A stretch of DNA of 64,000 bases from Candidatus Dormiibacterota bacterium (GCA_963718525.1 OY970355.1:1824001-1888000); one strand, 5' to 3'. Counted from the first letter of the stretch, positions 1-64,000 are shown. The notes: generated from the letters alone by a model not told the origin. Numbers and translations are program-made.

Positions 1-1
1 G

Positions 2-2764
2 GCATCGACGGCGGCGCGTGGGTCATTGGGCAGTTCGCAGCTTTCTCTCAGCAACCCTTCGGTCAGCCTCCCGCCGACTCCGAATTTCACCGACGATGGG
101 TTGTGCGTCTTCGTTGCCCTCGACAATAGCGACGCCTGCAATCAGGACGTTGTGGACGCCATCGACAATGCTCGCGCGGCCCTCGAAAGCCTTCCCCCGC
201 TCGCGCTGAGCGCCGCGGCATATTACGCCATGACGGTGCCAGAGCAGCTATTCGTGACTGTGAATCTGGAGCGGCTCGCTCGCGGCGCCTCGCCCATCGC
301 CGGCCTGACAACGCAGCTCGACACCGTCGCGCAGACTGGAGCCAACAACAGCTCCGATCCGTCGCTCAATGGGATCTCACAATTGACGGGCGGAGCCTCG
401 ATGGTGCGCGGGGGAGGCAATTGGGCTGCGGGGACGAGCAATCCCCTCGGCTCCGATTACTACTGGATGTACGACGACGGCGGCCCCTCCGCCTGGGGGC
501 ACCGTGACAACATCCTCGGCGGCTATGCCACTGGCCTGTGTGGCTCGTCTGGGGTCCAGAACTATATGGGCGCCGGGTACACGACGGGTGGCTCGGTGAT
601 CGGTGGGTATGACTATGGTCCCTCCTTTACCGAGGTCTTTATTGGAGCGTGCGGACCTCCCCCGACCGACGTGGTGTTCACCTGGCCCCAAGCGCTCCAG
701 TTGTTGGATGCCGCCAGGATCGCCTCGGTGACCCCCGCGGCGGGTCCGCTGACCGGTGGACAGACAGTCACCGTGACCGGAAGTGGGTTTGCGCCGGGGA
801 TGTCCGTGACCATTGGCGGGACATCCGTGACGCCGACAGGCGTTTCCGCCACGTCGTTCACATTCATCACGCCAGCGGAGTTGGCGGGCTCGGTCCCGGT
901 CCAGGTGACCACCTCGTTCGGCTCAAGTGCCCTGACCCCAGCTGACCGCTACACCTATGGCACGCTGCCGGTGATCACGTCGGTGACCCCGTCGGCGGGT
1001 CCGGTGACGGGGGGCCAGACGGTGACCGTAACCGGGAGCAGCTTTGTTGTCGGGATGACCGCAACCATCGGCGGTATCGTGGTGACGCCGAGAGCAGTTT
1101 CTGCAGCCTCCTTCACCTTCACGACTCCGGCCGAGGCGGCAGGGACGGTCCAGGTTCGGGTGACGACGCTGATCGGTGCGACTGCCATCAGTCCGGCCGA
1201 CGAGTACACATACGTCACGCAGCCCGTGATTAGCACGGTGACCCCGTCGGCGGGTCCGGTAACGGGGGGCCAGACGGTGACGGTAACCGGCAGCGGGTTC
1301 GTCGCTGGGATGACCGCGACCATCGGGGGGACAGCGGTGACCCCCTCGAGCATCACCGCGAGCTCATTCACATTCACCACCCCAGCGGAGCCAGTTGGCT
1401 ACGACCAGGTCCAGGTAACCAACCTGGCGGGGACGAGCGCGCTTACGACGGTAACCGGATACATCTACAGCGGGCTGGGCAGCTTCGTCCCGGTCACTCC
1501 GTTCCGGATCCTGGACACGCGCTCTGGGCGCTGTGGGATCCACACCTGTGGCGCTCTCGGTGCAGGGCAGACGCTCGCCCTCCAGATCACCGGATACACG
1601 GACGCGCGCACCGGCGAGTCCGTCCCCACTGACGCCACAGCAGTGGTTCTCAACGTGCTCGCTGTCAACGGCTCAGCACCGAGCCTGCTGACCGTCTATC
1701 CCGGCGGGACGGGACGACCCCTTGCCTCTGACCTCAACTTCAGCGCTCACGAGAACATCGCCAACCTGGTCACTGTTGCGCTTGGCCAGACCGGCATCTC
1801 CGACGCCCAGCGCGAAGTCAACATCTACAACGCCTTTGGCACGCTCGACGTCGTGGTTGATGTCGAGGGGTATTTCGTGCCCCAGACGGTGAGCAACCCA
1901 GCGGGGGAGTTCCATGCGATCGCGCCGCTGCGGGTCTGCGACACCCGCGCCAACCAGCCGGCAAACGGCTGCAACCTCGGGCACAGCACCGACGACACAA
2001 TCGGTCCAGGACAGGTGTTCAAGGTGAATGTCACCGGTATCCCAAGCGGGGTGGGCGGCTCGCCGGCGAGCATCCCGTCCGATGGGAGCGCCGGGGCGGC
2101 GATGCTCAACGTGACCGCGGTGGCCGGCACGCAAGCCACCTGGCTCAGCGTTTTTCCCACCCAGAGCAACGGCGCCTGTCTGACCAGCGCCCCGGCCTCG
2201 TCGACGATCAACGTGTCGGCAGGCGGGGTCCTGGCCAATCGGGTGATGGTGCCGCTCGGGCCTAGCCACAGCGGTGGGCCGAGCACTGATGTGTGCGTAT
2301 ACAACGCGGCAGGGGCGATCAATGTGGCCCTGGATGCCGGCGGTTGGTTCGGTTCGAGCTCAGGGACCGCGCCGGCCGGCGCGCAGTATCAGGCGATCGG
2401 GCCGACCCGAATCTGCGACACACGGAGCGGAGCCGGCACCGAGTGCTCGGGACACCAGCTGACCTCCGGGGGTACCCTGCTGGTGGCGGTCGCCGGCGTG
2501 GGCGGGATCCCGGGGAGCGGGCCGGTGGCGATCATCGGCAACCTCACCGCGGTGAATGGGAGCCAATCGACGTATCTCACGATGTACCCGGCTGACGTGA
2601 ACCCGCGGCCGAACGCCTCAGACGTCAACGTCAACTCGGGCATCGCCCTGCCCAACCTGGTGGTGGTGAGCCTGGCGTCGGGAGCCCACGCTGGTGACGT
2701 CAACCTGTTCAACGACGCGGGGAGCATTGACGCGGTGGTCGACGTCGATGGGTGGTTCCAGTGA
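2..2764 (+). CDS. Large surface/secreted protein, 5' truncated: CAP/SCP-like domain, 3 IPT/TIG repeats and 3 C-terminal 'P.R(I/V).DTR' beta-repeats
   Basis: The frame is open from position 2. GHRDNIL is a CAP-like motif. There are three ~85-aa 'SVTP.AGP.TGGQTVTVTGS' IPT repeats and three PFRILDTR/PLRVCDTR/PTRICDTR modules. Confidence 0.75.
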   Translation, partial: ASTAARGSLGSSQLSLSNPSVSLPPTPNFTDDGLCVFVALDNSDACNQDVVDAIDNARAALESLPPLALSAAAYYAMTVPEQLFVTVNLERLARGASPIAGLTTQLDTVAQTGANNSSDPSLNGISQLTGGASMVRGGGNWAAGTSNPLGSDYYWMYDDGGPSAWGHRDNILGGYATGLCGSSGVQNYMGAGYTTGGSVIGGYDYGPSFTEVFIGACGPPPTDVVFTWPQALQLLDAARIASVTPAAGPLTGGQTVTVTGSGFAPGMSVTIGGTSVTPTGVSATSFTFITPAELAGSVPVQVTTSFGSSALTPADRYTYGTLPVITSVTPSAGPVTGGQTVTVTGSSFVVGMTATIGGIVVTPRAVSAASFTFTTPAEAAGTVQVRVTTLIGATAISPADEYTYVTQPVISTVTPSAGPVTGGQTVTVTGSGFVAGMTATIGGTAVTPSSITASSFTFTTPAEPVGYDQVQVTNLAGTSALTTVTGYIYSGLGSFVPVTPFRILDTRSGRCGIHTCGALGAGQTLALQITGYTDARTGESVPTDATAVVLNVLAVNGSAPSLLTVYPGGTGRPLASDLNFSAHENIANLVTVALGQTGISDAQREVNIYNAFGTLDVVVDVEGYFVPQTVSNPAGEFHAIAPLRVCDTRANQPANGCNLGHSTDDTIGPGQVFKVNVTGIPSGVGGSPASIPSDGSAGAAMLNVTAVAGTQATWLSVFPTQSNGACLTSAPASSTINVSAGGVLANRVMVPLGPSHSGGPSTDVCVYNAAGAINVALDAGGWFGSSSGTAPAGAQYQAIGPTRICDTRSGAGTECSGHQLTSGGTLLVAVAGVGGIPGSGPVAIIGNLTAVNGSQSTYLTMYPADVNPRPNASDVNVNSGIALPNLVVVSLASGAHAGDVNLFNDAGSIDAVVDVDGWFQ
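725..1480 (+). repeat. Three intragenic ~255-bp tandem units encoding IPT/TIG domains
   Basis: 'cggtgacccc...gcgggtccg...cagac.gt.ac.gt.accgg' recurs near 726, 981 and 1236. Confidence 0.8.
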
Positions 2765-2926
2765 CGTCGAGCGACTCGCGACAACCGACCACCCAGCTGC
2801 TGGTCGTCGACGACTTGGTTCCCTAACACCGGACGCCGGCGATGTTGAACGCACCGATACAGGGTCGGTTTGCGGCGAACTGCGTCTCGACTGTCGCGCC
2901 CACAGCTCGCCTCTATACTCTTGCGG

Positions 2927-3901
2927 ATGCCTACGACAAGGCCCGAGCAACGTCAGGTCCTGATCATCGGTTGGGGATTCCTGGGCGCAGCGATCGGCAA
3001 TAAGCTGCTGGCGGACGGATTGAGCGTGACGGGCTTGACACGCTCAGCGACGTTGCGCACCGAGGCGTCACGTCGTGCAGGCGCTCGTATCGTCGTGGGC
3101 GATGCTCGTGAACCAGATGTCCTCGAGGATGCGCTGCTTGATGTCGATCACGTTGTGTACTGCGCCGGAGGAGTGACGCCTCCAACAGCAGCCGCCGACC
3201 CGCCCCGAGCTGCAGCGGAGATGCTGCCGCCTCTGCTTGCGCTGAACGAAGCTCTGAGCAAACGCCCGCATGTGGCACTGACGTACTTGTCTACCTCTGC
3301 CGTCTACGGCAATCCCGATCGACTTCCCGTTGGCGAGACGGACCCGGCGTTGCCCATCTCTCCGTACGGCGCGTTGCATCTGTCCGCCGAGCTGTGCATG
3401 CAGGCGTACGCCCGGCGCTTCGGGAGCCCGCTAAACATTCTCCGATGTGCCAACGTCTACGGTCCGGGTCAGGCATACGACAGCGACCAGGGGGTCTTCG
3501 CGATCTTTCTGGATCGGATCAGTCGCGCGATCCCGGTTTCCATCTTCGGAGACGGACTGGCCCTGCGGGACTACGTGCTTATTGACGACGTCGCATGGGT
3601 CGTTGCACGCATCATCGAAGATGGGATCGACGTGGGGACCGTTAACGTCGGGTCGGGTGAGGGGCGCAATGTTCTCGAAATCATCGACGCCATCAGCAGA
3701 ACCGTCGGCGGGTCCGCGACCGTGGACCATCGACAGCGGCGCGGATTTGAGGTCGGCTCCGTGGTCCTCGATATAAGCCGTCTCAGTTCTCTGATGCCGT
3801 TCATGCCGACCGACTTTCATCGCGGCCTGGACCTTACGGCCGCGGAGTACTCGCGGCGCCGGCGGCTCGAGGTTGATCCCATCGGCGCCCCGCAGACCTG
3901 A
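2927..3901 (+). CDS. NAD-dependent epimerase/dehydratase (extended SDR)
   Basis: Rossmann motif IIGWGFLG, plus STSAVYG, NVYGPGQ and RDYVLIDD. The YxxxK position reads YGALH. Confidence 0.85.
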   Translation: MPTTRPEQRQVLIIGWGFLGAAIGNKLLADGLSVTGLTRSATLRTEASRRAGARIVVGDAREPDVLEDALLDVDHVVYCAGGVTPPTAAADPPRAAAEMLPPLLALNEALSKRPHVALTYLSTSAVYGNPDRLPVGETDPALPISPYGALHLSAELCMQAYARRFGSPLNILRCANVYGPGQAYDSDQGVFAIFLDRISRAIPVSIFGDGLALRDYVLIDDVAWVVARIIEDGIDVGTVNVGSGEGRNVLEIIDAISRTVGGSATVDHRQRRGFEVGSVVLDISRLSSLMPFMPTDFHRGLDLTAAEYSRRRRLEVDPIGAPQT

Positions 3902-3932
3902 TTGCGGCGCGCGACCGTTATTGGCAGGGGCG

Positions 3933-4368
3933 CTAGCTGGATACGTAGCTCCGTTCGGGATGCGCTCGCTGGTCATATACCCGACGCCGATCAACCAGTG
4001 CCTGCTTGCACAGCGCGCAGCGGCAGCCACCGTCCGCGTAGCACTGGACCGTGCCGTGCTGCTCCCGAAGCATCGGCCTGACCCCGAGCGGGTCGCCGTA
4101 GCGCTCAAAGCGCTGCTGATGGGCGAAGCAATAGCGGTGGGGAGCGCGTGGCGCCGTGGCACAGTCCTTAAACAGCGCAGATGTAGGTCAAGGGCATGAT
4201 CCCCCCAGCATCCCTGACGATCTGACGAACGCGCTCCCGCGTCAGCCCCAGGCTGCTGCCGATCCGAGCCAAGCTTTCACCCGCTTGGTAGCGGCGCAGC
4301 ATCTCGGAATTGCGCTCCGCAACCTCGGGGTGCGGAACTGGCGCGGTCGATCGTCGCTTTCCGTCCAT
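3933..4368 (-). pseudogene. Sigma-70 region 4-type HTH fused to Cys/His zinc-binding motifs, interrupted by a +1 frameshift near 4170
   Basis: The 5' part reads ...GESLARIGSSLGLTRERVRQI...ICAV then TAA. Skipping one T continues KDCATAPRAPHRYCFAHQQRFERYGDP...HGTVQCYADGGCRCALCK to TAG at 3933 (144 aa total). Confidence 0.65.
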
Positions 4369-4613
4369 CGCTGAGGTCCAGTCATTCGCATCGTACCCCG
4401 GACTCGGGCCGGACAGAGTCCACTGAAGTGCAATTGGTCTGTACGGTAGCGGACCGAAGTCCCGAGTACTGCCTCGTAGCGTGACCTGCAGAGACGGGGC
4501 AGCCTGGGATAGCAGTCAGTCCTATTCGCCGTGAGAACGGCATTGTTGGGACGAACTGTTCACCCCAATTTGTCGCCGTCACGTTAGGTAGGTCGACATC
4601 CAGGAGGACGATA

Positions 4614-5519
4614 GTGCGGAGACTTCGGCGTTCAATTGCGATTCCGATCGGGCTTGTGGCCGCGATCATTCCCGCCACATCGGTGTTTGCGGCCCCGGCC
4701 GCAGGCTCGAGCGTGCTGTACAGCAGCATGGTGCCCTCGCCGGGCAACGTTCCAAGCGTGGGGTTCGAGGCCACTCAAACTTCGCAGTTCGGCAATGAGA
4801 TCACCCTGACTCGCTCGGCGAAGGTCGGCACGGTCACCGTGACCATGAGCTCCTGGGGCTGTCAAACCGGTGGTTGGACCTCCAACAACTGCATGACCAC
4901 CCCGGGGTCCACGTTTGCTGAGCCGATCACGCTCAACCTCTACCAGGCACCGGCCACCAACCCGACCACCCAACTGGACGTGCCGGGCTCAGGTGTGCCG
5001 GGCGCGCTGATCACCTCGGTCACCAAGACCTTTCAGATCCCCTACAGGCCCTCGGCCAACCACACGAAGTGCATCGGCGCTGAGGCCGGTGCCTGGTTCG
5101 ACAGCAAGAACGGGTTCTGCTTCAACGGCCTTGCCACCAACATCATCTTCAACCTCAAGTCGCTGAACGTGACGCTCCCGAAGACGTTCGTCTACGGCAT
5201 CGCGTACAACACCAGCAACTACGGCGCGGTGCCATACGGCGACGCGACCGCCTGTTACAGCAGCTCCGGAGGCTGCGGCTACAACTCGCTGAATGTCGGC
5301 CTCTCGTCGGACCCGGACAATCTCAACAAGGGCACGAACCCCTATTCGGGATACGTCTGGTGGAACACGCTGAATAAGGGCTTCTATTGCGACGGCGGCA
5401 ACGCCGGATTCGGCACCTTCCGCATCGATTCGCCAGGCACCCCCGCGTGTTGGGGTGTGTACTCGCCGTACAACACCGCGCCCTGGGACATGCCGGCGGT
5501 CCAGTTCACCGCCGCCTGA
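4614..5519 (+). CDS. Secreted Cys-containing hypothetical protein
   Basis: AGGAGG RBS and GTG start, signal peptide ending VFA, high-GC3 codon usage, paired cysteines. Confidence 0.75.
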   Translation: MRRLRRSIAIPIGLVAAIIPATSVFAAPAAGSSVLYSSMVPSPGNVPSVGFEATQTSQFGNEITLTRSAKVGTVTVTMSSWGCQTGGWTSNNCMTTPGSTFAEPITLNLYQAPATNPTTQLDVPGSGVPGALITSVTKTFQIPYRPSANHTKCIGAEAGAWFDSKNGFCFNGLATNIIFNLKSLNVTLPKTFVYGIAYNTSNYGAVPYGDATACYSSSGGCGYNSLNVGLSSDPDNLNKGTNPYSGYVWWNTLNKGFYCDGGNAGFGTFRIDSPGTPACWGVYSPYNTAPWDMPAVQFTAA

Positions 5520-5533
5520 ACCGCGTACTCCTG

Positions 5534-5564
5534 GCCCGGCGGCGGCCAACACACGCCGCCGGGC
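5534..5564 (+). terminator. GC-rich hairpin after the 4614-5519 gene
   Basis: 11-bp stem gcccggcggcg / cgccgccgggc with no U-tract. Confidence 0.5.
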
Positions 5565-5612
5565 TACCGTCGCAGCCGGTGCCACTCAGCCGGTGCACGA
5601 GGTTAGCTGCTG

Positions 5613-5628
5613 TGTAATCATGTAATCC
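5613..5628 (+). promoter_or_regulatory. Tandem 8-bp direct repeat TGTAATCA-TGTAATCC abutting the start codon (putative operator or leaderless promoter)
   Basis: AT-rich tandem repeat directly before ATG 5629 in GC-rich DNA. Confidence 0.45.
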
Positions 5629-6168
5629 ATGAAAGGACACAGCTCTCCCGACCCGCTCACCGACGAGGAAGTCTCCGGCTGGTTCGCCGGCCGCCTGCCC
5701 GAGGGGCTCTACAAGTCTGGCCCCACCATCAGCTCGGATCCCGACGAGATCCTCATCGTCGGCGAGATCGACGAGCCCGAGCTTGCCGCCGACGCCGCCG
5801 AGGGGACCCGTGCGGCCGCCCGCAGCGCCCGGATCTCCCGGTTCCGTGCTGACACCCGCGACGCGCGCATCAAGGTCGCGCGCGATGCCGAGCGGCTCTT
5901 CGGCCGCAAGGTCTCCTGGGGAGCGCGCTGCGGTGGCGTCGAGGAGCTCTTCACCACCCTCGGCGTTCCGGTGATGACCCGGCTGCGAATCCAGGACCGC
6001 CGAGTGCTCGACACGCTGATCGAGGCAGGCGTCGCCCGCAGCCGCAGCGAGGCACTCGCGTGGTGCGTCCGGCTCGTCGGTCAGCATCAGTCCGACTGGA
6101 TCGAGAGCCTGCGCGGTGCGTTGACCGCCGTCCAGAAGGCGCGGGCCGAAGGTCCCGATGTCGCCTGA
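5629..6168 (+). CDS. Conserved hypothetical protein with a C-terminal ribbon-helix-helix-like segment
   Basis: The pattern VPVMTRLR...VLDTLIEAGVARSRSEALAWCV. It overlaps the next gene. Confidence 0.7.
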   Translation: MKGHSSPDPLTDEEVSGWFAGRLPEGLYKSGPTISSDPDEILIVGEIDEPELAADAAEGTRAAARSARISRFRADTRDARIKVARDAERLFGRKVSWGARCGGVEELFTTLGVPVMTRLRIQDRRVLDTLIEAGVARSRSEALAWCVRLVGQHQSDWIESLRGALTAVQKARAEGPDVA

Positions 6169-7117
6169 CCCGAGCGATGACGCCGAGTTGCTCGACGCAT
6201 ACTCGCGCACGCTCACCCAGGTAGCCGCGGAGCTGGCGCCGTCGGTGGCGGCGGTGCAGGTCACCTCGAGCCAGGGGCGCGGCGCCCCGCTCGGAAGTGG
6301 CTCGGCGGTCGCGCTCAGCTCCGACGGCTACCTGGTCACCTCGGCGCACGTGGTTGCGGGAGGTGACGGTGGCCGGCTCGACCTCGCCGACGGCCGCCAG
6401 CTCCGCTTCCGCGTTCAAGGGCGCGACCCGCTCTCCGACCTCGCGGTACTGATCGCCGAGCATGGCGATCTGTATCCGGCGCGGCTCGGCGACGCGTCGG
6501 CGCTTCGGGTCGGCCAGCTGGTGGTCGCCATCGGCAATCCCATGGGTTTGGCGGGCAGCGTCACCGCGGGTGTCGTCAGCGCCCTCGGGCGCTCACTGCC
6601 GACCCGTGCCGGCGCCCAGGTCCGGGTGATCGACGACGTGATTCAGACCGACGCCGCGCTCAATCCCGGCAACTCGGGCGGCGCGCTGGCGGACTCGTCC
6701 GGTCGAGTCGTCGGGATCAACACCGCCCTCGCCGGCGTCGGCCTGGGGCTCGCGGTCCCCGTCAACGCGACCACCGAGCGGATTCTGGGCCGTCTCGTCC
6801 GCGACGGCCGGGTCCGGCGCGCCCACCTCGGCGTGGCCGGATTGTCGCGCCCGATCCCACCGCGTTGGGCCGAGGAGATCGGTCGTGGCAAGGGTCTCGA
6901 GGTCGCCGAGGTCATCAAGGGCAGCCCTGCCGAGTCCGCCGGTCTCCGCCCCGGCGACATCATCATCGAGGTCGACGGCAGGCCGATCGAGAGCCCGCGC
7001 GACCTGCAGCGCCTCATGGTCGACGGTCCGATCGAGCGCTTCCTGGTGATCCGCGTGCTGCGCGGGCGGTCAAGTTACGTTGTGACAGCAATCCCGGACG
7101 AACTCGCAGCCGCGTAA
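6158..7117 (+). CDS. HtrA/DegP-family serine protease with PDZ domain
   Basis: Catalytic triad motifs TSAHVV, DLAV and QTDAALNPGNSGG, plus PDZ motif SPAESAGLRPGDII. Confidence 0.92.
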   Translation: MSPDPSDDAELLDAYSRTLTQVAAELAPSVAAVQVTSSQGRGAPLGSGSAVALSSDGYLVTSAHVVAGGDGGRLDLADGRQLRFRVQGRDPLSDLAVLIAEHGDLYPARLGDASALRVGQLVVAIGNPMGLAGSVTAGVVSALGRSLPTRAGAQVRVIDDVIQTDAALNPGNSGGALADSSGRVVGINTALAGVGLGLAVPVNATTERILGRLVRDGRVRRAHLGVAGLSRPIPPRWAEEIGRGKGLEVAEVIKGSPAESAGLRPGDIIIEVDGRPIESPRDLQRLMVDGPIERFLVIRVLRGRSSYVVTAIPDELAAA

Positions 7118-7243
7118 TACGGCGCGCAGCGCCCGGATGGTCGTTGTGGCTGGTGCGACGGAAACTGACCGTGGTTGACGACGCAAGTGCTGGTTCATCA
7201 GACTAGCCTCCGAGTCTCCAGGGATTAGCTAAAGGGGGAAGCC

Positions 7244-9451
7244 GTGCCTAGGATGATCATGCGCAAACGGGTCGCGCTCCTATCGTTGTTGTCGCTTCTG
7301 GTGGCGCTGCTCACGGCCTTCGGGGGAGCGGCGGTGGCTACCGCGAGCGCGAGCAGCGCAAAGGCAAGCGCGGTGACAACATCCAGTCTGGGACGGTTCT
7401 CGCCGACGTTCGTCGGCACGGCTGCCACAGGCTGCGCACCCGGTTGCTCGCTCCTGAGCGGCCCAGTCAGCGCATCAGCCAGCGCGGCTGCCGCAGCGAA
7501 TGGCCACCCGGCCACTGGGGCGCGAGCCGGGACCCCATCCCGCCCGCATGCAATGGCGTTGCCAAATGCCCATCCCCTGCAGCTCTCCGCGGCCGCGAAG
7601 CGCGCTCTCGCCGCCGGCTCTTCCTTCCCCGTCCCGTCCGTGAGCTGCCAGCCGCTCGGCCCGGGCTGTGACCTCATCAGCACATCGAAGGGTGGCGCCA
7701 CCGGCGTGAAAGGCCTGAACGCGGTCGATAGCGCCAAACACACCACCAACATTTACCAAGACGTTGAGCCCCCCGACCAGGGCTTGTGCGCCGGTAACGG
7801 ATCCGTGGTCGAGACCAACAACATCGGCGAGATCCTGGTCTTCAACACCGCTTTGCATCGCACATCCGCGCCGATCTCGTTGGACACGATCATGGGGCTC
7901 GCCGGCCTGGGATGGAGCAGTGGCGGGGATCCCTCCTGCCTCTATGACGCTGCGAATGGCGGCCACTGGTTCATCACCGAGATCGTCTCGGCCAGCCCCG
8001 AGTCGAGTGGCGGCGCGTTCGTGGGCTGCTTCGCTGCTGTCGCCCACGCCTGCTACGAGGGCATCGCGGTCAGCGACGGATCCAACCCGCTCGGCGGGTA
8101 CCACACGTACTTCGCGAGCGCCGACTACAACCCGAGCGAGCCGGGCTCGCCCTACCTGCTCAACGACTTCGCGAAGATCTCAGTGACCCGGGACGCCTTC
8201 ATGATGTTCTACGACGAGTTCCCGCTCAACGGGTCGGCGCCTGGCTTCGGTAACGGCTTCTTTAACGGCGCGCAGGAGTTCGCCTTTGACAAGTCCGCCC
8301 TCGAGCAGGGCCTGCCTGTATGGCTGTCCCCCGGACACCCGAACCCCCGGGTCACGGTGGCGAGGGAGAACATGGGCCTGATCCCCACCCCCGACGGGAC
8401 CTGCGCTCGCGACAAGGTGCTCCACCAGGGCGGCATCACGTGCTGGGTTGCGGTGATCCCGGCACAGCCGGCAGACGCGGGCCAGTTTGACAACAGCAAT
8501 GGCGGCACCGGGTTCATGCTGGGCTCGCTGGACTTCTACGGCTTCGTTCCGCTGCCGACCTCCGGCGACAACCGGATCGCGGCGTGGGCCTGGACCGGGC
8601 TTTCCGCCCTCAACAGCGCGGGGTGCGCAACCTGTGGCGCCATCCGCTTCAGCGGCCAGCTCTTCTCCGGCGTCGATCGGTATTACGGGCCTGAGAACCT
8701 CTCCAGCCCGCAGAAGGCCGGTCCGATACCGCTGGGCGATGAGTGCGGAGCGGCCGGCCTGAGCGCGGGATCGCCACCGCCGGCGTCCTGCCCGGAGGGC
8801 GGGATCGCCACCAACGGCGACTTCATGACGCAGGTCTCGCAGTCGCAGGGTCAACTCTGGGGAGCCACCAATACAGAGCTCGCCCAGACATACGCCGGAG
8901 CCAATGCGGAGATCCACCAGTCCGCGGTGTACTGGGTGGTCGGCACCAGCTCGTTCGACACCACCGGCAAGTTCAGCCTGACCAACCAGGGGTATGTCTC
9001 GGCGGCGCACGAAGACCTGGAAATGCCGGCAATGGCCGCGGAAGGCACCGGTGGTAACGGCAAGGCGATCATGTTGTTCACGGTTAACGGCAACGGCGGG
9101 CCGACCGGCGCCGATGGCGGCGGTTTCTACCCGAGCACCGCCTTCGGGCGTCTGACCAGCACCTCCAACGGCCTGCTCACGTCCACGATCAACATCGCCG
9201 ATGCGGGCAAGTCCCCGCAGGACGGCTTCAGCGAGTACGCGGGCTACCCCGGCACCACCCGCCCCCGTTGGGGAGACTACAGCTGGGGAATCTTCCTGCC
9301 GGGCTCCGGCGGGCGGATCTACTTCGCGAACGAGTACATCCAGTACCCGAACTGCACAGGTGCCGCGTTCACCCTGACGATCGGAACCTGCGGCGGGACC
9401 AGGGACGGTAATGCGAACTGGGGGACTTCGGTCGACTACGTGGTTCCGTAG
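7244..9451 (+). CDS. Large secreted hypothetical protein
   Basis: Signal peptide, EPPDQGLC, DPSC and RWGDYS motifs, strong coding bias. Confidence 0.8.
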   Translation: MPRMIMRKRVALLSLLSLLVALLTAFGGAAVATASASSAKASAVTTSSLGRFSPTFVGTAATGCAPGCSLLSGPVSASASAAAAANGHPATGARAGTPSRPHAMALPNAHPLQLSAAAKRALAAGSSFPVPSVSCQPLGPGCDLISTSKGGATGVKGLNAVDSAKHTTNIYQDVEPPDQGLCAGNGSVVETNNIGEILVFNTALHRTSAPISLDTIMGLAGLGWSSGGDPSCLYDAANGGHWFITEIVSASPESSGGAFVGCFAAVAHACYEGIAVSDGSNPLGGYHTYFASADYNPSEPGSPYLLNDFAKISVTRDAFMMFYDEFPLNGSAPGFGNGFFNGAQEFAFDKSALEQGLPVWLSPGHPNPRVTVARENMGLIPTPDGTCARDKVLHQGGITCWVAVIPAQPADAGQFDNSNGGTGFMLGSLDFYGFVPLPTSGDNRIAAWAWTGLSALNSAGCATCGAIRFSGQLFSGVDRYYGPENLSSPQKAGPIPLGDECGAAGLSAGSPPPASCPEGGIATNGDFMTQVSQSQGQLWGATNTELAQTYAGANAEIHQSAVYWVVGTSSFDTTGKFSLTNQGYVSAAHEDLEMPAMAAEGTGGNGKAIMLFTVNGNGGPTGADGGGFYPSTAFGRLTSTSNGLLTSTINIADAGKSPQDGFSEYAGYPGTTRPRWGDYSWGIFLPGSGGRIYFANEYIQYPNCTGAAFTLTIGTCGGTRDGNANWGTSVDYVVP

Positions 9452-9463
9452 CTCCGCGCAAGA

Positions 9464-9497
9464 GCAGGTGGTGGGCTGACAGCAGCCCGCCACCTGC
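9464..9497 (+). terminator. 15-bp stem hairpin
   Basis: gcaggtggtgggctg-acag-cagcccgccacctgc with one G-U pair, just after the stop. Confidence 0.55.
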
Positions 9498-9549
9498 CTG
9501 AGCGCCACGATGTTTGATTCGTGGCCACCGGCCGGCAGGCGGTGACGGT

Positions 9550-9930
9550 ATGGCTGCGATCCTCATGAATTGGACGGTCGCGGACTACCCTGGATCGATG
9601 CCCAACGCTTTCACTCGCGTTCCCGATTCGCCCGTACCGCCGCCAGGCCGCTTCGGCTCCGCGGTGATCCCCGTCGCCGATGCCTTCATGATCGCCATGT
9701 TCTCCAAGCCGCCGAGCGGAACGCTGCGGACCACCTGGGTCACCCCGTCGACGTATTGGATGACGCTCGCGACGTTCCTTGGCGCTGTGGTCATCGCCGG
9801 GTTGCTGCTCTCGGGGCTGGTGGGGAGCATCACCACCATATCGATCGTCGGCGTGGTGATCTGCTTCCTGTTCGCCATCGGCGCGGGATCTGTCGCCGTC
9901 GTCGGGGGATGCCAGCGCCGCGCGGTCTGA
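9550..9930 (+). CDS. Small hypothetical membrane protein (2 TM)
   Basis: Two hydrophobic helices in the C-terminal half. The start is uncertain. Confidence 0.45.
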   Translation: MAAILMNWTVADYPGSMPNAFTRVPDSPVPPPGRFGSAVIPVADAFMIAMFSKPPSGTLRTTWVTPSTYWMTLATFLGAVVIAGLLLSGLVGSITTISIVGVVICFLFAIGAGSVAVVGGCQRRAV

Positions 9931-10023
9931 GCTCGCCCACGCCGAAAACGCATACTTGCGCGCACTCGGTAAGGTCGGCATTCTCGCCAAAGGCCCTCCG
10001 AGCGTCCACGAAGGAGGCTTGCC

Positions 10024-10290
10024 ATGCCGAAACTGGTCATGACTCACGCTGTCGCCGATGTCGAACGCTGGCTCAAGGGCAAGGACGAGCGTGCCGCGAC
10101 AATTGGCGCGGTCGCCACGAACGTGACGGACCACGTCGCGGCCGACGGGAGCAATAACGTCGCCATCACCGCCGACGTCCACGACGCGGACGCCGCGCAG
10201 GCGATGGTGAACTCCCCCTCGCCCGAAACGGTTGCCCTGATGCAGAGCCACGGCGTCATCCCCCCGGTGACCACCTACATCGAGAGGTAG
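10024..10290 (+). CDS. Small hypothetical protein, possibly dimeric alpha/beta-barrel type
   Basis: AAGGAGG RBS, 88 aa, 'THAVADVERWL' pattern. Confidence 0.7.
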   Translation: MPKLVMTHAVADVERWLKGKDERAATIGAVATNVTDHVAADGSNNVAITADVHDADAAQAMVNSPSPETVALMQSHGVIPPVTTYIER

Positions 10291-10352
10291 CCCGAGGGCG
10301 GGATTCGTCGCGCCCGAGGTTGACCTCAGCGGCGCTGGGGGAGAATCGGGTC

Positions 10353-11609
10353 ATGCGCCCTGTCGTCGCTCGCCCTGACGGCGAGATCGAAGTCCTCGGA
10401 GGATTCCATCCCGCCGGTCGATCCGGCGGAAGGCTGGTCAAGCTCGACGCCGCCCAGATGATCCCGCTGCCCGAAGGCACGACCCTCATGCACCTGCCGG
10501 GGCGGCGGACGCTGGCACTCGACTCCAAGGATCGCCCGGTCGACGTCGAGGCGGACCTGCTCCCCGTCGCCGCCGTGCTGCCGGTCGGCTATCTGCGAAC
10601 GCTGCTGCCCGCGTCGCGGCCGCTGCCGGGGAGTCGCCGGCTTCCTCTCTATGGATATGCGGCTGTGGTTGAGCACCACGACGCGCTGATGGTCGCGGCG
10701 CTGAGCACCGATGCGTTCGGTTGGTGGGAGCCGGGACGCTATGCCGGCGGCGGGCTCGACGCGGCCATCGAGAGCGCACGCCAGGCACTCCCGGGCAACC
10801 GGCTGGTCGACCATCTCGCCATCTGCGCCACCGATCTGCGCTGCTACACGGCGCAGAACACCTTCCTGCGCCGTTACGAGGGAGCGCTGCCAGCGTCGCC
10901 CGCCTGCAACGCCGACTGCCTCGGGTGCATCTCGCTGCAGACCGACGGTCAGGCACCCGCGCCCCAGCCCCGAATGCGCTTCGCACCGACCGCCGACGAG
11001 CTCGCAGGCATGGCGTCATTCCATCTCAGCGGCTCCGACGCTGGGATCGTGTCCTTCGGCCAGGGATGCGAGGGCGAGCCGCTGACCCGGGACGACGTCC
11101 TGGCCCGCGCTGTCGCGATGATCCGCACGGATCATCCCCAGGCAACGATCCACGTCAATACCAATGGCAGCCGCCCTCACGTCCTCCAGCGCCTCATCGA
11201 TGCAGGCTGCAACAGCGTCCGGATCAGCGCGATCTCGTTCACCGATCCGGTGTTTCGCGCGTACTACCGCCCCGTCGGGTACTCGATCGAGGACGTCATC
11301 GAGTGTGGCCGGGTGATGTCCGCGTCAGGGGGCCAGGTGTGCCTGAACCTGCTCACCTTCCCCGGGCTCACCAACTCGAACGCCGAGCTCGACCGGACCG
11401 CTGCGGCGGTGGTTGAGATGGGAGCACGGCAGATCCAGTGGCGTTCACTCAACTGCGATCACGACTGGCTCGTCGACGTCCTGGCGGCTCGCGGGCTGCT
11501 GCCCGATGACGGGATCGGCTTGGCCGCCGCGTATCACGACCTCGTTGATCGGCTCCCGGGCGTGACGCATGGCAACTTCACGCGGCCCGTCGCGATGGCC
11601 CTGGATTGA
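10353..11609 (+). CDS. Radical SAM protein
   Basis: CNADCLGC (CxxxCxxC), SFGQGCEGEP and NTNGS. It lies directly upstream of rpmE. Confidence 0.88.
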   Translation: MRPVVARPDGEIEVLGGFHPAGRSGGRLVKLDAAQMIPLPEGTTLMHLPGRRTLALDSKDRPVDVEADLLPVAAVLPVGYLRTLLPASRPLPGSRRLPLYGYAAVVEHHDALMVAALSTDAFGWWEPGRYAGGGLDAAIESARQALPGNRLVDHLAICATDLRCYTAQNTFLRRYEGALPASPACNADCLGCISLQTDGQAPAPQPRMRFAPTADELAGMASFHLSGSDAGIVSFGQGCEGEPLTRDDVLARAVAMIRTDHPQATIHVNTNGSRPHVLQRLIDAGCNSVRISAISFTDPVFRAYYRPVGYSIEDVIECGRVMSASGGQVCLNLLTFPGLTNSNAELDRTAAAVVEMGARQIQWRSLNCDHDWLVDVLAARGLLPDDGIGLAAAYHDLVDRLPGVTHGNFTRPVAMALD

Positions 11610-11666
11610 GCCCGAGGCGGGCGTGGTATCGTCAGGTCGTCCCTTCCGAGTGAACCAAGGCGCCCC

Positions 11667-11888
11667 ATGAAAGCTGCGATCCATCCCGTCTACCACGTCG
11701 ACGCTGAAGTCCATTGCCTGTGCGGCAACACCTTCACCACCGGCTCCACGCTCACGGAGCTGAAGACCGAGGTGTGCTCGGTGTGCCATCCGTTCTTCAC
11801 CGGGACGCAGCGCATCGTCGACACCGGCGGTCAGGTCGAGCGCTTCCGCCGTCGCGCCGAGCAGGCCAAGCAGGCCAAGCAGGCCTAA
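11667..11888 (+). CDS. rpmE: 50S ribosomal protein L31, zinc-binding type
   Basis: [21 protein letters not shown] and GQVERFRRR. Confidence 0.97.
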
Positions 11889-11930
11889 CCCGGAGCTGAT
11901 CGAAAGACCCCTCGACTCTGGCGACCACGG

Positions 11931-14249
11931 CTATGACCGTCCCTTCAATATCGACAGTGATCCTGCCGACAGATCCGTGGCGTAAACGGTATTGGTCTCC
12001 TGGTTGACTGCGACGCCGAACGGCTGTGAACCCACGGCCTGTTCGGGTGCAGGTCTCCCGCAACCGCTGGTGACCTCAGCGTTGCATGTTGATCCGTTGA
12101 TCACCGATACCCCGGCACTCGAGTAATCGGCGACGTAGATCGTGTCTGTTCTGATATCGACTGCGAGGATGAGTGGCGATCGCCCAATCACCACCGTGGG
12201 GAATGGGCCTGCACAGCCCGCGGTGTCGTGGCCATTGCAGGTTGCGCTATTGATCACCGACACGGTCCCGGGCGTGTCTCCGTTGGTATTGTTCGCCACA
12301 TAGACGGTGTTCGTGGCGTCGTCGACGCCCACACCGAACGGGCCAGCGCCAACTGTCAATGTGGCTGCGAGGGAACCGCAACCCGAATGGTCTGTGCCGT
12401 TGCACGTGGCCCCGTTGACGACGTCAACGGTATCACCCGATGCAAACGGGTTCCCCACGTTCGTCGCGTAGATTGTGTCCTGCTTCACACTGACCGCCAC
12501 AGCGGCCGTGTTCTCACTGATCGCAACCACGGACGGGGTCTGTCCGCAGCCCGATGTCACCTCAGCATTACACGTAGCGGCGTTCATCACCGCGAGCTCG
12601 TTTGAATTTGTGCCGAAGGGAACGTAGAGAGACTGTGTCGCGGGGTTGAGCGCCGGCGGGAGGGGGCCTGGGCCCACCGTGATCGTCGCCGCCGGGGCGG
12701 CACATCCGGCGGTGTGAGCCGCGTTGCAGGTGGCGATGTTGACGGCCACGACGATGCCTGAGCGGTCGGATACGTACAGCGTGTGATCGGCGTCATCGAT
12801 CGCCCCCATAAGGTCGTCGGGACTGACCATCGGGATCTCAGCGACCGGCGCGCATCCCGCGACGTGTTTGGCGTCGCAGGTCGCCCCCTTGATCACGTCG
12901 ATCTCGGGAAGGTTCAGGTTGGTCGCGTAGATCGTGTTCGTGGCCGGGTCGACCGATACCTCGTACTCCGGATCGGGCGCACTCGGCGCAACCTTGAGGC
13001 AGCCAGAGGTAGTGACGGCGTTGCATCGGCCGAGCGTGATCACCGAGGCTCGGTTCTCGCCGCCGACGGTGACCAGGTAGGCGGTGTCGGTCCCCGGGAG
13101 CAGCGTGATCGTATTCGGGTTCGCGGTGTACCCGGGGTTGTGATTCGATCCAGCCTGCGCGGCCGGTGTTGTCGTTGAGCAACCCGATGTCACAGTGCCT
13201 TTGCAAGTGTGCGTGTTGATCGCGGAGAGCGTGTCGTCTGATCCATTCAGCGCGAAGACGGTGTGCAGCCGGTCGTCGACCGCCACAGAAACTGGTCCGC
13301 CGCCGACAGACACGGTCGGCGGTGCGCTACTGCATCCGACCGTTATCTCGCCGTTGCACCGAGCGCCATTGATGACCGCGACCGTGTTGACGTTGTTGCT
13401 CGCGACGTAGATGGTATTGGTCTCCTGATCGACGGCATCCCAGAAGGAGCCACTGCCAACGGTGACGGTGTGCGGCGCCGATCCGCAGCCGCTGCCGGTG
13501 CTCCCGTTGCAGGTGGCGCCGTCGATCACGGACACGGTGCTTCCACCTCCGGAATCGTTGTCGGCGGTGTAGATCGTGTCTGTCGCGACATCGACGTCCA
13601 GGGCTTGAGGACCGAAGGTGTCGGTCACCGTCTTCACTGGTTTTCCGCACCCGCTCGTCGTCAGGGCGTTGCAGCTGGCGCCGTCGATCACGAAGACGCT
13701 GCCCGGAGCAGGGCTCGCGACGTAAAGCGTTCGAGTCATGGGATTGAAGACGTCATCGACAGGGAACCCACCCGTATCGATGGTCGCCACCGGCGTGCTG
13801 CAGCCGCTCGTGACCGTCGCATTGCACGTGGATCCGTTGACCACAGAGACACTTCCTGTGCCGTTCGCAACATAGATGGTGTCGGTCTTCTCGTCCACCG
13901 CCGCCGCCAGCGGACTGTCGCCAACCCTTGCTCTGGCGACGACATGGCAATCCGTTGTGATCACGGAGTTGCACGTCGAGGTGTTGATCAGGTCCATTTC
14001 GTGCGTGAGGGGTGCCGGCGGACAGCCGATGGGGCATTGCACGGGCACGTACAGGGTGTCCGTCCTCGGATTGACAGCCGGAGTCCCCGGGCTTCCGTCG
14101 AGGTTGATGAACCCTCGCTGGATCGAGGCGGGTACGGCTGGGCTGGCGCTCGGTGTGATCCGCGCTCCGACCTGTAGTGGGCTGGCGATGGCCATGAGGA
14201 CCAAGGCAACCACGGCTCCGGGTACGAGACCGCCCTTCCTGAGGCGCAT
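11931..14249 (-). CDS. Secreted YncE/YVTN-type beta-propeller protein with 13 C-x7-C loops
   Basis: GGAGGTG RBS, signal peptide, and repeated 'AVD..T.TIYVAN...VSVI.GATCN...SGC' blades. Confidence 0.85.
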   Translation of the reverse strand: MRLRKGGLVPGAVVALVLMAIASPLQVGARITPSASPAVPASIQRGFINLDGSPGTPAVNPRTDTLYVPVQCPIGCPPAPLTHEMDLINTSTCNSVITTDCHVVARARVGDSPLAAAVDEKTDTIYVANGTGSVSVVNGSTCNATVTSGCSTPVATIDTGGFPVDDVFNPMTRTLYVASPAPGSVFVIDGASCNALTTSGCGKPVKTVTDTFGPQALDVDVATDTIYTADNDSGGGSTVSVIDGATCNGSTGSGCGSAPHTVTVGSGSFWDAVDQETNTIYVASNNVNTVAVINGARCNGEITVGCSSAPPTVSVGGGPVSVAVDDRLHTVFALNGSDDTLSAINTHTCKGTVTSGCSTTTPAAQAGSNHNPGYTANPNTITLLPGTDTAYLVTVGGENRASVITLGRCNAVTTSGCLKVAPSAPDPEYEVSVDPATNTIYATNLNLPEIDVIKGATCDAKHVAGCAPVAEIPMVSPDDLMGAIDDADHTLYVSDRSGIVVAVNIATCNAAHTAGCAAPAATITVGPGPLPPALNPATQSLYVPFGTNSNELAVMNAATCNAEVTSGCGQTPSVVAISENTAAVAVSVKQDTIYATNVGNPFASGDTVDVVNGATCNGTDHSGCGSLAATLTVGAGPFGVGVDDATNTVYVANNTNGDTPGTVSVINSATCNGHDTAGCAGPFPTVVIGRSPLILAVDIRTDTIYVADYSSAGVSVINGSTCNAEVTSGCGRPAPEQAVGSQPFGVAVNQETNTVYATDLSAGSLSILKGRS

Positions 14250-14328
14250 GTCACCACCTCCGTGCGCGTCCCAGTTGTGCGGTCACAACCGGAGTCCGCG
14301 ACCTTCTCTCACCGCCTCCGCGGCTTCT

Positions 14329-14366
14329 GTTCAATCAGGCGTTCATTTCGGGTGAACGAATGTTCA
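14329..14366. promoter_or_regulatory. Cluster of GTTCA/TGAAC half-sites including the palindrome TGAAC-GAAT-GTTCA
   Basis: Half-sites at 14329, 14341, 14353 and 14362, upstream of the propeller gene. Confidence 0.4.
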
Positions 14367-16961
14367 GTCGCTGACAGCGCGGCCGATGGACACGCGCCAG
14401 GCAATGTCCACGCGAGGATCCGGTTTGTACGCGCAGACCGTTCCGGTGTGGATCGTCGCATCGAGGTGGGCGCCCAGGTCGGCGTTCGCGGCGGCAATGC
14501 GCTGCAGTGCTGACCTGACCGCGCGCACCACGTTCAATCGGGCCCGCTCTGCGATCGACCCGGCATGGCGCGAGCGCCCTCCCAGCCCGAGCGCCCTACT
14601 CAGCTCGTGGGTGATGAAGTCCATCTCCTCGCGGAGAAGACCGACCTCATCCTCAGTACCCGACGCGTCGGCGGTCTCGATCGCCTCATGCAGCTCGGTC
14701 ACCCGAGCGCGGTATGCCCGGCGTGCCTCCGCATCGAGCAGCTCCCCCGCGTCGCTCGACGCGATCGCATGGGCCGTCTGACCGTCACCTGGTGAGCCGA
14801 GACGTTCGAGATCAAGAGCCGCGTGCGGACGTCCGGGGTCCGCAAGCAAGTGCGCGAGCACGCGGAGCCCCTTGCTGTCGCGAAGCCGGATGACTCGCGT
14901 CGCGTACGTGATTGCCCAGTATTCGCCCTCGAGCTCGAACCGGGCGTCCTCGTTGGCTAGGATCGGTGCCTCGAGGACACTCCCGTCGACACGGCGTCGC
15001 CGAATCGGGATGGTCCCGGTGTGACGCATAGCGTGCCTGAGCGCCTCGTCGATCGTGAGCGTCTCTCCTTCGGCACCTGCTGTGAGAAACGCTGCGTCAC
15101 CGAGGTGTCCGCGTAGCGTCTGCGCCCATAGCTCGTAGCGCTTCCGCTCGTCGCCGAGCATGCGGAATCCCAGTGCACGTTCTTCGGCCTCGACCGCACC
15201 CCAGACCCGGGCGGCAAGGGGATATGCTCCCAGCCCGACCAGGGCGCTTGCGATGCCTGCCGCGCAGAGGATCCGGCTGCGGCGTTCGCTTGCCCCGGTG
15301 ATCTCCAGGCTCGCCTGGTAGTACGCAACAGCACCCCGAAAGTCGCCGCGATCCAGCGCCAGGTCGCCGAGGCTGTGCATCGAGTGCCTGACCAGGCCCG
15401 GAAACGAGGACCGGGCCAGCCGGATCGCATCCGTGAACAGCCCCTCGCTCTCATCGTACGATCCCTGATCACGTGCGACGCCGGCGAGCAGGTGCAAAGT
15501 CGCCGCTCGTCCCGCGTTGTCAGCGATCGCTTCGAACAATTCCAGGGCGTCGCGATGAATGCCGATAGCCATTTCCAGATCTGCACGCTCGCTTGCGATC
15601 CGGCCGAGGCGGTTGAGCAGAAAGGCCACCCTCTGCGTGTTCCCGAGCTCACGGTGGAGAGCTAGGCTCTGTGTGTAGTACCGCTCGGCCTGGTCAGCGT
15701 CGGTCACGACGAAATAGTCGAGGAGTCCCGCCGCTTCCAGTGCAGCCGCGCGCAGCGAAGGGCTGACCGACGACTCTTCGAGCGCGGCCAACTCCAGCCA
15801 CAAACACGCATCGTGGCGATGGCCCCGGTCGATCCAGAACCTGGACAGTGCGATCCCGAGTCGCAGGCAAAGATCTGCGTTGCTCGTCGTCTGCGTCCAG
15901 GCGAGGGCAGCGCGCAGGTTTGCCACGTCGTCGTCGAGTTGTCCGAACGTCTCAGGATTGGACGGCCAGCTCTGTATGCCGGCCATCGCCTCGGCGGCCT
16001 GGGTGAAATACGCACCATGACGTCCCGCGAGCTCGTCTCGCTCGGCGACGGTCAGCCGCTCGGCGGCGAACTCCTGCACGGTCTCGAGCAGCGCGAAACG
16101 ATCGTCCCGCCCCCGATGGACGAGACTCTTGTCGACGAGCGATGAGATCGTCGCGAGGTCTGCAGCACACACCTCCTCCGCAGCCCTCAGATCGAAGCTG
16201 GCTGGAAATATCGCGAGGTGCTTGAACAGTTCACGTTCCCGCGTGGACAGCAGGTCCTCACTCCATTCAATCGTTGCTCTGAGTGTTTGATGACGTGCGG
16301 GCATGTCACGCGCCCCACCCGTGAGCATCGGCAATCGACGTTCCAATCGCGTCAGCAACGCACCAAGAGGCAGTACGTTCACCCGCGTTGCGGCAAGTTC
16401 GAGGGCGAGCGGGAGGCGGTCGAGACGGCTGCAGATGGCATCGACCGTCTCGTCTTCGACGAACGCGGGATCTACAGCACGAGCTCGCTCGACGAAGAGG
16501 GCGACCGCATCGGAGGGGCACAGCGGCTGCACCGTGAAGCGCTGTTCAGCGGTCAGGCGGAGTGGCTCGCGGCTGGTGACGAGGATGTGGACCGAGGGGC
16601 ACGCGGCGAGCAATGACGCGAGCAAAGGCGCGACTGCGGCCACAACCTGCTCGACGTTGTCGAGCACCAGGAGAAGGCTTTGCGCCCCAAGGTGGTCGGC
16701 GACCGAACCGTTGGCCCCGACCGATCGCGCGATTGTCTGCTCGACCAGGCGAGGGTCCCTAACGGGCGCCAGCGGCACCCAGCAGACACCGGCCGGGAAC
16801 CGCTCGGCAGCGTCGACGGCGATCTGGATTGCGAGGCGAGTTTTGCCTGAGCCACCCGCGCCAAGCAGGGTCACCAGTCGATGCGTACAGAGCAACGCAC
16901 CAGCGACCTGCAGCTCATCCACCCGGCCGATGAACCGGCTCTGCTGGACTGGAAGATTCAT
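14364..16961 (-). CDS. STAND-class ATPase with TPR repeats and a putative C-terminal DNA-binding domain
   Basis: NLP...FIGR, Walker A GAGGSGKT, Walker B LLVLDNVE, TSRE, LDRLPLALELAA, TPR helices and a C-terminal ERARLNVVRAVR domain. Confidence 0.88.
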   Translation of the reverse strand: MNLPVQQSRFIGRVDELQVAGALLCTHRLVTLLGAGGSGKTRLAIQIAVDAAERFPAGVCWVPLAPVRDPRLVEQTIARSVGANGSVADHLGAQSLLLVLDNVEQVVAAVAPLLASLLAACPSVHILVTSREPLRLTAEQRFTVQPLCPSDAVALFVERARAVDPAFVEDETVDAICSRLDRLPLALELAATRVNVLPLGALLTRLERRLPMLTGGARDMPARHQTLRATIEWSEDLLSTRERELFKHLAIFPASFDLRAAEEVCAADLATISSLVDKSLVHRGRDDRFALLETVQEFAAERLTVAERDELAGRHGAYFTQAAEAMAGIQSWPSNPETFGQLDDDVANLRAALAWTQTTSNADLCLRLGIALSRFWIDRGHRHDACLWLELAALEESSVSPSLRAAALEAAGLLDYFVVTDADQAERYYTQSLALHRELGNTQRVAFLLNRLGRIASERADLEMAIGIHRDALELFEAIADNAGRAATLHLLAGVARDQGSYDESEGLFTDAIRLARSSFPGLVRHSMHSLGDLALDRGDFRGAVAYYQASLEITGASERRSRILCAAGIASALVGLGAYPLAARVWGAVEAEERALGFRMLGDERKRYELWAQTLRGHLGDAAFLTAGAEGETLTIDEALRHAMRHTGTIPIRRRRVDGSVLEAPILANEDARFELEGEYWAITYATRVIRLRDSKGLRVLAHLLADPGRPHAALDLERLGSPGDGQTAHAIASSDAGELLDAEARRAYRARVTELHEAIETADASGTEDEVGLLREEMDFITHELSRALGLGGRSRHAGSIAERARLNVVRAVRSALQRIAAANADLGAHLDATIHTGTVCAYKPDPRVDIAWRVSIGRAVSD

Positions 16962-17190
16962 CGCGGAAACCCTCTGCTGAGGGGCACCGTACACCTGATA
17001 CGGTGCGGAGGCTTGGCGCTCCGGTCACCTATCCCGTGGGGCCCACGCGCGTCAACGCCTCCTCCCCGTGGCTCGGTGGCTCCCTATGGCGCGGCATCCT
17101 ACCACCGATTTGGGTACTACTACTAGCATGCGAACGATGATCTCAGTCCGCCGTGGCCGCGACCTCATGCTCACCGTCGCGGTCAACGCG

Positions 17191-18093
17191 GTGAGCGCGC
17201 CACCCGCCACCTTCTTCTATGGCGGCCAGGCGGTGATCGAAGGCGTGCTCATGCGCGGCCGGGATCGCTATGCGGTGGCCGCGCGCAGGCCGAACGGCGA
17301 GATCGCTGTGTGCACCGATGTGTTGCGCTCGCGCGTCTACACCGCAAGCGTCTGGCGCCGCCCATATCTTCGCGGCGTCGCCGGCCTGTACGAGACCATT
17401 CACCTGGGCATGCGCGCGCTGCAGTGGTCGGCGCTGGTGCAGCTCGGTCAGGACGCGGAAATCGGTGAGGGCGCGATTCGCGGCGCGATGATCGCGTCGC
17501 TGGTGTTCGCGCTCGCGCTGTTCATCGGCGCACCCCTGCTGCTCGGCAAACTGCTGCACCGCGGTGCGTCGCAGTCGATCACGGCCGTGCTCATCGAGGG
17601 CGTGATTCGCGCCGCGATCCTGATCCTCTACCTGCTGCTGATCGGTTTGATCCCGAATGTGCGCCGGCTGTTTCAGTATCACGGCGCCGAGCACATGGCG
17701 ATCAACGCGCTCGAGTCCGGCGACGCCATCGACGTTGCGCACGTTCGCGAGCGCAGCCGCCTCCATCCCCGCTGCGGCACTGGGTTTCTCGTCGTCGTCG
17801 CACTGGTGAGTGTCGGCGTCTTCGCCCCGCTCGGCCTGCTGCCCACGGCCGTGCGGCTGGTCTGTCAGATCGTGCTGGTCCCGGTGGTTGCAGCCGTGTC
17901 GTACGAGATCATCCGCGCGCTCGTCAGGGTCCGCACCACGCTGCCGGGACGGATCGCCCTGGCGCCGGTGCTCGGAACGCAGCTGCTGAGCACCCGCCGT
18001 CCCGTGGATGCGCAGATCGAGGTCGCCATTGCGGCACTCGATGCTGCTCGCGCCGGTGACACCGTCGTCTTCGAGGCGTCCGGAACGCGCTGA
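17191..18093 (+). CDS. DUF1385 (YqhQ-like) membrane protein
   Basis: [21 protein letters not shown] and HPRCGT. The start is uncertain. Confidence 0.9.
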
Positions 18094-18103
18094 GAGAGTT
18101 GCC

Positions 18104-19219
18104 ATGCCAGAGATGACACCGTTCGAACAGCGCCTCGCCGCGCTCGAGTCCCGCTACAACGAGCTCGAGACGCTGCTCAGCGCCCCCGACGCGTACCAGG
18201 ACCTCGAGCGCATCCAGCAGCTGTCGCGCGAGCAGGCCAAGCTCCGCGAGGTGGTGGAGGCGGCTCGACGCTGGCGCGATGCACAGGATGCGGCGCGCGA
18301 GGCCGACGAGATGATGCGTGCGGAGTCCGACCCGCAGATGATCGCCATGGCGGAGGAGGAGCATCAGGCCCAGCTCGCCGCCGCCGAGGCGGAGTACGAC
18401 CGGCTCCGCGCCCTGCTCCTGACCGAGGATCCCAATGACGAACGCGACGTCGTCGTCGAGATTCGCGCCGGCACGGGTGGCGACGAGGCAGCGCTCTTCG
18501 CCGCGGACCTCTTCCGCATGTATTCGCGATATGCGGAGCGGATGCGCTGGCGCATCGAGGTGCTCGACCAGAACGAGACCGCCGGGCACGGCTTCAAGGA
18601 GATCGTCTTCGAGGTGCACGGTCAGGGTGCGTACTCGCGGTTGAAGTTCGAATCGGGCGTGCACCGCGTGCAGCGTGTCCCGGACACCGAGGCGCAGGGA
18701 CGGATTCACACATCGGCCGCATCGGTTGTCGTGCTCCCCGAGGCGGACGACGTCGAGGTCGACCTCAATGACAACGACCTGAAGATCGACGTCTATCGCA
18801 GCACGGGACCCGGCGGTCAGAGCGTCAATACCACCAACTCCGCGGTGCGCATCACGCACCTCCCGACCGGACTCGTGGTGACGTGTCAGGACGAGAAGTC
18901 ACAGATCAAGAATCGTGCCAAGGCGATGCGCGTCCTTCGTGCGCGCCTCTACGACCTCGCCCAGGCGGAGCGTGACGCGGAGCTCAAGGCGACGCGCCGG
19001 TCAATGGTGGGCAGCGGCGACCGCAGCGAGAAGATCCGCACCTACAACTTTCCGCAGTCGCGCGTGACCGACCATCGCATCGACCTGACGCTGCATCAGC
19101 TCCAGCGCGTGCTCGACGGCGACCTCGACATGCTCATCGAGCCGCTGTCGAACGAGGACCAGGCGCGCCGCCTCCTCGAGGATGACAACGACGATGCTCC
19201 ATCCGGACACGCCGCCTGA
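18104..19219 (+). CDS. prfA: Peptide chain release factor 1
   Basis: [11 protein letters not shown], PxT motif (QRVPDTE), GPGGQ and IRTYNFPQ. Confidence 0.97.
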
Positions 19220-20078
19220 GGTGGCGACCGCCCCTCCAACGCTCATCGACGTGCTCCGGCTGAGCACGACGTACCTGGGTGACCACGGCAGCAGCTCGGC
19301 GCGGCTCGATTCCGAGCTGCTCTGCGCGCAGGCGCTCGGACTGCGCCGTCTCGACCTGTATCTGCAGTTCGACCGTCCTCTCGACGCCGAGGAGTTGACG
19401 TCGATACGCGAGCTGGTCCGGCGCCGGGGGAGGGGCGAGCCGGTGGCGTACATCACCGGGACCCGCGAGTTCTACGGACGGCCGTTCACGGTCACGCCCG
19501 ATGTGCTGGTGCCGCGACCCGACACCGAGACGCTCGTTGAGCGCGCCACCACATTCCTGCGCGCGAGGCCCGGCGCCGAGCTGCGCGTCGCCGACCTCGG
19601 CACCGGGAGCGGGTGCATCGCGATCACCGTCGCCGCCGAGATCCCGGGCATGCAGGTGGTGGCAACCGACGTCAGTCCGGCCGCACTCGAGGTTGCCCGC
19701 GCCAACGCGGCCGAGCTCGGCGTCGATGTCTCCTTTATGGAGTGCTCGTGGGCGGATGGGCTCGACGGCCGCTTCGACCTCATCGTCAGCAATCCGCCGT
19801 ACGTCACCACCGAGGAGCTCGAGGCCGTGGATCGCGACGTGCGCGACTTCGAGCCTCGCGGTGCGCTCCTGGGGGGCGATGATGGTCTCGATGCCTACAG
19901 GGCGCTGCTCACATCGGTCCGGGACAACGTGACCACGGCGCGACTGATGCTCGAGGTCGATCCGCGGCACGCCCAGGGAGTCGCAGCGCTGGTCAGCGCG
20001 ACGCTCGCGGGCGCCGTGACGTCGGAGGTGCCAGATCTCACCGGCCGCACCCGCGTTCTCGACGTCGAGATGCCGTGA
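19182..20078 (+). CDS. prmC: Release factor glutamine methyltransferase
   Basis: [25 protein letters not shown] and NPPY. The start is uncertain. Confidence 0.95.
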
Positions 20079-20692
20079 GCATCGACCAGGCGGTGGAGGC
20101 GATCCGGCGCGGCGGGGTGATCGCCATGCCCACGGACACGGTCTACGGGCTGGCCTGCGACCCGGCGAACACCGCCGCGGTGAGCCGGATCTACACCATC
20201 AAGCGCCGCCCCGACCGGCTCGAACTGACGCTGCTGGCCGCGTCGATCGCGGACTTCGCGGAGGACGTCGACCTCAACCCCGCGGCGCGACGGCTCGCCG
20301 ACGCGTACTGGCCGGGGCCGCTCTCGATCATCGCACCGCTGCGGGGCCACCGCTGGGCGATTCCGCGCGATGCCGACAGCCTGAGCGTTCGCGTCCCGGA
20401 TCACCCCATCGCCCTGGCGCTGCTCCGGCGCACCGGACCGCTCGCCACCACCAGCGCGAACCGCCACGGCGAGCCACCCGGCGACACCGCGCACGGCGTG
20501 GCCGCGGCCCTCGGCGCTGAGATCGACAACGTCCTCGACGGTGGTCCCTCGGGCGGACTTGCCTCGACTATCATCGACTGCACGACGATGACCCCTCGCG
20601 TACTCCGCGACGGCCCGATCAGCGCCGGCGCGTTGTTCTCGCTTCTTGGGGGCTCCACAGCAACCACCACGGAGGGGCAGCGATCGCAGTGA
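20075..20692 (+). CDS. tsaC: L-threonylcarbamoyladenylate synthase (YrdC domain only)
   Basis: PTDTVYGL, IKRR, WPGPL and TSAN. Confidence 0.92.
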   Translation: MSIDQAVEAIRRGGVIAMPTDTVYGLACDPANTAAVSRIYTIKRRPDRLELTLLAASIADFAEDVDLNPAARRLADAYWPGPLSIIAPLRGHRWAIPRDADSLSVRVPDHPIALALLRRTGPLATTSANRHGEPPGDTAHGVAAALGAEIDNVLDGGPSGGLASTIIDCTTMTPRVLRDGPISAGALFSLLGGSTATTTEGQRSQ

Positions 20693-22002
20693 CCGGCATT
20701 GATGTCGACATCCGCTCGGACGCCCAGACCGGCGCCGGCTTCACCGACAAGCTCGCCGTGCGCGCCACCGATCCGGAGCTCGCTGACCTCCTCGAAGAGG
20801 AGCTGGAGCGCCAGGAGGAGACGCTCGAGCTGATCCCCTCGGAGAACCTCGCCTCGGTTGCGGTGCTCGAGGCGCTCGGCTCGTGGCTCAACAACAAGTA
20901 CGCCGAGGGGGTCCCCGGCAAGCGGTACTACGGCGGCTGCCAGGTCGTCGACAAGGTCGAGAACCTCGCCCGCGATCGCGCCAAGGCGCTCTTCGGCGCC
21001 GAGCACGCCAACGTCCAGCCCCACTCAGGCACCGAGGCGAACATGGCCGTCTACGCGAGCGTGCTGAGCCCCGGCGACAAGGTCCTCGGCATGGCGCTCG
21101 ACCAGGGTGGCCACCTCAGCCACGGGTCGCCGGTGAGCTTCAGCGGCAAGATCTATCACTTCGAGCCGTATTTCGTCGACGAGACCACAGGCGTCCTCGA
21201 CATGGATTCGGTTCGAGAGCGAGCCCTGGAGTTCCGTCCCAAGATGATCGTCGCCGGGTACAGCTCGTACCCCCGCATCCTCGACTTCGCGGCCTTCGCG
21301 GAGATCGCGCGCGAGGTCGACGCCTACCTGATGGTCGACATGGCCCACTTCGCAGGCCTGGTCGCCGGCGGCGCACACCCGAGCCCGGTTCCCCATGCCG
21401 ACTTCGTGACCTTCACGACCCACAAGACGATGCGCGGACCGTGGGGCGGGGCGATCCTCTGCGGCGCCGAGCACGCCGACCAGATCGACAAGGCCGTCTG
21501 CCCGAACGTCCAGGGCGGACCGCAGATGCACGCCATCGCCGCCAAGGCGGTGATGTTCCAGCAGTGCGCGCAGCCGGCATTCCGCGAGTACGCTCGCGCG
21601 GTCGTGATCAATGCCAAGGCGATGGCCGCCGGCCTGATGCGCCGCGGCTTGGAGCTGACCACCGGGGGGACCGACAACCACCTGATGGTCATCGATCTCC
21701 GTCCGACAGGCCTGCGCGGCCGGGCTGTCCAGGCCGCCTTCGACGAGGTGGGTGTCACCGTCAACGCCAACGCATTCCCCGGACACGGCGGGACACCGTT
21801 CAATCCCAACGGCATCAGGCTCGGCACTCCCGCGGTGACCTCGCGGGGAATGGGTGAGGCGGAGATGGACGAGATCGCGGACCTGGTGGCGCGGATGCTC
21901 GGTGGCTTCGACGATCCCGCAGTCCGTGCGGAGGTTCGCAAGGGCAGCCTGGCGCTGTGCCGGAGGTTCCCGCTGCCCTACCGAGGCAACTCCACCGCGT
22001 GA
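20689..22002 (+). CDS. glyA: Serine hydroxymethyltransferase
   Basis: NKYAEG, RYYGG, DMAH and TTHKT (PLP lysine). Confidence 0.96.
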   Translation: MTGIDVDIRSDAQTGAGFTDKLAVRATDPELADLLEEELERQEETLELIPSENLASVAVLEALGSWLNNKYAEGVPGKRYYGGCQVVDKVENLARDRAKALFGAEHANVQPHSGTEANMAVYASVLSPGDKVLGMALDQGGHLSHGSPVSFSGKIYHFEPYFVDETTGVLDMDSVRERALEFRPKMIVAGYSSYPRILDFAAFAEIAREVDAYLMVDMAHFAGLVAGGAHPSPVPHADFVTFTTHKTMRGPWGGAILCGAEHADQIDKAVCPNVQGGPQMHAIAAKAVMFQQCAQPAFREYARAVVINAKAMAAGLMRRGLELTTGGTDNHLMVIDLRPTGLRGRAVQAAFDEVGVTVNANAFPGHGGTPFNPNGIRLGTPAVTSRGMGEAEMDEIADLVARMLGGFDDPAVRAEVRKGSLALCRRFPLPYRGNSTA

Positions 22003-23150
22003 TTGCCGCCGTCCCGTCGCCCTGGCTGAACGCCCTGCCACCGTTCCTCGTCGCGAGTGCGGTGTGCATCGCCGCAGTGCCCGGGTCGATGTGGCTGGCG
22101 CGGCGAACCGGGGCGGTGGCGCATCCGGACGCGGACCGTCATCTGCATCCGACCCCGACCCCCCGGCTGGGCGGCATCGCCATGTTCGTGGGATTCGCGA
22201 TCGCCATCGCGCTGTTCGGGTCGGTCATCACCGACCGCTGGCAGGTGCTCGCGGTCACCGGGGCGATCACCGTGGCCATGGCCATCGACGACATCCTCGA
22301 CCTCTCGTGGCTCAGCAAGCTCGGCATCGAGATCGGCGTCGGCGTGCTCGCGGTGCTGCTCGGGATCGTGATCACCACCATCGCGATCCCCGGAAGCCAC
22401 ACCCCGTCGGTGTGGGACCTGATGTGGCTGTCCGCACCCGTGACTGTCGTGTGGCTGGTGGGCATGCAGGTGTCGGTGAACCTGCTCGACGGCGCGGACG
22501 GCGTCGCGGCGGGAGTCATCGCCATCGTGGCGGCCGTCTGCCTGCTCGCCGCCATCAACCGCATCGAGGGTCCGGCCGATGTGCAGAGCGGCGTGGTGAT
22601 CATGAGCGGCGCGATCATGGGCTGCTGCCTCGGCTTCCTGGTCTTCAACCTCCCGCCGGCCCGCGTCTTCATGGGGGACTCCGGGTCCCATTTCCTCGGC
22701 GTCGCGCTCGGCGTGATTACCATCCTTGGTGTCGCCAAGGTCGTCGTCGGGCTCTCGATCCTGGTGCCGCTGATCGCCCTCGGCCTCCCCATCGGCGATA
22801 CCGCGTTCGCGATCGTCCGGCGCACGCTCGCCGGCCGGAACCCCGCGGCGCCGGACGCCGGCCACCTCCATCACCGCCTGCGCGCCGTCGGGCTGAACCC
22901 GCTCGAGACCGCGGTCACCTTCTATCTGGTGACCGGGATCCTCGGCTGCCTGGCGCTCACCATCTACGGACATCGCCGCATCATCGACCTGGCCCTCGGG
23001 CTGATGATCGTTGCGCTGGCTGTGCTGATCTGGCGCAACCGGCGCAAGGTCCCGCGCCTCCCTTTCGTGGCCATGGATGAAAGTGAGGTTCAGGTTGACG
23101 GTCATCGGGCCTTGCCGAGCCACATCCACCACCGAGGCGAGGTCGACTGA
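21999..23150 (+). CDS. MraY/WecA/TagO-family undecaprenyl-phosphate sugar-1-phosphate transferase
   Basis: PRLGG, DD, NLLDGADG, FMGDSG and HLHHRL, with many TM helices. The GTGA start overlaps the glyA stop. Confidence 0.9.
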   Translation: MIAAVPSPWLNALPPFLVASAVCIAAVPGSMWLARRTGAVAHPDADRHLHPTPTPRLGGIAMFVGFAIAIALFGSVITDRWQVLAVTGAITVAMAIDDILDLSWLSKLGIEIGVGVLAVLLGIVITTIAIPGSHTPSVWDLMWLSAPVTVVWLVGMQVSVNLLDGADGVAAGVIAIVAAVCLLAAINRIEGPADVQSGVVIMSGAIMGCCLGFLVFNLPPARVFMGDSGSHFLGVALGVITILGVAKVVVGLSILVPLIALGLPIGDTAFAIVRRTLAGRNPAAPDAGHLHHRLRAVGLNPLETAVTFYLVTGILGCLALTIYGHRRIIDLALGLMIVALAVLIWRNRRKVPRLPFVAMDESEVQVDGHRALPSHIHHRGEVD

Positions 23151-23359
23151 GCAGCTCGCCGGCTCCCCGCAAGCCCTCCGGCGCCCAGCTCGCGGGCATG
23201 GGAGTGTCCATCGCCGTCGCGCTGATCGTGCCCCTCCTGCTCGGCGTCGGCATCGACGCGTTCCTGCACACGAGCCCGATCGGGGTGCTGATCGGACTGC
23301 TCGTCGGCATCACGGCCTCGTGCTACACGGCGTTCGCCCAGTTCAGACCGTTCGTCTGA
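23147..23359 (+). CDS. AtpZ/ATPase gene-1 family protein (absent from the ORF track)
   Basis: ...MGVSIAVALIVPLLLGVGIDAFLHTSPIGVLIGLLVG... matches the family pattern. The start is either CTG 23147 or ATG 23198. Confidence 0.8.
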   Translation: MSSSPAPRKPSGAQLAGMGVSIAVALIVPLLLGVGIDAFLHTSPIGVLIGLLVGITASCYTAFAQFRPFV

Positions 23360-23440
23360 TTCATCGCTGGTCCGTCTCGCGAGGTCCAGTTGATATCGTT
23401 GCCTTGGTTTGACAGTCCAAGTAAGGCAGTGGTGGTAGAG

Positions 23441-23824
23441 GTGATCTCGGAAGGTACGTCTCCACGCCCAGCTCCATCGGCGAATGCGCTGCGCCTCGTT
23501 CGTAACGCGGCGATCGTCTGCGCCGCAGCCGCGGTCGTTGCCGCCGTCGTCGGCATCGTTCTCGGCCATGCCGGCCCTGGCGGTGCGCTGGCCACCGGCC
23601 TCGCCATCGGGTCGATCAACGGCGCGCTCGCAGCCCGGCTGATCGCGCTGCCGATTCCGTTTCTGGCGACCAGCCTGCTGCGGGTGCTGACCCTGAGCAT
23701 GATCGGGATCGCGATTGGCCTTGCCTTCGGGCTCGCCAACATCTGGCTGGTGATCCTCGGCCTCGGGGTTGCCCAGGTGGTCCTTGCCGTCGCCGCTCTG
23801 CGCGAATCGCTGCGGACCGCATGA
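23441..23824 (+). CDS. atpI: ATP synthase protein I-like membrane protein
   Basis: Four TM helices directly before atpB, with an ATGA overlap. Confidence 0.65.
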   Translation: MISEGTSPRPAPSANALRLVRNAAIVCAAAAVVAAVVGIVLGHAGPGGALATGLAIGSINGALAARLIALPIPFLATSLLRVLTLSMIGIAIGLAFGLANIWLVILGLGVAQVVLAVAALRESLRTA

Positions 23825-24648
23825 TCCTCGCCGACGCCATCCCGGGAACGCATCCCACGATCCAGGTGTGCGGTAACGCATTCCTCTGCACGTTCAACTA
23901 CGACACGCTCATCTCCAGCGGGATTGCGATTGTGCTGACCCTCGCACTCGGCTTCGGGGTCGCGTACCGGCTGGGGCATGGCAAGCCCGGGCGCCTGCAG
24001 ATGGTGCTCGAGCTGTTGCTCGGCTACATACGCAACCTGACCAAGGAGATGGTGTCCGAGGAAGGATCGGGATTCATCCTGCCGATCGCTGCCACCATTT
24101 TCATCTTCATCCTGCTCGCGAACTGGCTCGACGCGTTTCCGCTGGCACAGCCGGTGGAGCCGGCCGCCGCCGACATCAACCTCACCATCGCGATGGCGAT
24201 CGCCGTGATTGTCATCGTGCAGTGGTACAGCATCCACGTTCTCGGGTTTCGCGGCTACCTGCGGCGCTTCACGAAACCATTCGAGCTACCCCTGATCGGC
24301 CGGATCGCCTTCACGCCGCTGAATATCATCGAGGAGTTCGCCAAGCCGCTCAGCCTCGCACTTCGGTTGTTCGGCAACATCTTCGGTGGCCTGGTCATGG
24401 TGTACCTCCTGACCCTTGCCTACACCGCCTTCGCGGGCTCGTCATTCATCCAGACCGCGCTTTCGCCAGTCTGGATCATCCTGCTTGTCGTCTGGAAGCT
24501 CTTTGACGTCTTCGTCATCGGCACCATCCAGGCTTTCATCTTCATGCTTCTGACCATCATTTATTTCGGCATGGCCCGTGAAGGTCTCGAGGAAGAGCAT
24601 CACGGCGCAGCAGCACACACCAACGAGATGAGGAGAGAGACCACATGA
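23821..24648 (+). CDS. atpB: F0F1 ATP synthase subunit a
   Basis: [12 protein letters not shown] and IQAFIF. Confidence 0.96.
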
Positions 24649-24899
24649 ACCATGCGCTTGCAGTAATGGGCGGACTGATCGCGGCCGGGCTCGCACTGGG
24701 CGGAGGAGCGATCGGGGCAGCAATCGGTGACGGTCTTGCGGGCAACGCGACGATCGCCGGCACCGCCCGTCAGCCTGAGGCGCAGGGACGTCTTCAGGTC
24801 ACCATGTTCCTGATCATCGGTCTGGTTGAAGGCATGTACTTCATCAACCTGGCGCTCGGATTCTTCTTCATCTACGTCATCGCCGCGGGCGTGAAGTAG
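24645..24899 (+). CDS. atpE: ATP synthase subunit c (H+-type signature)
   Basis: ARQPE loop and GLVEG. It lacks the Q...ES/T sodium signature. Confidence 0.96.
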
Positions 24900-24913
24900 G
24901 AAGCGTGGTCACG

Positions 24914-25450
24914 ATGATTGCCTCTCAGCCGGCTGAACTCCTCACGCCCAATGGGACGTTCTTTGCCGAGCTGATCGCGTTCATCCTGATGATCCTTGTC
25001 CTCGGGAGATGGGTGTATCCGCGGATCATCGCCGCGGCCACGGAACGCGAGAGCAAGATCGAGGCGGGACTGCGCGCGGCGCAGGAAGCCGAGGAGCGCC
25101 TGGCCAAGGTGCAGGAGCAGGTCGAGAAGACGCTCGACGAGGCGCGCGCCCAGGCTCGCGAGATCCTCAACCGCTCGCACCAGGGGGCGACGGCGGACGC
25201 CGCGGAAGTCATTGCCAAGGCACGGGCCGAAGCGGAGGCGCTGATCGAGCGCGCACGCGGCGAGATCGGCGCGGAGCGTGACCGCGCCATCCAGGACCTG
25301 CGCGCCGAAGTGGCCAACATGGTCGTCGAGGCGACTCAGGTCGTGCTGGGAGCCGCGATCGATGCGAAGGCGCACGAGCGGCTCATCGACGAGGCACTGC
25401 AGAAGGTCGGGACCAACCCGGCCGCGGCTGCAAAGGCCGACAAGAACTGA
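24914..25450 (+). CDS. atpF: ATP synthase subunit b
   Basis: N-terminal TM followed by a long coiled coil, in operon position. Confidence 0.93.
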   Translation: MIASQPAELLTPNGTFFAELIAFILMILVLGRWVYPRIIAAATERESKIEAGLRAAQEAEERLAKVQEQVEKTLDEARAQAREILNRSHQGATADAAEVIAKARAEAEALIERARGEIGAERDRAIQDLRAEVANMVVEATQVVLGAAIDAKAHERLIDEALQKVGTNPAAAAKADKN

Positions 25451-25451
25451 C

Positions 25452-25982
25452 GTGGAACGCGCGAGCATCATCGCCCGTCGCTATGCGGAGGCGTACTTCG
25501 CGCTCGCCCAGGAGGCGGGTGACATCGCCGGCTGGCGTGACCAGCTCGCGGCCGTTGTCGAAGCGCTCGGCGATGCAGCGGTCAGCGAGGCGCTGGAGAA
25601 TCCCAGGACCAGTCTCGCGGATCGGGTCCGCGAAGGCATGCGACTCCTCGAGGGCGTCTCACCGGAAGCGCGCAACCTTGCGCGGCTGCTCATCGAGCGC
25701 CGCCGCGTGGGCATCGTCCGCGAGATCCTCGCCCATTACGACGCCCTCGCGGACAAGGCATCCGGCGTCGTGCGCGCCGAGGTCATCGCCGCGATCCCGG
25801 TCAGTGACGCGCTCGAGAAGCGTATTCGCGATTCGCTGCGCAAGCAGCTCGGCAGCGACGTGGAAACCACCGTGCGCACTGACCCGTCGATCATCGGCGG
25901 CCTCGTGATCCGCATCGGCGATCGGGTCATCGACGACAGCCTGCGCACGCATCTACAGCAACTGCAGGCAGCACTTGCCTGA
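25452..25982 (+). CDS. atpH: ATP synthase subunit delta
   Basis: ARRYAEA and DPSIIGGLVIRIGDRVIDDS. Confidence 0.94.
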   Translation: MERASIIARRYAEAYFALAQEAGDIAGWRDQLAAVVEALGDAAVSEALENPRTSLADRVREGMRLLEGVSPEARNLARLLIERRRVGIVREILAHYDALADKASGVVRAEVIAAIPVSDALEKRIRDSLRKQLGSDVETTVRTDPSIIGGLVIRIGDRVIDDSLRTHLQQLQAALA

Positions 25983-26008
25983 GATGAGAGAGAGGAACAA
26001 CTAGCCTG

Positions 26009-27532
<1,524 letters not shown>

Positions 27533-27585
27533 TCGTGCGCGTCCCCAGCTGCGCCACCCGTCGCATCTGCAGAGGCTGACGTTCG

Positions 27586-29927
<2,342 letters not shown>

Positions 29928-29932
29928 CTGCG

Positions 29933-30358
29933 ATGGCCAAGCTTCAGGTCGAACTCGTCACCCCGGAAGGTCGCGTCTTCAGCGAGGAAGCCGACTTCGT
30001 GCTCGCGCCGGGCGTGGAAGGCGACCTCGGGGTCCTTCCGCAACACATCGCGCTGCTCACCCCACTGCGCACAGGGGTCGTGACCATTCGCAACGAGGAC
30101 GCCGAGCACGTGCTCGTGGTCTCGGGTGGGTTTCTCGAGGTCCTGCCCGACAAGGTGACGATCCTCGCGGATGCCGCCGAACGCGCCGAGGATATCGATG
30201 AGCAGCGTGCCGAGGAGGCGCGCAAGCGGGCGCAGGAACTCCTCACCCAGGAGGTGGGCAATCAGGAGGCCGTGATGGCGCTCGAGCGTGCCACCTTGCA
30301 ACTCCAGGTCGCGGAGATCAGGCGCCGCCGTCACGGGCATTCGCCGCCTCCTCAATGA
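29933..30358 (+). CDS. atpC: ATP synthase subunit epsilon
   Basis: LVTPE, GDLGVLPQH and SGGFLEV. Confidence 0.95.
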   Translation: MAKLQVELVTPEGRVFSEEADFVLAPGVEGDLGVLPQHIALLTPLRTGVVTIRNEDAEHVLVVSGGFLEVLPDKVTILADAAERAEDIDEQRAEEARKRAQELLTQEVGNQEAVMALERATLQLQVAEIRRRRHGHSPPPQ

Positions 30359-31407
30359 CGTCGCCGCCGGGGCTCGACCTGGACGCGCTCGCTGCGTACC
30401 TGGCGCCCCGCGTGGATGGACTCGCGGGCGCGCTCCGCGGCGAGGTGATCGCCGGCGGACGCTCGAACCTCACGTACATCGTCGACGACGGAGAGCGCCG
30501 TTTCGTGGTTCGCCGGCCGCCGCTCGCGCACGTGCTCCCCACCGCGCATGACATGGCGCGCGAATATCGCGTGCTCGCGGCGTTGCAGGGCACCGGAATC
30601 CCCGTGCCTCGGGTGATCGCCCTCTGCGAGGACGAGTCGGTGATCGGTGCACGCTTCTACGTCATGGAATGGATCGACGGCCACGTGGTCCGCAACACCC
30701 TCCCGGTCGAGTTTGCCGACACAACGGAGACGCGGCAGGCGATGTCGGCGGCGCTTGTCGGCACGCTGTTGCAGCTGCATCGCATCGACCCGGACGCTGT
30801 AGGGCTTGGGGACTTCGGTCATCCCGATGGGTTTCTCGCCCGCCAGGTGCGGCGCTGGTGGCAGCAGTGGGAGGCGTCGAAGACCCGCGAGCTGCCGAGC
30901 ATCGAGGCTTTGCACCGGCAGCTCGCGGAGTCGGTACCGGCACCATCGCCGCCAGGGATCGTCCATGGCGACTACCGGCTCGACAACGTCATGTACGCGC
31001 CGGCCGATCCGTCGCGCATCGTGGCCGTGATCGACTGGGAGATGTGCACGATCGGCGACCCGCTCTGCGACGTCGGCCTGCTCTGCGTGTACTGGGCCGA
31101 TGACGAGTCGGAGGCGGCGGCGCGCACGCTGCACGGCCGCGCCATCACCGTCGAGGACGGCTTCTACAAGCGGGCCGACCTGCTCCGCGATTACGCTGCG
31201 GGGACGCAGCGCGACCTGAGCTCGCTCGACTGGTACATCGCGCTCGGCGCATACAAGCTCGCGATCATCGCGGAGGGAATCACCGCGCGATTCCTGATGG
31301 GGATGACCGTCGGCGAGGGCTTCGAGACGATGGGGGAGATGGTGCCGGCCATCGTCGAGGGTGGCCTCGAAGCCTTGGCCCGGCTGGGTTCCACCGAAGG
31401 AGGCTGA
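30355..31407 (+). CDS. APH-family phosphotransferase (like the ACAD10/11 N-terminal kinase)
   Basis: GGRSNLTY, AHDMARE, HGDYRLDN and IDWE. Confidence 0.92.
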   Translation: MTSPPGLDLDALAAYLAPRVDGLAGALRGEVIAGGRSNLTYIVDDGERRFVVRRPPLAHVLPTAHDMAREYRVLAALQGTGIPVPRVIALCEDESVIGARFYVMEWIDGHVVRNTLPVEFADTTETRQAMSAALVGTLLQLHRIDPDAVGLGDFGHPDGFLARQVRRWWQQWEASKTRELPSIEALHRQLAESVPAPSPPGIVHGDYRLDNVMYAPADPSRIVAVIDWEMCTIGDPLCDVGLLCVYWADDESEAAARTLHGRAITVEDGFYKRADLLRDYAAGTQRDLSSLDWYIALGAYKLAIIAEGITARFLMGMTVGEGFETMGEMVPAIVEGGLEALARLGSTEGG

Positions 31408-31409
31408 AC

Positions 31410-32621
31410 ATGGATTTTGCGGAGACGCACAGAGTGCGTGAGCTCAGCGAGAAGGTGTGGCGATTCATGGACGAGCGCGTCCGCCCCGCCGAGGACGAAT
31501 ACTGGCGCGGCTTCTCGGCCGAGACGATCCCCCAGCGGATCTCGCCGGTCATGGAGGAGTTGAAGACCGAGGCGCGCCGTCGCGGCCTCTGGAACCTCTT
31601 TCTGCCCGACAAGCGGTTCGGCCCCGGGCTCACCAACCTCGAGTACGGCGCGCTGGCGGAGATCATGGGGTGGAGCGCCATCGCTTCGGAGGCGATGAAC
31701 TGCTCGGCGCCCGACACGGGAAACATGGAGGTGCTCGCGCAGTTCGGCACGCGGGAGCAGCAGGATTCGTGGTTGCAGCCTCTGCTTGCCGGCGAGATCC
31801 GGTCGTGCATCGGCATGACCGAACCCGAGGTGGCGAGCTCGGATCCCACGCAACTGGCAACGCGGATCGATCGCGACGGTAATGATTACGTCATCAATGG
31901 CCATAAGTGGTTCACCAGCGGGGCGGCGCATCCGCTCGCGAGGGTGATCCTGCTGATCGGTGTGACCGATCCTGACGCGGAACGGCATGCGCGGCACACC
32001 ATGGTGCTGGTGCCGGTGGATGCACCCGGCGTGACCATCGTGCGGCAGCTCAAGGTGTTCGGTTTCGACGATCCGGGCAGTCATTGCGAGATCCTGCTCG
32101 AGAACGTGCGGGTGCCACAGAGCAACCGCATCGGGGATGAGGGGACCGCGTTCATGATTGCTCAGGCGCGGCTTGGCCCGGGGCGTCTGCATCACTGCAT
32201 GCGCCTGATCGGGGCTGCGGAGCGGGCGCTGTCGTTGATGTGCGAGCGGGCGAAGTCACGCACGGCGTTCGGCAAACGGCTCGCTGAGCAGGGCGTGGTG
32301 CGCGAGCAGATTGCCAGGTCGCGCATCGAGATCGAGCAGGCGAGGTTGTTGTGCCAGAAGGCGGCATGGCTGCTCGATACGCAGGGCAGCCTCGGCGCCC
32401 GGTTCGAGATCTCGGCGATCAAGGTCGTCGCGCCCAATGTTGCGCAGGCGGTCATCGACCGCGCGATTCAGGTGCACGGCGGGGCCGGGGTGTCGCAGGA
32501 CCTGCCGCTGACTCAGATGTTTGCGTACGCGCGCTCGGCGCGGTTCATGGACGGGCCGGACGAGGTGCACCTTTCGATCATCGGGCGTGAGGAGCTGAAG
32601 CGCGAGGAGGGTCGCGCGTAG
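31410..32621 (+). CDS. Acyl-CoA dehydrogenase (ACAD10/11-like)
   Basis: NCSAPDTGNMEVL, MTEP, QARLGPGR and DGPDEVH. Confidence 0.93.
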   Translation: MDFAETHRVRELSEKVWRFMDERVRPAEDEYWRGFSAETIPQRISPVMEELKTEARRRGLWNLFLPDKRFGPGLTNLEYGALAEIMGWSAIASEAMNCSAPDTGNMEVLAQFGTREQQDSWLQPLLAGEIRSCIGMTEPEVASSDPTQLATRIDRDGNDYVINGHKWFTSGAAHPLARVILLIGVTDPDAERHARHTMVLVPVDAPGVTIVRQLKVFGFDDPGSHCEILLENVRVPQSNRIGDEGTAFMIAQARLGPGRLHHCMRLIGAAERALSLMCERAKSRTAFGKRLAEQGVVREQIARSRIEIEQARLLCQKAAWLLDTQGSLGARFEISAIKVVAPNVAQAVIDRAIQVHGGAGVSQDLPLTQMFAYARSARFMDGPDEVHLSIIGREELKREEGRA

Positions 32622-32681
32622 GGTCTGATTGCGCTCCGCGCAGCTCTCGGCCGGCTTCGCGGGGTTACTGCGGGCAGTTAC

Positions 32682-33614
32682 TCAGCTCAGACGGCGCCGT
32701 ATCCAGACAACGGCAATACCGATACACACCAGCGAGATCGCGGCGTAGAAGCCGGCCTCGATGAACTGAAACGGCCAGAAGCGATCCGCGGGTTGGAAGA
32801 CCACACTGGCGTGGATGCCGTACTGCGCCAGGCACGGCCCCGCCAACTTCGGTCCTTGAAGAAGCTCTCGCCCGCAGAGTTGGAATGCCTGCGCCTCGAA
32901 CACCTGATGTCCGAACCTGTCCACCAGGCCCTGGTCGAGGATCCACGCGCCGGGTGGGGCGGCGTTGCTCGTGTCGAGGAGCGTGACGGGGGTCGCGAAG
33001 TGCGGCCGCGCCAGGAACTCGATCGGCAGACGCACCGCGAGGAATCCGGCGAGGGTCACGATCATTGCCGGGATGGTGCGACGGAGTAGCGTCCCCGCGA
33101 GGACCCCAAGCGACACCGCGAAGAGACTGTATGCCAGGGGCATCAAGCCCTCGAAGTCGAAGCCCGAGGCATCGAACGAAGAATTGATGATGTCCCACGG
33201 CTGCCGCCACCAGCTCAGGAGCAATGTCATGGCTCCTCCCACCGCAGCGGCGAGCACCACGATCCCGGTGATCTTGACGGCGATCCAGCGCCGGCGCGTG
33301 ACCGACTGAGTCCAGGCGAGCCGATGTGTCCCGCGTTCGAGTTCGCGAGCCACGAGGGGCGCACCCACGAAGAGGCCCAGCGACAGCGGAATCACATTGA
33401 GCCATCCGCTCAGATTGAAGAGCGTTCCGAATGCGCGGAGGAAGTCTCCCTGCCCACCGCAACTCCGCGCTGCGTTGATGCTCAGGCATGCGAGGCCGCC
33501 TTCGAACCCTCGCATCTCGACACCGGTGCCAACCACCGCAGCAGCGAGGAGCGCCAGCAGGACGGCCAGGCCAAGATACGCACCTCGCAACTGGCGCCAG
33601 GTGAGCCAGATCAT
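32682..33614 (-). CDS. ABC transporter permease
   Basis: TM helices and ARELERGT. Operonic with the ATPase and GntR genes. Confidence 0.85.
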   Translation of the reverse strand: MIWLTWRQLRGAYLGLAVLLALLAAAVVGTGVEMRGFEGGLACLSINAARSCGGQGDFLRAFGTLFNLSGWLNVIPLSLGLFVGAPLVARELERGTHRLAWTQSVTRRRWIAVKITGIVVLAAAVGGAMTLLLSWWRQPWDIINSSFDASGFDFEGLMPLAYSLFAVSLGVLAGTLLRRTIPAMIVTLAGFLAVRLPIEFLARPHFATPVTLLDTSNAAPPGAWILDQGLVDRFGHQVFEAQAFQLCGRELLQGPKLAGPCLAQYGIHASVVFQPADRFWPFQFIEAGFYAAISLVCIGIAVVWIRRRLS

Positions 33615-34513
33615 CGGGCAGTACCCGACGGGACGACCTCGAGCACCCGATCGGCGTCGACGGGGCTGCGCAGGTACGCGAGCACCATCTCCTCCAGGCT
33701 GACGTCGCGTACCTCGATGCGCGGATCCGGCGTTGCGCCGTCGCCACGTACGAGAGCAGTCAGTTGACGCTCGGTGGCACTCCGCTCGATGACGTGCTGA
33801 CGCCGCAGAAGGATGTCGACCCGCTCACGGGCACCGGTGACGAGGTGGTGCTCCGCCAGCAGCGCTTCCGCCGCCCCGGCGATCACGACGTGCCCATGGG
33901 ACAGCACGATGAGGTGGTCACAAACTCGCTCGAGGTCGGAGATGAGGTGTGAGGACAGGACGACGGTGACGCCGCTCTCGGCGACCGTCTCCATCAACAC
34001 TTCAAGGAACTCGCGCCGTGCAAGCGGATCGAGCCTCGCAACGGGTTCATCGAGGAGCAGGATCTCGGGACGCTTCGCTACGGCGACCGCAAGTGCCACC
34101 TGTGCTTGTTGCCCGCCCGATAGCTTCCCGCAAGGACGCTCGAGAGGAATGTCGAGCCGCTGCAACCGCCGGCGGGCTAATCCGTCGTCCCAGCCCGGGT
34201 TCAGATGCGCACCGAAGCGCAGCATGTCAGCGACCGAGAAAGAGCCGTACAGCGGTGCATCCTGTGCGACGAACCCAAGCCTGGCCAGGGTTCTCGCAGG
34301 CTGCCCCCGCATCGATGAGCCGAGGACCTGAATGTCGCCCTCGGTGGGCTCGAGGAGCCCGCTGGCGAGTTGGAGCAGCGTGCTCTTGCCGGCGCCGTTC
34401 GGCCCGATCAACGCGGTCACCGAGCCTATTGGGACTGAGACCGAGCAGTTGCGAAGCGCCCAGACTCTGCCGTATCGACGGCCGACATCGGTCGCCTCGA
34501 CCGCGAGGTTCAC
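33611..34513 (-). CDS. ABC transporter ATP-binding protein
   Basis: GPNGAGKS, LSGGQ and LLLDEP. Confidence 0.95.
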   Translation of the reverse strand: MNLAVEATDVGRRYGRVWALRNCSVSVPIGSVTALIGPNGAGKSTLLQLASGLLEPTEGDIQVLGSSMRGQPARTLARLGFVAQDAPLYGSFSVADMLRFGAHLNPGWDDGLARRRLQRLDIPLERPCGKLSGGQQAQVALAVAVAKRPEILLLDEPVARLDPLARREFLEVLMETVAESGVTVVLSSHLISDLERVCDHLIVLSHGHVVIAGAAEALLAEHHLVTGARERVDILLRRQHVIERSATERQLTALVRGDGATPDPRIEVRDVSLEEMVLAYLRSPVDADRVLEVVPSGTAR

Positions 34514-34902
34514 GCGATATCCTCGACCGCGATCTCGCGCCGGGTTGCCGCGATCAGGGCATCGACCGCCTCGTCATCAAGGCCGGCTGCCCCGGCCTCC
34601 GCGAACCACCTCCTCAACCGCCGGCGCAGTGACTGGAGGTCCTCGACACGGGGACCCGGGAGGTCCCGCACGACGAACGTTCCCTGCCCCTGCCTGGTGG
34701 CGACAAGGCCGGCGTGCTCCAGCTCGCCATACGCTTTCAAGACCGTGTTGGGGTTGATCGCCAGGCGTCCGACCACGTCTTTCGCCGTCGGCAATTGGTC
34801 GCCCGGCGCCAGCAGGCCGATGCGGAGCGCCTGCCGAACCTGACGCACGAGCTGCATGTACGTCGGGACACCAGACCTGGGATCGAGCCGGAAATCGATC
34901 AT
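34510..34902 (-). CDS. GntR-family (YtrA subfamily) regulator
   Basis: PGDQLP, INPNTVLKAY and GQGTFV, 130 aa, heading an ABC exporter operon. Confidence 0.92.
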   Translation of the reverse strand: MIDFRLDPRSGVPTYMQLVRQVRQALRIGLLAPGDQLPTAKDVVGRLAINPNTVLKAYGELEHAGLVATRQGQGTFVVRDLPGPRVEDLQSLRRRLRRWFAEAGAAGLDDEAVDALIAATRREIAVEDIA

Positions 34903-34923
34903 CGCTGCCCCTATAGAGCTATA

Positions 34924-34964
34924 CCACTAGTGACATAGTACTATCGTGCCAGGTGCCCTGTCAA
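34924..34964 (-). promoter_or_regulatory. Sigma-70 promoter with an overlapping YtrA-type inverted repeat
   Basis: On the minus strand: TTGACA (34964-34959), 18-nt spacer, TACTAT (34940-34935). The dyad TACTA-tgtcac-TAGTG overlaps the -10. Confidence 0.7.
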
Positions 34965-35001
34965 TTGCCGAGGAGCTCCTGGTTCCCGTCCGGGCTCGCC
35001 G

Positions 35002-35505
35002 CTAGGTGTCGCGGTCGGTGGCCCCGTCGATCCGTTCGCGGAGCAGGTCCGCGTGGCCGTTGTGGCGCGAGTACTCCTCGATCATGTGGTTGAGGATCCA
35101 GCGCATCGAGACTTCCCGGCCGGTCTTTTGGCGACCGGTCGCGTCGAGGGCGCGGCGGGAGATGATCTCGTCGGCCTGTTCGCGCTCCTCGCGCCAGGCA
35201 GCGAATGCTTCGTCAGGATCGGCGGTGTCGACGTTTTCGAAGTCGCCGTCGCGGTCGTCGGCGGACGAGTACCGATCGGCGACATCCTCTCCGGCGAGCG
35301 TCCGCCGGAACCATCCGCGCTCGACGTCGGCCATGTGGCGCACGAGCCCGAGCAGCGACATGGTTGACGGCTCGACCGAACGTCTCCGCAGTTGGTCAGG
35401 CTCGAGATTGGCGCATTTCCGAGCCAGGGTGGCGCGCTGCCATGCAAGGAACGCGAGCAGGGTCGAGCGCTCGTCGCCGGTTCGGGGAATTTCCTCGTAG
35501 TCCAT
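35002..35505 (-). CDS. DinB/DUF664 family protein
   Basis: SLLGLVRHMADVE and HMIEEYSRHNGHADLLRE. Confidence 0.9.
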   Translation of the reverse strand: MDYEEIPRTGDERSTLLAFLAWQRATLARKCANLEPDQLRRRSVEPSTMSLLGLVRHMADVERGWFRRTLAGEDVADRYSSADDRDGDFENVDTADPDEAFAAWREEREQADEIISRRALDATGRQKTGREVSMRWILNHMIEEYSRHNGHADLLRERIDGATDRDT

Positions 35506-35563
35506 TCGGCTGAAAGTATGGCCGGTGTCAGAGCGGGGGACACAGGCGGGCACGCGCCGCTGC

Positions 35564-35575
35564 GAACGTCTGTTC
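35564..35575. promoter_or_regulatory. Putative LexA (SOS) box GAAC-GTCT-GTTC
   Basis: Matches the Firmicutes/Actinobacteria GAAC-N4-GTTC consensus. It is followed at once by TATACT and a leaderless ATG at 35588. Confidence 0.7.
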
Positions 35576-35587
35576 TATACTACTGGG

Positions 35588-36802
35588 ATGTGTGATGGCG
35601 AGGACAAGCTGGGACAGCTCGAGCGGCTCCTGCAGGCGGTCGAGGCGTTCGTGGCCTCGCCGGGGGGTGAGATCAGCGGGTTCGACCTCGGCGAGCGTCT
35701 GATCCGCTTTCGCCACGGCATTGACCTCCTCGAGCTCCGCTTCGCCCACGAGGCTGCGACCTTTGCCTCCAGCGATGAGTACGAGGTCCAGGGCTCGAAC
35801 TCCCCGATCGATTGGGTCCGCCACCAGTGCCGGATGTCCAGCACCGCTGCGGCTCGTTCGATCGCCACCGGGGAGGCGGCACCCCAGCTTGCGGCCAGTG
35901 TGGTGGCGCTCCAGGAGGGCCGGATCGGGTTCGCCCATCTCTCCCTGCTCGCGGGGTTGGAGCGGGCCGCGGCGCGCACCGGGCAGAGCTTTGCCGAGGG
36001 TCCCCTCCTCGAGCTTGCCCTCGAGCACTCGGTCGGCCGCTTCGTCAAGGACTGTGAGCACGCCCGCCATGCCGCCGATGCCGCCGCGGTGCTCGCCGAG
36101 CACGTCGATGCGGTCGACGCCCGCTCTCTCGAGCTCACCACCTGCGAGGACGGCCGGCTGGCCGTGCACGGCGTCCTCGACCCGGTCGGCGGGGCCACGC
36201 TGCGGGTGGCCCTGGCACCGCTGTGTGGCCGCTCGGGGGTGGGCGACGAGCGACCCCGGGCTCGCCGCCTCGCCGACGGTCTCGTCGAGCTCGCCATGCA
36301 TGCCCTCGACCACGGCTTCACCACCGAGGGTGGGACGACTCGGACCCATCTCCAGCTCACCGCCTCGGTGGAGACGGTGATGGGGCTGTCCGGTGCGCCC
36401 GGTGGCGAGCTCGAGTTCGCCGGGGTGGTCCCGGCGGCCACGGTGCAGCGGCTCGCCTGTGACGCGAGCATCCGCCGGGTGCTGCTCGGTCCCGACTCTG
36501 CGGTGATCGACGTGGGCCGGGCGCTGCGGGTGCCCTCGGGTGCGGGACGTGCCGCGCTCCGGGTCCGCGACCAGGGCTGCGTCTGGCCGGGCTGTGAGCG
36601 TCCCTCGTCCTGGACCAACGCTCACCACGTCCTCCACTGGGGACACGGCGGGGAGACCAACCTTGAGAATCTGGTCCTGCTCTGCCACCGCCATCACTGG
36701 AAGGCGCATGAGGGTGGCTGGCAGGTGGTCAGGTCAGAGGAGGGGCGAATCCTGACGATCCCGCCGTCGCATAGGTACCAATCGTGGACTCGCGCCGGCT
36801 GA
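35588..36802 (+). CDS. DUF222-domain HNH endonuclease (13E12-repeat-like)
   Basis: RLACDA, DVGR, RDQGCVWPGC and AHHVLHW..GG.TNLENLVLLCHRHH...H. Confidence 0.92.
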   Translation: MCDGEDKLGQLERLLQAVEAFVASPGGEISGFDLGERLIRFRHGIDLLELRFAHEAATFASSDEYEVQGSNSPIDWVRHQCRMSSTAAARSIATGEAAPQLAASVVALQEGRIGFAHLSLLAGLERAAARTGQSFAEGPLLELALEHSVGRFVKDCEHARHAADAAAVLAEHVDAVDARSLELTTCEDGRLAVHGVLDPVGGATLRVALAPLCGRSGVGDERPRARRLADGLVELAMHALDHGFTTEGGTTRTHLQLTASVETVMGLSGAPGGELEFAGVVPAATVQRLACDASIRRVLLGPDSAVIDVGRALRVPSGAGRAALRVRDQGCVWPGCERPSSWTNAHHVLHWGHGGETNLENLVLLCHRHHWKAHEGGWQVVRSEEGRILTIPPSHRYQSWTRAG

Positions 36803-37249
36803 AGTCGGAGTCATGGAGGACTTTGGCGGTTGCGCAGTCGTCTTCGCTTGTCTCGGTGGTTGGATGGGTCTTGACGCGGCGGCCAACGCGGAAGGCGCGA
36901 TAACGGGTTGTGCCTCGACGAATTCGAGGTAGATCTGGTCGATCTGCTGATCGGTGAGGTCGGCCGAGGGCCGCTCGACCTTCACAGCCTCAAGAACCCT
37001 CAGGAGAATGCTCAAGTACTGGTAGAGCGGCCAGCACCTGCGGTCGCGGATATGGTTGGCGAGCCGAGCAAATTCCGGCTCCTTGGTGCGCGATCGCGAT
37101 CGCCGTCCCCTACCGGGGTTCGTCCGGCGTCGGCACCCGCCGCGAGATCGAAACTCGCTTGTGACGAGATCGAGCGACGGTAACGCCGTATATACCCCAT
37201 CCTTGACACCCAGAGCGGTTTCAATTCACCAGACCGGAAGGGAGCCACG

Positions 37250-37780
37250 ATGACCCCGATTCGATTTCTCATTGGCACGGCACTCGTCGGCATGGTTGCC
37301 GGATGCGGTGCGGCCATCGTCAATGCCCCGGCAGGGGCCACGGCTGCACCGACCGCAGCGGCGACGGCGGCTTCGACCGTTCCGACGGCGGTTCCGACCG
37401 CTGTCCCCACCGCCGCACCGACTCCCGTGCCGACGGCGGTTCCGCCAACGCCTAAGCCGACCCCGGTCGTGACGACCGCTATGGCCAATGCGGCTGCGGC
37501 TGCCGCGCAGTATCTCGCCGAGGGCACCGGATTCTCGAAAGCCGGTTTAATCGCGCAGCTGGATTCCTCGTACGGTGATGGGTACACAGTTGCAGAGGCG
37601 ACCTACGGGGTCGATAGCCTGAACGCGAATTGGGATGCTCAAGCGGCTTTGGCGGCCAAGGCGTACCTCGCCACCGGGACGTTCTCGCGGGCCGCCATGA
37701 TCGCGCAGCTTGATTCCGCGTACGGGGATCAATTCACCTACGCGCAGGCTGTGTACGGCGCGACGGCTGCGGGGCTCTAA
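37250..37780 (+). CDS. Ltp-family surface lipoprotein
   Basis: Lipobox VAGC, a Pro/Thr/Ala linker and two 'A..YL....FS....IAQLDS.YGD' repeats. Confidence 0.8.
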   Translation: MTPIRFLIGTALVGMVAGCGAAIVNAPAGATAAPTAAATAASTVPTAVPTAVPTAAPTPVPTAVPPTPKPTPVVTTAMANAAAAAAQYLAEGTGFSKAGLIAQLDSSYGDGYTVAEATYGVDSLNANWDAQAALAAKAYLATGTFSRAAMIAQLDSAYGDQFTYAQAVYGATAAGL

Positions 37781-37919
37781 ACCAACTCGACGTTCGCCAC
37801 TACACGCAAAAGTAGTAGCCCGACAGAGCCTCTGAGACACGTCGAAGCGTCGAGTGCACTCTCGATCGTGTGACGCGCTACCCAGCCCCCTCATGGGCTG
37901 CCAGCAGCCCCCGCAGCGA

Positions 37920-37961
37920 TGCCCCGCCCAGATCGAAGGCGCGTGCCCCGCCCAGATCGAA
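37920..37961 (+). repeat. 18-bp direct repeat tgccccgcccagatcgaa, two copies
   Basis: Copies at 37920-37937 and 37944-37961. Confidence 0.8.
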
Positions 37962-38089
37962 AGAGCTGCTGACGCGTTCGACGCGAGAGTAGCGAATCCA
38001 CAACGACTGGCCCTCCCCGGAGCAGCACGTTGCCGCCGGCGCCTTCCCGCTCGCTACGACCCGACTTCTCAGGGCGCAACTGACTGGGC

Positions 38090-38111
38090 AACCTCGTCAA
38101 TCGTTAATACA
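38090..38111 (+). repeat. Junction motif Y, copy 1 (AACCTCGTCAATCGTTAATACA)
   Basis: 22/22 identical to 47934-47955. Confidence 0.85.
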
Positions 38112-38318
38112 ACCCCCTCCGGATTCGCGTGGCGGGGCGAGGCCGAATCTACAGCTGAAGGGGTCGTGGCCAGTCTCTGACACGGGCCCCCCGCTGGCTT
38201 GGGGGCGCACCGCCGCAGGCGGCCGATCCGTCCCACGTCGGAGCCTGCATCCGAACCGGGGATCGTGGGCTGGATCTCGGCGGGCGGCGCGGCTGAGCTG
38301 TGACAGAATTGCGCCGCG

Positions 38319-38780
38319 ATGCCCACCGTACGCGTCAGTGTCAACGGTGCGACGCACGAGCTCGAGGTCGAGCCGCGCGACCTCCTCGTGCACGTCCTGC
38401 GCGAGCGGCTTTCCCTCCACGCGACGAAGGTCGGCTGCGACACCTCGTCGTGCGGTGCGTGCACCGTCCTGCTTGATAGCGAGTCCGTCAAGTCGTGCAC
38501 GGTGTTCGCGGTGCAGGCGGACGGCACCGCCATCACGACGCTCGAGGGACTCGCCCACGGTGGCGACATGCATCCGGTGCAGCGAGCCTTCCATGAGAAC
38601 CACGGCCTGCAGTGCGGCTTTTGCACCCCGGGCATGGTCATGGCGGCGGTCTCGCTGCTGCGCGAGAACCCGCATCCGACCGCGAGCGATGTGCGCCAGG
38701 CGCTCGAGGGCAACATTTGCCGTTGCACGGGATACCACAACATCGTGCAGTCCGTCCTCGCCGCCGCCGCGACGGGCTGA
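38319..38780 (+). CDS. CoxS/CutS-family [2Fe-2S] subunit
   Basis: GCDTSSCGACTV, QCGFCTPG and CRCTGY. Confidence 0.93.
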   Translation: MPTVRVSVNGATHELEVEPRDLLVHVLRERLSLHATKVGCDTSSCGACTVLLDSESVKSCTVFAVQADGTAITTLEGLAHGGDMHPVQRAFHENHGLQCGFCTPGMVMAAVSLLRENPHPTASDVRQALEGNICRCTGYHNIVQSVLAAAATG

Positions 38781-38787
38781 CCCCGCC

Positions 38788-39648
38788 TCAGCCGGTTGCC
38801 CGGTCGAAGGCCTCCTGGACGGTACGACGCGTCAGCACGCGGGCAAGGTGACGTCGAAATTCCGCATCGGCGGAGAGATCGCTTACGGGCGATGTCCCCT
38901 CTGCCGCCAGCTCGGCGGCGCGGGGGATTGAGCCGGCGGCGGCGCCGGCCAGCGCCGCCTCGACCCCCGCGGCGCGCAGTGGGGTCGGGCCCATGTTCGC
39001 GAGCCCCACGACCGCACGGCTGATCTCCCCGTCCCGACGCTCGATGATCGCCGCCACTGCGACCGTCGCCCAGTCCTGCGCACGGCGGCGGAACTTCGTG
39101 TACGCCCAGCCGTGCCGGCGCGGCGGCACGGGGATGCGCACCTCCGCGATCAGCTCGCCCGGCCGCAACGACGTTTCCAGGAACGAAACGACGAGTTCGT
39201 CGACGCCGAGCTCTCGCCGGCCGTCGCGACCGTGGACGACGATCGTGGCATCGAGCGTGCGCAGCGCCGTGGGCACGTCGCCGGCAGGATCGGCGTGCGC
39301 CACCGCGCCTCCGATCGTGCCGCGATGGCGAACCTGCGGATCGCCGATGAGGCTGGCGACATACGCGAGGAGCGGGACATCTTCGCGCAGAACGGCGGAT
39401 GTCGCCACGTCATGATGTCGCGTCAAGGCGCCGATGGCCACGGTCTCTCCCTCCCGGCGCGTGTACGCGAGCTCGCCGCGCAGCGGGCCGATGTCGACGA
39501 GCGTCGACGGCCGCGCCATGCGCAGGCGCATCAGCGGGATGAGAGACATGCCGCCTGCGAGTGCTTTGGCCTCGTCGTCATGGGCGAGCAGCGCCGCCGC
39601 CTCATCGAGGCTGGAAACGCGACGGTACTCGAACGGTGCCGGAATCAC
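38788..39648 (-). CDS. CoxM/CutM-family FAD subunit
   Basis: IPAPFEY, LAGGMSLIP and RGTIGG. The GTGA start overlaps the large-subunit stop. Confidence 0.92.
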   Translation of the reverse strand: MIPAPFEYRRVSSLDEAAALLAHDDEAKALAGGMSLIPLMRLRMARPSTLVDIGPLRGELAYTRREGETVAIGALTRHHDVATSAVLREDVPLLAYVASLIGDPQVRHRGTIGGAVAHADPAGDVPTALRTLDATIVVHGRDGRRELGVDELVVSFLETSLRPGELIAEVRIPVPPRRHGWAYTKFRRRAQDWATVAVAAIIERRDGEISRAVVGLANMGPTPLRAAGVEAALAGAAAGSIPRAAELAAEGTSPVSDLSADAEFRRHLARVLTRRTVQEAFDRATG

Positions 39649-41963
39649 GCGGTCGCCTGAGCATGCGCCGCTGCCAGCGCGGCCACCACGCGCTGCGGCG
39701 AGCAGGGCATGTCGATGTGGCGCACGCCGGCGTGTGACAGGGCGTCGACGACCGCGTTCTGCACCGCCGGCGTCGCCCCGATCGCCCCGGACTCGCCGAT
39801 CCCCTTGGCTCCGAGCGGGTTGATCGGCGTCAGGGTCTCCATGCTGTGCAGCTCGAATGCGGGAAGCTCGGCGGCGGAGATGATCTCGTAGTCGGCGAAT
39901 GTCGAAGTCAGGAGGTTCCCGTCGGGATCGTACGTGATGGACTCGAGGAGCGCCTGGGCGCTGCCCTGCGCGATACCGCCGTGCAGCTGCCCCTCGGCGG
40001 CCACGGGGTTGACGATGCGCCCGGCGTCGTCGACCGCCACGAAACGCCGCAGGACGGTGCCACCGGTCTCGGTGTCGACCTCGACGACCGCCAAGTGCGC
40101 GCCGAACGGAAACGTGCCTCCCCGAACGGCGAATACGTGGTCGATCGCGAGCGCGCCACGCGCAGCGGCGGCCAGGTCCTTCCAGGTTTTGGCATCGAAC
40201 GGGGCACCGGCCACGTGGAATCGGCCGCTCTGCCGATCGAAGAGGACGTCGGCGACGTCGGCCTCGAGCGCCTCGCCGGCGAGGTGACGGGCGCGTTCGA
40301 CGAGCAGGTCGGCGGTCTCGACGACGGCATTGCCAATGGTCTGTACGGAGCGCGATCCGGCGGTGAGGTTGCCGGACCCGATGACGTTTGTGTCGCCGCA
40401 GATGACCTCGACGTCTTCGACCAGCACGCCCAGGCGGTCGCTCGCGATCATCGCCCACGTCGTCGCATGCCCCTGCCCCTGCGGTGAGGAACCGAGGCGC
40501 ACCAGGACGTGACCGTCGGGCCGCATCTCCATCGCGGCCGGCTCGGCGCCCGGAGCGAGCGACGTCACCTCGACGTAGACCGCCAAGCCCAGGCCAAGCT
40601 GCACCGGTCCTCCCTCGATGCGGCGGTGCTCCTGCTCGGCCCGCAGCGAGGCGTAGCCCAACTCCTCGAGCAGCCGGTCGAGCGCGGTCGCATATGCGCC
40701 CGAGTCGTACACCGCCGGCGCCAGCAGCATGCGCGCCATTGGGTCGACGTCGTCGTCGGGTCCGAACGTGCGGCCTGTGCGGGTCGCGAACGGGAACGCG
40801 TCGTCGGGGATCACGTTGCGCCGGCGCACGTCGGCGGGGTCCATGCCGATGCGCGCGGCGAAGAGGTCGACGGCGCGCTCGATGGCGGCGGCTGCCTCGG
40901 GTCGACCTGCACCGCGGAAGGCGATGACGGGGGCCGTCGTCGTCACGACGCTCCGGCCGTGTATCGCGATGTTCTCGATGTCGTAAACGCCCTGCGCCAT
41001 CATGCGGGTCAGATAAGCGAGAAAGGGGGCGACCGCCGGGTAGGCACCCGAGTCCTGGATGATGTCGAGCCGATACGCCTCGATGCGCCCGTCGCGGCTG
41101 CCGCCGATAGTGATGCGCTGCACCTGGGCGCGGCCGTGACCGCCGGCGAGCAGGTTCTCGCTGCGCGTCTCCGTCCAGCGCACGTCCCGGCCGATGTGCC
41201 GTCCTACCCAGGCAACGAGCAGCTCCTCGGGCATGAGATCCGTCTTCGTCCCGAAGCCGCCGCCGACGTCAGGGGCGATGACCCGCACCGCATCCAGCTC
41301 CACGCCGAGAGCGCCTGCCAGCTCGCCGCGGACGGGGTGGACGCCCTGCGTCGAGACCTGGAACGTCAGGTGGCCATCGCTCCATGAGGCCGCCGCGCCT
41401 CGCGTCTCGAGAGGCGACGCCGATACGCGCTGGTTGACGATGCGCTGCTCGACAACGACCTCGCACCGCGCCAGGGCGTCGGCAACGTCGCCGACGGTGA
41501 ACTCGTCGACGAGGTTGGTGCCCGCCTCCGGGAACAGCAGCGTCGCGTCGTCGAGGGCTGCCTCCGGGTCGACGACGGCGGGGAGCGGGACGTAGTCGAC
41601 CTGCACCAGCTCGGCGGCGTCGACCGCCTGCGTACGCGTCTCGGCGACGACGATGGCGACGGCCTCGCCGGAGAAGCGCACCGTGTCGCGAGCCAGCCAT
41701 GGCCGGGCCATCGCGGGGTGGCCGCCGAGCCCGGGAGGCGCCGGCGGGATGTCGACGTCAGCGGCGGTGAGCACGGCGAGGACTCCGCTCGCCGCCGCCG
41801 CCTGAGACGTTTCGATCCCCCGGATGCGTGCGTGAGCGCGGGGGGAGCGGACATAGACGATGTGGGCGGCGTCAGGCAGCTCGATGTCGTCCAGATACGT
41901 CCCGCCGCGAGTCAGCAGGCGGGGATCCTCGGTGCGCAGGACTCGCGTGCCCAGGATGCTCAT
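39645..41963 (-). CDS. Xanthine dehydrogenase/CoxL-family molybdopterin subunit (form II-like)
   Basis: GGGFG, AFRGAGRPEA, QGQGH and GAKGIGE. It lacks the form I AYxCSFR motif. Confidence 0.92.
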   Translation of the reverse strand: MSILGTRVLRTEDPRLLTRGGTYLDDIELPDAAHIVYVRSPRAHARIRGIETSQAAAASGVLAVLTAADVDIPPAPPGLGGHPAMARPWLARDTVRFSGEAVAIVVAETRTQAVDAAELVQVDYVPLPAVVDPEAALDDATLLFPEAGTNLVDEFTVGDVADALARCEVVVEQRIVNQRVSASPLETRGAAASWSDGHLTFQVSTQGVHPVRGELAGALGVELDAVRVIAPDVGGGFGTKTDLMPEELLVAWVGRHIGRDVRWTETRSENLLAGGHGRAQVQRITIGGSRDGRIEAYRLDIIQDSGAYPAVAPFLAYLTRMMAQGVYDIENIAIHGRSVVTTTAPVIAFRGAGRPEAAAAIERAVDLFAARIGMDPADVRRRNVIPDDAFPFATRTGRTFGPDDDVDPMARMLLAPAVYDSGAYATALDRLLEELGYASLRAEQEHRRIEGGPVQLGLGLAVYVEVTSLAPGAEPAAMEMRPDGHVLVRLGSSPQGQGHATTWAMIASDRLGVLVEDVEVICGDTNVIGSGNLTAGSRSVQTIGNAVVETADLLVERARHLAGEALEADVADVLFDRQSGRFHVAGAPFDAKTWKDLAAAARGALAIDHVFAVRGGTFPFGAHLAVVEVDTETGGTVLRRFVAVDDAGRIVNPVAAEGQLHGGIAQGSAQALLESITYDPDGNLLTSTFADYEIISAAELPAFELHSMETLTPINPLGAKGIGESGAIGATPAVQNAVVDALSHAGVRHIDMPCSPQRVVAALAAAHAQATA

Positions 41964-42275
41964 CGTGCGCAGCGGACCTTAGCGCAGCGCGCCTGCGGCA
42001 CGCAGCTAACCGAGGTCGGCACAGCTCCGGCGCCAGCTGGGGGTTGAAACCTTCTCAGCATGCCTTTGTGGACTCGCTGCGTGTTGGCAGGTGGTCATCC
42101 GCATCATGCCGGCGCAACCAACCTTGCCAACCTCGTTCATCGCTGATACAACCCCCGGAGAGGCGGGCGAACGAGTTGGGTCGAGTGCCATCGCGGACAT
42201 CACGCAAGGGTCCGGGGAGGATGCAGGATTTCGCGGTGGTGTGCTGGCCGTTTCTGTCGAGAAATGGATGCAGTC

Positions 42276-42518
42276 CTAGTAGACGTGAGTCGTCCGGACC
42301 ATCCTCACCAAGTCCGCGATCCGTGAATCCACGGCAACCCGCGTTGCACGACCTGCCAAGTCGCTCAGTTCACGATCAATGTGATCGAGGATCGCGCTCA
42401 CCTCCTCATCATCGAGCGGAAAGCCGACCACCGCGGCAGCGGCATCGACGTCCTCACTTCCAATGGTGACGGGGATCCGCACCTCGCGGGTCATCGCAGT
42501 GCTAACCATGGCGAGCAT
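42276..42518 (-). CDS. Small hypothetical protein
   Basis: Amphipathic, protein-like composition. The start is uncertain. Confidence 0.45.
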   Translation of the reverse strand: MLAMVSTAMTREVRIPVTIGSEDVDAAAAVVGFPLDDEEVSAILDHIDRELSDLAGRATRVAVDSRIADLVRMVRTTHVY

Positions 42519-42746
42519 CGTCATCCTCCAGTGCGGGCTGAGAGGTGTGACGGGCTGTTTACGCCCGTTTTCTCTGGAATCCATCGTTTCCGAACGTGCG
42601 CCGATGCACAAGAGCAGAACGTCCCGTTTGGAAGAACGGGAGGAGAGCCGATTGTCACACCGGCCACTGTCCTAACGATGAGGAGGGCTCGTCGTCTGGC
42701 GATCTGATGTCGCTGGTACCCGCGCGGCGGGGCCGACGTGGTTTGG

Positions 42747-42865
42747 TGAGCTCTGGGTTTTGTGGAGTTGAGTCATTGGACTGTCATGCTGCAGTCCACC
42801 AGGAGGACGGCATGGGGCAGACGGGGCTATCCGGCGGAGAGTTTCGGTAGCGTGTCCTTGCCTGG
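42747..42865 (+). mobile_element. IS3-family left-end remnant
   Basis: TGAGCTCTGGGTTTTGTGGAG resembles an IS3 IRL. It is followed by AGGAGG, ATG 42812 and a degenerate M-G-R-R-G-Y-P-A-E-F-R OrfA-like start with indels and a stop. Confidence 0.5.
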
Positions 42866-42881
42866 TAGCAGCTAGGTGGCC

Positions 42882-42903
42882 AACCTCGTCCATCGTTAGT
42901 ACG
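42882..42903 (+). repeat. Junction motif Y, copy 2 (AACCTCGTCCATCGTTAGTACG)
   Basis: 19/22 to the other copies, likewise followed by xCCCC. Confidence 0.7.
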
Positions 42904-42946
42904 ACCCCTCGAAGACCGCCGGGTGCGATTAGCGGCGACTCCTCGC

Positions 42947-43942
42947 CTATAAGTGAGCCGTGAGCCAGGCAACGATCGCCGTGACGGTGTCGGGGTCCAG
43001 TGAGGTGTCGGCCGCGTTGTACATTTGCATCGCCTGCTCCTGCACGAGCTGCTCACGCGGTCGCGGCTCATATTTCAGCACGTGATTGGCGTTCTCGGGG
43101 AAGAGGAAGCTGACGTCGATCAGCCCCGCTGCGGCGCGCTGCAGGGGCTTCACGTCGGCGTGCCAATCGACCTGTAGATCTTTTTTCCCGATGACGATGA
43201 GCACGGGCACGCGCACCTCCCTGAGCGGTGCTGCCGCGTCCGCGGTCCAGAGCTCACGGGCAAATGGAAGGTTGGCGGGGGTCTCCAGGGCCGATATCAG
43301 ATAGCGCACGCCCTCCGGCAGGGCCGGATCTGGGGTGGCGGGCTCACCCGCAAGAAATCTAGCGACCGCGGCGTCGTACAGGCGGAGCAGCTGCTCGCCA
43401 TTCGGGACGCCCTTGGCTTGGGCTGCAAGCTGGGACCGGGTGACGGCACCCACGGTGCGGCCGGGCGGCCCTGTCAGCACCAGGCCGGCCAAGGGGATGC
43501 CGGGGTCATGAACCTGGTAGTTGAGAGCGTGGAGGGTCCCTTCGCTATTGCCGAGGGCGAAGATCCGATCCCGCCGGACGTCCTGTTGCTCGGCAAGGGT
43601 GCGCACCGCCCCCGCGAGCTCATCGACGTGGCTCTGCATGGTGATCGCGCCGATCAGGAGGGGGATCGTCTCGCGGACATGGGGGCCGGAAGCGCGTTTG
43701 TCGTAGCGCAGTGAGGCGAAACCAGCTCGCCCGAGCGCCTCGGCGAGCAGGCGACCGCTGCCATTGGTCCCGGGAAGGAGTCGGGAGTTCCAGTCGCGGT
43801 CCGTCGGGCCACTGCCGGCAACGAACACGACCCCCGGGAAGGGACCGGCTCCCTCCGGCTTTATCGCGGAGCCATGGACAGTGGTGGGGCCAAGCGGCCA
43901 GCTGACCTCCATGCTCTGCGAAGACGAGGTGCTATCAGTCAT
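42947..43942 (-). CDS. Alpha/beta hydrolase
   Basis: GSGPTDRD, RYDKR, nucleophile elbow GNSEG, G..D.QV and NH, with a GGAGG RBS. Confidence 0.9.
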   Translation of the reverse strand: MTDSTSSSQSMEVSWPLGPTTVHGSAIKPEGAGPFPGVVFVAGSGPTDRDWNSRLLPGTNGSGRLLAEALGRAGFASLRYDKRASGPHVRETIPLLIGAITMQSHVDELAGAVRTLAEQQDVRRDRIFALGNSEGTLHALNYQVHDPGIPLAGLVLTGPPGRTVGAVTRSQLAAQAKGVPNGEQLLRLYDAAVARFLAGEPATPDPALPEGVRYLISALETPANLPFARELWTADAAAPLREVRVPVLIVIGKKDLQVDWHADVKPLQRAAAGLIDVSFLFPENANHVLKYEPRPREQLVQEQAMQMYNAADTSLDPDTVTAIVAWLTAHL

Positions 43943-44027
43943 CGTGCAGTCCTCCAGATGCTGGCGTTCGCCGCGGTCGGTCCTCGTAGGTCGCCGATGC
44001 ATTCGAGCCGGGTGTGGCGCTGCTGGT

Positions 44028-44777
44028 TCACCGATCCAACGTCCGGGCACCGGTGAGGTGCGTAGCGAACATCAAGAGCCCCAGCGTTGCTCCCACGGTG
44101 ATGCCGACGCCCTGCCACGGAACGCCCCCTTTGCCTGCGAGCAGGTCCTGAATCCCGGAGGACAGCGAAGTCGGCAGCCACAACGCCAGTGCGCTGATTG
44201 AGTCCAGGAGCGCCAGCGCAAGCAGGGTGGCGATGCTCCAGCCAACGACTGCCAGGACGCTCCTGACGATCGCCGCCCAAGCGGTTACCACCGAGACCGT
44301 GAACGCGACCCAGAGCATCTCAAGTCCGCATCCGGCCGCGAGCGCGGCCGGCGACACGTAGCCTATGAGAAGCCGGGTCTCATACCAGGCGGCAGCAGTT
44401 CCCAGAACCAGCGCGAGCATGGCTGTGAGTGCCGTCGCCGTCGAGCGGGGAAGGAGGAGCATCACCGGACGGCGGATCCGTGTCCGATAGAAGATGGCAA
44501 GCGAGGGGTGGGCGTCGACGGCGATGCAAGCTGCCGCCACGATGACGACGACGAGGGTGCCCAGTTGGGCAGCCTCCTGGGAGAACGATTTCATCGCCCC
44601 AAAAGCGGTGGTGGGCGGAAGGACGATCTTCACCCCATTCGTGCCGCTTTTCACCAACTCGGGGAGGTAGTAAGTGAGCACCGGCTCGCCGAAGCCGAGG
44701 ACGAGGAAGGCCCCGAGCAGAGCCACCACGCGTCGGGTGCGCCAGAGACGGAGCACCTCGAGGCGCCAGAGGTTCAC
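44028..44777 (-). CDS. ABC-2 type permease
   Basis: About six TM helices. The GTGA start overlaps the ATPase stop. Confidence 0.82.
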   Translation of the reverse strand: MNLWRLEVLRLWRTRRVVALLGAFLVLGFGEPVLTYYLPELVKSGTNGVKIVLPPTTAFGAMKSFSQEAAQLGTLVVVIVAAACIAVDAHPSLAIFYRTRIRRPVMLLLPRSTATALTAMLALVLGTAAAWYETRLLIGYVSPAALAAGCGLEMLWVAFTVSVVTAWAAIVRSVLAVVGWSIATLLALALLDSISALALWLPTSLSSGIQDLLAGKGGVPWQGVGITVGATLGLLMFATHLTGARTLDR

Positions 44778-45691
44778 CGCGTTTGCGCCTCCGCTTTCGC
44801 TGCGGAAGCGGTGAGCGCAAGGAATGCCGCGTCGAGGGTCGGGCGGATTGGCGAGAGTGAGATCACCCGGGCTCCTACGTCGGCAAGGAGCATGGGCAAC
44901 CGGAGCTCGACCTGATCGGCGGCTGTGGCGTGAAGCTCGATGCGCCCTGGTGCCGTCTCGGCGACCTCCAGCACCCAGGGGGCTGCCCTGAGGCGCGGTA
45001 TGAGCCGATCTGCCGGCGGGCGAACCTCGACCTGCCAGCGGTTCCCACTCACGGTCGCCAAGAGGTCGGGGGTCGTGCCCTGGAAGATGAGGCGGCCGTC
45101 GACCAGCACGCCGATGTCGCTGCACAACTCCTCGACCCCGGAGAGGTCGTGGCTCGAGATGACGACGGTGCTCTGGCCGGCCAGCGAGGCGAGGAGATCC
45201 AGAATGTCCGCGCGCCCCAGCGGGTCGAGGGAGGCCACCGGTTCGTCGAGCAGCAGGATCCGCGGCTCGAGGACCAGCGCAGCGCTCAGGTTGAGACGGG
45301 TGGTCATGCCTCGGGAGAAGCCGCCAACCCGCCGATCCGCTGCCTTCGTGAGGCCGACCCGGCCGAGCGAAGCGGACACGGCACCCTGATCTGCGCGTCC
45401 GCCAAGTAGGCTCACGGAGAGGGCCACCACCTCAGCCGCGGTCAGCCAGGGTTCGAACTCGGCGACGTCCGGGCAGTAGGCGATGGCGGAGTGGGGCGAA
45501 GCCAGATGGACCTCACCGGCGCTAGGACGACGGAGCCCCGCCAGAATCTCGAGGAGTGTCGTCTTGCCCGCTCCGTTCGGTCCAATGAGACCGTAGAGCG
45601 CGCCCGTCGGCACCTCCAGCTCGACGCCGGCCAGCGCGGTTGTCGTGCCGTACGTTTTGTCGAGTGCGGTCGTGGAAACGGCGATGGTCAG
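44774..45691 (-). CDS. ABC transporter ATP-binding protein
   Basis: GPNGAGKT, FSRGM and LLLDEP. The start is probably CTG within a CTGA overlap. Confidence 0.92.
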   Translation of the reverse strand: MTIAVSTTALDKTYGTTTALAGVELEVPTGALYGLIGPNGAGKTTLLEILAGLRRPSAGEVHLASPHSAIAYCPDVAEFEPWLTAAEVVALSVSLLGGRADQGAVSASLGRVGLTKAADRRVGGFSRGMTTRLNLSAALVLEPRILLLDEPVASLDPLGRADILDLLASLAGQSTVVISSHDLSGVEELCSDIGVLVDGRLIFQGTTPDLLATVSGNRWQVEVRPPADRLIPRLRAAPWVLEVAETAPGRIELHATAADQVELRLPMLLADVGARVISLSPIRPTLDAAFLALTASAAKAEAQTR

Positions 45692-45900
45692 CGGGGTTTC
45701 CCGACCGCGAGGTAGACGATCCCCGCCAACGGCGAGATGGTCACGCAGAGGATCGCCCACGCCCAGCGGGGCAGGTACGCGGCTCTCTTCGCTCTGGCGA
45801 TGTCGACCAGGCAGAAGACGTCGAAACCGACGACCACCACCAACAGAGGGACGAGCGCGGCCACCAGGGTCGCGCTTGCGATGGCGAGCATCGTTATCAT
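45688..45900 (-). CDS. PLDc_N-like small membrane protein
   Basis: The pattern CLVDI...PRWAW......PLAGIVYL. Confidence 0.8.
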   Translation of the reverse strand: MITMLAIASATLVAALVPLLVVVVGFDVFCLVDIARAKRAAYLPRWAWAILCVTISPLAGIVYLAVGKPR

Positions 45901-45908
45901 CTTCGTGA

Positions 45909-45941
45909 ATGATAGCAGAAGTGTGAACATTGTTCTAGGAT
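45909..45941. promoter_or_regulatory. Overlapping divergent leaderless promoters with a central dyad GAACA-T-TGTTC
   Basis: TAGGAT at 45936-45941 precedes ATG 45948. TATCAT on the minus strand (45914-45909) precedes the start at 45900. The dyad is at 45925-45935. Confidence 0.55.
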
Positions 45942-45947
45942 GGGCTC

Positions 45948-46643
45948 ATGGCCGATGCGAACCTGCTGCTCCACCCCATCCGCCTCCGGATCATCCAGGC
46001 GTTTCTGGGCGATCGCGCGCTGACCACCGGCCAGCTCAACGCCGAACTGCCGGACGTGCCCCCGGGGAGCCTGTACCGGCATGTCGGCCTACTTGTGAGC
46101 GCAGGCGTGCTCAGTGTCGTGGCCGAGCGCCGGGTTCGTGGCGTCGTAGAGCGCACCTACGTGCTTCGCGAGAGCGCCGCCTATGTGAATCCCGAGATGA
46201 CCATCGAGGAGCACCGCCGTGCGTTCATGACCTTCATCGCAGGGCTCCTCGGTGACTTCGACCGCTACCTAGCGCTCGGCCAGCCCGACCTGGTGCGTGA
46301 TGGAGTCGGGTATCGCCTCGGCGCGATGTGGCTGTCTGACGTTGAGTTCACCGAGTTCCTTCGAGACCTGGCTCGCGTAATCCAGCCTCGGATGGCGAAC
46401 GCTCCCTCGCCGGCGCGCCGGCGCCGCGTAGTGGCTGGGGTGACGTTGCCCACGTCCCCTGCACCCAAGACACGCTCAAGGGGCCGACAAAGGAAGGACC
46501 GAACGAGCCGTAGAGCTGAACTCATGAAGCTGTCCGTGGGCCGGCCCTGCCCCGTAATGGAGGTTATGGCGTCAGGCCTGCCCTACGCCAAGCGAACCGA
46601 CCATTGCTCACGCCAGTGTGGTCAACCTACATTTGTGGATTAA
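45948..46643 (+). CDS. ArsR-like winged-helix regulator
   Basis: LLHPIRLRI, SLYRHV..L and RGVVERTY. The C-terminal tail looks like read-through and stops inside motif X. Confidence 0.85.
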   Translation: MADANLLLHPIRLRIIQAFLGDRALTTGQLNAELPDVPPGSLYRHVGLLVSAGVLSVVAERRVRGVVERTYVLRESAAYVNPEMTIEEHRRAFMTFIAGLLGDFDRYLALGQPDLVRDGVGYRLGAMWLSDVEFTEFLRDLARVIQPRMANAPSPARRRRVVAGVTLPTSPAPKTRSRGRQRKDRTSRRAELMKLSVGRPCPVMEVMASGLPYAKRTDHCSRQCGQPTFVD

Positions 46644-46651
46644 CGGGCACC
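46625..46651 (+). repeat. Junction motif X, copy 1 (ACCTACATTTGTGGATTAACGGGCACC)
   Basis: 25/27 identical to 47866-47892. Confidence 0.85.
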
Positions 46652-46712
46652 CCAGCGCGCACTCACAACACCCGAGCCGAGCGGTCGCGCGTGGCAGGAG
46701 GATGATGCTTCC

Positions 46713-47156
46713 ATGTCATCGCACTCTCGTTGGGGGATTAGTCCGCGACGCAACATCGAGGCTGAATGCAGGCGCCGGGGGAAGGCCGAAGTGGTTGCGG
46801 GGTGCATCGCTCTCTTCGATGGGGACACGCGCGACCGCAGGCTTATCGTCGCCCTGGGAGGGCCGCCCGCGCGGGAGATGCTGATCGGCAACTCGCGCGC
46901 TGACCTTCTGCTCTGGACGCGGGTTTGGGCGGTCAGGGGCTTACTGTGGGCCTGGGACGAGTCGGCGCGCGACGCGCTCCGCGCCGCCCTAGACGACGAC
47001 GCCTGGCGAGTCCGGGAGATGGCCGCTAAGGTGGTCGCTCGGAACCTCCTCGGCGACGTCTTGAGCAGCTGTGCAAACCTGCGCAACGACCCCGTAGCTC
47101 GAGTGCGGCAGGCAGCCGGGCGATCGGTTGCCCGGCTGACCCTCTCTAGAGCCTGA
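46713..47156 (+). CDS. HEAT-repeat-containing protein
   Basis: ALDDDAWRVREMAAK and LRNDPVARVRQAA, with AGGAGG upstream. Confidence 0.8.
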   Translation: MSSHSRWGISPRRNIEAECRRRGKAEVVAGCIALFDGDTRDRRLIVALGGPPAREMLIGNSRADLLLWTRVWAVRGLLWAWDESARDALRAALDDDAWRVREMAAKVVARNLLGDVLSSCANLRNDPVARVRQAAGRSVARLTLSRA

Positions 47157-47332
47157 TGTGCCACCTCTGTTAAACGACCCACGGCACGTCCGCCTCGCTG
47201 ACGCCAGCGTGCCGTCAACACACTTGAACTGAGGAAGCGAACCACTCCAGAAGCGGCCGGGACCGGAGCGACGAAATCGCAACTCTGAGTGGTCCGAATG
47301 CCGCGAAAGACGGGAAGACCTGAACTCGGAAG

Positions 47333-47566
47333 CTACTGGAACGACGGTATGAACCTAATCGTCCTCTGGCCCGCAGCAAAACCGAGTCGGTTCTCGATCA
47401 ACTCGGGATGCGGGTCCGCGCGCTCCTGACCCTCGGCGAAGGTGCCCTGGTGGGGGTAACGCGCTCGCCCCATACCCGATGCGAAGTCGCCCCGCTCACC
47501 GGCGAGCTCTGGATGGTGCTCGGATATCTCTTGCCCCACGGCAAAGGTTCCCTCGTGCTTGTGCAT
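47333..47566 (-). CDS. Small protein (77 aa) with four FAxG(Q/M) repeats
   Basis: GGGAG RBS, GTFAVGQE / GDFASGM / GTFAEGQE / LGFAAGQR, and HPEL twice. Confidence 0.6.
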   Translation of the reverse strand: MHKHEGTFAVGQEISEHHPELAGERGDFASGMGRARYPHQGTFAEGQERADPHPELIENRLGFAAGQRTIRFIPSFQ

Positions 47567-47865
47567 GTCAGTCTCCCAGGACCCTGAATGACCGTCCAGC
47601 GCCGGGTCCCACAAGCCGACCAGCCGGTAGTGGTGGAACAGCCTTGAGCGTACGAAGGTGCGGTCACGACTTCCGTGCGGTGGCGAACATAAGCGAACAG
47701 CGTCGTCGACTCCGATCGGGGAAATCGATCGGGGAGGCCTCACTTGACCCGCCAGGAGCGCCTCTGTCGGCATACCTCGTGGGGTTGACGCGCTTGCCCA
47801 ACAGAGCGTGCTGTCACCTGAACCGGTCCGGGACGTGCCTGGCACCGGTCGAAGAAACCATTTGG

Positions 47866-47892
47866 ACCTACATTTGCGGATTGACGGGCACC
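47866..47892 (+). repeat. Junction motif X, copy 2
   Basis: ACCTACATTTGCGGATTGACGGGCACC, running directly into the HNH fragment. Confidence 0.85.
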
Positions 47893-47942
47893 ACGTCCTC
47901 CACTGGGGGCACGGCGGGGCGACCAACCTTGAGAACCTCGTC
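47889..47942 (+). pseudogene. DUF222-HNH gene fragment 1 (HHVLHWGHGGATNLENLV)
   Basis: 50/54 nt identical to 36623-36676. Confidence 0.9.
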
Positions 47943-47955
47943 AATCGTTAATACA
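47934..47955 (+). repeat. Junction motif Y, copy 3
   Basis: Identical to 38090-38111. Its first 9 nt are the N-L-V codons of the fragment. Confidence 0.85.
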
Positions 47956-48029
47956 TCCCCCAGAGCCCGCCGAGTGGGATCTGCTTCGGTTGGGCGAGGA
48001 ACTCCTAGTGCTCGCGCCTTGCGACGACC

Positions 48030-48958
48030 GTGAATCCCGGCCTGCCGACGTCTGCGGTTGGCGGTCCGGGCCAAAGAGGAAACAGCCTCCGACGTCGCTA
48101 TTCGGGTTCATTCGCCGACACGATCAGTCGGACTGGCGATCCTGTTGGTCTTCAGCCGTCAGGCTGGCTGATGGATTTGGCGCTGGTGCAGCACCCGCTG
48201 ATTGGGCAAGGTTGGTGCTGTCCGGCGATGCGATGGTGACGATTCGGGGCGCCTGCTCGACGCGGATTCTGTCCTGGAGGCCCTCAATCCCGCCCGTCAG
48301 CCAACCGGGAACACTAACAGCGTCGATGCCCAGGGGACGCCGCGCCCGGTGATCCATCCTGATGAGGGTTCGCGTGAGCCACTCGAAATCCTCATAGACG
48401 CCGTGACCTTGTTCAGCCCGCCACTGCTGGACATAGGGCTCAAGGACCGTCCACCAGATAAAGATGGCACTCCCGAACAAACGACAGAGCAGCTTGATGT
48501 CAAGGTGCCCGCTCCGGCTGAGCGAGCCCAAGCCTTCAAAGTAGTTGCCAACGGCTATTCCGGCCCCGGCAGGGATCTCGCGCTTATCGCGGGCGGCGAC
48601 GAGGATCGCGAGTCGATGGCGAAGAATGCGCTCGTCGTCGAACTGTTGGGATAATTCATTGACCAGCTCGACCGCGCGCCCGCTCCGGGCGAGTCGGACC
48701 TGGCGGTATATCGCGATGAATGTGATCGCAAGGGCCGTGAACTGGAGCGCGGCCCAGAACCACTCCGAGCCCGGTCCGATGAATGCCATCCCCTTGGTGT
48801 TGATGAACGTCACGTCCATACCTCCGTTGCGCTAGCAGGATGGGCGGGACGATACAAATCGCGGGATCCGCAAGCAACGAGGGACGCGAGCTAGCCTCGG
48901 AGGTCAGCACCAGCGTCGAGTTCAGTGTGGCAGCCCTATAGTGAATCCCGGCCTGCCG
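48030..48958 (+). repeat. 18-bp direct repeat GTGAATCCCGGCCTGCCG flanking one gene (motif Z)
   Basis: Perfect copies at 48030-48047 and 48941-48958. Confidence 0.8.
48124..48819 (-). CDS. Membrane-anchored hypothetical protein, DUF4760-like
   Basis: GGAGG RBS, an N-terminal TM ending IYRQVR, and GNYFE.LG. Confidence 0.65.
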   Translation of the reverse strand: MDVTFINTKGMAFIGPGSEWFWAALQFTALAITFIAIYRQVRLARSGRAVELVNELSQQFDDERILRHRLAILVAARDKREIPAGAGIAVGNYFEGLGSLSRSGHLDIKLLCRLFGSAIFIWWTVLEPYVQQWRAEQGHGVYEDFEWLTRTLIRMDHRARRPLGIDAVSVPGWLTGGIEGLQDRIRVEQAPRIVTIASPDSTNLAQSAGAAPAPNPSASLTAEDQQDRQSD

Positions 48959-49142
48959 GGCGCGATGTCGACTCCCCAGAGGCTAGTGTCGGGCGGTCTC
49001 AGCGCCGCAAGTCAAGCAGCGACCTGGACGCTGACGCTTCGCCGAACAAGAGATCCCCTCCACGCTGACAGTCGCTGGGCCGTCCTCCTCGGCCGAGAGG
49101 GGCTTACAAGAGGTCGGGGCCCCTCTTGCTGGCGAAAAGCAT

Positions 49143-49715
49143 CTAAGGATCGGGATTTGGCCCGGACGACGGCCGCCATTGACGCCTGATCAGCCCGTAT
49201 ACCCACGAGTCCGACACCTCGCCGTTCACGACGCAGTCCTCCCGCAACGTCCCTTCACGCACGAATCCGAGCTTTTCCAGGACGCGGGCAGAAGCCGCAT
49301 TGCGCGTATCGGTCTCGGCCTGGACTCGATTCAGGTCCAGCGTGTCAAATGCCCACTGCAGCAAGGCGCGCCCGGCCTCCGTCGCGTAGCCGTGACCCCA
49401 GGCCGCATCGTCAAGGCAGAAGCCCATCGACGCACTGCGGTAGTCAGGGTTCCACCGGGTCAGACCGCACCATCCGATGAACCCATTGTCGGAAATACGG
49501 TCCAGGGCCAGCCGCGCCCCGCTGCCGTCCTCTTCCATGCGCCCACAATCCGCGACAAAGCGCTCGGCCCGCGCACGTTCGCTCCAGGGCGGCGCATCCC
49601 AGTAGCGCAGCACGTAGGCACTACTGTGCAGCGCGAAGAGGGCATCCGCGTCCGCGCTGGTGAAGGGGCGCAACCGCAGGCGAGCGGTTCGCAGTGTCGG
49701 GGTGGGCAAGGACAT
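49143..49715 (-). CDS. GNAT N-acetyltransferase (RimJ/RimL-like)
   Basis: TARLRLRPF, WGHGYATEA and NAASARVLEKLGF. Confidence 0.92.
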   Translation of the reverse strand: MSLPTPTLRTARLRLRPFTSADADALFALHSSAYVLRYWDAPPWSERARAERFVADCGRMEEDGSGARLALDRISDNGFIGWCGLTRWNPDYRSASMGFCLDDAAWGHGYATEAGRALLQWAFDTLDLNRVQAETDTRNAASARVLEKLGFVREGTLREDCVVNGEVSDSWVYGLIRRQWRPSSGPNPDP

Positions 49716-49855
49716 TCGTGCCATCTTGCCTTTCCATGAGCGAAGGCGGGGCAACCGCCTACGCGAGCCCGAGACCCGGACCCCGCTGAGAGTCCAATCT
49801 ACAAGAGTGCAGCTCACGACAGGCGAGGTCCGGAACCCGGGCAAGCCAGATCGGC

Positions 49856-49940
49856 AATCTGGTCCAGCTCTGCCACCGCCATCACTGGAAGGTGCATGAG
49901 GGCGGCTGGCTGGTGTCAGGTCCGAGGAGGGCCGAATCCT
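49856..49940 (+). pseudogene. DUF222-HNH gene fragment 2 (NLVQLCHRHHWKVHEGGW...)
   Basis: 79/86 identical to 36668-36753 (6 substitutions, 1 deletion). Confidence 0.9.
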
Positions 49941-52755
49941 ACAACGCCCTGCCACGGCCACCAAGCAGGTCTTGCAACTGATCGAGCGGCATCGGACGCG
50001 CGAAGAGGAATCCCTGCGCGTACTCGTAGCCGATCTCCCTGAGGGTGGTCGCCTGCGCCTCGGTCTCGATACCCTCAGCGACGATCGATGCTCCGATCGC
50101 CATGCTGAGTTCAAAAATCGCCGCTGCCATCGATCGTGCCTCGGAGCGCTCGGCAACGTCGATGACAAAAGCGCGATCAAGCTTGATGACATCGACGGGG
50201 ACGTCTTGAAGCCGGGCCAGCGACGAGAATCCGGTGCCGAAGTCGTCGATTGCAATGCGTACCCCTCGGCTGCGCAGGCGCTCGAAGGCCGCACGAACCG
50301 CAGCCAGGTCATCCAGGAACGCACTCTCCGTGACCTCGATCGTCAGAGCCGTCGGGGGAAGTCCAGTAGCCTCAAGGATGCCGTCAAGCCACGTGCTGAA
50401 CTCACCAGCCATCAGCTGGCGGACGGAGACATTGACGCTGACCTTGAGATCGTGGTCGCGGTACAGGCGAGTCGTGTCTGCACATGCGCGTTTCATCACC
50501 CACTCGCCGATTGGGACGATGAGCCCGGTGGCCTCAGCGATTGGGACGAACTCCGCAGGCGAGATCGCTCCCCGCACCGGGTCATCCCAGCGCAGCAACG
50601 CCTCCGCCCCGACGATGCGGTGGTCAGTGAGGCTGACGATGGGCTGATACACGAGCCGTAGCGAGCCGGCCTGGAGCGCAGCCCGGAGACCGCTCTCCGT
50701 GGTCAGGCGATGCTGGAGGCGGCGGCGGGACTCGGCGTTGTAGATTCTCGTCTCGCTCCTGCCGGCGCGTTTCGCCTCGTGAAGCGCCGAATCGGCGTCG
50801 CGGAGAAGATCGACCGACGAGCCATCGGCGTGCGCGAACGCGATCCCAATCGATGCGGTGATGGTCACGGGGTGTCCATCGACCCAGACCACTTGAGGCA
50901 GAACCCGGCAGATCTGTTCCGCGACGTCGTGGGCGTCGCGCTCGGATGCGGCGCCCGGCACCACGACCGCGAACTCATCGCCACCGGGGCGCGCCACCAT
51001 GAGATCGGGGAGACCGCCCGTCAGGCTGGATGCGACCTCGATCAGGACCCTGTCGCCGACCTCGTGGCCGAGGCTGTCGTTGATCACCTGGAGGTCGTCG
51101 ACGTCAACCAGGAGGAGGGTGCAGGGCCGGTGCTGAGAGGCAAGGACGGAATCGAGATGCTCGGCCAGAGCGGCTCGAATCGGCAGACCGGTGAGGGGAT
51201 CGTGCCGCGCGATGAAGAGAGCCTGCTGTTCGGAGCGATGACGCTCGGTGACGTCAGTCACGACGGCGAGGACGCCGATGACGGTACCGCCCGCGTCCCG
51301 GCTGGGCGTGTAGAAGGCTTGGTAGAAACTGCCCTCCTGCTCGACCGTGGCCGTGACTTCCTCGCCGCCGAGCGCTCGGTCGACGAATGCGGCCCCGATG
51401 CCGTTGCCGGCGACAGCATCCAAGCGACGCCCAACGAGGAGCTGGATCGAGCCACCCTCGTACAGCCGGCCGGCGCCGTCGACCAGGCGGCCTTCAACAT
51501 CGAACGAGGCGACCAGCATCGGAACGGCCGCGAGGACCGTCTCGAGCAGGGCTCGGCTGTGCGAGCCGGCGGCCTCGGCGGCCACCTCGACCGAGATGTC
51601 TGTGGAAACTGAGATGACGCCGGTGATCTCCCCTGCATGATCACGGATCGGGGCATGCACTGTCGCGAAGGTCTTGCCTGAGTAGACCGTTCGCGTCGAG
51701 GACTGCTGCCCGTCGAGAGCGGCTTGAAGCGCACGCAGTGTGGCCTCGTCATCGATGACCTCGCGGATGTCGCGGCCGAGGAACTCGCTGGCGCGTCGGC
51801 CGGCCTGAGCGATCCCGCCACCGGCAAGGAAGGTGAAGCGCAGATCGCGGTCAACGGTGGTCACCGAGACCTGGGACGAGGCCATCGCCGTCTCGAGCAC
51901 CATCCGGCTCTCCCGCGTGGCGTCCTCCGCGGCCCGCTGCGAACTCAGCTCCTGTACCAGCACCAACAGCTGGCTTACACGGCCGTCCTTATCGCGGACC
52001 GCGCACACGCTGTCGAGCACAGGCACGAGGTGGCCGTCGCTGCATGGAAAGTCGCGTTCCACGACGTATGAGTCGATCTCGCCGCTCAGGAGGCGATCGG
52101 TGGGCGTCCGATCCCACGCGCCGCCGTGCCGGAAGAGCCGATCCCCGTCGCCACCCAGGAGTTCCTCTCGCGTGTAGCCCATCAGGGTGCAGAGGACCTG
52201 GTTTACCGCGGTGATGCGGAATCCAGGAATCTCCATGGTCAGCTGCCCGATCGAGGCATCCTCGAACATGCGCTGGTAGCGATTCATATCCTCGAGGAGG
52301 GCATGCTCGGCCGCCTGGGCACGACGCCGCTCGGTCACATCCTCGATGACCATGACGCGGCCGGCGAACGAAACGTCCCCGCCCTCAACGTGCATGCTGC
52401 GGACCCGACCCCAGACGACACTCCCGTCGGGTCGTTGGACGCCCCAGTCCTCTTCGGTTCCGGGCGCGAGGGCGATCGCCCTGCGCTCGGGGTACGTGCC
52501 GTCCTCGGACACCGACGCCGGGGCGAGCACCTCCGTAGCGCTGCGACCGAGGAGGTCGTCGCGGGTCCGACCGAAGAAGTGGCAGGCGGCGGTGTTGATG
52601 CGGACAAAGCGCTGGTTCGCATCGAGGACGACAAGAGCGAGGGACGACTCGTTGAAGGGCTCGACGAGATCGGAATTGCTATTGAGAGGTACTCCGGCGT
52701 CGTGAATGACTGGAGTGGTCGCATCGCCGTCCCGAGCCACGGTCCTGTCGTCCAT
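49939..52755 (-). CDS. Multi-PAS diguanylate cyclase/phosphodiesterase (GGDEF-EAL)
   Basis: About four PAS domains, HDPLTGL, intact GGDEF, EALLRW and IDDFGTG. Confidence 0.94.
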   Translation of the reverse strand: MDDRTVARDGDATTPVIHDAGVPLNSNSDLVEPFNESSLALVVLDANQRFVRINTAACHFFGRTRDDLLGRSATEVLAPASVSEDGTYPERRAIALAPGTEEDWGVQRPDGSVVWGRVRSMHVEGGDVSFAGRVMVIEDVTERRRAQAAEHALLEDMNRYQRMFEDASIGQLTMEIPGFRITAVNQVLCTLMGYTREELLGGDGDRLFRHGGAWDRTPTDRLLSGEIDSYVVERDFPCSDGHLVPVLDSVCAVRDKDGRVSQLLVLVQELSSQRAAEDATRESRMVLETAMASSQVSVTTVDRDLRFTFLAGGGIAQAGRRASEFLGRDIREVIDDEATLRALQAALDGQQSSTRTVYSGKTFATVHAPIRDHAGEITGVISVSTDISVEVAAEAAGSHSRALLETVLAAVPMLVASFDVEGRLVDGAGRLYEGGSIQLLVGRRLDAVAGNGIGAAFVDRALGGEEVTATVEQEGSFYQAFYTPSRDAGGTVIGVLAVVTDVTERHRSEQQALFIARHDPLTGLPIRAALAEHLDSVLASQHRPCTLLLVDVDDLQVINDSLGHEVGDRVLIEVASSLTGGLPDLMVARPGGDEFAVVVPGAASERDAHDVAEQICRVLPQVVWVDGHPVTITASIGIAFAHADGSSVDLLRDADSALHEAKRAGRSETRIYNAESRRRLQHRLTTESGLRAALQAGSLRLVYQPIVSLTDHRIVGAEALLRWDDPVRGAISPAEFVPIAEATGLIVPIGEWVMKRACADTTRLYRDHDLKVSVNVSVRQLMAGEFSTWLDGILEATGLPPTALTIEVTESAFLDDLAAVRAAFERLRSRGVRIAIDDFGTGFSSLARLQDVPVDVIKLDRAFVIDVAERSEARSMAAAIFELSMAIGASIVAEGIETEAQATTLREIGYEYAQGFLFARPMPLDQLQDLLGGRGRAL

Positions 52756-52881
52756 GCGCTGGACTTAGCACTTAACGAGGTCGGCACCGTCTTTCGCCGC
52801 AACTGTCACCGAGTCGGTGGCGGCGAAGCGCGGCGCGTCACCGCGAGGCGATCACTGCCCGGCCCTTACCTCGCGTGACAT

Positions 52882-54126
52882 TCAGGGATGCTGGCCCGTG
52901 TGACGGTGGTCACCCTCCGCCACCGCAGCTGCGACGATGGCCGCGTCCTCGCCGACGCCGAGGAGCAGCGAAGACTTGCGCTTGCGAAGGAAATGCACGC
53001 CGCAGAAGTGCAGGCCGGGCGCGACCGTGCTGGAGCCGTTGACGTGGAGGGGAAAGCCGAGCTCGTCGAAGGCGTCGAGATGGATCCATCGTGCGTAATC
53101 AGGACGGAAGCCACACGTAAAGATCACCGTGCCAAAGCCGTCGAGCCCGAGCGTCTCCGGCGAAGCGGCGCGGAACGGCGGCGGATCGTGAATGTCGGGT
53201 GTCGGGGTCCCGCCGAGCTCGCACCACTTCCGGATCGCGGCGCGCACCTCGTCGTAGCGGGCGTCACCGAACGCGACAGATTCCGCCAGGTCTGGCGCAA
53301 ACTGCGCCGTCCCGCCGTCCGTGCCGAGGAAGTGGCCCAGCAGCGTGACCCCGATGTCCTGAAGGACGCGGTAGTGGAGGTCGTGGCCACCGCCATGGCC
53401 GGTGGCCTGGACGTTGGCGACGAGTCGCGAAGCCGGCGACGGCAGCGATGAGGCCTCGGCGTCGTAGTACCCGCAGTCGACGAGCCAACGCAGGACATCG
53501 CGCCCGTCGATGCGGCGCGTGCACCACGGCGCCCGACCGCAAGCGAGGAAGACCTCGCGTCCTGCCTCGGTCAGCTCCTCGGAGATCTGGCAGCCCGTCT
53601 GGCCGCTGCCGACGACGAGCACCTTCCCGGGTGGAAGGGCCGACGGGTTGCTGTAGCCCTCTGCGTCGATGACGGGTAGGCCGGCCGGCACGCTATCAGC
53701 GGCGGCCGGCCGATGCGGCCTCTGGTACGCGCCGGAGCAGACGATCACCTGCTCCACGTGGAGAACGCCGCTGGACGTCTCTAGCGCGAAGCCACCGCCG
53801 GCATGCCGCAGAGCCGTGACGTCGACGTCCTCCCGCACTGGAGCCTCAAACGAGGCTGCGTACGTCTCGAGGTGGCGGACGATATCGTCGCGGCGCAGAT
53901 AGCCGTCCGGGTCGTCGCTCGCGTAGGCGCCGCCGGGGAGCTGAACGGTCCAATTGGGGGTGACGAGGCAGAAGCTGTCCCAGCGGTCGCGCCAGGTCTG
54001 GCCGACACTGCCGCGCTCGAGGACGACGTGCTCGACATCGCGCGCGGTGAGCTCGTGACTCATCGCGAGTCCGGCCTGGCCGCCGCCGATCACGGCGACG
54101 CGGACACGCTCAGCGCTCGCCCCCAT
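52882..54126 (-). CDS. Flavin-containing monooxygenase-like oxidoreductase (CzcO/TrkA-like)
   Basis: IGGGQAG, WRDRWDSF and VVGSGQTG. Confidence 0.88.
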   Translation of the reverse strand: MGASAERVRVAVIGGGQAGLAMSHELTARDVEHVVLERGSVGQTWRDRWDSFCLVTPNWTVQLPGGAYASDDPDGYLRRDDIVRHLETYAASFEAPVREDVDVTALRHAGGGFALETSSGVLHVEQVIVCSGAYQRPHRPAAADSVPAGLPVIDAEGYSNPSALPPGKVLVVGSGQTGCQISEELTEAGREVFLACGRAPWCTRRIDGRDVLRWLVDCGYYDAEASSLPSPASRLVANVQATGHGGGHDLHYRVLQDIGVTLLGHFLGTDGGTAQFAPDLAESVAFGDARYDEVRAAIRKWCELGGTPTPDIHDPPPFRAASPETLGLDGFGTVIFTCGFRPDYARWIHLDAFDELGFPLHVNGSSTVAPGLHFCGVHFLRKRKSSLLLGVGEDAAIVAAAVAEGDHRHTGQHP

Positions 54127-54250
54127 CGGCGCAGCGTACACGTCTGGAAAGTGCCGTCAAGCACCCCGACGCTTGTATTCGCACCACAAGGGCCGGCATG
54201 ACGCGCAACACACGTCGAACCCCTGCGCGGCGAGGAATGCCGCGTCCGTG

Positions 54251-55327
54251 CTACGCGATGGTGACCTGCTCGTTCAGGTACACGTCCTGAACCGCGTTGA
54301 GCAGATGAATGCCGTCACGCATCGGTCGCTGGAAGGCCTTGCGACCGGTGATCAATCCGGTCCCACCCGCGCGCTTGTTGATGACCGCGGTGCGCACCGC
54401 CTCGCTCAGGTCGCGGGCGCCGACCAACTCACCGCCGGAGTTGATCAGTCCCACACGCCCGGCATAACAGTTGAGCACCTGGTAGCGGCAGAGGTCGATC
54501 GGATGCTCGGAGGTCAGCTGGGTGTACACGGCATCGGCGGTCTTGCCGAAGTTGAGCGCGGTGAAGCCGCCATTGCTGGTCGGCAACTTCTGCTTGATGA
54601 TGTCGGCCTCGATGGTCACACCGATGTGATTCGCCTGACCGGTCAGGTCGGCCGCCAGCGCGTAATCGACACCGTCCTTCTTGAACGCGGCATTGCGCAG
54701 GTAGCACCAGAGGATCGTCGCCATGCCGAGCTCGTGCGCCTCGGCGAACGCGCGCGACACCTCCTGGATCTGACGGTCGGCGCCGTCTGAGCCGAAGTAG
54801 ATCGTGGCGCCCACCGCGACCGCGCCGATGTCCCACGCTTCCTTGACGGTGCCGAACATGATCTGGTCGAACTTGTTCGGGTAGGTGAGCAGCTCGTTGT
54901 GATTCAGCTTGACGATGAACGGGATCCGGTGCGCCCAGTGCCGCGACAGCGCGCCGAGCACGCCGAACGTCGACGCCACCGCGTTGCAGCCGCCCTCGAC
55001 GGCCAGCTCCACGATCTTTCCGGGGTCGAAATATTCGGGGCTCGGAGCGAACGACGCGCCTGCGGAGTGCTCGATCCCCTGGTCGACCGGGAGAATCGAC
55101 ACGTACCCGGTGCCGCCGAGCCGGCCGTGCTCATAGATCGATGACAGGTTGCGCAGCACGCGATTCGAACGGTCGGTGCCCGACCAGATGCGATCGACGA
55201 AGCCCGGACCCGGGAGGTGCAGCATCGCCTTGGGCACCGTCTCGCATCGATGCTCCAGCAGCAGCGTGGCGTCATCGCCAAGGAGCTGCTCGACGGTCTC
55301 GGTTGGGGGAAGCGTTGCGGTTGCCAT
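54251..55327 (-). CDS. fbaB: Class I fructose-bisphosphate aldolase (DhnA type)
   Basis: [23 protein letters not shown] and GRKAFQ. Confidence 0.95.
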
Positions 55328-55439
55328 GGGTGCTCTCCCGATGCGTATCGACGCTCCGTCTGAGCGCCACTCCCTAATCTACGCGGTCGGCACGCGGATC
55401 GACCCGGTTCCCGGGCGCCGTCGGGTACGGTAGGCGGAG

Positions 55440-56744
55440 ATGGAACTCCTGCGCATCCGTGGCGGGCGTCGGCTCGAAGGCAGCGTCGCGATCTCCGGGA
55501 GCAAGAACGCGTCACTTCCGGTCATGGCGGCGGCGCTGCTCACCGATCAGGAGGTGGAGCTGGGGAATGTCCCCGACATCGAGGACATCTCCACCATGGC
55601 TCGGATGCTCGAGCACGTGGGCGTCAAGGTCGAGCACCCGAACACCAACACCTGGCGCCTGCATGCCGCGTCACTCGCGACCACGGAGGTCGATCCGAAC
55701 CTGAGCAGGCGGATGCGTGGCTCGTTCCTGCTGCTCGGAGCTCTGGTGGCGCGGGCCGGTGAGGCGAGCATCGCCAAACCGGGCGGCGACGACATCGGCA
55801 TGCGCCGCGTGGAGCAGCACCTCGAGGGGCTCCGCCTCATGGGTGCCGAGGTCGAGGAACAGGCGGGAGGCTACGTCGCCCGGGCGCGCCGCCTCCACGG
55901 TGCCCGGATCTCGCTCGACATGCCCACCGTCACCGGGACCGAGAACCTGATGATGGCGGCCGTGCTCGCGGAGGGCATCACCGTGATCAGCAATGCGGCG
56001 CGCGAACCGCACGTGTACGACCTGGCGCGCTGTCTCATCGGCATGGGAGCGCACATCAGCGGGGTCGGCACCGAGCTGATCGTCATCGAGGGCAGTGGCG
56101 GTCTGCTGCACGGGACCACGCACAACATCACCGCCGATTACATCGAGGCGGGCACATACATGATCGCCGCCGCCGCGACGTACGGAGACGTCGTCGTCGA
56201 GGCGATGCGCCCCAGCGACCTGCGCTGGCTGTTCAGCAAGCTGCGTTCCGCCGGGTGCGACATCGTCGAGGGTGCGAACCACGTGCGCGTGACCTGCAAG
56301 CACCTGCGCGGCGTCGACATGACCACGTGGCCGCACCCTGGCTTCGCAACCGACATGCAACCCCAGTTCTGCGCGCTCATGACCCAGGCGACGGGGCCGA
56401 GTGTCATCAGTGAAGCGTTGTACGAGAACCGTTTTCGTCACGTCGAGTTTCTCCAGCAGATGGGTGCCAACATCGCGATCGACGGGAGGAGCGCGGTGAT
56501 CAACGGGCCGGCGCGGCTGCACGGGACGAGGATGAGCATCCCCGACATTCGCAGCGGCGCGGCGCTGGTCATCGCAGGACTCTGCGCAGAAGGCACCACC
56601 GAGCTCGACAGGGTGTTTCACCTCGAACGCGGCTACGACGACCTCGAGCGGAAGCTCGCGCGTCTGGGCGCCGACATCGAGCGCGTCACCACCGACGAGC
56701 CCGGCACCGAGGTGCGCGACCTCACCGGCGTCGTCGGCGACTGA
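55440..56744 (+). CDS. murA: UDP-N-acetylglucosamine 1-carboxyvinyltransferase
   Basis: GSKNA, PGGDDIG, NAAREP, PGFATDMQ and ENRF. Confidence 0.95.
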   Translation: MELLRIRGGRRLEGSVAISGSKNASLPVMAAALLTDQEVELGNVPDIEDISTMARMLEHVGVKVEHPNTNTWRLHAASLATTEVDPNLSRRMRGSFLLLGALVARAGEASIAKPGGDDIGMRRVEQHLEGLRLMGAEVEEQAGGYVARARRLHGARISLDMPTVTGTENLMMAAVLAEGITVISNAAREPHVYDLARCLIGMGAHISGVGTELIVIEGSGGLLHGTTHNITADYIEAGTYMIAAAATYGDVVVEAMRPSDLRWLFSKLRSAGCDIVEGANHVRVTCKHLRGVDMTTWPHPGFATDMQPQFCALMTQATGPSVISEALYENRFRHVEFLQQMGANIAIDGRSAVINGPARLHGTRMSIPDIRSGAALVIAGLCAEGTTELDRVFHLERGYDDLERKLARLGADIERVTTDEPGTEVRDLTGVVGD

Positions 56745-56756
56745 GGACGCGCACCA

Positions 56757-57755
56757 GTGCTGGGCAAGAAGGTTGGCATCGACCTCGGCACGACGACGAC
56801 GCGGATCATCGTCAAGGGTGAGGGCATGATCGCCAGCGAGCCGACGGCGGTGGCGATCCGCGACGGTGGCATGCAGGCGGCGGTGTTCGGTGAGGCGGCG
56901 TTCGAGACCGTGGCCGGCGACCCCGAATTCCTGCTGCACCGGCCCATCGCCGGCGGCGAGATCGCCGATGCCGCGTCCGCGCGATGGCTCGTCAACCACG
57001 CGATGATCCGCGCGGCCGGGCGGCAGCGCATCTTCAAGCCGGACGTGGTGATCGCGGTGATGTCGTGTCTGCCGGGCGGACAGCGACGCTCGCTGCTCGA
57101 GGCGGCCGCGCTCGCCGGTGCGAGAACGGCATACCTGCTCGACGCGCCGCTCGCCGCTGCGATGGGTGCGGGGGTCCGGCTGAGCGGACCCAATGGTCAT
57201 CTGCTCATCGACATCGGCGCCGGCAAGACCGACATCGCCACCCTGGCGCTCGAGGGCACCGTGAGTGGCCGCTGCCTGCGCGGTCACGGCGGCGTGCGTC
57301 TACACGCGTCGATCGTCGACCACGTGCGCGAGACCCACGGGGTGACGCTTGATGCGGCGACGGTGGAGGAGGTGGTCGCGTCGCTCGCGCGGGTGGGTTC
57401 GCACGAGGAGCGGCGCCTGGACGTCATGGCCACCGGCGAGCGCGGCGAGCAGAGCGTGACGATCACCTCCACCGAGCTGACCGCGTGCCTCGACGCGCAC
57501 GTGCGGCCGATCCTCACGGCGCTTGACGGTGTCCTCGCCGATACTCCGGAGCGGTTGATTGACGACATCAAGCGCGAGGGCATCCTGCTCTGCGGGGGTG
57601 GTGCGCGTCTCGAGGGCCTCGATGGCGCGATCGCGTCGGCCACTGGAATCGACGTGCACCGGGACAGCGAGCCGCAGCTCTGTGCGGTGCGCGGGACCGG
57701 CTATGCCCTGGACAACCTCGACGTGCTCAAGCGCGCGCTCATGTACATCCGGTAG
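56757..57755 (+). CDS. MreB/Mbl-family actin-like protein (divergent)
   Basis: GIDLGT, EP..VA, DIGAGKTD and LCGGGA. Confidence 0.85.
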   Translation: MLGKKVGIDLGTTTTRIIVKGEGMIASEPTAVAIRDGGMQAAVFGEAAFETVAGDPEFLLHRPIAGGEIADAASARWLVNHAMIRAAGRQRIFKPDVVIAVMSCLPGGQRRSLLEAAALAGARTAYLLDAPLAAAMGAGVRLSGPNGHLLIDIGAGKTDIATLALEGTVSGRCLRGHGGVRLHASIVDHVRETHGVTLDAATVEEVVASLARVGSHEERRLDVMATGERGEQSVTITSTELTACLDAHVRPILTALDGVLADTPERLIDDIKREGILLCGGGARLEGLDGAIASATGIDVHRDSEPQLCAVRGTGYALDNLDVLKRALMYIR

Positions 57756-57764
57756 GAGGACGCC

Positions 57765-58772
57765 TCAGAGCGTCGCCTCGATCCCCGCAAGGACATCCTC
57801 CACTCGGATCTGGTCCATGCTCGCCGGGTTCTCGATGCCGTCCTCGTAGAGAGGGGGCGCCAGCGCCTGGACCACGCGGTGCGCGGGACCGTAGGCGCCG
57901 CCACGAGCGCCGTCGGTCGGTCCGAACAGCCCCACCGTGGGCGTGTCCATCGCGGCGGCCAGCTGGAGCAGCGGGGTGTCGCTGCCGACCAGGAGGTCGC
58001 ACCGGGCGATCACCCCGGCGAGGGTCGCCAGGTCGATCTCGCCGACCAGGTCGGTCGCAGCCGCTCTCAGATCCATCTTGGTGCGCTCCGCGGCGTACCG
58101 GTCATGCGCCGAGCCGACCAGGAGGATTCCGGCGCCGTGTCGCTGGGCGAGCAGGTTGGCCAGGTGAGCCCAGCGCTCGGGGTCCCAGGCGGTTGCGGCT
58201 GCGGCGGCCGGGCCGTGGCTCTCCGCGTAGCCGGTGCCCGGCGCGATCGCGACCAGGAGGCGGCCGTCACCGAGCCCGGTCCCGTGGAGCACCTGCTCGG
58301 CTCGACGGCGCGCTTCAGGCCCCGGCTCGAAGACCGGGCTGTGCAGCTGCTGGTGGACGCCGCCGACCTGGGCGAGACGCAACCACGTCTCCGCCTGGTT
58401 CTCGGCCCGGCGTGGCTTGACGCGGCCGGTGAGCAGCAGCCCGATGCCGCCGCCGACGCCGCTGCGCTGCGGGATGCCGGCGAAGTAGGCGGCCGTCGCC
58501 GCGATGGAGCCGGAGGTGCACAGGAAGACGGCGTCGAGACGCATGCTGCGCAGCTTCGCCCACAGGCGGAGGCCCCCCGTCCCCGTGCCGCGCAGCCCGG
58601 GAAGTGGCACGACCTGGTCGACCGGCGGAATGCCGTCGGCGAGGTCGGTGGCCGTCGACGGGCAGACCAGCGCGATCCGGGCGGTGGGATATCCCGCGCG
58701 CAGGGTCCGCAGCAGCGGAGTCGTCTGCAGGGTTTCGGCCATGCCGCCATTGACCACAACTGCGATGTCCAC
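57765..58772 (-). CDS. Glycosyltransferase family 9 protein
   Basis: W..ERW..LA and DTPLLQLAAA...PTVGLFGPT. Confidence 0.85.
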   Translation of the reverse strand: MDIAVVVNGGMAETLQTTPLLRTLRAGYPTARIALVCPSTATDLADGIPPVDQVVPLPGLRGTGTGGLRLWAKLRSMRLDAVFLCTSGSIAATAAYFAGIPQRSGVGGGIGLLLTGRVKPRRAENQAETWLRLAQVGGVHQQLHSPVFEPGPEARRRAEQVLHGTGLGDGRLLVAIAPGTGYAESHGPAAAAATAWDPERWAHLANLLAQRHGAGILLVGSAHDRYAAERTKMDLRAAATDLVGEIDLATLAGVIARCDLLVGSDTPLLQLAAAMDTPTVGLFGPTDGARGGAYGPAHRVVQALAPPLYEDGIENPASMDQIRVEDVLAGIEATL

Positions 58773-58858
58773 GGCCGAACGGTATAGCGTGTGACGCTCT
58801 GTGCGCGGGATTGCGCACGGGACGCGCTACCGGCGTCTCGGTGCAACCATATGAGTGG

Positions 58859-59806
58859 ATGAGTCAATCGCTCGCCGGACGCGATCTCCTGAGCATCGCG
58901 GACCTCAGCTCCGACGAGATCATCACCATCCTCGACCTGGCAGACGCTGCCAAGTCGGGGCGTGATCTCGGCAGCCCGCTCGCGGGCCGATCGCTCGCGC
59001 TCATCTTTCAGCGTCCGAGCAACCGCACCCGGGTGTCATTCGAGGTGGCGATCCATCGGCTCGGCGGTCACCCGATCGCGCTCTTCAACCCCGAGGTGCA
59101 GCTCGGTGAGCGCGAGTTTGCGGCGGACATCAGCCGCATCCTCGACCGGTACGCCGACGGGATCGTGGCCCGCCTCGTCTCGCATCGGGATCTGGTGACC
59201 ATCGCCGGAGCGGCGTCGTCGCCGGTCATCAATGCCCTCACGGACTCGGAGCATCCCTGCCAGGTGCTCGCCGACTGCATGACGGTTCGAGGCGTGACCG
59301 GGCGGCTCAAGGGAACCACCGTCGCGTACATCGGCGACGGGAACAACGTGTGCACGTCCTGGATCTATGCGGCGGCGCTCCTCGGGGTGAACCTGCGGAT
59401 CATCTGCCCGCCGGGCTACGAGCCACCTGCGGCGGTGGTCGACAGGGCCTCGGGACTGCGCGCGCCGGGCACCGGCTTCGAGATCACCCACGATGCGCCC
59501 TCGGCGCTCCGCGATACCGAAATCATCTACACCGACGTTTGGACCAGCATGGGCCAGGAGACCGAACAGCAGCGCCGGCGCGAGGACTTCGCCTCGCTGC
59601 AGGTGAACGACGCTCTGGTTGCGCTCGCCCCGCCGGGCGTCCGGGTGATGCACTGCCTTCCCGCGCACCGGGGTGAGGAGATCACCGACGCGGTGATCGA
59701 CGGACCCCATTCGGTGGTGTTCGACCAGGCGGAGAACCGCCTCTGGGTGCAGCAGGCGCTGCTCGCTCTCATCTACTCGCAGGACGGGGCCGGAGTGGCG
59801 GCGTGA
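58859..59806 (+). CDS. argF: Ornithine carbamoyltransferase
   Basis: SNRTRVSFE, HPCQ, GDGNN, YTDVWTSMG, HCLP and QAENR. Confidence 0.93.
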   Translation: MSQSLAGRDLLSIADLSSDEIITILDLADAAKSGRDLGSPLAGRSLALIFQRPSNRTRVSFEVAIHRLGGHPIALFNPEVQLGEREFAADISRILDRYADGIVARLVSHRDLVTIAGAASSPVINALTDSEHPCQVLADCMTVRGVTGRLKGTTVAYIGDGNNVCTSWIYAAALLGVNLRIICPPGYEPPAAVVDRASGLRAPGTGFEITHDAPSALRDTEIIYTDVWTSMGQETEQQRRREDFASLQVNDALVALAPPGVRVMHCLPAHRGEEITDAVIDGPHSVVFDQAENRLWVQQALLALIYSQDGAGVAA

Positions 59807-60672
59807 GCGACTTCCTGCGCAACGCGCACTTCTTCCTCCAGAGCCTCAGCTGGCGCGACGGCCTCGACGTGCTCGTGGTGGCGTTCCTGCTGTACCAGCT
59901 CCTCAAGCTGATCAGGGGCACCCAGGCGGTGCAGCTGCTGCTCGGTCTCGCGGTGATCTTCGCGGTGGGCTGGGCGGCGCAGCTGCTGCACCTCCGCCTG
60001 CTCGAGTTCATCTTCAACAACGGCACCCAGGCGATCGTGATCGCCGCGATCGTCCTCTTCCAGCCGGAGCTCCGCCGAGCCCTCGACCAGGTCGGGCGAT
60101 TGGGGACGGTTCGCGCAGTGCTCGGACGCCAGCCGGAGCTGGCGTACGCGCGCACGGTGGACGAGGTGCTCCGCGCGGCGCTGTCGCTCTCGGAGCGCAA
60201 GGTCGGGGCGCTGATCGTCTTCGAGCGCGAGACCGGACTCGAGAACCTCGCGGCGACCGGTGTTGCGGTCAACGGCGACGTCACCGCCGAGATGCTCGCG
60301 ACGATCTTCATCCCCGGGTCGCCGCTGCACGACGGCGCGGTGATCATTCGAGATGGCCGGATCGTGGCGGCCGGGTGCGTCCTGCCGCTCGCGGAGACGC
60401 TGCCGGGCGTGGGTCGCATGGGCACGCGCCACCGCGCGGCGCTCGGCCTGACGATGCAGAGCGACGCCGTGGTGCTCATCGTGAGCGAGGAGACGGGCCT
60501 GATCAGCCTCGCGCATGACGGCAAGATCTACCGTGGTCTGGACCAGGCCACGCTCCACGAGATGCTGGTGACCCTGCTCACCAAGGAGGACGGGTCCGGA
60601 CGCGCTGCGATGCTCCGTCCGCTCGCCAGAGTCCGCCCCCTGCGCACGTTGGGGCGCCGCTCGCACCCGTGA
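59803..60672 (+). CDS. cdaA: Diadenylate cyclase CdaA
   Basis: Three TM helices, FQPELRRAL, HDGA and GTRHRAA. Confidence 0.94.
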   Translation: MSDFLRNAHFFLQSLSWRDGLDVLVVAFLLYQLLKLIRGTQAVQLLLGLAVIFAVGWAAQLLHLRLLEFIFNNGTQAIVIAAIVLFQPELRRALDQVGRLGTVRAVLGRQPELAYARTVDEVLRAALSLSERKVGALIVFERETGLENLAATGVAVNGDVTAEMLATIFIPGSPLHDGAVIIRDGRIVAAGCVLPLAETLPGVGRMGTRHRAALGLTMQSDAVVLIVSEETGLISLAHDGKIYRGLDQATLHEMLVTLLTKEDGSGRAAMLRPLARVRPLRTLGRRSHP

Positions 60673-61643
60673 GGATCCCAGGCTTCATCCGGCGGAACTG
60701 GCAGCTCAAGGTGGGGTGTTTCTTCATCGCGTTCGTCACCTGGGTCGGGGTCGTCTACGCAGGCAATCCCCCGGAGACGCGGGTGGTGTCGGTCACGATT
60801 CCCCAGAGCCCATCGAACATCCCTGCCAGGTACGTGCTGGTGAATCCCATCAACCCCGTCCAGGTGCGCATCGGCGGTAATCAGAACACGCTCGACGCGT
60901 TCAATCCAGCGGTGCTCGACGTGAACGTGGACTGGGCTGCGGTGAACCGCGCGGGCACGTATGCGATCCCCATGTCGATCACGAGCCCCGATCCCAACAT
61001 CGAGCTCATCAGTCCACCGACGTCGCTGCTGGTCGACATCGATACGTTCACATCGAAGTCGGTACCGGTCACCATTCAGATCACCAGTCCGCCGCCGGTG
61101 GGGTATGCGAGCGGTTCGCAGCAGGCGTCCCCGTCAACGGTGGTGGTGGCGGGTCCCTCGCATGAGCTGGTCGGGATCGAAGCGCGCGTGACGGTGAATC
61201 TGGGCGCCCAGAAGGCCAACTTCCAGGCGCCGCTCAGCGTGCTGGTCTACGACTCGGAGGGGCTGCAACTCGACAACGTGAGTGTCGATCACGCGTACGT
61301 CACCGTGGCGATCACGATCACGGCGGACGTGACCAACCGCGTCGTCGCGGTGTTTCCCAAGACGACAGGGAGCCCGTCGCCCGGGCATTACCTGACCGGC
61401 ATCATCGTGTCCCCGCTCACCGTCATCGCGACCGGATCGCAGGATCTGCTCAACACCCTTGATTCCGTGTCGACGATGGCGATTTCGTTGAACGGCGTCT
61501 TCGGCACCTACACGCAGTCGGTCACGCTGGATCCGCCGGCCGGTGTGACCCTGTCCCAGAGCAAGGTGACGGTCACGATCGAGATGGGCTCCGTCCCCGC
61601 GCCGCCGACACCCACGCCGACGCCAACTCCGTCACCCACGTAA
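60669..61643 (+). CDS. cdaR: CdaR/YbbR-domain protein
   Basis: N-terminal TM plus YbbR-like beta repeats, coupled to cdaA. Confidence 0.85.
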   Translation: MRIPGFIRRNWQLKVGCFFIAFVTWVGVVYAGNPPETRVVSVTIPQSPSNIPARYVLVNPINPVQVRIGGNQNTLDAFNPAVLDVNVDWAAVNRAGTYAIPMSITSPDPNIELISPPTSLLVDIDTFTSKSVPVTIQITSPPPVGYASGSQQASPSTVVVAGPSHELVGIEARVTVNLGAQKANFQAPLSVLVYDSEGLQLDNVSVDHAYVTVAITITADVTNRVVAVFPKTTGSPSPGHYLTGIIVSPLTVIATGSQDLLNTLDSVSTMAISLNGVFGTYTQSVTLDPPAGVTLSQSKVTVTIEMGSVPAPPTPTPTPTPSPT

Positions 61644-61677
61644 CCCCTTCCTACGCACCCCGTTCCAGAGAGGTCCC

Positions 61678-63510
<1,833 letters not shown>

Positions 63511-63517
63511 TCGTCGG

Positions 63518-64000
63518 ATGACGATGGTTGTCGGGGTCGATGTGACCGTGGTGGATCGCATCGCGGCCGCTCTGGCGCGCCACCCACGGTTCGCGCAGAA
63601 GATCTATACCGAGGGTGAGCGGCGGTACAGCGCCAGCAAGCCTGAGCGATGGGCGAGCAGGTGGGCGGCGAAGGAGGCGGTGCGCAAGCTCTGCTCGTCG
63701 TCCGGAGAGGCGATGCCCGCGTATCGCGACATCGAGGTCGTCCGGCGCCGTGGCGGGCCGCCTCGCGTTCATATCCGCGGCGAGGCGACGCCGATCGCGC
63801 TCTCGCTCACGCATGACGGAGGTCTCGCCATTGCGGTGGCGGTGGACCGCACCGGCGGCCGGCGCCGCGAGACGCCGGTGCCTCCGGGCGACCTGAAGCT
63901 CGCCGATCGCCCCGACGACGGGCACAAGGGCACCTTCGGCCGCGTCGTGGTGGTGGCTGGGTCGCAGGGATTCACCGGCGCGCCGCGGCTGGCGGCGATG
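63518..64000 (+). CDS. AcpS (holo-ACP synthase) fused to NAD(P)HX dehydratase NnrD, 3' truncated
   Basis: One open frame: VGVDV...RWAAKEA...LSLTHD (AcpS), then RPDDGHKGTFGRVVVVAGS.GFTGA (start of the YjeF C-terminal domain). Confidence 0.85.
   Translation, partial: MTMVVGVDVTVVDRIAAALARHPRFAQKIYTEGERRYSASKPERWASRWAAKEAVRKLCSSSGEAMPAYRDIEVVRRRGGPPRVHIRGEATPIALSLTHDGGLAIAVAVDRTGGRRRETPVPPGDLKLADRPDDGHKGTFGRVVVVAGSQGFTGAPRLAAM

Follow-up and report, generated by a model that had tools for sequence, protein, structure and literature searches.

Among the closest described systems is prophage phiRv1 of Mycobacterium tuberculosis, which lies within REP13E12 and has the serine recombinase Rv1586c (PMC9317374); REP13E12 is an HNH endonuclease/DUF222 gene (PMC10589994). 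Together with PMC3783163, these reports point to a likeness with the locus presented here: the attB of a large serine integrase is a DUF222/HNH repeat gene present in several copies, which gives one genome several docking sites. Tandem stacks are treated in PMC5704250, where integration is followed by decay to a CIME and by further integration; the likeness lies in decayed, integrase-less modules with att-derived repeats at one target gene and related integrases elsewhere. Most of the described cases involve tyrosine recombinases and insertion at the ends of genes. Staphylococcal SCC/SCCmec elements likewise combine a large serine recombinase (CcrAB) with one conserved target gene (rlmH/orfX) and form tandem stacks, some members of which lack a recombinase and are delimited by repeated site sequences. 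CcrAB is also promiscuous. Integrons resemble our locus in that unrelated cargo is stacked in one orientation at a single anchor, with a recombinase that is not borne by the modules.

Here we analysed a 64,000-nt stretch of genomic DNA (the window) that contains an 18.7-kb integrase-less island, in which an intact DUF222-HNH gene is accompanied by a co-oriented stack of modules ending in an orphan HNH 3′ piece. We regard it as probable that the border motifs of the modules, X and Y, are attachment half-sites of large serine integrases that dock in DUF222-HNH genes, and that the stack arose by accretion and decay. The stretch is a known kind of mobile-DNA scar, of which the stacked form is unusual. 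The analogy with phiRv1 and REP13E12 that a first-pass annotation of the window had drawn is apt, large serine integrases docking in DUF222-HNH genes in both cases. Unlike phiRv1, the elements described here reside in a Dormibacterota-type soil bacterium, and those that encode an integrase have Rep_trans or Prim-Pol together with defence-like genes and no phage genes; two integrase clades appear to use two sites of one gene, and integrase-less stacks are common. Compared with SCC, both the recombinase lineage and the target differ, and the HNH gene is split whereas the SCC target gene stays intact.

A variable island at the MST–DeoC locus

The variable genomic island (approximately 18.7 kb) lies between the MST/DinB gene start and the DeoC aldolase gene stop (35506–54250). 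This stretch is absent from seven relatives, in which the site is empty and lacks an HNH gene: MST and DeoC are separated by 4–20 nt in G003, G004, G005, G006 and G051 and adjoin each other in G020 and G052. An eighth relative (G012) has the HNH gene alone, in the order MST, intact HNH gene, 195 nt, DeoC. The variable block thus exceeds the span of 35588–49941 given at first pass, where empty sites had been suggested as support.

The intact DUF222-HNH gene (35588–36802, + strand, 404 aa; Pfam DUF222 5e-18, HNH 2e-4) is one of three copies in the genome that are 98.5–99% identical. Read from its sequence, it has two free sites, CA in the first His codon (36623–36624, site 2) and AA in the Asn codon of N-L-V (36668–36669, site 1). 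It is not the site that was used, because it is uninterrupted; one relative, moreover, has it at this locus without any of the modules. Module 1 (36803–38065) holds a Ltp lipoprotein gene (37250–37780, + strand; Pfam Lipoprotein_Ltp 1e-21) and other open reading frames. Module 2 cargo (38788–41963, − strand) had been called Cox-like; the genes are there, and Pfam assigns them to the FAD-binding and MoCo-binding subunits of a molybdopterin dehydrogenase (FAD_binding_5, CO_deh_flav_C, MoCoBD_1/2 and Ald_Xan_dh_C). By Pfam, module 4 cargo (42947–46643) comprises an alpha/beta hydrolase and an ABC ATPase on the − strand and an HTH_20 regulator on the + strand, a HEAT-repeat protein gene (46713–47156, + strand; HEAT, HEAT_2) lies between the two X copies, and the last module (47962–49841, − strand) encodes a DUF4760 protein (48124–48819) and a GNAT acetyltransferase (49143 to approximately 49716). 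For the cargo other than the Cox-like genes, and for the HNH gene itself, Pfam agreed with the names given at first pass. Beyond the span first proposed, further − strand cargo (49939–54141) consists of a PAS-GGDEF-EAL protein (49939–52755) and a flavin monooxygenase-like protein (52882–54141; both by Pfam), whose genes are missing at the locus in relatives. The first-pass annotation had seen neither an integrase nor an intact transposase in the window; none of the genome-wide profile matches to Recombinase (2), Phage_integrase (11) or Resolvase (3) falls inside it, and no DDE transposase was found among the island open reading frames scanned with Pfam.

Motif Y and clade-1 integrases

The 22-mer Y occurs, as first reported, at 38090, 42882 and 47934 with at most 3 mismatches, compared with none expected in 100 shuffles. 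The reported count fell short by a fourth copy (4 mismatches) at 42129, after a decayed HNH remnant; all four are co-oriented, and the genome has 13 copies at 7 loci (at most 5 mismatches). Two further HNH pieces, seen at first pass at 47889 and 49856, were borne out by alignment: 47884–47942 is 90% identical to 36618–36676 of the intact gene, and 49856–49915 is 93% identical to 36668–36727.

Four different HNH genes or pseudogenes, one of them only 32% identical to that in the window, are joined to Y, and each is cut directly behind the N-L-V codons. Such independent use of the same Asn codon supports the earlier proposal that the HNH coding core serves as a reusable, site-specific attachment site. 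Within the window, junction 2 (42095–42156, + strand) reads from the decayed HNH remnant (H-H-A-G-A-T-N-L-A-N-L-V) through AA (42129–42130) into Y2, and at 47866–47961 (+ strand) X2 (CA 47889–47890) is followed by an HNH piece of approximately 59 nt (G-H-H to E-N-L-V), AA (47934–47935) and Y4. The left arms of Y2 and Y4 match the B arm of the intact gene at 17/26 and 24/26 positions, respectively.

The genome encodes two large serine recombinases with Resolvase, Recombinase and Zn_ribbon_recom domains, at genome positions 2467627 and 1001844, both outside the window. These intact clade-1 genes (clade size 465–479 aa) each start a few nucleotides from a P arm that is followed by AA and an orphan HNH 3′ end in coding sequence. 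The same layout was found at three more loci of the genus (G017, G020 and G057) and in 54 of the 78 assessable integrase loci of other, mostly actinobacterial, taxa (80 loci kept); 12 Mycobacterium-group loci among the 80 have a non-HNH flank. Y9-x-R11-x-S13-S14 is invariant in the family alignment, and the closest phage matches (approximately 32% identity) carry a serine integrase annotation. Of the two catalysts considered at first pass, the trans-acting recombinase is therefore supported: it is encoded in this genome, outside the window, and adjoins HNH 3′ junctions, as had been anticipated for some copies.

Islands 2 and 3 present both ends of the arrangement, an HNH 5′ part that runs through AA into Y, and a P arm that runs through AA into an HNH 3′ part. 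The island-2 P arm matched the reverse complement of Y at 14–20/26 positions in register with AA, a level equalled by 0–1 of 2000 shuffles; for Y1 the match was 19/26, reached by none of 2000. In the predicted clade-1 attP, the two arms are imperfect inverted copies of each other, with the 2-nt crossover between them. Y is thus very likely to be the integrase-distal half-site (P′), with its crossover at the AA of the H-N-H Asn codon (E-N-L-V). The window attL (GAG-AA-CCTCGTC, 47934) and attR (GGC-AA-TCTGGTC, 49856) have only AA in common. Recombinase domains beside one junction, an inverted-repeat attP, and an attB inside a gene with only a dinucleotide in common are the attributes of large serine integrase att sites. 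No free attP was found: one metagenome pattern scan gave no match, and a looser scan gave 17, none of which lay close to an integrase or HNH match.

Motif X and clade-2 integrases

X occurs in the window at 46625 and 47866, as first reported, with none expected, and three times genome-wide. X1 (46625–46649, + strand; CA 46648–46649) runs into non-HNH sequence. A second integrase clade, approximately 45% identical to clade 1, provides the counterpart: the HNH 5′ parts in G045:C7 and G017:C8 break off at residue 346–350 and are followed by an integrase of this clade. Clade-2 integrases were found beside HNH sequence in only 2 of 151 genomes, and no complete clade-2 element was seen among the 151, because the two contigs stop short of where X would be expected. 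The reverse complements of the two integrase-proximal arms matched X1 at 15 and 17/28 positions (1 and 0 of 2000 shuffles, respectively, did as well) and X2 at 15 and 20/28; across 11 X copies the matches were 13–20/28 in register with CA, levels reached by 0–25 of 2000 shuffles (shuffle mean 7). The predicted clade-2 attP therefore has the inverted-repeat form described for clade 1. In all likelihood, X is the integrase-distal half-site of clade 2, with its crossover at the CA of the first His codon (N-A-H-H). Clade 2 would then, with similar likelihood, cut the same gene approximately 45 bp upstream of the clade-1 site and insert in the opposite orientation.

Because X and Y would be distal half-sites of two clades cutting one gene, the X-HNH59-Y unit would be a doubly hit HNH gene, cut by integrases of both clades. 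Units of the X2-HNH59-Y4 type recur in 7 of the 40 relatives searched. Their HNH segments, flanked by X and Y, differ at wobble positions and come from different HNH subfamilies, which fits the expectation for independent genes. Judging by these sequence comparisons, DUF222-HNH (REP13E12-type) genes most probably serve as the chromosomal docking site for two clades of large serine integrases.

The HNH nuclease itself had been named as the other possible catalyst. In a homing-like form of this idea, the nuclease would make the breaks, and their repair would take up cargo at the codons of its own active site. The breakpoints do lie inside the HNH motif and the gene is present in three nearly identical copies; among relatives it occupies differing intergenic slots around the MST gene, so the HNH gene itself moves. 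We nevertheless consider self-cutting very improbable, since X and Y are inverted repeats of arms adjoining serine integrases, aligned in register on a 2-nt crossover. In addition, HNH genes with as little as 32% identity are joined with base precision, and integrase adjacency recurs across taxa.

It is extremely improbable that X and Y are ends of an IS or MITE with loose targets or that the array is an assembly artefact. Short conserved termini at seven loci, and IS256-family and IS110-family transposases within island 2, would suit an IS or MITE. However, X and Y do not form the inverted terminal repeats of one unit, no target duplication extends past the 2-nt core, both motifs meet HNH sequence always at the same bases, and the scanned island open reading frames include no transposase. 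Misassembly, which the first-pass annotation had allowed for, does not explain the junctions, because contigs from other metagenome runs bridge them; those of an independent run span Y1–Y3 (36718–43149), X1 (43821–47526) and X2-HNH59-Y4 (47513–48760).

Junctions without HNH sequence

Not all junctions contain HNH sequence. At junction 1 (38066–38117, + strand) a non-HNH left arm ending in CTGACTGGGC meets AA (38090–38091) and Y1, and at junction 3 (42858–42909, + strand) one ending in CTAGGTGGCC meets AA (42882–42883) and Y3. We compared the left arms of the 15 Y junctions that lack HNH sequence there with the P arm and with the reverse complement of Y at offsets of −3 to +3 and found no second half-site, the matches (3–11/26; for Y1, 6/26 and 4/26) being at about chance level. 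These junctions are therefore not complete recombination sites, and canonical attP × attB recombination alone does not yield them. The sole recurrent feature of the left arms, seen by eye, is a 10-nt motif resembling CTRRNTGRCC beside AA. The attR-like junction (49842–49941, + strand), with a left arm ending in CAAGCCAGATCGGC, AA (49856–49857) and the frameshifted orphan HNH 3′ end, also has a left arm unlike integrase-proximal P arms; with approximately 85 nt upstream, it is 78% identical to genome positions 2951602–2951702, where this sequence is joined to Y.

As in the CIME model, the window has co-oriented integrase-less modules at a specific target gene and a cognate integrase elsewhere. 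In contrast to a CIME, which has both attL and attR, the modules here lack the complete pair: what the internal junctions retain is P′ (Y) alone or, for clade 2, the distal arm (X) alone.

An integron-like process had been proposed at first pass. In a specific form of it, small integrase-less cassettes, each bearing Y and a short proximal motif, would exist as circles and be inserted serially at the HNH-side junction by serine integrases acting in trans, so that the stack grows and shuffles. Several observations would suit it. All three integrase-bearing elements with an intact distal end, island 2 (n = 3), island 3 (n = 2) and G017:C165 (n = 3), have additional Y copies in the same orientation, placed after the HNH 5′ junction and ahead of the element body; in a fourth (G020:C4) the distal end is rearranged. 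Relatives have units of 0.7–1.5 kb between successive Y copies, and one post-Y sequence, the first approximately 100 nt after Y4 (87–93% identical in three relatives), is joined to differing left neighbours and differing cargo. The CTRRNTGRCC-like motif, again by eye, recurs beside AA at otherwise unrelated left arms. We nonetheless consider such capture unlikely: the left arms lack a second half-site, the attL-type × attL-type reaction that it needs is not canonical for serine integrases, and no circle, excision or empty-site joint was seen in the contigs examined from other runs, which cannot show rare forms. The conserved P4 stretch, moreover, is present without Y in one relative. Comparison with integrons leads the same way. 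Of the 11 Phage_integrase matches in the genome, the profile relevant to the tyrosine recombinase IntI, none falls in the window, island 2 or island 3; paired attC-like halves were not found at the 15 non-HNH left arms with either half-site type; and in place of co-oriented promoterless cassettes, Pfam-annotated cargo lies on both strands in modules without a common layout, some comprising several genes and a regulator. A version in which HNH genes act as a dual platform for two serine-integrase lineages, and modules bearing only a distal half-site and the 10-nt proximal motif are captured serially at the integrase-distal junction through a non-canonical serine integrase reaction, is similarly doubtful; if true, large serine recombinases would carry out the functional equivalent of cassette capture by integrons, and would do so widely in Dormibacterota.

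Proposed origin of the stack

The identity of the sites, the crossover positions, the integrases in trans and the absence of the island from relatives are established by the analysis. For the accretion and decay of integrase-borne elements that we favour, we suggest that integrases inserted repeatedly and site-specifically at HNH copies or HNH remnants. On clade-1 insertion, the P arm directly before the integrase start codon would come to adjoin the HNH 3′ end. Integrase-proximal parts would then have been lost in the course of tandem accretion and decay, and the left or right borders of the modules would be the surviving distal arms. Most likely, the modules are now fixed unless mobilized as a block. 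The genome as a whole holds three intact HNH sites and two clade-1 integrases.

Repeat arrangement and extent of the island

The source genome is a single contig of 3.34 Mb with 66% G+C, and the repeats on which the first-pass annotation was built are present as claimed: the 22-mer Y, which starts with N-L-V codons, at 38090, 42882 and 47934, and the 20-mer X, which ends in (N/D)-G-H codons, at 46625 and 47866, neither giving chance matches in shuffled sequences. An additional Y with four mismatches at 42129 brings the total in the window to four (Y1–Y4). The two reported pieces of a DUF222-HNH gene were borne out, with 47884–47942 being 90% and 49856–49915 being 93% identical to the intact gene; the named cargo matches the Pfam assignments, and none of the serine or tyrosine recombinase matches of the genome falls inside the window, as had been stated. 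Y1–Y3, X1 and X2–HNH–Y4 were each bridged by contigs of an independent metagenome run, so the arrangement did not arise by misassembly. GC3-based gene calling provided no discrimination.

Comparison with relatives revealed a wider island. The start of the flanking MST/DinB gene lies 4–20 nt from the stop of DeoC in five relatives (G003, G004, G005, G006 and G051), the two genes are likewise adjacent in G020 and G052, and the order in G012 is MST, intact HNH gene, 195 nt and DeoC. This adjacency defines an island of 18.7 kb, window 35506–54250. Downstream of the intact HNH gene, the stack takes up 36796–54250, including PAS-GGDEF-EAL and flavin monooxygenase-like genes that the originally proposed span omitted. 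The DUF222-HNH unit occurs in three copies that are 98.5–99% identical (window 35551–36795; genome 5–1226 and 539402–540646), and both docking sites described below are unoccupied in the intact window gene. Genomes of relatives contain 2–24 HNH matches each, and in relatives the gene sits in different slots near MST, indicating that it moves itself. The ABC-transporter module to the left of MST (window 32682–34941) is also variable: in approximately ten relatives, a conserved gene ending near 32622 is followed directly by MST, and in others the module lies elsewhere, for example 1.4 kb from an X–HNH–Y unit in G012:C4.

Y is a predicted half-site of clade-1 serine integrases

Thirteen Y copies were found at seven loci in the source genome, at four of which a DUF222-HNH gene or pseudogene is truncated directly after the N-L-V codons and continues as Y. 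The Y-joined HNH genes include one only 32% identical to that of the window, so hits on the same base were independent. Outside the window, the genome encodes two large serine recombinases (2467627–2469021, and one starting at 1001844 in this numbering) with Resolvase, Recombinase and Zn_ribbon_recom domains. A few nucleotides from each start codon, the conserved arm GGGTCATATTAGC... leads through AA into HNH 3′ coding sequence (N-L/V-V-L-L-C-x-x-H-H), and the opposite end of both elements reads HNH 5′ part, AA, Y. In the element at 2467627 (island 2), the integrase-proximal arm repeats Y in inverted form in the AA register, matching at 14–20 of 26 positions, a score reached by 0–1 of 2,000 shuffles. 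Last, the window junctions ..GAG-AA-CCTCGTC (47934) and ..GGC-AA-TCTGGTC (49856) have AA alone in common. On the basis of these element ends, inverted-repeat arms and shared dinucleotide, Y is predicted to be the integrase-distal (P′) half-site, and the predicted clade-1 crossover is the AA of the Asn codon in the H-N-H motif (site 1). The earlier idea that the HNH core serves as an attachment site was right, and the trans-acting recombinase suggested as catalyst corresponds to a serine integrase encoded outside the window.

The same integrase/HNH layout was present at three further loci of the genus. Among loci of other taxa, mostly Actinomycetota, with integrases 53–65% identical (80 kept, 78 assessable), Asn-led sequence coding for an HNH C terminus adjoins the integrase start in 54 and is missing there in 24, the 12 Mycobacterium-group loci among them. 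The association of clade-1 integrases with HNH genes is family-wide. A minimal element in G020:C4 was rejected as a clean attL example owing to its rearranged left end. A free attP, sought as the P-arm motif and Y separated by 11 N, had no match in metagenome contigs under a strict pattern; a looser one gave 17, which were taken as chance because all lacked integrase and HNH matches and their right arm diverged from Y. The Y pattern had no match in viral contigs.

X is the predicted distal arm of a second integrase clade

Of 40 relatives searched, 7 have X, an approximately 59-nt HNH piece and Y together as a recurring unit. Conservation is confined to X and Y; the HNH stretch differs at wobble positions and comes from different HNH subfamilies. 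In two relatives (G045:C7 and G017:C8), the HNH 5′ part is cut at residue 346–350 and followed by an integrase approximately 45% identical to those of clade 1, the junction reading ..ACC-AAY-GCC-CA, arm, integrase ATG. The reverse complement of this integrase-proximal arm matches 11 X copies at 13–20 of 28 positions in the CA register, a level reached by 0–25 of 2,000 shuffles (shuffle mean, 7). From this match, X is predicted to be the integrase-distal arm used by a second clade. The predicted crossover of this clade falls in the first His codon (site 2), approximately 45 bp upstream from site 1, and its insertion orientation is predicted to be the opposite one. Each X–HNH–Y unit is thus one HNH gene hit by both integrase clades. 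Clade-2 integrases adjoin HNH in 2 of 151 genomes, and both copies reach the contig end before the expected X, so that a complete clade-2 element was not found.

Formation of the stack

HNH sequence is missing to the left of Y at 15 of the 33 distinct Y sites gathered. Their left arms, compared with the P (integrase-proximal) arm or the reverse complement of Y at offsets of −3 to +3, agree at 3–11 of 26 positions; matching neither half-site, these are not complete attP sites, and the integron-like capture proposed in the first-pass annotation is unproven. 'P4', a conserved 60-nt stretch left of Y1, was rejected as a second half-site in the match tests; it occurs without Y, adjoining tRNA-like sequence, in the relative G042 (L157, G042:C64). 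We favour an origin of the stack by repeated site-specific insertion and decay, in which integrase-driven insertions would repeatedly enter HNH copies or remnants and the inserted elements would then decay, as in the CIME/accretion scheme that PMC5704250 describes for tandem elements.

A minority reading is that the stack grew by an active capture reaction, which, if true, would represent a mode of recombination new to serine integrases. It would accommodate the extra Y copies, which lie at the integrase-distal side of all three integrase-bearing elements whose distal end is intact, the 0.7–1.5-kb units between consecutive Y copies in relatives, the occurrence of the same post-Y sequence beside varying neighbours, and a short motif (~CTRRNTGRCC) repeated beside AA, seen by eye only. 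No joint removing a module at AA or CA was found in contigs of four runs, contigs being blind to rare circles. Two records are ambiguous between another locus, another organism and a real variant: a joint from 36537 to 47888, in one contig with a side of 31 nt, and a low-depth record joining an X–HNH piece to Y3. The cassette at 47943–49855 was rejected as a shared unit: the whole was never found in relatives, where just its DUF4760 gene (70–78% identity) and first ~100 nt recur.

Relation to known systems

The feature is real and is a variation on known serine-integrase/HNH docking. PMC9317374 places phiRv1 within REP13E12, with Rv1586c as serine recombinase, and PMC10589994 equates REP13E12 with HNH endonuclease/DUF222. 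A literature search, supplementary files excluded, found no paper on such HNH-site arrays or on two docking sites. We believe that the additions made here are the second integrase clade accounting for X, the empty and HNH-only locus states with the wider island extent, and the internal junctions tested and found to have no second half-site. Multi-copy DUF222-HNH (REP13E12-type) genes are predicted to be standard landing pads for mobile DNA, used by a large, cross-phylum serine integrase family, in the present case at two crossover points in the catalytic motif that are separated by 45 bp. The base-precise predicted attB, attP, attL and attR of two uncharacterised integrase clades are raw material for genome-engineering tools. 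Accessory genes, among them defence, regulatory and metabolic genes, accumulate at HNH pads in an uncultured soil phylum.

Sequences next to Y and other islands

A hairpin with the conserved loop GTGAGATCA lies after many Y copies (window 47956–48000; genome 2477930–2477890; others); its stems differ between copies yet remain complementary, for example CCGCCGA..TCGGCGG. The hairpin may serve as a binding site or a terminator; Rfam gave no match, for the hairpin or otherwise, in window 35000–50500 (E up to 1). A 61-nt sequence upstream of the molybdopterin dehydrogenase genes (window 41924–41984) is 93% identical to G017:C165 5100–5158, which lies just past a Y in the opposite orientation. Window 49770–49872, left of the attR-like junction, recurs with 78% identity at genome 2951602–2951702 (L004), joined there to Y and not to an HNH 3′ end.

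Island 2 (genome 2461501–2481500, L001) encodes, besides its integrase, a Rep_trans initiator, an OLD-family nuclease (AAA_21 and TOPRIM), a TIR-domain protein, IS256-family and IS110-family transposases and a DUF4760 gene, with two more X–HNH pieces downstream of its attR (2466185 and 2463091). Island 3 (genome 1001826–1026925, L002 and L003) carries the second clade-1 integrase, Prim-Pol with PriCT_1, a small resolvase, a DUF499 and HEPN_Swt1 protein and an SNF2-type helicase.
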